Assembly (NCBI RefSeq): GCF_052425735.1
Contig: NC_135770.1
Location: 31,434,001-31,498,000 of the forward strand
DNA length: 64,000 nucleotides
Direction of reading: 5' to 3'
From: Oculina patagonica
Lineage: Eukaryota
Shown here piece by piece: positions 1-64,000 of this stretch (position 1 is the stretch's first letter; each line of letters opens with the position of its first letter). The translations under genes and the position numbers were made by a program. A model generated the notes under the pieces. That model did not search any database. It saw only the letters and a program-made list of their open reading frames with translations, and was not told the origin of the DNA.

Positions 1-11980: not shown

Positions 11981-12998
11981 TACACTACAGTACTTAGAGT
12001 AAAGCCAAATTTAGACATCGGAAATGACCATCAAATTCGGTGGAATATAAAAATAATCCAGTTAAAACAGTGAAGGAACATTTCAAAAACACAGCAAATA
12101 CAAAAGAAGGTACGGATGGCCAAAAGCGACGAAGATTGGAACAGATGACAATATGGGTTTATAAAATATTGTTCAGTGGGCTGAACAGTTTTCAAAGTTA
12201 GTCTTGTTTGCTTGTAACTTTAAATTATAACGCCCAGGAGCCATATTTGGTCGCAAGGAAGCTATATCGTTTTGTCATTTGGATCTATGGGATTAGTTTC
12301 TTTGCAAACATTAAGTTGCAAAACTTAAAAAAACCTGACAAAGTCCCTTTAAGCTCCTATAACTGAGTTCGTGAAAGCTGTCAGACAGTTGCAGTTGTAA
12401 AATGAATTTATTCATCTTTACCAATTGCAGGCATAAGAATTTGTTACAATAATTTTATGATCTAGGCTAGTTTAATTTCAATACATCTCTTTGGTTATCT
12501 TGTATTATATATTGTTTTTGGGCTATATGTTATGTTATAGTTTTATATAATTATTACTATTAATTATTATACTGAATTTCATCAGCATATTAGCATCTAC
12601 TACTAAAGGGCCAAACCAGCCCCGCCAACCAGAGTTTTAAATAGAAGTTACTTGCTTAATAAAATGTTAAACTTTTGCACGGTACATTGGTTAATCTGCT
12701 CGTCGCGTTGAAAAGATGAACATACGCGACAGCAGTGAGTATCAGTGACTTTAAATTTTAGTTTTGCTTTGTGTTTGTTTTTTCACTGCTCGGGACAATT
12801 AAAAAATGTCATTTTGCATTTGTAAACAAAGAAGTGGTCTTGTCCTCTTACGTAAACGTAGTATATTGTTTCAACTCCCTAGTTTGTTCAAGGTTACTGG
12901 TAACCTTTTCGGGTGCCTTTATTTATGGCTTCATTTAGAGCGCACGAGCCTTCAAACTCAAAACCGTCGACATACTGACATACTATGTCCAAAGTGAA

Positions 12999-13170
12999 AG
13001 CCTGGTTTTCACTAGCGACGCAAGCACAAGCGCAAGAATAACAGCTCTTATTTCACCGTGAAAACGGCTTCGACTCAAGCAAAAGCACAAGCGCATTGCA
13101 GTTTTATTCTTGTGCTTTGTCCTTTTTTCGTGACTGCGCTTGTGCTTGCGTCGCTAGTGAAAACCAGACT
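12999..13170. mobile_element. Palindromic MITE (PIF/Harbinger-like)
   Basis: TIRs agcctggttttcactagcgacgcaagcacaagcgca / tgcgcttgtgcttgcgtcgctagtgaaaaccagact. Confidence 0.75.
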
Positions 13171-13509
13171 TTAATAAACGGGGCGGGGATGCTGGTCGAA
13201 AATTTTGAAAAGATCCCCTAAAAGAGACCAATCTGGGTGTGGCTAAGGCTTTTCTTGACCCCTTAAAGATACAATTTATATTTGTATATTTCTTCGTGTG
13301 AGGCCTACACGAAACCTTCATGGCAAAAAATATTGGCGTTTTGCCAGGAACACCCTAAGCAAGACCAAAAATCCGAAGATACAACGAGAATCCCCGCCCC
13401 TTTTATATGATAGTCTCGCCCCCTCACCCCTCCCGGGACTGTTGTATCGCGGATATTCGCAAAACGTGTTTTGAAGTTATTTCGCTCTAATTCCGCATTG
13501 ATATATAAA

Positions 13510-13800
13510 GGGGAAGCCACGAGCCATGCGGCCCACACTGCCGGAGCTTATCCCGGTTTCCGTAGCATTCAGGGGCTAGGAATATTTCTACTCCCCGCTG
13601 AATGGGATGCTAGTCCATCGCAGGGTACCCCCCCCCCCCCCAGCATTATGTCGCCGGTACCCATTTATACACCTGGGTGGAGAGAGGCACTATGAGAGTA
13701 AAGTGTCTTGCCCATGAATACAACACAGTGACCCTGGTCAGGGCTCGAACTCGGACCGCTCGATCCGGAGTCCGGCGCACTAACCATAATAAGGCCACCG
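13510..13800 (-). mobile_element. tRNA-derived SINE (family A)
   Basis: Reverse-complement homolog of 16745-17064. Has A/B-box head (tggttagtgcg, gttcgagccc) and core cccaggtgtataaatgggtaccggc. Confidence 0.8.
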
Positions 13801-13821
13801 CTGGAAACTGCAAAAGAAGAA

Positions 13822-13878
13822 ACGTGAATGTTGCGTGACGTTGCGTGTCAGCTGCGTGGAACGTGGAATGTGACGTGG
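13822..13878 (+). promoter_or_regulatory. Cluster of six RCGTG (HRE/bHLH-PAS core) motifs plus TGACG/TGACGTGG sites upstream of glycogen phosphorylase
   Basis: RCGTG at 13822, 13833, 13843, 13854, 13861 and 13873, all on one strand, 125-180 bp upstream of the ATG. Confidence 0.55.
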
Positions 13879-14000
13879 AAATTTTCGGTAGAGACTGGAT
13901 CCGAGCTGCTGACATTTCGCTGTTTGCAGAGAGCTCAGGAGGTTGAAGAAGGCCAAATTTTGTGTATTTGTGGGTTCCTTCGCTCAGTGTTTACAGCATC

Positions 14001-17000
14001 ATGGGCGAGAAGCCGTTGACAGACGCGGAAAGGAAGAAGCAAATCTCTATGCGACGTCTCCCAGTCGTCGAGGACGTGAACAGTCTTAAGGAAGCCTTCA
14101 ACCGCCATTTGCACTACTCGCTAGTGAAAGATCGGAATGTGGCGACCAAACGCGATTACTTCGCTTCTCTGGCTCATACAGTTAAAGATCATTTGGTGGG
14201 AAAGTGGATTCGATCACAGCAAGCATATTACGAGAAGGACCCCAAGGTATTTGAATGTTTTGGTTATCCAATTTGTCTCCCGTTGATATCAAATCTCTCT
14301 TGATACAGCGAAAAATATCGTGCTTTTAGCAGCTGATATTAGCTCACCGTATTTGTACACTCAAATTATTTAGAACTGTGTGTGAGTACTAGTTTCTATT
14401 TCAGTCATACATGACCCCATTATGCTTTTTGTTTTAGTCAAAGTACAATTAATGGGTCTTTTAATAGTAGTAGTTTCTTTCAACAGTGAAAATGATAATA
14501 TAAGCCGAAGTTAAACTCTTTTCGACAGACCCCACCTGGGTTTGTGGTTCTTGCAGTGTGCGTACAGAAAACCGCAATTTTTTTATGATCAAAACGGCAT
14601 TCACGCTTATATTGATCATGTTTGCGCTTTGGAGGTTTTCAAAAGAATAGAAATTCATTAAAAATATTGCATACATTTGCCGGTAAATGGCGTATAACAT
14701 TGGCAGAAAAACATGAATTTATTTTGCATATATGATTTTCATCGTTAGTTTGTCTATTGGTCAAGCTTTTCGACCTCAAAATGTCAACATTGAAATAAGT
14801 AAGCTTGAGCTTATTTTTTATCCAGGTTGAATTATTTTGGATTTTATTGGCAAGAAAAATAAAAATTAGAAGTTTGAAAATATTGTACCGGTCATTTAAC
14901 CATTTTATTTAATATACAAACAACCAAATTGGCAACCTCTCCTGATAAATAAGAACAGGCAGAAAATTTTGATTAGGATGGATGGTTTGTTAAAGGTAAC
15001 AGACAAGTTGACATTCCATGACATCTGGTAGACACTGAAATGCCCATCCTATGCAAATTTTATGACTGACAACAGATTGATTTTTGCACTTCTGATTTCT
15101 TGCATTGTGGTTTGTTGCTAGTAATTATTAAACAAAAGAAAGACGTAGTCAGACAGACTTCTTCTATTGCTGGCACACAGAGCTTGGAGGTTTGTTTGAG
15201 AGGAGTATACAGCAGAGATGCCAACCTAAAAAATTGAAATCTGGGAGACCAAATTTTGCACCATGATACCTCTTTTCAACCCCCAAAATGGACCAAAATA
15301 TAGAGCTCCACCAATTCATCCACAAAAATGCATCAAATATTTTAAAATTTCTCCCCAAATCTGCCAAAATAAGATTACATGTAAAAACACATATTTTAGG
15401 CAGTTTTCTTTGTATCTGGGAGACTTGGTGACCTGTATGGGGGACCAGGAGACTTGGTGACCTGTACGGGGGACCAGGAGACTTGGTGACCTGTACGGGG
15501 GACCAGGAGACTTGGCCTGTATGTCGGGAGACTCCTGGATAATCTGTGAGAGTTGGCATAGATTGATAATCATGTATTGATATTAGATTGACACAGCAGC
15601 CTTTTGTCACAACCATGCTCTGTAACTTGCACTCCACTGTTGTAATTAATATTCTTGCACGGTACATGTACATTATTATGTCTATATCCATGTAATTACA
15701 GGGAGAATAAATAGTTCAGTATTAAATTCATTTCGGATCTTGCTGTGTATACACCATCATTATATGTTTTTTTTTTTTTTTAATTAGTTAGCAGCTGCCA
15801 GCATGTACACTTACATGTACACGTAATCAGCATGCACAATTTTGTGCTTCCCTTGAGGACCATATTAATAAAAGAGGTCCAAAGGTGTGAAGAAGGTCCA
15901 AATCTATAACAGGGTATTGTAATGCTAAAATTAACTACCAGTAGTTTATTGTGATAATTTTGCATTGATTTATTGTCAGCGTGTTTACTATCTCTCACTG
16001 GAGTATTACATGGGCCGGGCACTTAGCAACACTATGATCAATCTTGGGATTCAAGGTGAATGTGATGAAGCCATGTATCAGGTGAGAGCTACTGTATGTA
16101 TACTTGACTAAACTGGTTCAGGGCTCGAGATTAACGGTAGCCAACTAGCCAAAGGCTACTAAAATTTAGGTTTTGGCTACCAGGTTTAGCATTCCTACTA
16201 GCCATTTGGCTAGTGAAAAACTCGGAAAAGTCAACTGTTTTTGATAGAAATCAATATACCTGACTTGTGAAAAATTACTTTTGGCTAGTAAAATCTGACA
16301 TGTCACTAGCCAGTAAACCAGTGAGTTAAAAAGTTAGTCTCAAGCCCTGCTGGTTGCTTTTTCCTGAAGATAACTTTTAGACCAGAGGAGCTACATTAAT
16401 GTGGTTAAATTGAATTAAGGCTAAGTTAGACTTGAGCATCTTCATGGCAATCAGGCCCAGGTTGTTCAAAGGCTGGATAATGCTATCCACCGGATAAATT
16501 GGTATCCAGTGGATAGCGTAGTATGTTTTGCTAACACTTATCTGCTGGATAGCGATTTATCCGGTGGATAGTGTGTTCCAGCTTTCAAACAACCAGGGCC
16601 AGGTGTACATGTATAAGGGGACTGCTTAATTGAGGTTCATGGGTGCATCACATCCCATTCGTAGAAGTGCAGTTTGCTGTTTGGCTTCTTGGTGGGCTGG
16701 GTTTTGCTGTCTGCCCTTTTTGCTTCCTTTCTTCCCTCCCTTGTGGGAGGTGCGGTAACCTAATGGTTAGCGCGCTCAACTCTGAGTCGAACCGCCCTGG
16801 TTCGAGCCCCAGTTGGGGGGCTGCGTTGTGTTGTTGGGCAATACGCTTTACTTTCACAACATCTCTCTATCCCAAGGTGTATAAATGGGTACCGGCAAAT
16901 TTACTGCTGAGGAGTAACCTTGGGATGCTTACCCTGGGATGACTAGCATCCCATACAGTAGGGAGTAGCAATACTCCTAGTCAGTTAATGCTACAGAAAC

Positions 17001-20000
17001 CGGGATAAGTTCTGACTGTATGGGCCATTTGGCTCGGACACCTGTAGACTTTACCTTTACCTTCCCTCCTTTACACAATGTAGAATAACTATACATGTAT
17101 TAAGATTTTGGGTTGGGTATTAGGGTTAATTGGTGAGAACGTACACTGATTCAATCAGTGTGAGGATGTCTGGTGTTTAACACGATCAGGGTTACCATGA
17201 ATACTATCATGTTCACTAGAGTTGGACATGAATGAGTTTAAAATGAGAGTTACTTGACTGTCTTTTTTTAACAGGTTGGTCTTGAAATGGAGGAACTAGA
17301 GGAAATAGAAGAAGATGCTGGTCTTGGTAATGGAGGCCTTGGGAGATTGGCAGCATGTTTCCTGGACTCACTGGCCACCTTAGGTTATGCTGCATATGGC
17401 TACGGCATCAGATATGAATATGGAATATTCAAACAGGGTATCGATAGCCACGGAAATCAGGTTACAAACTTGCTACATGTATTTGAATAATCTTATTAGA
17501 CGTTGTAAAAATAATGGGTCTAATTATTAGATGTGTTCTTCCAACGGTTGACTCACTGGAAAAAGATATACAGTTAACTCTCTCTTAACGGACACCTCTA
17601 TAAGACAGACACCTCCATAAGACGGACACCTGGTGATGGTCCCTGCCATTTTTCAGTCATTTTACTGTAACTAAACTCCCTATAAGACGGGCACCTCTCG
17701 ACACTTTGAAACCGTCAACGGACACCTAAGAAGTGTTCTTTTTTGTGGAATAATACTTCAAAACTTCGTGTGAACATAAAGCAAAGGTAGTCAGCGCCTT
17801 ACGGATACCAAGCTTAATCACCAAAAACAATAACGCTTGGACGGTTTACTTCCCTGCTTCAGTGCATGGGCACAAGAGATCGTTTTCTACTTACAGTATA
17901 ACAGTTTGTAGAAGCACTCAACTTTTGCTTCAATAAGCGAATACGGTCTTTTTTATTACTTTAGTCTTGTCCCAGTTTATAAAGTGTGCAGTTACGTTTT
18001 TTAATAGAGGCTATGAACGTTTGCTTGAACAAGCGAACACTGTACACATATAGACATGTTACAGTTTGCAACATGTATGCACTTCCTACTTTTAGGAAGC
18101 AGTAAACTATTGACTGCAATAAAAAAAACGAGTCAATTTTCCAATATTATTTTTGTCCTAGTTTGTAGGGTTGCTTCAACAAGCGACTTTAAACAGACTC
18201 GAAACAGACGTGTATTCATTGTGCATAGCCGTTCAGCTTCATTATCTCAGAATTACTGGTGTCAAATACCCTAGACTCTCTATAAGGCGGACACATCTCT
18301 AAGACGGACAGTTGGGGCCGGTCCCGACGGTGTCTGTCTTAGAGAGAGTTGACTGTACATTGTACATCCTGACGTAAAAAAAAATGAAATGGCAGGCTGC
18401 AGTATAAGCTTATAGACTATAAAGTGGTGAGGTTGGGTAGGGAAATATTTGGCTTAAGGTTGTGGCGTACTGACCAAATGCATTGATTTTCATGAAGAAT
18501 GAATAAGTGCCAAATATTTTATTACACAAAAAAGATGGTTAACCACCAATCAGAGTGGTTTATTGCCAGTCCAATATTTTCTATGTATTGGAAGTCCTTG
18601 GTAAAGTTTGCTTTTGGATTTCCCATTGGGTTACTGCTATCAATTACATGATTGTATGACTAGTAAATTTTAGCTTGCTTTTGTGGATTACCATGAGTAC
18701 AAAGTAGTGGAGAAGTTACAGAGTTCAAAACAAGGCTGCTAGTGTTATCACACCAGTCTTATGTCAACTTCATTGACAACCAATTAAGTACTGCAGTATC
18801 AAATTTAAAATTTTGCTATTTCTCTTGTAGACCGAGTTGCCTGATGACTGGCTAAAGTTTGGAAACCCCTGGGAGAAAGCCAGACCAGAGTACATGATTC
18901 CTGTTCAATTTTATGGAAGAGTGGAGTCAGATGTTAGTGGAAAGAGTCATCGCTGGGTTGATGCAAGCACAGTGTATGCTATGCCGTATGATCAGCCCAT
19001 TCCTGGTTATGGCAATAATACCTGTAACACCATGAGACTGTGGGCAGCCAAGTCTCCAAAGGGTTTTGATCTCTCATACTGTAAGTGAACATGTACATGT
19101 AAATAAATTTATTATATTTAGAAGTTCAAAGTTGAAAGTGTTCAAAGTTGAAAGAAGTTGGAATTATTATGGCAGAGGTGCCAGGTCAAATCATAAGGGT
19201 TTGGTGCTTGCGGTGGCTTACTACAGTTAATTGATAAAAAAGACAGATTTTTCGCAAATAGGAAAATGTGATATTTTGAATTTCCCTATTTAGAAAATAG
19301 CTCAAATTCTGTCTCACAGATTTTTATTTTATTTTGCATGAATCAGAGAGAATTCATAATTTCTGAAATTTTGAGGTGGAGTCATACATGTAGATTTTGA
19401 GAAAAATGCCATTAAACTACTAGTGCCCAGTCCCCTCTTAAGCACCTGGTCATTCACTGTTTATTGATTGTTTATTAGCAAATGCCACATAGATGGTTGT
19501 GCACTGTAAAAAACAATAATTAGAGAAAGATAAAACATTGCTGAACATTTTACAAAAGAGATAAAAGTTTGCTCATTTACCCCCTCAAAACTGTAGTAAA
19601 CCACCATAAATACCATGGATCAATCTTTACTGTAACTACTTGCTTTAAAAGTTTATGTACATGTACATGTATACATTTACATACAGTGTATGTGCCTAAT
19701 TAATTACAATAAATTAAATGTGCCCAAATGGCTTTTGATAGTTGAGTAATGTAGTCTGTCAATGGGTTAAGAAATTCCTGAGTTTTTAATTGAGGATTTT
19801 AAAAAAAGTACATGTATTGAGCATTTGATTTATTTAATTTTATTTTTTCAGTCAATGATGGAGATTACATAAAAGCCGTCCTGGACAGAAATGTGGCAGA
19901 GAACATTTCAAGAGTGTTATACCCAAATGACAATGTAAGATGTATTATATTACACACTGCACAATGCTTGAGCAAATAAATTAGGTAAATATTGCATTGG

Positions 20001-23000
20001 TTAACTGCCTTCAATAATTGTTTGGAAAATGTTTCAGTTTTTTGAAGGAAAAGAGTTACGTTTGAAGCAGCAGTACTTTATGGTTTCTGCAACTCTTACT
20101 GACATTGTTAGAAGATACAAAGCTCCCAAATTTGGCTCCAAGGAAGCAATAAGGACTACTTTTGATGACTTTCCTGACAAAGTAAGTCAATAAGTAATTA
20201 TTTATAATTTTTATTATTAGTATATACCACACAAGTGAATAGTACCTTTCACTCACTCTGATTGGCTAACTCAAGAAGTGATTAGCAAAGTACTATTCAC
20301 CTCCTATCGACTAGTGGAAGAGTAACAAAATGGCTGCTTGTTTAACTTCGGCTACCCAAAATAATGTTTTTGGCTGCTATTTCATTCAGCTTGTGTGACA
20401 TTTTCTAAAACAATATTAATTATTTACCTCTGTCAGTGTCGGTGTTGTAAATATCAACCACTAAATATTCACCTCCACTTTGCTGAATAATTCATTGTTA
20501 ATTTATTCACTGCCTATAAGCTACTTTGTATGAGTCATGTTCTTGGTTTCTTTACAATCTCGCTTTCTGAGGGCTCTTATTTTTTCCCTGCAATGCAAAA
20601 CATTCCTTTGCAAGTTTTATAGGCCAGAAGCTTTCAAGTTTTACAAGGTGTTTTGCAGTGCACAGGTTGTAATCTGAACTAAAATCCCAATACTTTTTAC
20701 CTGTCAGGTCGCCATTCAGTTGAACGACACTCATCCATCTCTAGCTATTCCAGAACTCATGAGAGTATTTGTGGATGTTGAGAAACTCAGTTGGGACAAG
20801 GTAAGCAAGAACAAACAAACAAACAACTTTTAGAGTTCCTCAAGTCAGAATGGCAAGCTGGAATTCAATTTTATTTTTCAAGCCCTGAGTCAAGTCATGC
20901 TTCGGAAACCCCAGATAAGTGCTGGTCTAAAGGCCACTAGGCTCTAATGCAGTCTTTACCTTAAGTGGTACACTGGCAGCTTTTTAGCGGCATGTACTAA
21001 AACCCAAAACAACGAAACGTCGAAACCACCGAAACGAGCGAAACGAAACTAAATCACCGAAACAAGCAGAATCCATTACCATTAATTATTGAGAGCTAAC
21101 TGTAAACAGGCTAACCGGAGTGCATAGTAGGCTAACCGAAGTAAAAAGTAGGCTAACTGGAGTGTGTAGAGTGTATAGCGGAGTGCATAGTAGGCTAAAC
21201 GTTTATTCATTAAAATACAAAAAAAAAAAAAAAAAAAAAAAAAGGCGAAACGGAGTGTATAGTATGGTAAGTGGTGGAATTGTTGAAGTTTTGCTTGTTT
21301 CGGTGATTTCGTTTCGTTTCACTTGTTTTGGCCGTTTCGGTTGTTTCGTTTCGGTGGTTTCGTTTCATTGTTTCAGGTTTTAGTACTTGTCCTTTTTAGC
21401 TGGCAGGCCTTCTTAGATCTGATTGGCCATATACAAAATACTATGTTTTTTAAACAAAACCAGATCTTTGTAGTACGGTACTTGCATAATTACATAAAAT
21501 GTTAATTTCGTTATTTTATAGGCTTGGGACATTTGCGTGAGGACATTTAGCTACACTAATCACACAGTTCTCCCTGAGGCACTGGAGAGGTGGCCAGTGC
21601 ACATGCTGGAGTACATTCTACCACGACATCTCCAGATCATCTATGAAATCAATGCTTTGTTCCTAAAGGTATGTGTTTATTCTAATCACGTTGTATTATT
21701 ACCCTGCATCATTATGTGGGTTGGGTTTGTTGTTGGTTTTTGCCCTTGCTCTGAGAGTTTTTCTCTGGGCTCTCCAGTTTTCCTTCCTCCACCTGAACCA
21801 GAATTCCAATTATTTTGATCTGGAATAGTGGATGAAGTGCCACTGTGTGGAATTGCCACTCTATCTTCTCATTCATTTATTATTTTTAAGCGATGATGAT
21901 CGGTTAGTGTCATTATTTTTTAGACAATTTTTAGCATTTCTAAGTATTTTTATTATATCAATGTAAATAGTTTTATCAATAATATTTTTATAGCCAATTT
22001 ATTATAGTTATTTTTTTCTTTTCATTTTCGCTGAAAAGCCCCCATGGGGAGAGGACAATAAAATTTGTATTTGTATGAGGCGGTTTGCGGGATCTGTTAT
22101 TCTGTTGCGCTTGATTGACGGATCGATAGAACCAAATGGGACTGGGTACTAGCTACAAGAATAAATGTTACGCCAACAAAGATCAAGTTAACAAGAAATC
22201 GCCGTGAAAAACATGAAGCAAAATACTCCTGGAAAGTTAGAAAGGACTAATTCAAAATTTAAACAAAAGAGATAAAATTAATTATAATTATTTGACGAGT
22301 TCTATTTGGTCCAGTAAACAGACATTTTGGCCTGTGTAAGACAATGACAAGACCACATTTGACTTTGGTCGCTTGAGAGAAGTATCGTACATGTATATCA
22401 TCCTTGTTGTTACAGAAGTTGTCAGCTACTTTTATTTAATACAGTGTATACTTTAATTTTTTGACAAAATTAATTTCCTGAAAATTATTCAAGACCCCCT
22501 TGGGATACGTCATTGCTTCTGCATGCACTGCATGCTGTTTAATATTTATCTTTTAATGTAAGATGTGAGAATCTGGAGCTTGCTCCACAGAGCCTATTGT
22601 TGATTTTCATTTGTGACCATACAATTCAGTCTTACCAGCAGATGAAAAATTAAGGGTGCGTTTCTTTGGGAAAATCCAAAATTGGATCATTGATCTCAGA
22701 TCACACGGATACTTTGCTCCCAAAGAAACAAAGAATCCGAAAATGGATTTTTTGCCATGACAACCCCGTAAACACAATTCGCACAGAACATAAAATATCA
22801 GCACAAATTTATTTTTCGTCGAATGTATCCTAGATAAAATAATTTCAGCATACAAAATCTTTTACAAAAATCACACGTCGAAATAGTTCTTCTTTAGCCT
22901 CAAGCACAGTGTGGCGAGAAAGCATCAGAGAGCGAAGAATGTTTGCGAATGATCAATGCAAACTTCACTCGTGACAATTTCAAAAGGATACAACTTCCGT

Positions 23001-26000
23001 AGGCACACGGTGGCTGTTCTAGAAAACCTGTATCCAGTTTAAAATGACACTTCATACCTATCAAGCAAGCGTTTCCTTTTATAGTGAAATATTTTTGTAT
23101 TTTGATCGAAATAACCGCCTGAAAACTTACCGTATGACAATGTTTACAAAGAGCGAACCTGTATTTTCACAGCAAAGACCGCTGGGCCAAGGTACTTTTT
23201 TCGAATCCTTTCCCAAAGAAACGCACGGATCATGAATCCTAAAAATCCGGATTCAGATATGATCTGATGTATCCACTCCGAGTGTGGATTCTTCAGATCA
23301 TTGATCCAAGATTAATCCATTTTCGGATATAGGTAAAGAAACGCAAAATCCGTTTTTGGATCAAGAATCCGGATTTGGATTTTTCCCAAAGAAACGCACC
23401 CTAAGATTAAATTGTTCCTTTACAGAAAGTATCAGAAAAATTTCCAGGAGACATGGACAGAATGCGACGGATGTCCTTGGTAGAGGAAGGACCTGAAAAG
23501 CGCATCAACATGTCGCACTTGTGCATTGTTGGCTCTCATGCAATCAATGGAGTGGCTGCTCTGCATTCTGAACTTCTTAGAACAACAGTGTAAGTCAATA
23601 ATCTTATTATTTTATTTGCTCAAAGCTGTTGATAAACAAAAATTTTCAAAAACCCTCATTTAGGAATGTAGCTGAGAAAACACTAAGCCAGCTCATTAAC
23701 AAGCCCAACTGGCTTTTCTGGCCTTGGCAGCTCTAATAGCTTACCTAGTACATGTAAGTCTGTTTTCATGTGAAATTAAGCCGGATTTAAGTTCTCTTTC
23801 AGCCAGACGAGTGAAATAAGCCAACAGCGCTCGAGCCGGCCCTTTAGCAACATCCCTGCTCATTGTAAACAAGCCTAGCAGAATATCTGTTAAAGTTTCA
23901 CTGATGCAGCACAGTAATAATCAATGTAATTTATGTTTAATTTTTAGATTTAAAGACTTCTACGAAATGTTTCCTGAGAAGTTTCAGAACAAGACTAATG
24001 GTGTGACTCCCCGTCGCTGGCTTCTTCTCTGCAACCCTGGTCTGTCAGACCTCATCTGCGAGGTGACCCTTTGCGAAACAAACAAAATAATGAAGTTTGT
24101 AATGTAAATATTGATTAAATTTAGTGTTTGCTTCATTATGGTGCCAGGACTAATAAAATGAAGTTCAGTGGAATCACATTCAAGTTACTGTATTGAATTT
24201 AACTAACAGGTCTTTTGACACTCAGTGTTGTCATCAACATAGTAATGCCAAGAATCACAAAAAAGGGTTGTAAACTAAAGAGCATTGAACCAATTTAAAA
24301 ATAGTATCTCAACAACTTACAATGCAATACCAGATGATATTTGTTTTCTGGGGGTGGGGGAGTGCATGTAGCTGGGCATTTTGACAAAAAAATGAAATCA
24401 ATGAAATTTTGCTTAAAGCAAATCTTGAGAGTATGAACAAAATTATTTTACTACCCAGAAAATGTCTTACTGCTTGCAAAACTGCCAGCTACATGTATAG
24501 TGTGTTTTTTTAGCCTTATGTTAACCTTTTTTTTTAGAAAATCGGTGAAGGATGGATAACAGATCTGTCACAGCTGAGAAAGCTGGAGAAGTTTGTCAAT
24601 GACAAGAACTTCAAACATGCTTTCATGAGAAGCAAACAGGTACAGTGTAACTATCTTTGTGATTCTACCACGTTTTTAAAGAAGGTAATGAAAATACCAT
24701 TATTTTGTTAAATGTGCAAGGCATGTTGTACATGTATTGGCCCAGGAGTAACATACCAGGATTTTCAGCACAAGTGGTCCATTAATTTTACAGATCATTT
24801 CATCTACATCCTGTCATGTTCATGAACAAAAGCTCAGGTGATTGAATTATTGCCACTTCATGAGGGAAACACAGTGTGTCCCATGTACATGTAAATGGCA
24901 TCAGGAATTCTTACAGCACCATCCATGGGAACTGAAAATACTATTTACATACCTCAATCCTAGAAATGTCACAAAGTAAACACAAGACAGTTTTAACAGA
25001 GTTGTCATTTTCATTGCAGGAAAACAAGATTAGACTTGCAGACTACATCAAGAAAGAGTACGATATTACTGTCAATGTGAACTCTATTTTTGATGTCCAA
25101 GTAAAGCGAATCCATGAGTACAAAAGACAGCTAATGAACTGCCTTCATGTCATTGTGCTGTACAACCGTAAGCATAAGATGCAATTTAATGTCTCATTTA
25201 AATCAAAATAGGTCTAGGGGCTACAATCCAGGACAAAACTGTCTAAATTTAGCCAAATTTCCACTAATTTGTGTACCACAGTTCTTTTTTTTAACCCTTG
25301 CCTCTCCCACCTCCCCCATTTCAAACTTGCTCAAGTTGTGATAACAAAGCCGGATGAATTGCATACCCTGTGAAACAACATAATTTGAGAAGGGGGATAA
25401 AATATGTTATTTGTTTGCAAGTCAAGACATTTTGCAAAAAGTGAGTGATATTCGTTTGTCTCAACAAGTTTGGTCCAGGATTGTAATTTTATTTTACCTT
25501 ATTCTTACTAATTTTCACGATTTACGTGATTTCAAAATAGTCGCGAAATTTGATACGCGCAAAAAAAAATTGCGTGAAATTTAAACACGCGGAAATTAAT
25601 ATCATATTATGTATCAAAGCAATAAAAATTTTAAATGTTTGGCACTACAACTATCTACATTTGAAAATATCTCTCCGCACCCTTCCTCTGACTACTGTTT
25701 TCTTCCGCTTGTAAATTGGCCAAAATCTCTTTAGTATAGTCACCAATGTTTCCGTTTGCAGACTCCTTGTAGTTACATTGAGCCAGACCTTTGTATATTT
25801 CCAGTAGCTCCTTTTTCTTTAACGACTAATCCATAGAACACTGACAAAATCATGAAATTTAATACACTTTTGCTCTAACTTTTCTTGCAATCGCGAAAAT
25901 TAATACTCGCGAAATTTGCCTGCCGATTTTTCGCGAAATTAAGTATGCACGAAAATTAGTAAGAATAAGGTAGACAATACAGTGCACACCTGTCTGCAAA

Positions 26001-49544: not shown

Positions 49545-51021
49545 ATGCGCTTGTTTTTCCAAGCTTGTTTTATCGCAATCTCCCTTGTACTGAGCGTGAA
49601 TGGAGACAAATCCTCCCCATCTTGTGCCAAACCATACGACAAGATGATGGCCTGTAACCTGATTTGTAACATGATTCAGGACTCGGACGCCAATAATGCC
49701 ATGAAAATGCTGCAAACAAAATTGGAGAGTCTGCTTGCAGTGATCAAGAAACCTTCCCCTCCACAGCCAGGTAAATCAGTAAATAATTTTACCCATTGCA
49801 ATGTTTTCCAGATTTTTTTTCGCATTTGGATGCAATTCCGTCAAGCGTTTTACAATTAACCAGTGTTTTGTATTCTTTGCAGCCGTCCCTGCCTCTTCAT
49901 GCAAGCAACAGTATGAAAAATACAAGTAAGTTGGTATAAACTTTATAGTTTGAAGCCCATATGCTTTCTAAGACCAATTGCAACGACCAAAGTTTGATTT
50001 TTAACATAGGCACGCAACGCATCCAAAATGCGACATTTTAACGAACATATTCAGTATCTCTTTTGCTTTGCACAAGACATCGTGAAATCATAGTGAACAT
50101 GAAGGGTTACATGAAGGTGGTTTGACAGGGAATAGCGCAGAACGCGATACACGGATGCGAAGCGCGAGGGCGAGCGCTAGTTGATGACTCTTATTTTCAT
50201 TATCTGCAGTATGTTCAAAAAACGCATTGCCACTTTAGAACGAAGTTTCATTTTGACTCTTTTGGAAGCTAAAGGGTTAAGTTAACCAGCATCGCTTTTC
50301 TTCCACACAGGTCCACAAAAAGTCAAGTGTTTACGCTGATGTTTGGTTCACAAAAGATTCCTGTTTACTGTCACATGGGAAACTTTGGATGTGGAGATGG
50401 AGGATGGACGCCAGCCATGAAGATTGATGGAACAAAGGTATGTAACTGCACTTCCCTCCCAATACCACTCTTGGCAAACAGTATAAAACGTTGCACATAG
50501 TAACATTTTCTTTTTGTATTTCAGAAAACTTTCCATCACGATTCTAAGTTTTGGAGTGACAGAAAGGCCTATAACCTTGCAGGAGGCAAGACTGGGTTTG
50601 ACACACAAGAGACCAAGTTACCGAGCTACTGGAACACACCCTTCTCCAAGATCTGTCTTGGTATGAAGATCGGCCATCAGAAAAAGTTCATTGTCATCAA
50701 CAAGCAGGCCAACTCTCTGTACTCACTGATCGCTGATGGGCAATACCGCGCCACCTCAGTGGGTCGTAACACGTGGAAGAAGCTGATTGGTTCACAGGCT
50801 TATTTGCAGACCAACTGCAACAAGGAAGGCTTCAATGCTGTGGGAAGTGCCAAAGGTTATTCCAGAGCAAGAATTGGCATCCTTGGAAACAATGAAAACG
50901 ACTGCAAGACCCCTGACAGCAGAATCGGTTTTGGAATGGGGGGTATAGTGATGACTCCAACACGTGTGGAAACGTTAGAGGCAAAAACATCAAAGCCATG
51001 GGATATATCTTGGTTCAGTAG
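49545..51021 (+). CDS. Secreted USOMP5-like (fibrinogen-related) protein, 4 exons, with a 1-nt frameshift in a G run near the 3' end
   Basis: Exons 49545-49770 (signal peptide [20 protein letters not shown] and short coiled coil), 49883-49925 (SSCKQ), 50311-50437 ([25 protein letters not shown]), 50525-51021 ([19 protein letters not shown]...DSRIGFG). One extra G at 50938-50943 restores [18 protein letters not shown]. Confidence 0.82.
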
Positions 51022-51865
51022 AGTGGGACAATTTGTTCCTTCCTGTAGAAAAGGCCACTGATGCAATAAAGAAAAACTTATTACTTATCATTTGTTGTTT
51101 TACTGTTGGTGTAGTACTCTTGCTAAACTGGCTGACTGACTTCTTGACTCTGGCTGCCTTTCTGACTGACTGCCTGCTATCAATCTGTTTGTCTGTCCAT
51201 CTGCCTGTATGTCTACCCCTCTGTCTGTTTAACTGACAGACTGACTGAGCAGACTTACATAACCAGAACTGTTAATAAAACACTGGGGAAGAGTGCACCT
51301 TGCAGTGACCGAAATGTATTATCAAAGGCTGTTTATACTTTCAATCTAAATTAAAAGTCCTGGCAAACATGTAGTATGTACATCAGTAACTCAATTGATG
51401 CATATTCCTTCTACAAAAAAAAGAAGTGTGAAAATGTTATTGCCACTAAGCAGAAAGTTTTTTTGCTTGCCCTATGCAAGAAAAATCCTAAGGCCTATCA
51501 ATTATAAAAAAAAATGGAGAACAATGACGATTTAAGCTTTCAACCTTTTGATCAGAGTGGATTTTCTAGCCCCAAAAAGCATTAAAGAGACTGAATGAAA
51601 ACAAAGTAGAGCCATCCTGTTTTACAAATTTATCTGAGACTCTCAAAAATTTATGCAATTAATTCTTACAGACAGACATAATTTCAGCCTAAACCTTCCC
51701 AATCCCTGTCACTGTTATAAAAGAATTGGTCATGTTTTTTTAGCTACACGTCTATCAGTTAAGAATGCATTTGGGTGTTTGGAGAGCACTTGAAGAGCTA
51801 GATTTACTCTCGTCTATACCTTGAGTAATGCTTTTCAAACTCCTGGGTTCTCGATTGTACACCTA

Positions 51866-52377
51866 CAGTACCGCTCAGAAATAAGCGTCCCAAAACATAC
51901 GCGAAAAACGCGTATGCTTTTGCGTATACGCGCATCTGCGTATATGCGTCTGCGTATCTGCGTATGTGCGTCTGCGTATCTGCGTATACTCTGAATTCGC
52001 GTATGCTCTTTAGTATGTATGAGCTAGCTTATTGTTTTTTCTTTTGTCCATAGTTGATTGTTCTTTCAATGGCCTAACATTGCTACATGTAAAATTTAAA
52101 TAAAAGGAAGACTGACTAAATCATGCCGTGCCAAAGCGACAAACGCCGGAAGTTTTACAAAAATATAAAATGCGTTCCGTTTGTTACAATAAATATTGCA
52201 GTTGACTGTCGTTTAATACACAATACATCAGAAACACTAGTCATCGAGTTTTCACTGCAATGAGAAAACTTCTCTTGTGCGTATCTGCGTATGCGTATGC
52301 GCGTATGTGCGTCTGCGTATGTGCGTATGTGCGTATAAGGTGCGTATACGATGGACGCTTATTTCTAAGCGGTACTG
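51866..52377. mobile_element. Tc1/mariner-type MITE with (TGCGTA)n-like internal microsatellites
   Basis: ta|cagtaccgctcagaaataagcgtcc ... ggacgcttatttctaagcggtactg|ta. Confidence 0.88.
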
Positions 52378-52545
52378 TACATGATTATACGCTACAGCTA
52401 CATGATTGTACACCTGAACCAATTCTTAAGCCACACATGTGCCATGCATTGAGAAAACGTTTTTAATTGGTGTTACTTTGTTTCACCTTTCAAACAAGAA
52501 GTTAGTCCTCCATGCACCCTAACAGTGTCTTTAAAACAAAGTAAA

Positions 52546-54228
52546 TTATTCCTTATTCAGAAAGATCTCAACTGCATTTTTGGAATCCTTGTAGTACTTT
52601 ACCACTCGGTCAAATTCTTTAGGATCCAAGTCAACAAGATCAATGTTGTAGTGATACACATCACCACAAGTCATTTCAACTCTTGGTAGTGTAGTCTCCT
52701 TCTTTGAAGATTTCTGGAAAGCTATCATTACAGAGCAGTCCTTTGCAGTACTCGCAACAGCAAATTTACAGATTTTGAGAACTGCATTATATAAATTATC
52801 TTGATCACTTATATCAGCATTTAAATCTAGACTTTTGTCTGAGATTCTAGAGTTGTTGCTAACAAGAGAAGAGGCAACTGCTTTCCAGAGAGGTAAATTG
52901 TAAGGACCATCGACACCAAGCTTGTCTCTTAGTCCTGGGTTACACTCAAAGTGACTGATTACTTTCTTGTAGAGAGGATAAATCCCCTCGACATCAATGT
53001 CGTCTAATTTCTGTAATGACAAAAGCTGTTGCAGAACGCCTCCATTTCCAAACTTCAAGCAGTTGACGTTACCTTGAATATCAATGTTGGAGTTGTGAAC
53101 CTTGCTTTTTTTACACATCGGAGTAGTTGGTGACATGTCAACTTCATTCTGTTGTACTTGGTTTGTCTTTGAGTCATTGATTAAAATTTGAAGCAAAATG
53201 TCCAGGAATTTCGTGGAAAAGGGACCTACATAGCCACACTTGTGAGCCTCTGTTGTCATGTCATCTCTACAGCTGTGACCTACTGAAGTCACACAATCTC
53301 CATGCTTGTGATCAACTGTGGTCACATTATCACTACACTTGTGACACTCGGTGGTCACGCTATCACCACATTCGCAACCTTCTGTGGTCACACAATCTAA
53401 AAAAAGCTTCATTTCTTGCAGAGACATCTCAAAATAATTCTCTGCACAACACACACTCCCTTCCTGAACAGCTTTCTGGACTAATTCCTCTGTGAACATT
53501 GCACTGCCATCACAGAAAACACGCAAATTGTTCTGGGGGTCAGACACCAGACATTCCAAGGCATACATAACTCTTTTTGGTTCTCCCGAGAATAAATCCA
53601 AGGGGCAGTACTTGCTTTCTCTGTTGTACTTCCCTTCTTTAACCTTGGAGCTCTGAAGCATACAATAATGACAGACTGAATACTTTGTCGCTCTAGCTGG
53701 GTCAATGAACGGTGAAGTGGGAACAAAGCCACATTTTGGCTTTATCTCGACAGAGAAGGTTGGATTAATGGTTTTGATTGCACATCGAGACTTTCCTTCG
53801 GTTGAATTAGCTTGTGGAACAGACGGAAGAAAACAGAAATCAGGCATCAGAACCCCAGAAGAACAGTTTTCGTCAATCTCTTTGTCAAGTCTGTGTTCTG
53901 GGCGAAATCCTCGGCATATTTCATTCATTGCTGATGCAAAACCTTGTGGAATAGAAATTACCTTTCCTACATGAACGTAGTTGTTTCCCATTAGCGGTGA
54001 TACAACGTGTTTGGCGAAATCAAGGTTGTGTAACATCTCTTGCACGTAATTAAATTCCTCATCTTTCGTTGCGGACGATTTTTTACATTCGTGCTTTCGT
54101 AAACGCAAAACTGTTTTCAGTTTGTTTAGCGATACAACCATAGTCCAGGATCCTTCGCATCGATAACTCCACTCATGTGGATCTTTAAAATACTCAGAGA
54201 CATATGAACACACCGTGTTGTCCGCCAT
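52546..54228 (-). CDS. IPPK: Inositol-pentakisphosphate 2-kinase (IPK1), single coding exon, 560 aa
   Basis: Motifs WSYRCEG, EIKPKCGF, CHYC, YCPLDLFS, PQNNLRVF, AKDCSVMI, DLDPK. First ATG is at 54228 (the ORF-track start at 54240 is TTG). Confidence 0.93.
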   Translation of the reverse strand: MADNTVCSYVSEYFKDPHEWSYRCEGSWTMVVSLNKLKTVLRLRKHECKKSSATKDEEFNYVQEMLHNLDFAKHVVSPLMGNNYVHVGKVISIPQGFASAMNEICRGFRPEHRLDKEIDENCSSGVLMPDFCFLPSVPQANSTEGKSRCAIKTINPTFSVEIKPKCGFVPTSPFIDPARATKYSVCHYCMLQSSKVKEGKYNRESKYCPLDLFSGEPKRVMYALECLVSDPQNNLRVFCDGSAMFTEELVQKAVQEGSVCCAENYFEMSLQEMKLFLDCVTTEGCECGDSVTTECHKCSDNVTTVDHKHGDCVTSVGHSCRDDMTTEAHKCGYVGPFSTKFLDILLQILINDSKTNQVQQNEVDMSPTTPMCKKSKVHNSNIDIQGNVNCLKFGNGGVLQQLLSLQKLDDIDVEGIYPLYKKVISHFECNPGLRDKLGVDGPYNLPLWKAVASSLVSNNSRISDKSLDLNADISDQDNLYNAVLKICKFAVASTAKDCSVMIAFQKSSKKETTLPRVEMTCGDVYHYNIDLVDLDPKEFDRVVKYYKDSKNAVEIFLNKE

Positions 54229-54348
54229 CTTAGAATTCAATGATCTTGACGATAAACTTCATGCCAGCGTACATGAAGCGTATAATGATGTTACGTTTCG
54301 TTACGACTTACATGAAGAGTAGATTGTGACACGTGCAACATTTTCAAT
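54229..54348. promoter_or_regulatory. Very compact bidirectional promoter / 5' UTR region of IPPK and CEBPZ
   Basis: 120 bp between divergent ATGs. Both ATGs sit in an AAnATGGCGGACAA context. E-box CACGTG at 54330-54335 and several CpG/ACGT motifs. Confidence 0.75.
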
Positions 54349-57300
54349 ATGGCGGACAAACAGAGCAAGCTTGCGAAGAGAAAAAAGAAATTCAGTTCAA
54401 AAAATGCCCATGATTTAACACTAGAAGATGTTCTTGCGGTCGGAGGAGACAAGGTTGGTATCATCTGTGATTTCTCTGTTCTGTTTCTCAAGGGGCGATA
54501 AATGTTTTATTGAAAATTAAGCTTAGAAGTTACAGAATTTTCATCATGATGATATAAGTCTGTCTTTCTGATTGCTCTTAACTTGGAAGGATGACTTTGA
54601 AATGATGAAGGATGTAGACGTATCAGGCGATTTTGTTGTCGATGAGGAGACGTCAGAAAACATAGAAGAAAAAGAGGTAAAAGAATGTGTATTGCAAAAC
54701 TTGATTTAAACTTACATGTAACTTACACATGTTACATGTGTTACATTTGTAAGTTACATTTGTTGCACTCACTCAAAGGCATTATTACTCGTACAAAGCA
54801 TAAACTGTCATCCTTTCCCCCACAAAACAGGTAATGTCATATATCAGAGAACTTGGTTTGGATAAAATCAGCTTTAAAGGCAAAGAAATGAAGTAAGTAC
54901 ATGTACATGCATTGCATTTATTAAAAAAAAAAAAAAATGTTTACTGGCTTATACAGGAATTCACTCTAATGAATCATCCATCATGACTCTTACTGAGGGG
55001 GTGTTAATGGCAAAAATTCAATATTTTGATAAGACACGGTACAGAGGTCTACTCTTATTTTGAATAGGAACAATAAAATTCGTGGATATAGAGCTTAAAG
55101 AGTTTCCAGTGGGATTTTCTTTCAAATGTCATCATCATCAACATCATCATTGTCATTGTCATTATCATTGTCATCATCGTTGTCTTCATCATATTCATCG
55201 TCAACATCAAAAACTGAAACAAAGCTAATCCTTCAAACTTGAGAAATTTGTTCGTTATATGACAACAAGACATGGCAAAAGGACTTGATCACTAGGCAGA
55301 ATTAAATTTGAATTTAATTTATACAGTTAATGGATGCAAGTGTCTCCATTGTTGTGTTTTGGATGCAAGTAGGTAATTGGAAATTTGAGTTCATTATTGC
55401 AAAACTCAATACTGACAACTTATTTATAACTGCAGAAAAATTTATTTCAAATTATAAAATAAATTTATTTTTCAACAGTGAGAGTGCTGCTAAAGAAAAC
55501 AGCTCAAACATGTTTCCAAAAAGTGGAGAAATTCTAAATAAAGATGAAACAGAAAAAGAAAATAAAGGAAAGAAAGAAAAGAGGCTGAAATCAAAAGATA
55601 CAGAGAAAGGAACAGACCTTGCAAAATCCAAAATGACTGTACAGGAACCCCAAACCTTACCAGAAAGAAAAGGTGGGCCACACCAAAAGCTGCTGATTAA
55701 ACCTGGTGGGCTGTGGTATGAACTGGTGAGTATTGGCAAAAGAAAAAAAAATGTTAACTTTATATTTTTATGCATTTGATGTGTGGCACATATTGTACAA
55801 GCTAAAGCATTAAATTCCATTTTGTAGTTATGATGATAAAAATATTACCCAACTTGTTTGGACGCAGGGGACCAAAAAACTACTTGGCCTGTCTGCTGCC
55901 AGATCTTTTGTTTTTAGAAATGGGCGTACCAAACGTCACTAAGCGTTAATAAAACCAGATTGGGCTGGTGCAATGGCAGGAGGGCAAAATTAATTGGCCA
56001 ATAAATTTTGCCCTCCTGCTTTTGTACCAGCCTTGCAATTAAACTGGTTTGAATAAAAATATGTCCATGTATTGTTTTTGGTTTTCCAAACTGAATCAGT
56101 ATGGTTATATAATAATCACTGGTAATAAATCTTACAACTTCAAGAAACTTTCTGAATAATTGCATGTGACTGTAAGTATCATTTTACACACTGTAGGTTG
56201 TTGAAGAGAAAGCCACCTACCCCTCCCCCAATCAAACTGATATTGTCCAGCTCTCAAAAGAAGCAGCTGATCTTCTGGAGAATGAAGTTAGCATCTATGA
56301 AAAAAGTGAGTCTGAGTGTGCAATTATTAAGTAGGTGATCACTTACATCTTCATCTAAACATGTATTCTAAACATTTTATTATTGACGTACAAGTCATGT
56401 ACATGTACATATTTTGCACAATGTATAATAATACAATTGTAAATGTATATTTGCAATCAAGAGGTCCTGTCTGGAGCAGATCAAAGCTAGCAAGCAACAG
56501 AAAACCTATGGTAGCAGTTCAAATTCATGAATTTATTTTGTGTCAGCCCATTAGTGACATACCTACATGTAGATTGGCTGGTCAATTTCCCACCAGTTAA
56601 AAAGACAACGACTTTGTATAACAGCAACAGAAAAGCTCAGAAATTTAAAATTCTGTTTTCTTACAAGTGGACTCAGTTGTTTAATTAAGAAGCCAAGCTA
56701 TAGCACTTCTTTATCCTGTTTTATTTTTTATTGTTATAGTGAAAGCAAAAGAAAAGTCATCAGATTCACAGTGGTTAAAATCTGTTGTAAGTTCAGGAAC
56801 ATTGAACGACAAAGTAGCTGCTCTTACTGTTCAAGTACAGGTTAGTTTTAAAACATTTCTTATTGGAATTTTCCCTGATGTCCTTGGCATGTTTCTGATA
56901 GCGTCTTTTTTATACTGAATGACCTTAAAGTAATTTTATTTCAGTCTGTGTATAATGAAAAAAATAACTTAATATAAGGTGACACTTTTGATTGTAACTA
57001 ATCAAATTACATTCTAAGTTCAACAGTATTTCAAATGTTTCTGATTTTTTACATGTAGGAGTCTGCTGTACATCGCCTGAAAACTTTGGACATGTTACTT
57101 GGCATGGCTAAAAAGAAGGGAAGAAGAGAAAGCATAATAGCTGTTGGTAAGATGCCCAGGGTTTCTTGCATGCTGTGGTAAATTATTATTCTCAAAATTA
57201 TGAACTGAATAATTATCACCTTTAGTAACATGCAGTTCTTAAAAACATAAAAAAAGTACATTTTGTAGGACTGGTATACAGTCGTGTACATAGTGCATTT

Positions 57301-60300
57301 ACTATTATTTTCCAAACTGCGTGTCTCAGGTGAGTTAAATGATTAAAAATGTGTGATCCTAATTCACTGTCTTGCTAGACAAGTCCAGCAACAATAGGTC
57401 AGAGCGCCATAGGAACTACATTGTAAGAGGGAGATTAGTTAATTGTTTTAATACAGAGATGCCAACCTAAAAAATTGAAAATTATCCGGGACACCTAACA
57501 TTTTGTGCCACGATACCTCTTTCCAATCCCCCCAAAACATACCAGTTAAAAAAATAGAGCTCTGCCAATTTATTCAAAAATTAAAATGAGTCGAGTATTT
57601 TTAAATCTCCCCCTCCCCCCCCCCCCAAAAAAAAAAAAATTGCTCAATTAAGCTCAAAAACACATATGCTTAAAAGCACTTTTCTTCGTATCCCGGAGAC
57701 TTAGTGGCCCGTACAGGAGACCAGGAGAATTGGTCTGTATGCGGGAGACTCCCGAGGAAAGTTGCCATAGAAATTAATATACAGAGCTCTCACATGCTAT
57801 CACATGGTGACATACCCAGTAATATCCCTTTTTTATTTTTTAAATTCACAGATATGTTGAAAGAACTTTGGATGACATTGTTGTTGCCAAGCGATCATAA
57901 GCTGAAAAAATTTGCCCAGGTCTGTGAACTCTAGATTTTTCATTTTTTTGAGTATTTTGTGGAAGTTGGAGGTATGAGAAATGCTCGCTGTATGTTGTTT
58001 TTTGACTTAAAAGAGACCAATTGCTGTCAGTAATACATTTAGATGCACATATGTACTGTATGTATTAAAAACATGCATGTTTTTTTTTATATTGCCTCTA
58101 ATACACAGCATCCCTTGACATCATTAGTGGAAATTGTCCACAAAGGAGGTGGCTGGGATGAACGTGACAGGCGACTTATTCTGTGGCATTTTGAGGAGTT
58201 ATTAAAACAAAGATACAAGGAGTTTATTGAAGTTTTGGAGGTAACAAAGCAATTCCATGTAATTTCACAATTAATTCCTACTTTTAATTAATAGACTGGC
58301 AAAGATAATTAAAACTGACTACCAGTGTTAAATCTTTGACAGTTTCTTACTCAAATGGACTCAATAGTGTAATAAATGGTACTTAAATGTTATTTTGTTA
58401 TAATCAATAAGACATAACTTAAACTTATATTAAATAATTTGCTAATTAAAAGTTAACTCTTTGCAGAAACTTCTTCAAGATACTTTGGTAAACATCAGAA
58501 GCAAAATGCTAGGTAGGCAGGAACATGCACTGTACATTGTAGACTAAATAATATTATCATGCTTAAAACATTTTGTATACCTGCCAACTTTTTCTGGGAC
58601 AAAGGCGTGAGATTTTTATCCTGAGAGTGCTAGGATTTCCGGAGATGACACGACCATTTCCGAAGATTCCCGAAGATATCCGAAGTATTCCGAAAACGTT
58701 CAACATATCCCGAACACAGTCCCAAGACGTGTTTTGCTAAACACGAGCACATTCTCAATGTTTTTCTTGTCGAGATTCTGAAATTTCTGAGAAAGTATCG
58801 TCATTAACTCAGTTTACATGGAGTTTTCGTTTCTCACATTGGTTTGAAATCACATAGTTTTGGAAAGTGTGCCATTTATGGTTGCAATAACTCGCATTAT
58901 TCTACAAGGCGTGAGAAATTGGTTCGTAAGCGTGAGTTGGCGTGAGATCGAAGATTTCAACTCGCAGGCGTGAGACTCACGCTTAAGGTGGCCCGCGGGT
59001 ATTTATGAGGCTGACAGTTCCCTTTTTAAGCGCGTTTTAAAACGGGAAAACATGAAGCGATTGCTTAGATTTTTGAGAATCTGAAAAAATAATGTTTAAA
59101 TTATATAAAATGATAAATTTTATGGCGATCAAACGCGATTTGTTAAAGTTATGAGTGATTTTTGAAAGCCTTCGTTTTTAATAAAATGCGATTATTTTGA
59201 AAATGCCACGGTGAACTTTTCTGTAATTACCCCAAAACGCTGCCAAACAGTTGAAGTTTAATCACAACAACTTACAGGAAAATCCACTCCGTAGATTTCC
59301 TGAACGAGCGACATCTTTATTTTGCCTTTAAAAACTGTTGTGTTATGCGTCTGACTTGACCGTCGCATAAATTTGATACTTATACTAACCCAGTACTGAG
59401 CCAGTTTTGAGTCTGATGTCACCTTAATCTTGTGTGTAAAAGTTAAAAAGATCGTGTATATACATCAAATGTTAGCAGTCAATAAAGATGGATGGTTTTC
59501 AGTCGAATTTTTGAAAATATCAAACAAATGACGTTATTTAGAATTGCGGAAAATTTGTCGATTTGTTTTTCATTTTTTTAAAGCTGCAGCTAGAACAGGA
59601 TATTGCAAAGATTTGTGCCGAGTTTCAGCGTGTTCCTATCATACGGTTTGAAGAATTTCGGTCGCAAAGTTGGGTACATTTGCTTTTCAAGTTCTAATCG
59701 CTTTGTAAACCTCGCATTTCGAATGAAATTATTCTGTTGTTGTTTGAAGAGAGGTGTTACTTCCAAATTCCGCACGATCTTCTACCGTCAGGAAATACAT
59801 GTGCAGGAACGGTATTTGTCATTTTAGTAGTAACTATTTCAGGCTGTGTTATTTCCAAGTGGCAGAAGATTGTGCGGAATTTGAAAGCAACGCCTCTCTT
59901 CGAAAACAACAGTATAATTTCATTCGAAATGCGGGGTTTACAAAGCGACCAAATCTTGGAAAGTAAATGTACCTGACTTTCCGACCGAAGTTCTTCAAAC
60001 CGTATGATAGGAACACGCTGAAACTCGGCACAAATCTTTGCAATATCCTGTTCTAGCTGCAGCTTTAAAAAAATGAAAAACAAATCGACAAATTTTCCGC
60101 AATTCTAAATAACGTCATTTGTTTGATATTTTCAAAAATTCGACTGAAAACCATCCATCTTTATTGACTGCTAACATTTGATGTATATACACGATCTTTT
60201 TAACTTTTACACACAAGATTAAGGTGACATCAGACTCAAAACTGGCTGGTACTGGGTTAGTATAAGTATCAAATTTATGCGACGGTCAAGTCAGACGCAT

Positions 60301-63300
60301 AACACAACAGTTTTTAAAGGCAAAATAAAGATGTCGCTCGTTCAGGAAATCTACGGAGTGGATTTTCCTGTAAGTTGTTGTGAGTAAACTTCAACTGTTT
60401 GGCAGCGTTTTGGGGTAATTACAGAAAAATTTACCGTGGCATTTTCAAAATAATCGCATTTTATTAAAAACGAAGGCTTCCAAAAACCGCTCATAACTTT
60501 AACAAATCGCGTTTGATCGCCATAAAATTTATCATTTTATATAATTTAAGCATTATTTTTTCAGATTCTCAAAAATCTAAGCAATCGCTTCACGTTTTCC
60601 CGTTTTAAAACGCGCTTAAAAAAGGGAACTTTCAGCCTCATAAATACCCGCGGGCCACCTTAAGGCGTGAGAGTTGGCAGGTATAATTTTGCTGCTTGAG
60701 TAGTATACATGTAATTAACACATTATGTACAAAATTGTGCACATTAAATCCAATGTTATAATGGTAATTATTCTACATGTACATGTAAATACAGCTGTTG
60801 TATTAAAATGCTTACTTATTAATTTTGCAGGGACAATATTTGATTTGTTGTCGGAGAAACCAGAGCAGGAGCAAGTGAGTCACTAAGTGTTATCAAACTC
60901 TTACGAAAAGTTAATCAGAAATGTACATACATGTTATGGTTCAATTTTACCCTTCAAGTTGGTACAATTTGGAATTTTCCTCTGGAGAATAAACATTAAA
61001 GTGGGGACTCTGGGTTACTTCCTGCAGTGAAACATAACCAGTACAAATGTAGGGTTTACTAATGACTGTGAACTGAATGTTTCAATGCTGTTTGTTGTTC
61101 CAGGTTCTGTTGAGTCTGCTTGTAAACAAGATAGGAGATCCAGACAGAAAAGTGGCATCAAAAGCTGTTTATCTGACAAGAAGTTTAGGTAAGAAATATA
61201 ACCTAGGGATGATCTCTGTCCCTATCACTCCCAGAGTCTAACCTCAAATACATGTTATTGCCTTTTTCCTAAAGTTCCGTGGCCACGGTGTTTGAGTCTT
61301 GCTGCTTGATCGCCATTTGCATTAATTTGTGTTTCATGTTGCACGTTATATTGGAAAAGAAAGGGACTGGTCGCTACATCTACATTGTATCTGGTTCTAA
61401 ATCACATCTGTAGATAAGCCTCTGCCATTAGTGCGTGATACGATTCAATGAGTGGAATCATTAATTATATGGTACATTTTCTTTGCATTTTCATTGAACT
61501 GTATTTATATTATTTTGTCACATAGCTCTGCCCCTGATTGTGTATACAATGCACCTGTTAACTTAGCTGTTTCTTTTCCTTCTTACTCAGTCACTAAGCA
61601 TCCAAATATGAAGCTTGTGGTCACAAAGGAGATTGAGAAGCTTCTCTACAGACCCAACATTGCCCTCAAGGCTCAGTAAGTGTACAGATATAACATAACT
61701 TTAGAGGCTCTACCATTTACGACCTGCAATACAAGTCTATGGTGCTGTTGGGCCTCTATATACATGTGACAGTAATTGGAATTTGGTCAGTGGTTGGTGT
61801 ATTGGTGGGTCGGTCAGTAAGTTTGTGGTCAGGTCGTTGGGTTGGTGGGTGGGTGGGTACAGTAGGTGGGTCAGTTATTCAGTAGGAAGGTCAGTTGGTA
61901 GGTCGGTTGGTTGGGCAGCCAGCTGGTCGGTCTTATTATAGTATCAAAAAGTATAGCTGATTTCTGTGTTGTTTTTGTTTTGTTTTTGCAGATATTTTGC
62001 TGTATGTTTTCTTAATCAGCTGATCCTCACTAAACAAGACAGCGAACTTGCCACCAGACTAATTTCTATCTACTTTTCCTTCTTTGGTGTAAGTTACAGA
62101 AACTATTGCAATACAGTGTACCACTTTATATCTACATGTAACAAATTACCCTATTTTTTGTGTTGTGTGAATAGGCATTCTTAAAAAAAGGAGACATGGA
62201 AGCAAAAATGTTGAGTGCCCTCCTCACAGGAGTCAACAGAGCTTTTCCTTTTGCCAAAGGTATGAAACAGTAACGAGTAACAGACAGTAATCTTATAATA
62301 GAAACGTTGAAAATAGGTAAAAGCTCATTGCAGTCTTGTGGACCATAGGAGCCAGATGGCATGAGAGGACTTGATGCTGGCGCTTGACTCTTGTTTCTGT
62401 ATCTTGAAGTGACTACAGTGTAGGAGTATTGCTGCTTCCCCCTGGGTGGAATGCTTGGCCATCGGAGGCCACCACCCAGCATTTTGTCACATTGTGCTTA
62501 GAATTTCCCACTGCCCATTTATAGTCCTAGCCTTTTCATGCTACAGAAACCCGAGTTAAAGCTCTGAGACTACGAGCCAATTGGGCTTAAAAGGCTTTAC
62601 TTTTTTGTGTGAGGAGCTCTCAATCTGGAATCCAAAGAAGTAACCATGCATTTGCCCCCTGTGCCTTCAAAAGGCTACGACAAAAACGTATTAATTTCAC
62701 AAATCCACAAACCATAGTTAGCATACTGTATGTACGAATTGTGACCTTTCGTGTTGAAGCCCCAAATAGGTACAATAAATGCATGTAGCAGTAACAGCTA
62801 TTTTTTGTTTGTTTGTTTTGTTTTCAGAGGAGGATGAGCAGTACAATGAGCAAATCAACACACTATTCCGTACAGTACATATTGGAACCTTTAATACAAG
62901 TGTACAGGTACGTTGATCTCAACACTGATTGGCTGCTGGTTTCTCTTTACTTTCGCGTGATAAATGAACTTAACTAGTAGGGAGAATTTGGAAGCACACC
63001 GTGGTACTACAGCGTTAAAAATGCAGTCAGCTCCCCGACCTGGCTAAATTGCAGACTTTGGCTGTAATCAACTTCTCCCTTTGGTAGATACAGAGGGTAT
63101 TGAATTCATCTTCAAAACACGCATAAAAAATTGACGAGCTTGCATATACCTCCTTTTTCACGGCGTTGAACAATTTTCTTTTTGTCGTTTTTTTAGGCTC
63201 TTATGCTTCTGTTTCAAGTCATGGAATCAAGGTACTTCACATTTATATTGACAGATTACATTGTGTATTTTCAAAAAGTAAAAGTGATGCATTGGTGAAT

Positions 63301-63440
63301 GTAGTTTGATACTGAATAATAATAAAAAAGATTAGTAATAATTGTTTTTCCTTTTCCTCAGGCAGTCTGTGTCAGATCGATTTTATCAAGCACTTTACGC
63401 CAAACTGCTTGATCCGAGCTTAAAAACCTCCACGAAACAG
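54349..63440 (+). CDS. CEBPZ: CCAAT/enhancer-binding protein zeta (CBF/Mak21/NOC1 ribosome biogenesis factor), 5' part; 18 exons seen, gene continues beyond the window
   Basis: Exons 54349-54453, 54590-54676, 54831-54892, 55479-55725, 56197-56305, 56740-56840, 57059-57146, 57852-57919, 58109-58240, 58467-58512, 60831-60874, 61104-61188, 61591-61675, 61992-62088, 62175-62259, 62828-62907, 63197-63231, 63362-63440. Motifs SGTLNDKVAALT, KPEQEQ, LVNKIGDP, HPNMK, LSALLTGVNRAFPF, FNTSVQALMLLFQ, DRFYQALY. Confidence 0.93.
55128..55208. repeat. Degenerate (CAT)n microsatellite
   Basis: gtcatcatcatcaacatcatcattgtcattgtc... Confidence 0.8.
58576..60685. mobile_element. Host MITE (~430 bp without its insert), hAT-like, 6-bp TSD
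   Basis: attttg|tatacctgccaact ... agttggcaggtata|attttg, with internal ggcgtgaga subrepeats. Confidence 0.8.
58987..60659. mobile_element. 1673-bp palindromic non-autonomous DNA transposon, TTAA TSD, GG...CC termini (Kolobok-like)
   Basis: ttaa|ggtggcccgcgggtatttatgaggctga ... tcagcctcataaatacccgcgggccacc|ttaa. Arms ~58987-59786 and ~59861-60659 are near-perfect reverse complements. Confidence 0.9.
61795..61930. repeat. Degenerate (GGTN)n microsatellite
   Basis: ggtgggtcggtcagt..ggttggtgggtgggtggg..ggtaggtcggttggttgg. Confidence 0.7.
62340..62602 (-). mobile_element. Degenerate family-A SINE fragments
   Basis: aggagtattgctgcttcccc..ggaatgct.g.ccatc..cccagcatt..cccatttata, then atgctacagaaaccc..ctttac in the opposite orientation. 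Confidence 0.55.
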
Positions 63441-64000
63441 GTGAGCACTAAGGGTTGTCTTTTTAATCTTTTTTGTAAGTTAGCCTGCCGTATGTACTTT
63501 ATATGTACCGTTACATGTAGTAAGACCTGCCAAGGTCCAGAAATCTCGATGTACTCCAGAGGCGGTCCCTCGCCTGCCTGGTTATCTAGCTACCAGACAA
63601 AATCCTTTTGGGAAGTTGATTTTTGATGAATAGGATGTATCCTCTTGACAAGAACTGCTGCGAGAACTTTCGGAGATCTTGTTAACCTCTGAGGAATTTT
63701 TGAGAGCGGCATATTTGATTCCTCGCGTAAGACTGCGTCGCGCGTTGTTTTTCTCGGCCGGCACGCGGCCTCGTATTGGATTTTGGAAATAGTTTTATAA
63801 TGTTCCACTGGTTCTGAGTTTCTGAGCGCTATATTAAAACTTCACTTTAGAAAATCGTGCAACATACTCAAAGACCTTCTCAGCCAATGAAAATCCATTG
63901 GCGTTTTGGCATAAGCGACATGTCCCGCGCTTTTCATCGGTTGCAGGTTTTTCCCTTGGAATCCATTTGGTGTTGGTATACATAAAGCCGTATTCTCTCT

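Follow-up and report, generated by a model that had tools for sequence, protein, structure and literature searches.

Why should one octamer, TACATGTA, recur throughout a 64-kb stretch of DNA (here called the window, i.e., the whole stretch analyzed) of the stony coral Oculina patagonica, and why is it nearly confined to introns belonging to two genes? The word is an 8-bp palindrome. An initial annotation of the window had drawn attention to it and proposed that it marks places from which Tc1/mariner-type transposons were excised. An exact search of the window yielded 33 copies, whereas dinucleotide-preserving shuffles gave 1.22 +/- 1.02 (maximum 4); with this approximately 27-fold excess, the word ranked first by over-representation among all non-homopolymer 8-mers. 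Its boundaries are sharp: the outer T...A is present in 33 of the 58 ACATGT sites, each one-mismatch neighbour occurs only 0-12 times (both strands counted), and among all TA-X-TA words no other stands out (z = 16). The flanking sequences of the copies all differ, hence the copies are not a repeat family, and the word is no assembly artefact, since it also turns up in Logan contigs, in scaffolds from metagenomes and in assemblies made independently.

The first of the two genes is PYG (glycogen phosphorylase; positions 13990-31529, forward strand), recognized from its exon ORFs and a Pfam Phosphorylase match in the last exon. Its gene body has a CpG o/e of 0.50 and carries 21 sites per 17.5 kb, all of them intronic: 15376-15383, 15663-15670, 15812-15819, 16606-16613, 17092-17099, 17474-17481, 19094-19101 (8 nt beyond a 5' splice site), 19385-19392, 19809-19816, 22388-22395, 23749-23756, 24490-24497, 24729-24736, 24886-24893, 27251-27258, 28739-28746, 29265-29272, 30911-30918, 31298-31305 (final intron) and an overlapping double at 19658-19671. 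The second is a CEBPZ/NOC1-like gene of the CBF/Mak21 family (54349-64000, forward strand; Pfam CBF match at 63342-63626), which extends past the window, has a CpG o/e of 0.64 and holds ten sites per 9.65 kb: 54713-54720, 54898-54905, 56400-56407, 56564-56571, 57050-57057, 60706-60713, 62133-62140, 63512-63519 and a double at 60774-60787.

Introns of these two genes (27 kb, CpG o/e 0.5-0.64) thus hold 31 of the 33 copies, whereas the DNA outside them (about 35-36.8 kb, CpG o/e 0.96) holds two, at 36570-36577 and, within a miniature element, at 52084-52091 (binomial p = 5e-10). No copy was found in exon-like conserved blocks of the window. The initial annotation was right in reporting a strong enrichment almost confined to housekeeping-gene introns and in finding no copies in 1-14 kb, and all 31 of its coordinates were correct; it overlooked the copies at 17474 and 36570, the latter within the 32-52 kb interval, where it had noticed none. 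The single-exon IPPK gene (inositol-pentakisphosphate 2-kinase; 52546-54240, reverse strand; Pfam Ins_P5_2-kin, 4e-86), which served as the anchor for retrieving orthologous coral loci by homologue search, contains none. Density is at least 10-fold higher in the CpG-depleted gene bodies than in neighbouring DNA, and the same bias recurs at non-orthologous positions in the coral sequences L002, L003 and L019/L020. The bias is a genuine one toward gene bodies that are depleted in CpG and presumably methylated; methylation state is represented here by CpG o/e, the bodies being presumed methylated and germline-transcribed, and the earlier suggestion that transposon traffic was aimed at methylated gene bodies is only a correlation on that proxy.

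Such a setting invites the alternative, also raised initially, that the word is the decay product of methylated CpGs in TACACGTA, TACGTGTA or TACGCGTA. Its limitation to CpG-depleted regions would fit, as would one CpG/TpG change (TACACGTA/TACATGTA) between L014:1904 and its close relatives and one double that reads TACATGTACGTGTA. However, an order-3 Markov model trained solely on the PYG and CEBPZ-like gene bodies expects just 2.5 copies against 31 observed, or 1.3 when TACATGTA is masked from the background, so that the enrichment persists after correction for CpG-to-TpG/CpA bias. Precursors are nearly absent: the window has a single occurrence of TACACGTA/TACGTGTA, which are reverse complements of each other, and none of TACGCGTA, without any precursor excess in 35 kb of unmethylated DNA. 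Since the differences between relatives are, in addition, mostly 6-bp indels, decay is largely refuted and we regard it as very improbable.

Alignments of orthologous coral loci and of haplotypes revealed at least 12 exact or near-exact 6-bp indels of TA versus TACATGTA, in five coral lineages, whereas substitutions account for only four TACATGTA differences in the same alignments. The word is gained or lost mainly via 6-bp indels at TA and not via C/T substitutions, the latter being the pattern that the initial annotation had named as speaking against excision. The copy at 54898 corresponds to a bare TA in the closest relative, L001 (an exact 6-bp indel); L002:21334, L002:11633 and L002:8216 differ from the window in the same manner, as do L003:4461 from a paralogous repeat copy and L014:5481 from L015 and L016. 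L003 and L018:16944 are set apart from L017 by a further indel, which is flanked on both sides by 30 bases of perfect identity; the haplotypes concerned are approximately 99.3% identical. Exact or near-exact cases occur at L019:6919, 5325 and 5013 and at L020:5817, 12002 and 702. L019:3512 shows a 12-bp double and L020:8297 a 14-bp scar in which TACATG is joined to flanking sequence copied in inverted orientation, as is typical of break repair. Relatives could not be aligned at 54713, and at 62133 L002 is longer, TG/TA-rich and complex. In an 84-kb close-pair alignment, five of the 14 six-bp indels are TA/TACATGTA events, three of the 13 five-bp indels are TA/TAC(A/T)GTA (TACAGTA, TACTGTA) and one four-bp indel is TA/TATGTA. 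The indels, unrooted by an outgroup, are read as probable insertions rather than deletions because some process must create TACATGTA.

Replication slippage of a TACATG hexamer, as in a microsatellite, could in principle insert six bases. The two overlapping doubles, TACATGTACATGTA, which had been noticed initially and are real, agree with it, and the copy at 54898 amounts, in formal terms, to TACATG duplicated in tandem beside a pre-existing CATG. Clean insertions at TAs without TACATG, i.e., ACTA|ATT (L017), TTC-TA-CTC (L015/L016) and GCT-TA-GAT (L020), nevertheless refute slippage as the main source, and with arrays of more than two units absent it is scarcely credible.

Alternatively, TACATGTA might be a functional palindromic motif, bound by a protein dimer, for instance a BEN-domain factor that recognizes CATG, and kept dense in housekeeping gene bodies by selection. 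The sharp 8-bp palindrome and the enrichment of the same genes across several corals are compatible with a binding site, and BEN proteins that bind CATG are reported (PMC11472053). The positions, however, are unconserved, no site of the window being shared with L001 or L002; retention in close pairs is not above neutral, and haplotypes differ in whether they carry the word. Selection on point mutations would not be expected to yield the word as it arises, by inserting 6 bp and duplicating the TA, and junction variants and +4/+5 products co-occur with the word. A binding motif is accordingly considered improbable.

It is likely that the copies of TACATGTA are scars of Tc1/mariner-type elements, mostly young and far commoner in methylated gene bodies; the excision footprints proposed in the initial annotation are supported by the indels. 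Most copies would be double-strand-break repair products left after excision of a TA-targeting cut-and-paste transposon, the sources probably being non-autonomous miniature elements with 5'-CAGT...ACTG-3' ends. The target TA would be duplicated upon insertion, cuts a few bases inside the element ends, with a presumed 2-nt stagger, would leave TA-CA and TG-TA on the flanks, and end joining with both 2-nt overhangs kept would give TA-CA-TG-TA, which exceeds the empty TA by 6 bp (+6). Minor products would be TACA-N-TGTA, TAC(A/T)GTA (+5) and TATGTA (+4).

TACA-N1-TGTA junction variants occur ten times in the window genes (1.8 expected), and L002 (four versus 0.9 expected) and likewise L003 also show them. 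They comprise TACAGTGTA (TA-CAG-TG-TA) at 19682-19690, 22440-22448, 24641-24649, 62112-62120 and 62414-62422, TACAATGTA at 27533-27541, TACATTGTA at 57417-57425, 58533-58541 and 61381-61389, and TACA-T-TGTA at 18356-18364, the first TA of which is the right target duplication of a miniature element. TAC(A/T)GTA is a minor class in the window genes (12 versus 8 expected), and the +4 word (TATGTA/TACATA) showed no enrichment in the TA-X-TA word counts (24 versus 25).

That miniature element (17569-18357), with inverted-repeat termini CAGTTAACTCTCTCT / CAGTCAACTCTCTCT, lies in a PYG intron, as does a second at 27289-27468 (termini CAGTCAACTC, left flank CATG|TA), 30 bp beyond the copy at 27251. 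Further TA-flanked elements lie directly 3' of PYG (31713-31937, termini CA(A/G)TGAAACCCCG), at 34866-34984 (119 bp, termini CACGGT(A/G)CGATTTTGTCGCATGCGA) and at 51864-52379 (516 bp, 25-bp termini CAGTACCGCT(C/T)AGAAATAAGCGTCC, right flank TA|CATG), the last containing the copy at 52084. PYG introns contain TA-flanked CAGT(C/T)AAC elements of the CAGT...ACTG miniature type, and the CAGT(C/T)AAC terminus is also found in a Montipora-like coral; such elements may have made the scars. No Tc1/mariner transposase was found within the 64-kb window, and the coral alignments yielded no orthologous site that still holds the element in one coral while a different one shows TACATGTA, nor any site in all three states (empty, occupied, scarred).

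Among the flanks of 72 sites, position -3 is A in 51% versus 32% (p = 3e-5) and position -1 prefers G. Sleeping Beauty is reported to prefer ANNTANNT as its target, which the A at -3 resembles. Regarding 14 flanks of extant TA-CAGT elements, three read CATG|TA; such scar-like contexts may be favoured targets, which would explain the TACATGTACATGTA doubles.

Tc1 and Tc3 duplicate a TA target, have CA...TG ends and are cut from the donor with 2-nt 3' overhangs, leaving TA-CA and TG-TA; the coral scars share the TA duplication and the CA...TG ends with these Caenorhabditis elegans elements. The Minos footprint is +6, i.e., TA, four terminal bases of one end and TA, and the coral scars are alike in net length and TA-NNNN-TA architecture. 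They could thus be excision scars of another kind than the classical 2-nt-stagger Tc1 type, from elements with palindromic CATG termini and a 4-nt stagger, as in Minos, or from another TA-duplicating superfamily. Judging from the Minos-type scar, self-complementary CATG overhangs would anneal perfectly and yield a uniform TA-CATG-TA. However, the four coral bases are read here as CA plus TG, and the CATG termini that a Minos route would need were not found: 200 kb of coral sequence contained no TA-flanked element with them, whereas TA-CAGT elements are present, and the sole CATG-ended pairs in a relaxed scan (13 of 16) were the scar pairs 19094/19665 and 54898/56407. The +5 TAC(A/T)GTA and TACAGTGTA variants also suit CAG...CTG ends. 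In favour of this other kind of excision, the uniformity of the +6 scar greatly surpasses that of Tc1 or Sleeping Beauty scars (PMC12632400; PMC7827188); on balance it is unlikely.

A dominant, highly uniform +6 scar is unusual, and gene-body bias is not known for Tc1/mariner elements. The usual Tc1 scar in C. elegans is +4, TATGTA or TACATA, in 73-78% of events (PMC12632400), a word not enriched in the coral, where both overhangs are retained in the dominant scar; the initial statement that Tc1/Tc3 leave TACATGTA is thus not textbook. Worm scars were studied at single loci, whereas the coral scar is the top 8-mer of gene bodies. The canonical Sleeping Beauty/mariner footprint is +5, TAC(A/T)GTA, from TA duplication and the 3-nt overhangs of CAG...CTG ends (PMC7827188); TA/TACAGTA and TA/TACTGTA are among the recent coral indels, but +5 is minor there, and the coral scars are concentrated in gene bodies whereas Sleeping Beauty integrates near-randomly genome-wide (PMC7827188). 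In rice, past excisions were likewise read from polymorphic sites between close genomes, but the scars are heterogeneous (8 of 94 excisions clean, most with deletions or filler; PMC4423477), whereas one uniform scar dominates in the coral at approximately 1 per kb in certain genes.

Regarding the excision scars favoured here, the simplest explanation of the gene-body bias would be that the elements land in, or can leave, such regions far more often. Most of the scars look young (their average age corresponds to about 4% sequence divergence) and some remain polymorphic, which makes the earlier term 'fossil record' misleading: scar formation is still generating polymorphism in corals.

The eight-letter palindromic word TACATGTA, read as TA-CA-TG-TA and called a scar where a single copy is meant, has 33 copies in the 64-kb window, where dinucleotide-preserving shuffles give an expectation of 1.22 ± 1.02. 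Once homopolymers are set aside, no other 8-mer of the window is so strongly over-represented. (The top-ranking words G8 and C8 reflect ten poly-C/poly-G tracts of 12-20 nt, at 2608, 4294, 13628, 29507, 31061, 33958, 35805, 39164, 46891 and 57615.) An exact search returned all 31 positions listed in the initial annotation, together with two that had been overlooked, 17474 and 36570. The outer T and A are present in 33 of the 58 copies of ACATGT, and the one-mismatch neighbours have 0-12 copies each (both strands). Because the flanks differ at every site, TACATGTA is not part of a dispersed repeat. When all TA-X-TA words with an X of 2-6 bases are compared, it is the sole outlier in the window genes (z = 16), where TAC(A/T)GTA is mildly raised (12 vs 8 expected).

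The sites are concentrated in two gene bodies (binomial p = 5e-10). The glycogen phosphorylase gene PYG (about 13990-31529, + strand) holds 21 sites in 17.5 kb at a CpG o/e of 0.50, and the CEBPZ-like gene of the CBF/Mak21 family (from 54349, + strand) holds 10 in 9.65 kb at a CpG o/e of 0.64; the upstream 13.9 kb have none and the middle 21 kb two, with a CpG o/e of 0.96 in both regions. No site lies inside any exon-like conserved block of the window. The scar-free part of the middle region contains two ORFs of 348 and 324 residues (40310-41356 and 44620-45594, - strand), which have no Pfam match and are collinear and conserved in the related locus L002 at 75-81% nucleotide identity. The single-exon inositol-pentakisphosphate 2-kinase gene IPPK (52546-54240, - strand) has in its coding sequence an insert (53236-53398) of 4-5 tandem 33-nt (11-residue) Cys/His/Thr-rich repeats; the length of IPPK across corals is 525-652 residues.

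Decay of methylated CpG, which would yield the word by CpG-to-TpG/CpA change, can be dismissed as the chief source. With an order-3 Markov model trained on the two CpG-depleted gene bodies alone, 2.5 copies are predicted where 31 are observed, and 1.3 when the motif is masked from the background, so that the excess reported initially outlasts correction for this bias. Candidate CpG precursors are scarce in the window, where TACACGTA and its reverse complement TACGTGTA together have one copy and TACGCGTA has none.

Orthologous DNA was fetched via the IPPK exon and one PYG exon, searched one at a time. The closest relative, L001 (GCA_044670265.1; IPPK 88% identical, noncoding DNA 83-91%), spans window 47-55 kb only and offers one informative window site. 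L002 matches the window over 32-63.5 kb with an identity of about 75-85%. Three sets of close contigs, haplotigs or congeners, were available: L014/L015/L016 (94% and 98% identical), L003/L017/L018 (99.3-99.8% identical) and L019/L020 (about 94-95% identical). The second set represents a PYG locus called Montipora-like because its contig carries an IPPK that groups with the Montipora capricornis and M. foliosa IPPKs. Six loci from the PYG exon search (L004-L013), whose exons align with the window and whose introns do not, were used for density and within-group comparison. Two to three same-locus contigs, 94-99% identical, occur in each of several ENA coral assemblies (ERZ25071797 for L014-L016, ERZ25067889 for L003/L017, ERZ25067879 for L019/L020); haplotigs, recent duplicates and mixed genotypes are all conceivable explanations, and such contigs are good for polymorphism and a trap for copy-number claims.

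A duplicated TA in the scar opposite a single TA in the empty allele was found at several sites (window/L001, L002, L014, L003/L017, L019, L020). At 54898 the window reads AAGTAAG-TACATGTA-CATGC and L001 reads AAGTAAG-TA-CATGC. (At the orthologous TA, L002 carries at about 9240-9260 a different, longer insertion, TACAATCGATCATG, perhaps the trace of a further visit to this target.) At three sites, including L002:21334, a TA in the window faces TACATGTA in L002, with one exact 6-bp gap and two five-bp gaps beside base runs. The word in a repeat copy of L003 likewise faces TA in a paralogue in L002; the multi-copy polarity test of L003:4461 found one paralogue only. L014 carries the word at 5481, where L015 and L016 have TA, and L003 (16944) and L018 read GATAC-TACATGTA-ATTATTG where L017 reads GATAC-TA-ATTATTG, with 30 identical bases on each side. 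L019 and L020 have ten sites in common. Six further sites show the 6-bp TA/TACATGTA indel (L019:6919, 5325, 5013; L020:5817, 12002, 702), one differs by 12 bp and is a double, i.e., two overlapping copies, and one differs by 14 bp consisting of TACATG and CTACTAAG. The latter is the reverse complement of the neighbouring flank CTTAGTAG, a fold-back that is typical of break repair. At two sites (L019:8643 and 11903) the difference is a substitution.

Over all comparisons only four differences are of the substitution type, the other two being L004 vs L005-7 and L014:1904, and 6-bp indels of TA vs TACATGTA prevail, as the excision reading had anticipated. L014:1904, which differs as TACACGTA/TACATGTA, is the one CpG-precursor case in about 25 informative sites; methyl-CpG decay contributes single cases. 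In 84 kb of close-pair alignment, TA/TACATGTA accounts for 5 of the 14 6-bp indels, TA/TACAGTA or TA/TACTGTA for 3 of the 13 5-bp indels, and TA/TATGTA for 1 of the 21 4-bp indels. These indels establish a process, real, recurrent and recent, that adds CATG and a second TA at a TA, and it comes together with other classical Tc1/mariner scar types. Slippage of a hexamer fails to account for insertions at TAs without an adjoining TACATG. No outgroup could be aligned to the indels, which are taken as insertions on the ground that a 27-fold excess calls for some process generating the word. Close haplotypes were also seen to differ in the junction at one and the same TA (L003 20294 vs L018; L020 6131 vs L019), with TACATGTA facing TACATGAACCATA in one case and TACAAGTGCATGTA in the other; the 9-mer ATGAACCAT from the TACATGAACCATA site recurs in a tRNA-like SINE inserted 84 bp upstream in L017 alone.

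In the window genes, one-mismatch relatives number 30 vs 20.7 expected and the exact word 31 vs 1.3, a low decayed-to-intact ratio that places the mean scar age near 4% divergence. No window site is common to L001 or L002, roughly half of the sites are shared in pairs about 94% identical, and nearly all are shared in 99% identical haplotypes. Sites are thus kept no more often than under neutral decay, with no sign of positional constraint. A binding motif maintained by selection is therefore unlikely, given also the mode of origin of the sites and their polymorphism between haplotypes.

Words with one base inserted at the centre, TACA-N-TGTA, occur 10 times in the window genes against 1.8 expected and once elsewhere in the window; L002 and L003 have 4 each against 0.9 expected; with longer spacers, counts drop towards expectation. 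This series fits variable end joining, not a binding site. With respect to the two + strand genes, the one-base variants show a strand bias: nine are TACA[G/T]TGTA (18356, 19682, 22440, 24641, 57417, 58533, 61381, 62112, 62414) versus one TACA[A]TGTA (27533), and the C/G variants are TACAGTGTA in 5 of 5 cases and never TACACTGTA (two-sided binomial about 0.02). An orientation bias of elements in introns, combined with unequal trimming of the two ends, could produce such a pattern.

The best-supported reading of the mechanism is that a TA-targeting element with CA...TG ends would excise and that end joining would retain both 2-nt overhangs. The spectrum of +6, +5, +4 and TACA-N-TGTA junctions suggests, from sequence, staggered donor cuts placed 2-3 nt within the element. 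CATG-ended elements cut with a 4-nt stagger are a possible alternative source of the CATG filler, but none was found. The initial annotation had treated TACATGTA as the known product of Tc1/Tc3-type excision, which does not agree with the textbook Tc1 scar: in Caenorhabditis elegans, +4 is left in 73-78% of events (PMC12632400), whereas in the window genes the corresponding words TACATA/TATGTA are at expectation (24 vs 25) and in the close pairs TA/TATGTA is only one of 21 4-bp indels. In the Sleeping Beauty/mariner scar, a 3-nt overhang is kept (PMC7827188). As the coral outcome departs from both, membership of the scars' maker in the Tc1/mariner superfamily is probable, not proven.

At the scars, A is found at -3 in 51% of cases vs 32% at all TAs (p = 3e-5; 72 sites, symmetrised), and the flanks also favour G at -1 and C at -4, giving roughly CATG-TA-CATG. 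Tc1/mariner (ITm) elements favour TAs in an AT-biased, palindromic context (A at -3, T at +3), and the scars show this preference too. The PYG introns contain TA-flanked miniature elements with CAGT...ACTG ends at 17569-18357 and 27289-27468 (termini CAGT(C/T)AACTC), and more lie outside them at 31713-31937, 34866-34984 and 51864-52379; the intronic copies rule out that they are confined to DNA outside genes. An element with a CAGTTAAC terminus occurs at the Montipora-like locus. CATG stands beside the TA in 3 of 14 flanks of extant elements, and a TACATTGTA includes the TA at the right-hand end of 17569-18357. Doubles were seen twice against about 0.46 expected without preference (simple arithmetic from 31 events and 2010 TAs in genes). 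Since the resident elements occupy scar-like sites and have the same target signature as the scars, re-insertion at a footprint, as proposed initially, is a reasonable account of the doubles.

Elements of this kind may have left the scars, although no site ties a particular TA-flanked CAGT...ACTG element to a particular scar. Among the polymorphic insertions in L014-L016, L003/L017/L018, L019/L020 and window/L001, a small sample, no site was seen empty, occupied and scarred, and the intact TA-flanked transposon envisaged opposite TA or TACATGTA at orthologous sites was not found. The polymorphic insertions in L014-L016 and L019/L020 were discarded as source elements, being TTAA- or TTA-flanked elements and a tRNA-like SINE and not of the TA-CA...TG type. 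No DD(E/D) transposase with a paired-like DNA-binding domain lies within the window. A candidate element at 59273-60372 proved to be an artefact of a near-perfect 1.68-kb foldback (58984-60662) in a CEBPZ-like intron, which is TA-flanked, has arms of about 700-800 bp and termini AGGTGGCCCGCGGGTA, and is probably a foldback-type or long-TIR transposon; a 406-bp element in L015 (21331-21736) has the terminus AGGTGGCC in common with it. Element 51864-52379, whose surroundings are too diverged in L001 and L002 for an empty site to be read, contains near its ends two inverted arrays of CpG-rich 7-8-nt units (TGCGTAT / CTGCGTAT; 51907-52009 and 52256-52350), which may be subterminal transposase-binding repeats.

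The concentration in gene bodies is repeated in other corals. L002 has 9 sites in 9.9 kb on the CEBPZ side (CpG o/e 0.50) and 3 in the 10 kb orthologous to the presumably unmethylated middle of the window, two of them just past IPPK. The count is 21-23 over 20 kb for the Montipora-like PYG, and over 21.8 kb it is 21 for L019 and 18 for L020, mainly on the CEBPZ side. The bias thus belongs to the genes or their chromatin across corals, while individual sites turn over. The targeting of gene bodies claimed initially stands as a concentration in CpG-depleted genes; its cause could be favoured landing, or easier access of transposase in germline-transcribed chromatin. Selection against resident copies alone would leave fewer scars, not more. 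At one PYG 5' splice site, the window has a scar 8 nt past GTRAGT (19094) and L003 an independent one 1 nt past GTRAGT (10195); four other corals have none there.

Excision scars are ordinarily studied experimentally, at individual loci. In these corals one scar word is the top 8-mer of two gene bodies and still polymorphic, and the same genes in distant corals carry it at different positions. A full-text search of a limited paper collection found no published description of TACATGTA as a transposon scar or coral-enriched word, and the present comparisons add cross-species and haplotype evidence for the scar reading. Motif finders would flag a word so enriched, with the risk that a scar is mistaken for a regulatory element.

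If the excision reading is true, cut-and-paste traffic through housekeeping introns would be far above what the resident copies suggest, and would point to a gene-body or methylation bias that, to our knowledge, is not known for Tc1/mariner elements. The word would then be a simple sequence marker of past transposon visits in genomes without epigenomic data, and possibly also of germline-active chromatin. We put forward tentatively, as a scenario with somewhat less than an even chance of being right, that stony corals of at least five lineages, including the Montipora-like one, harbour TA-targeting miniature transposons of one long-lived family, whose preferred route of cycling is through methylated, germline-transcribed housekeeping gene bodies. 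Its one uniform +6 scar would itself become a favoured landing site, such scars, which make up about a third of recent 6-bp indels, would form a major class of small indels in these introns, and their density would offer a sequence-only readout of germline chromatin state.
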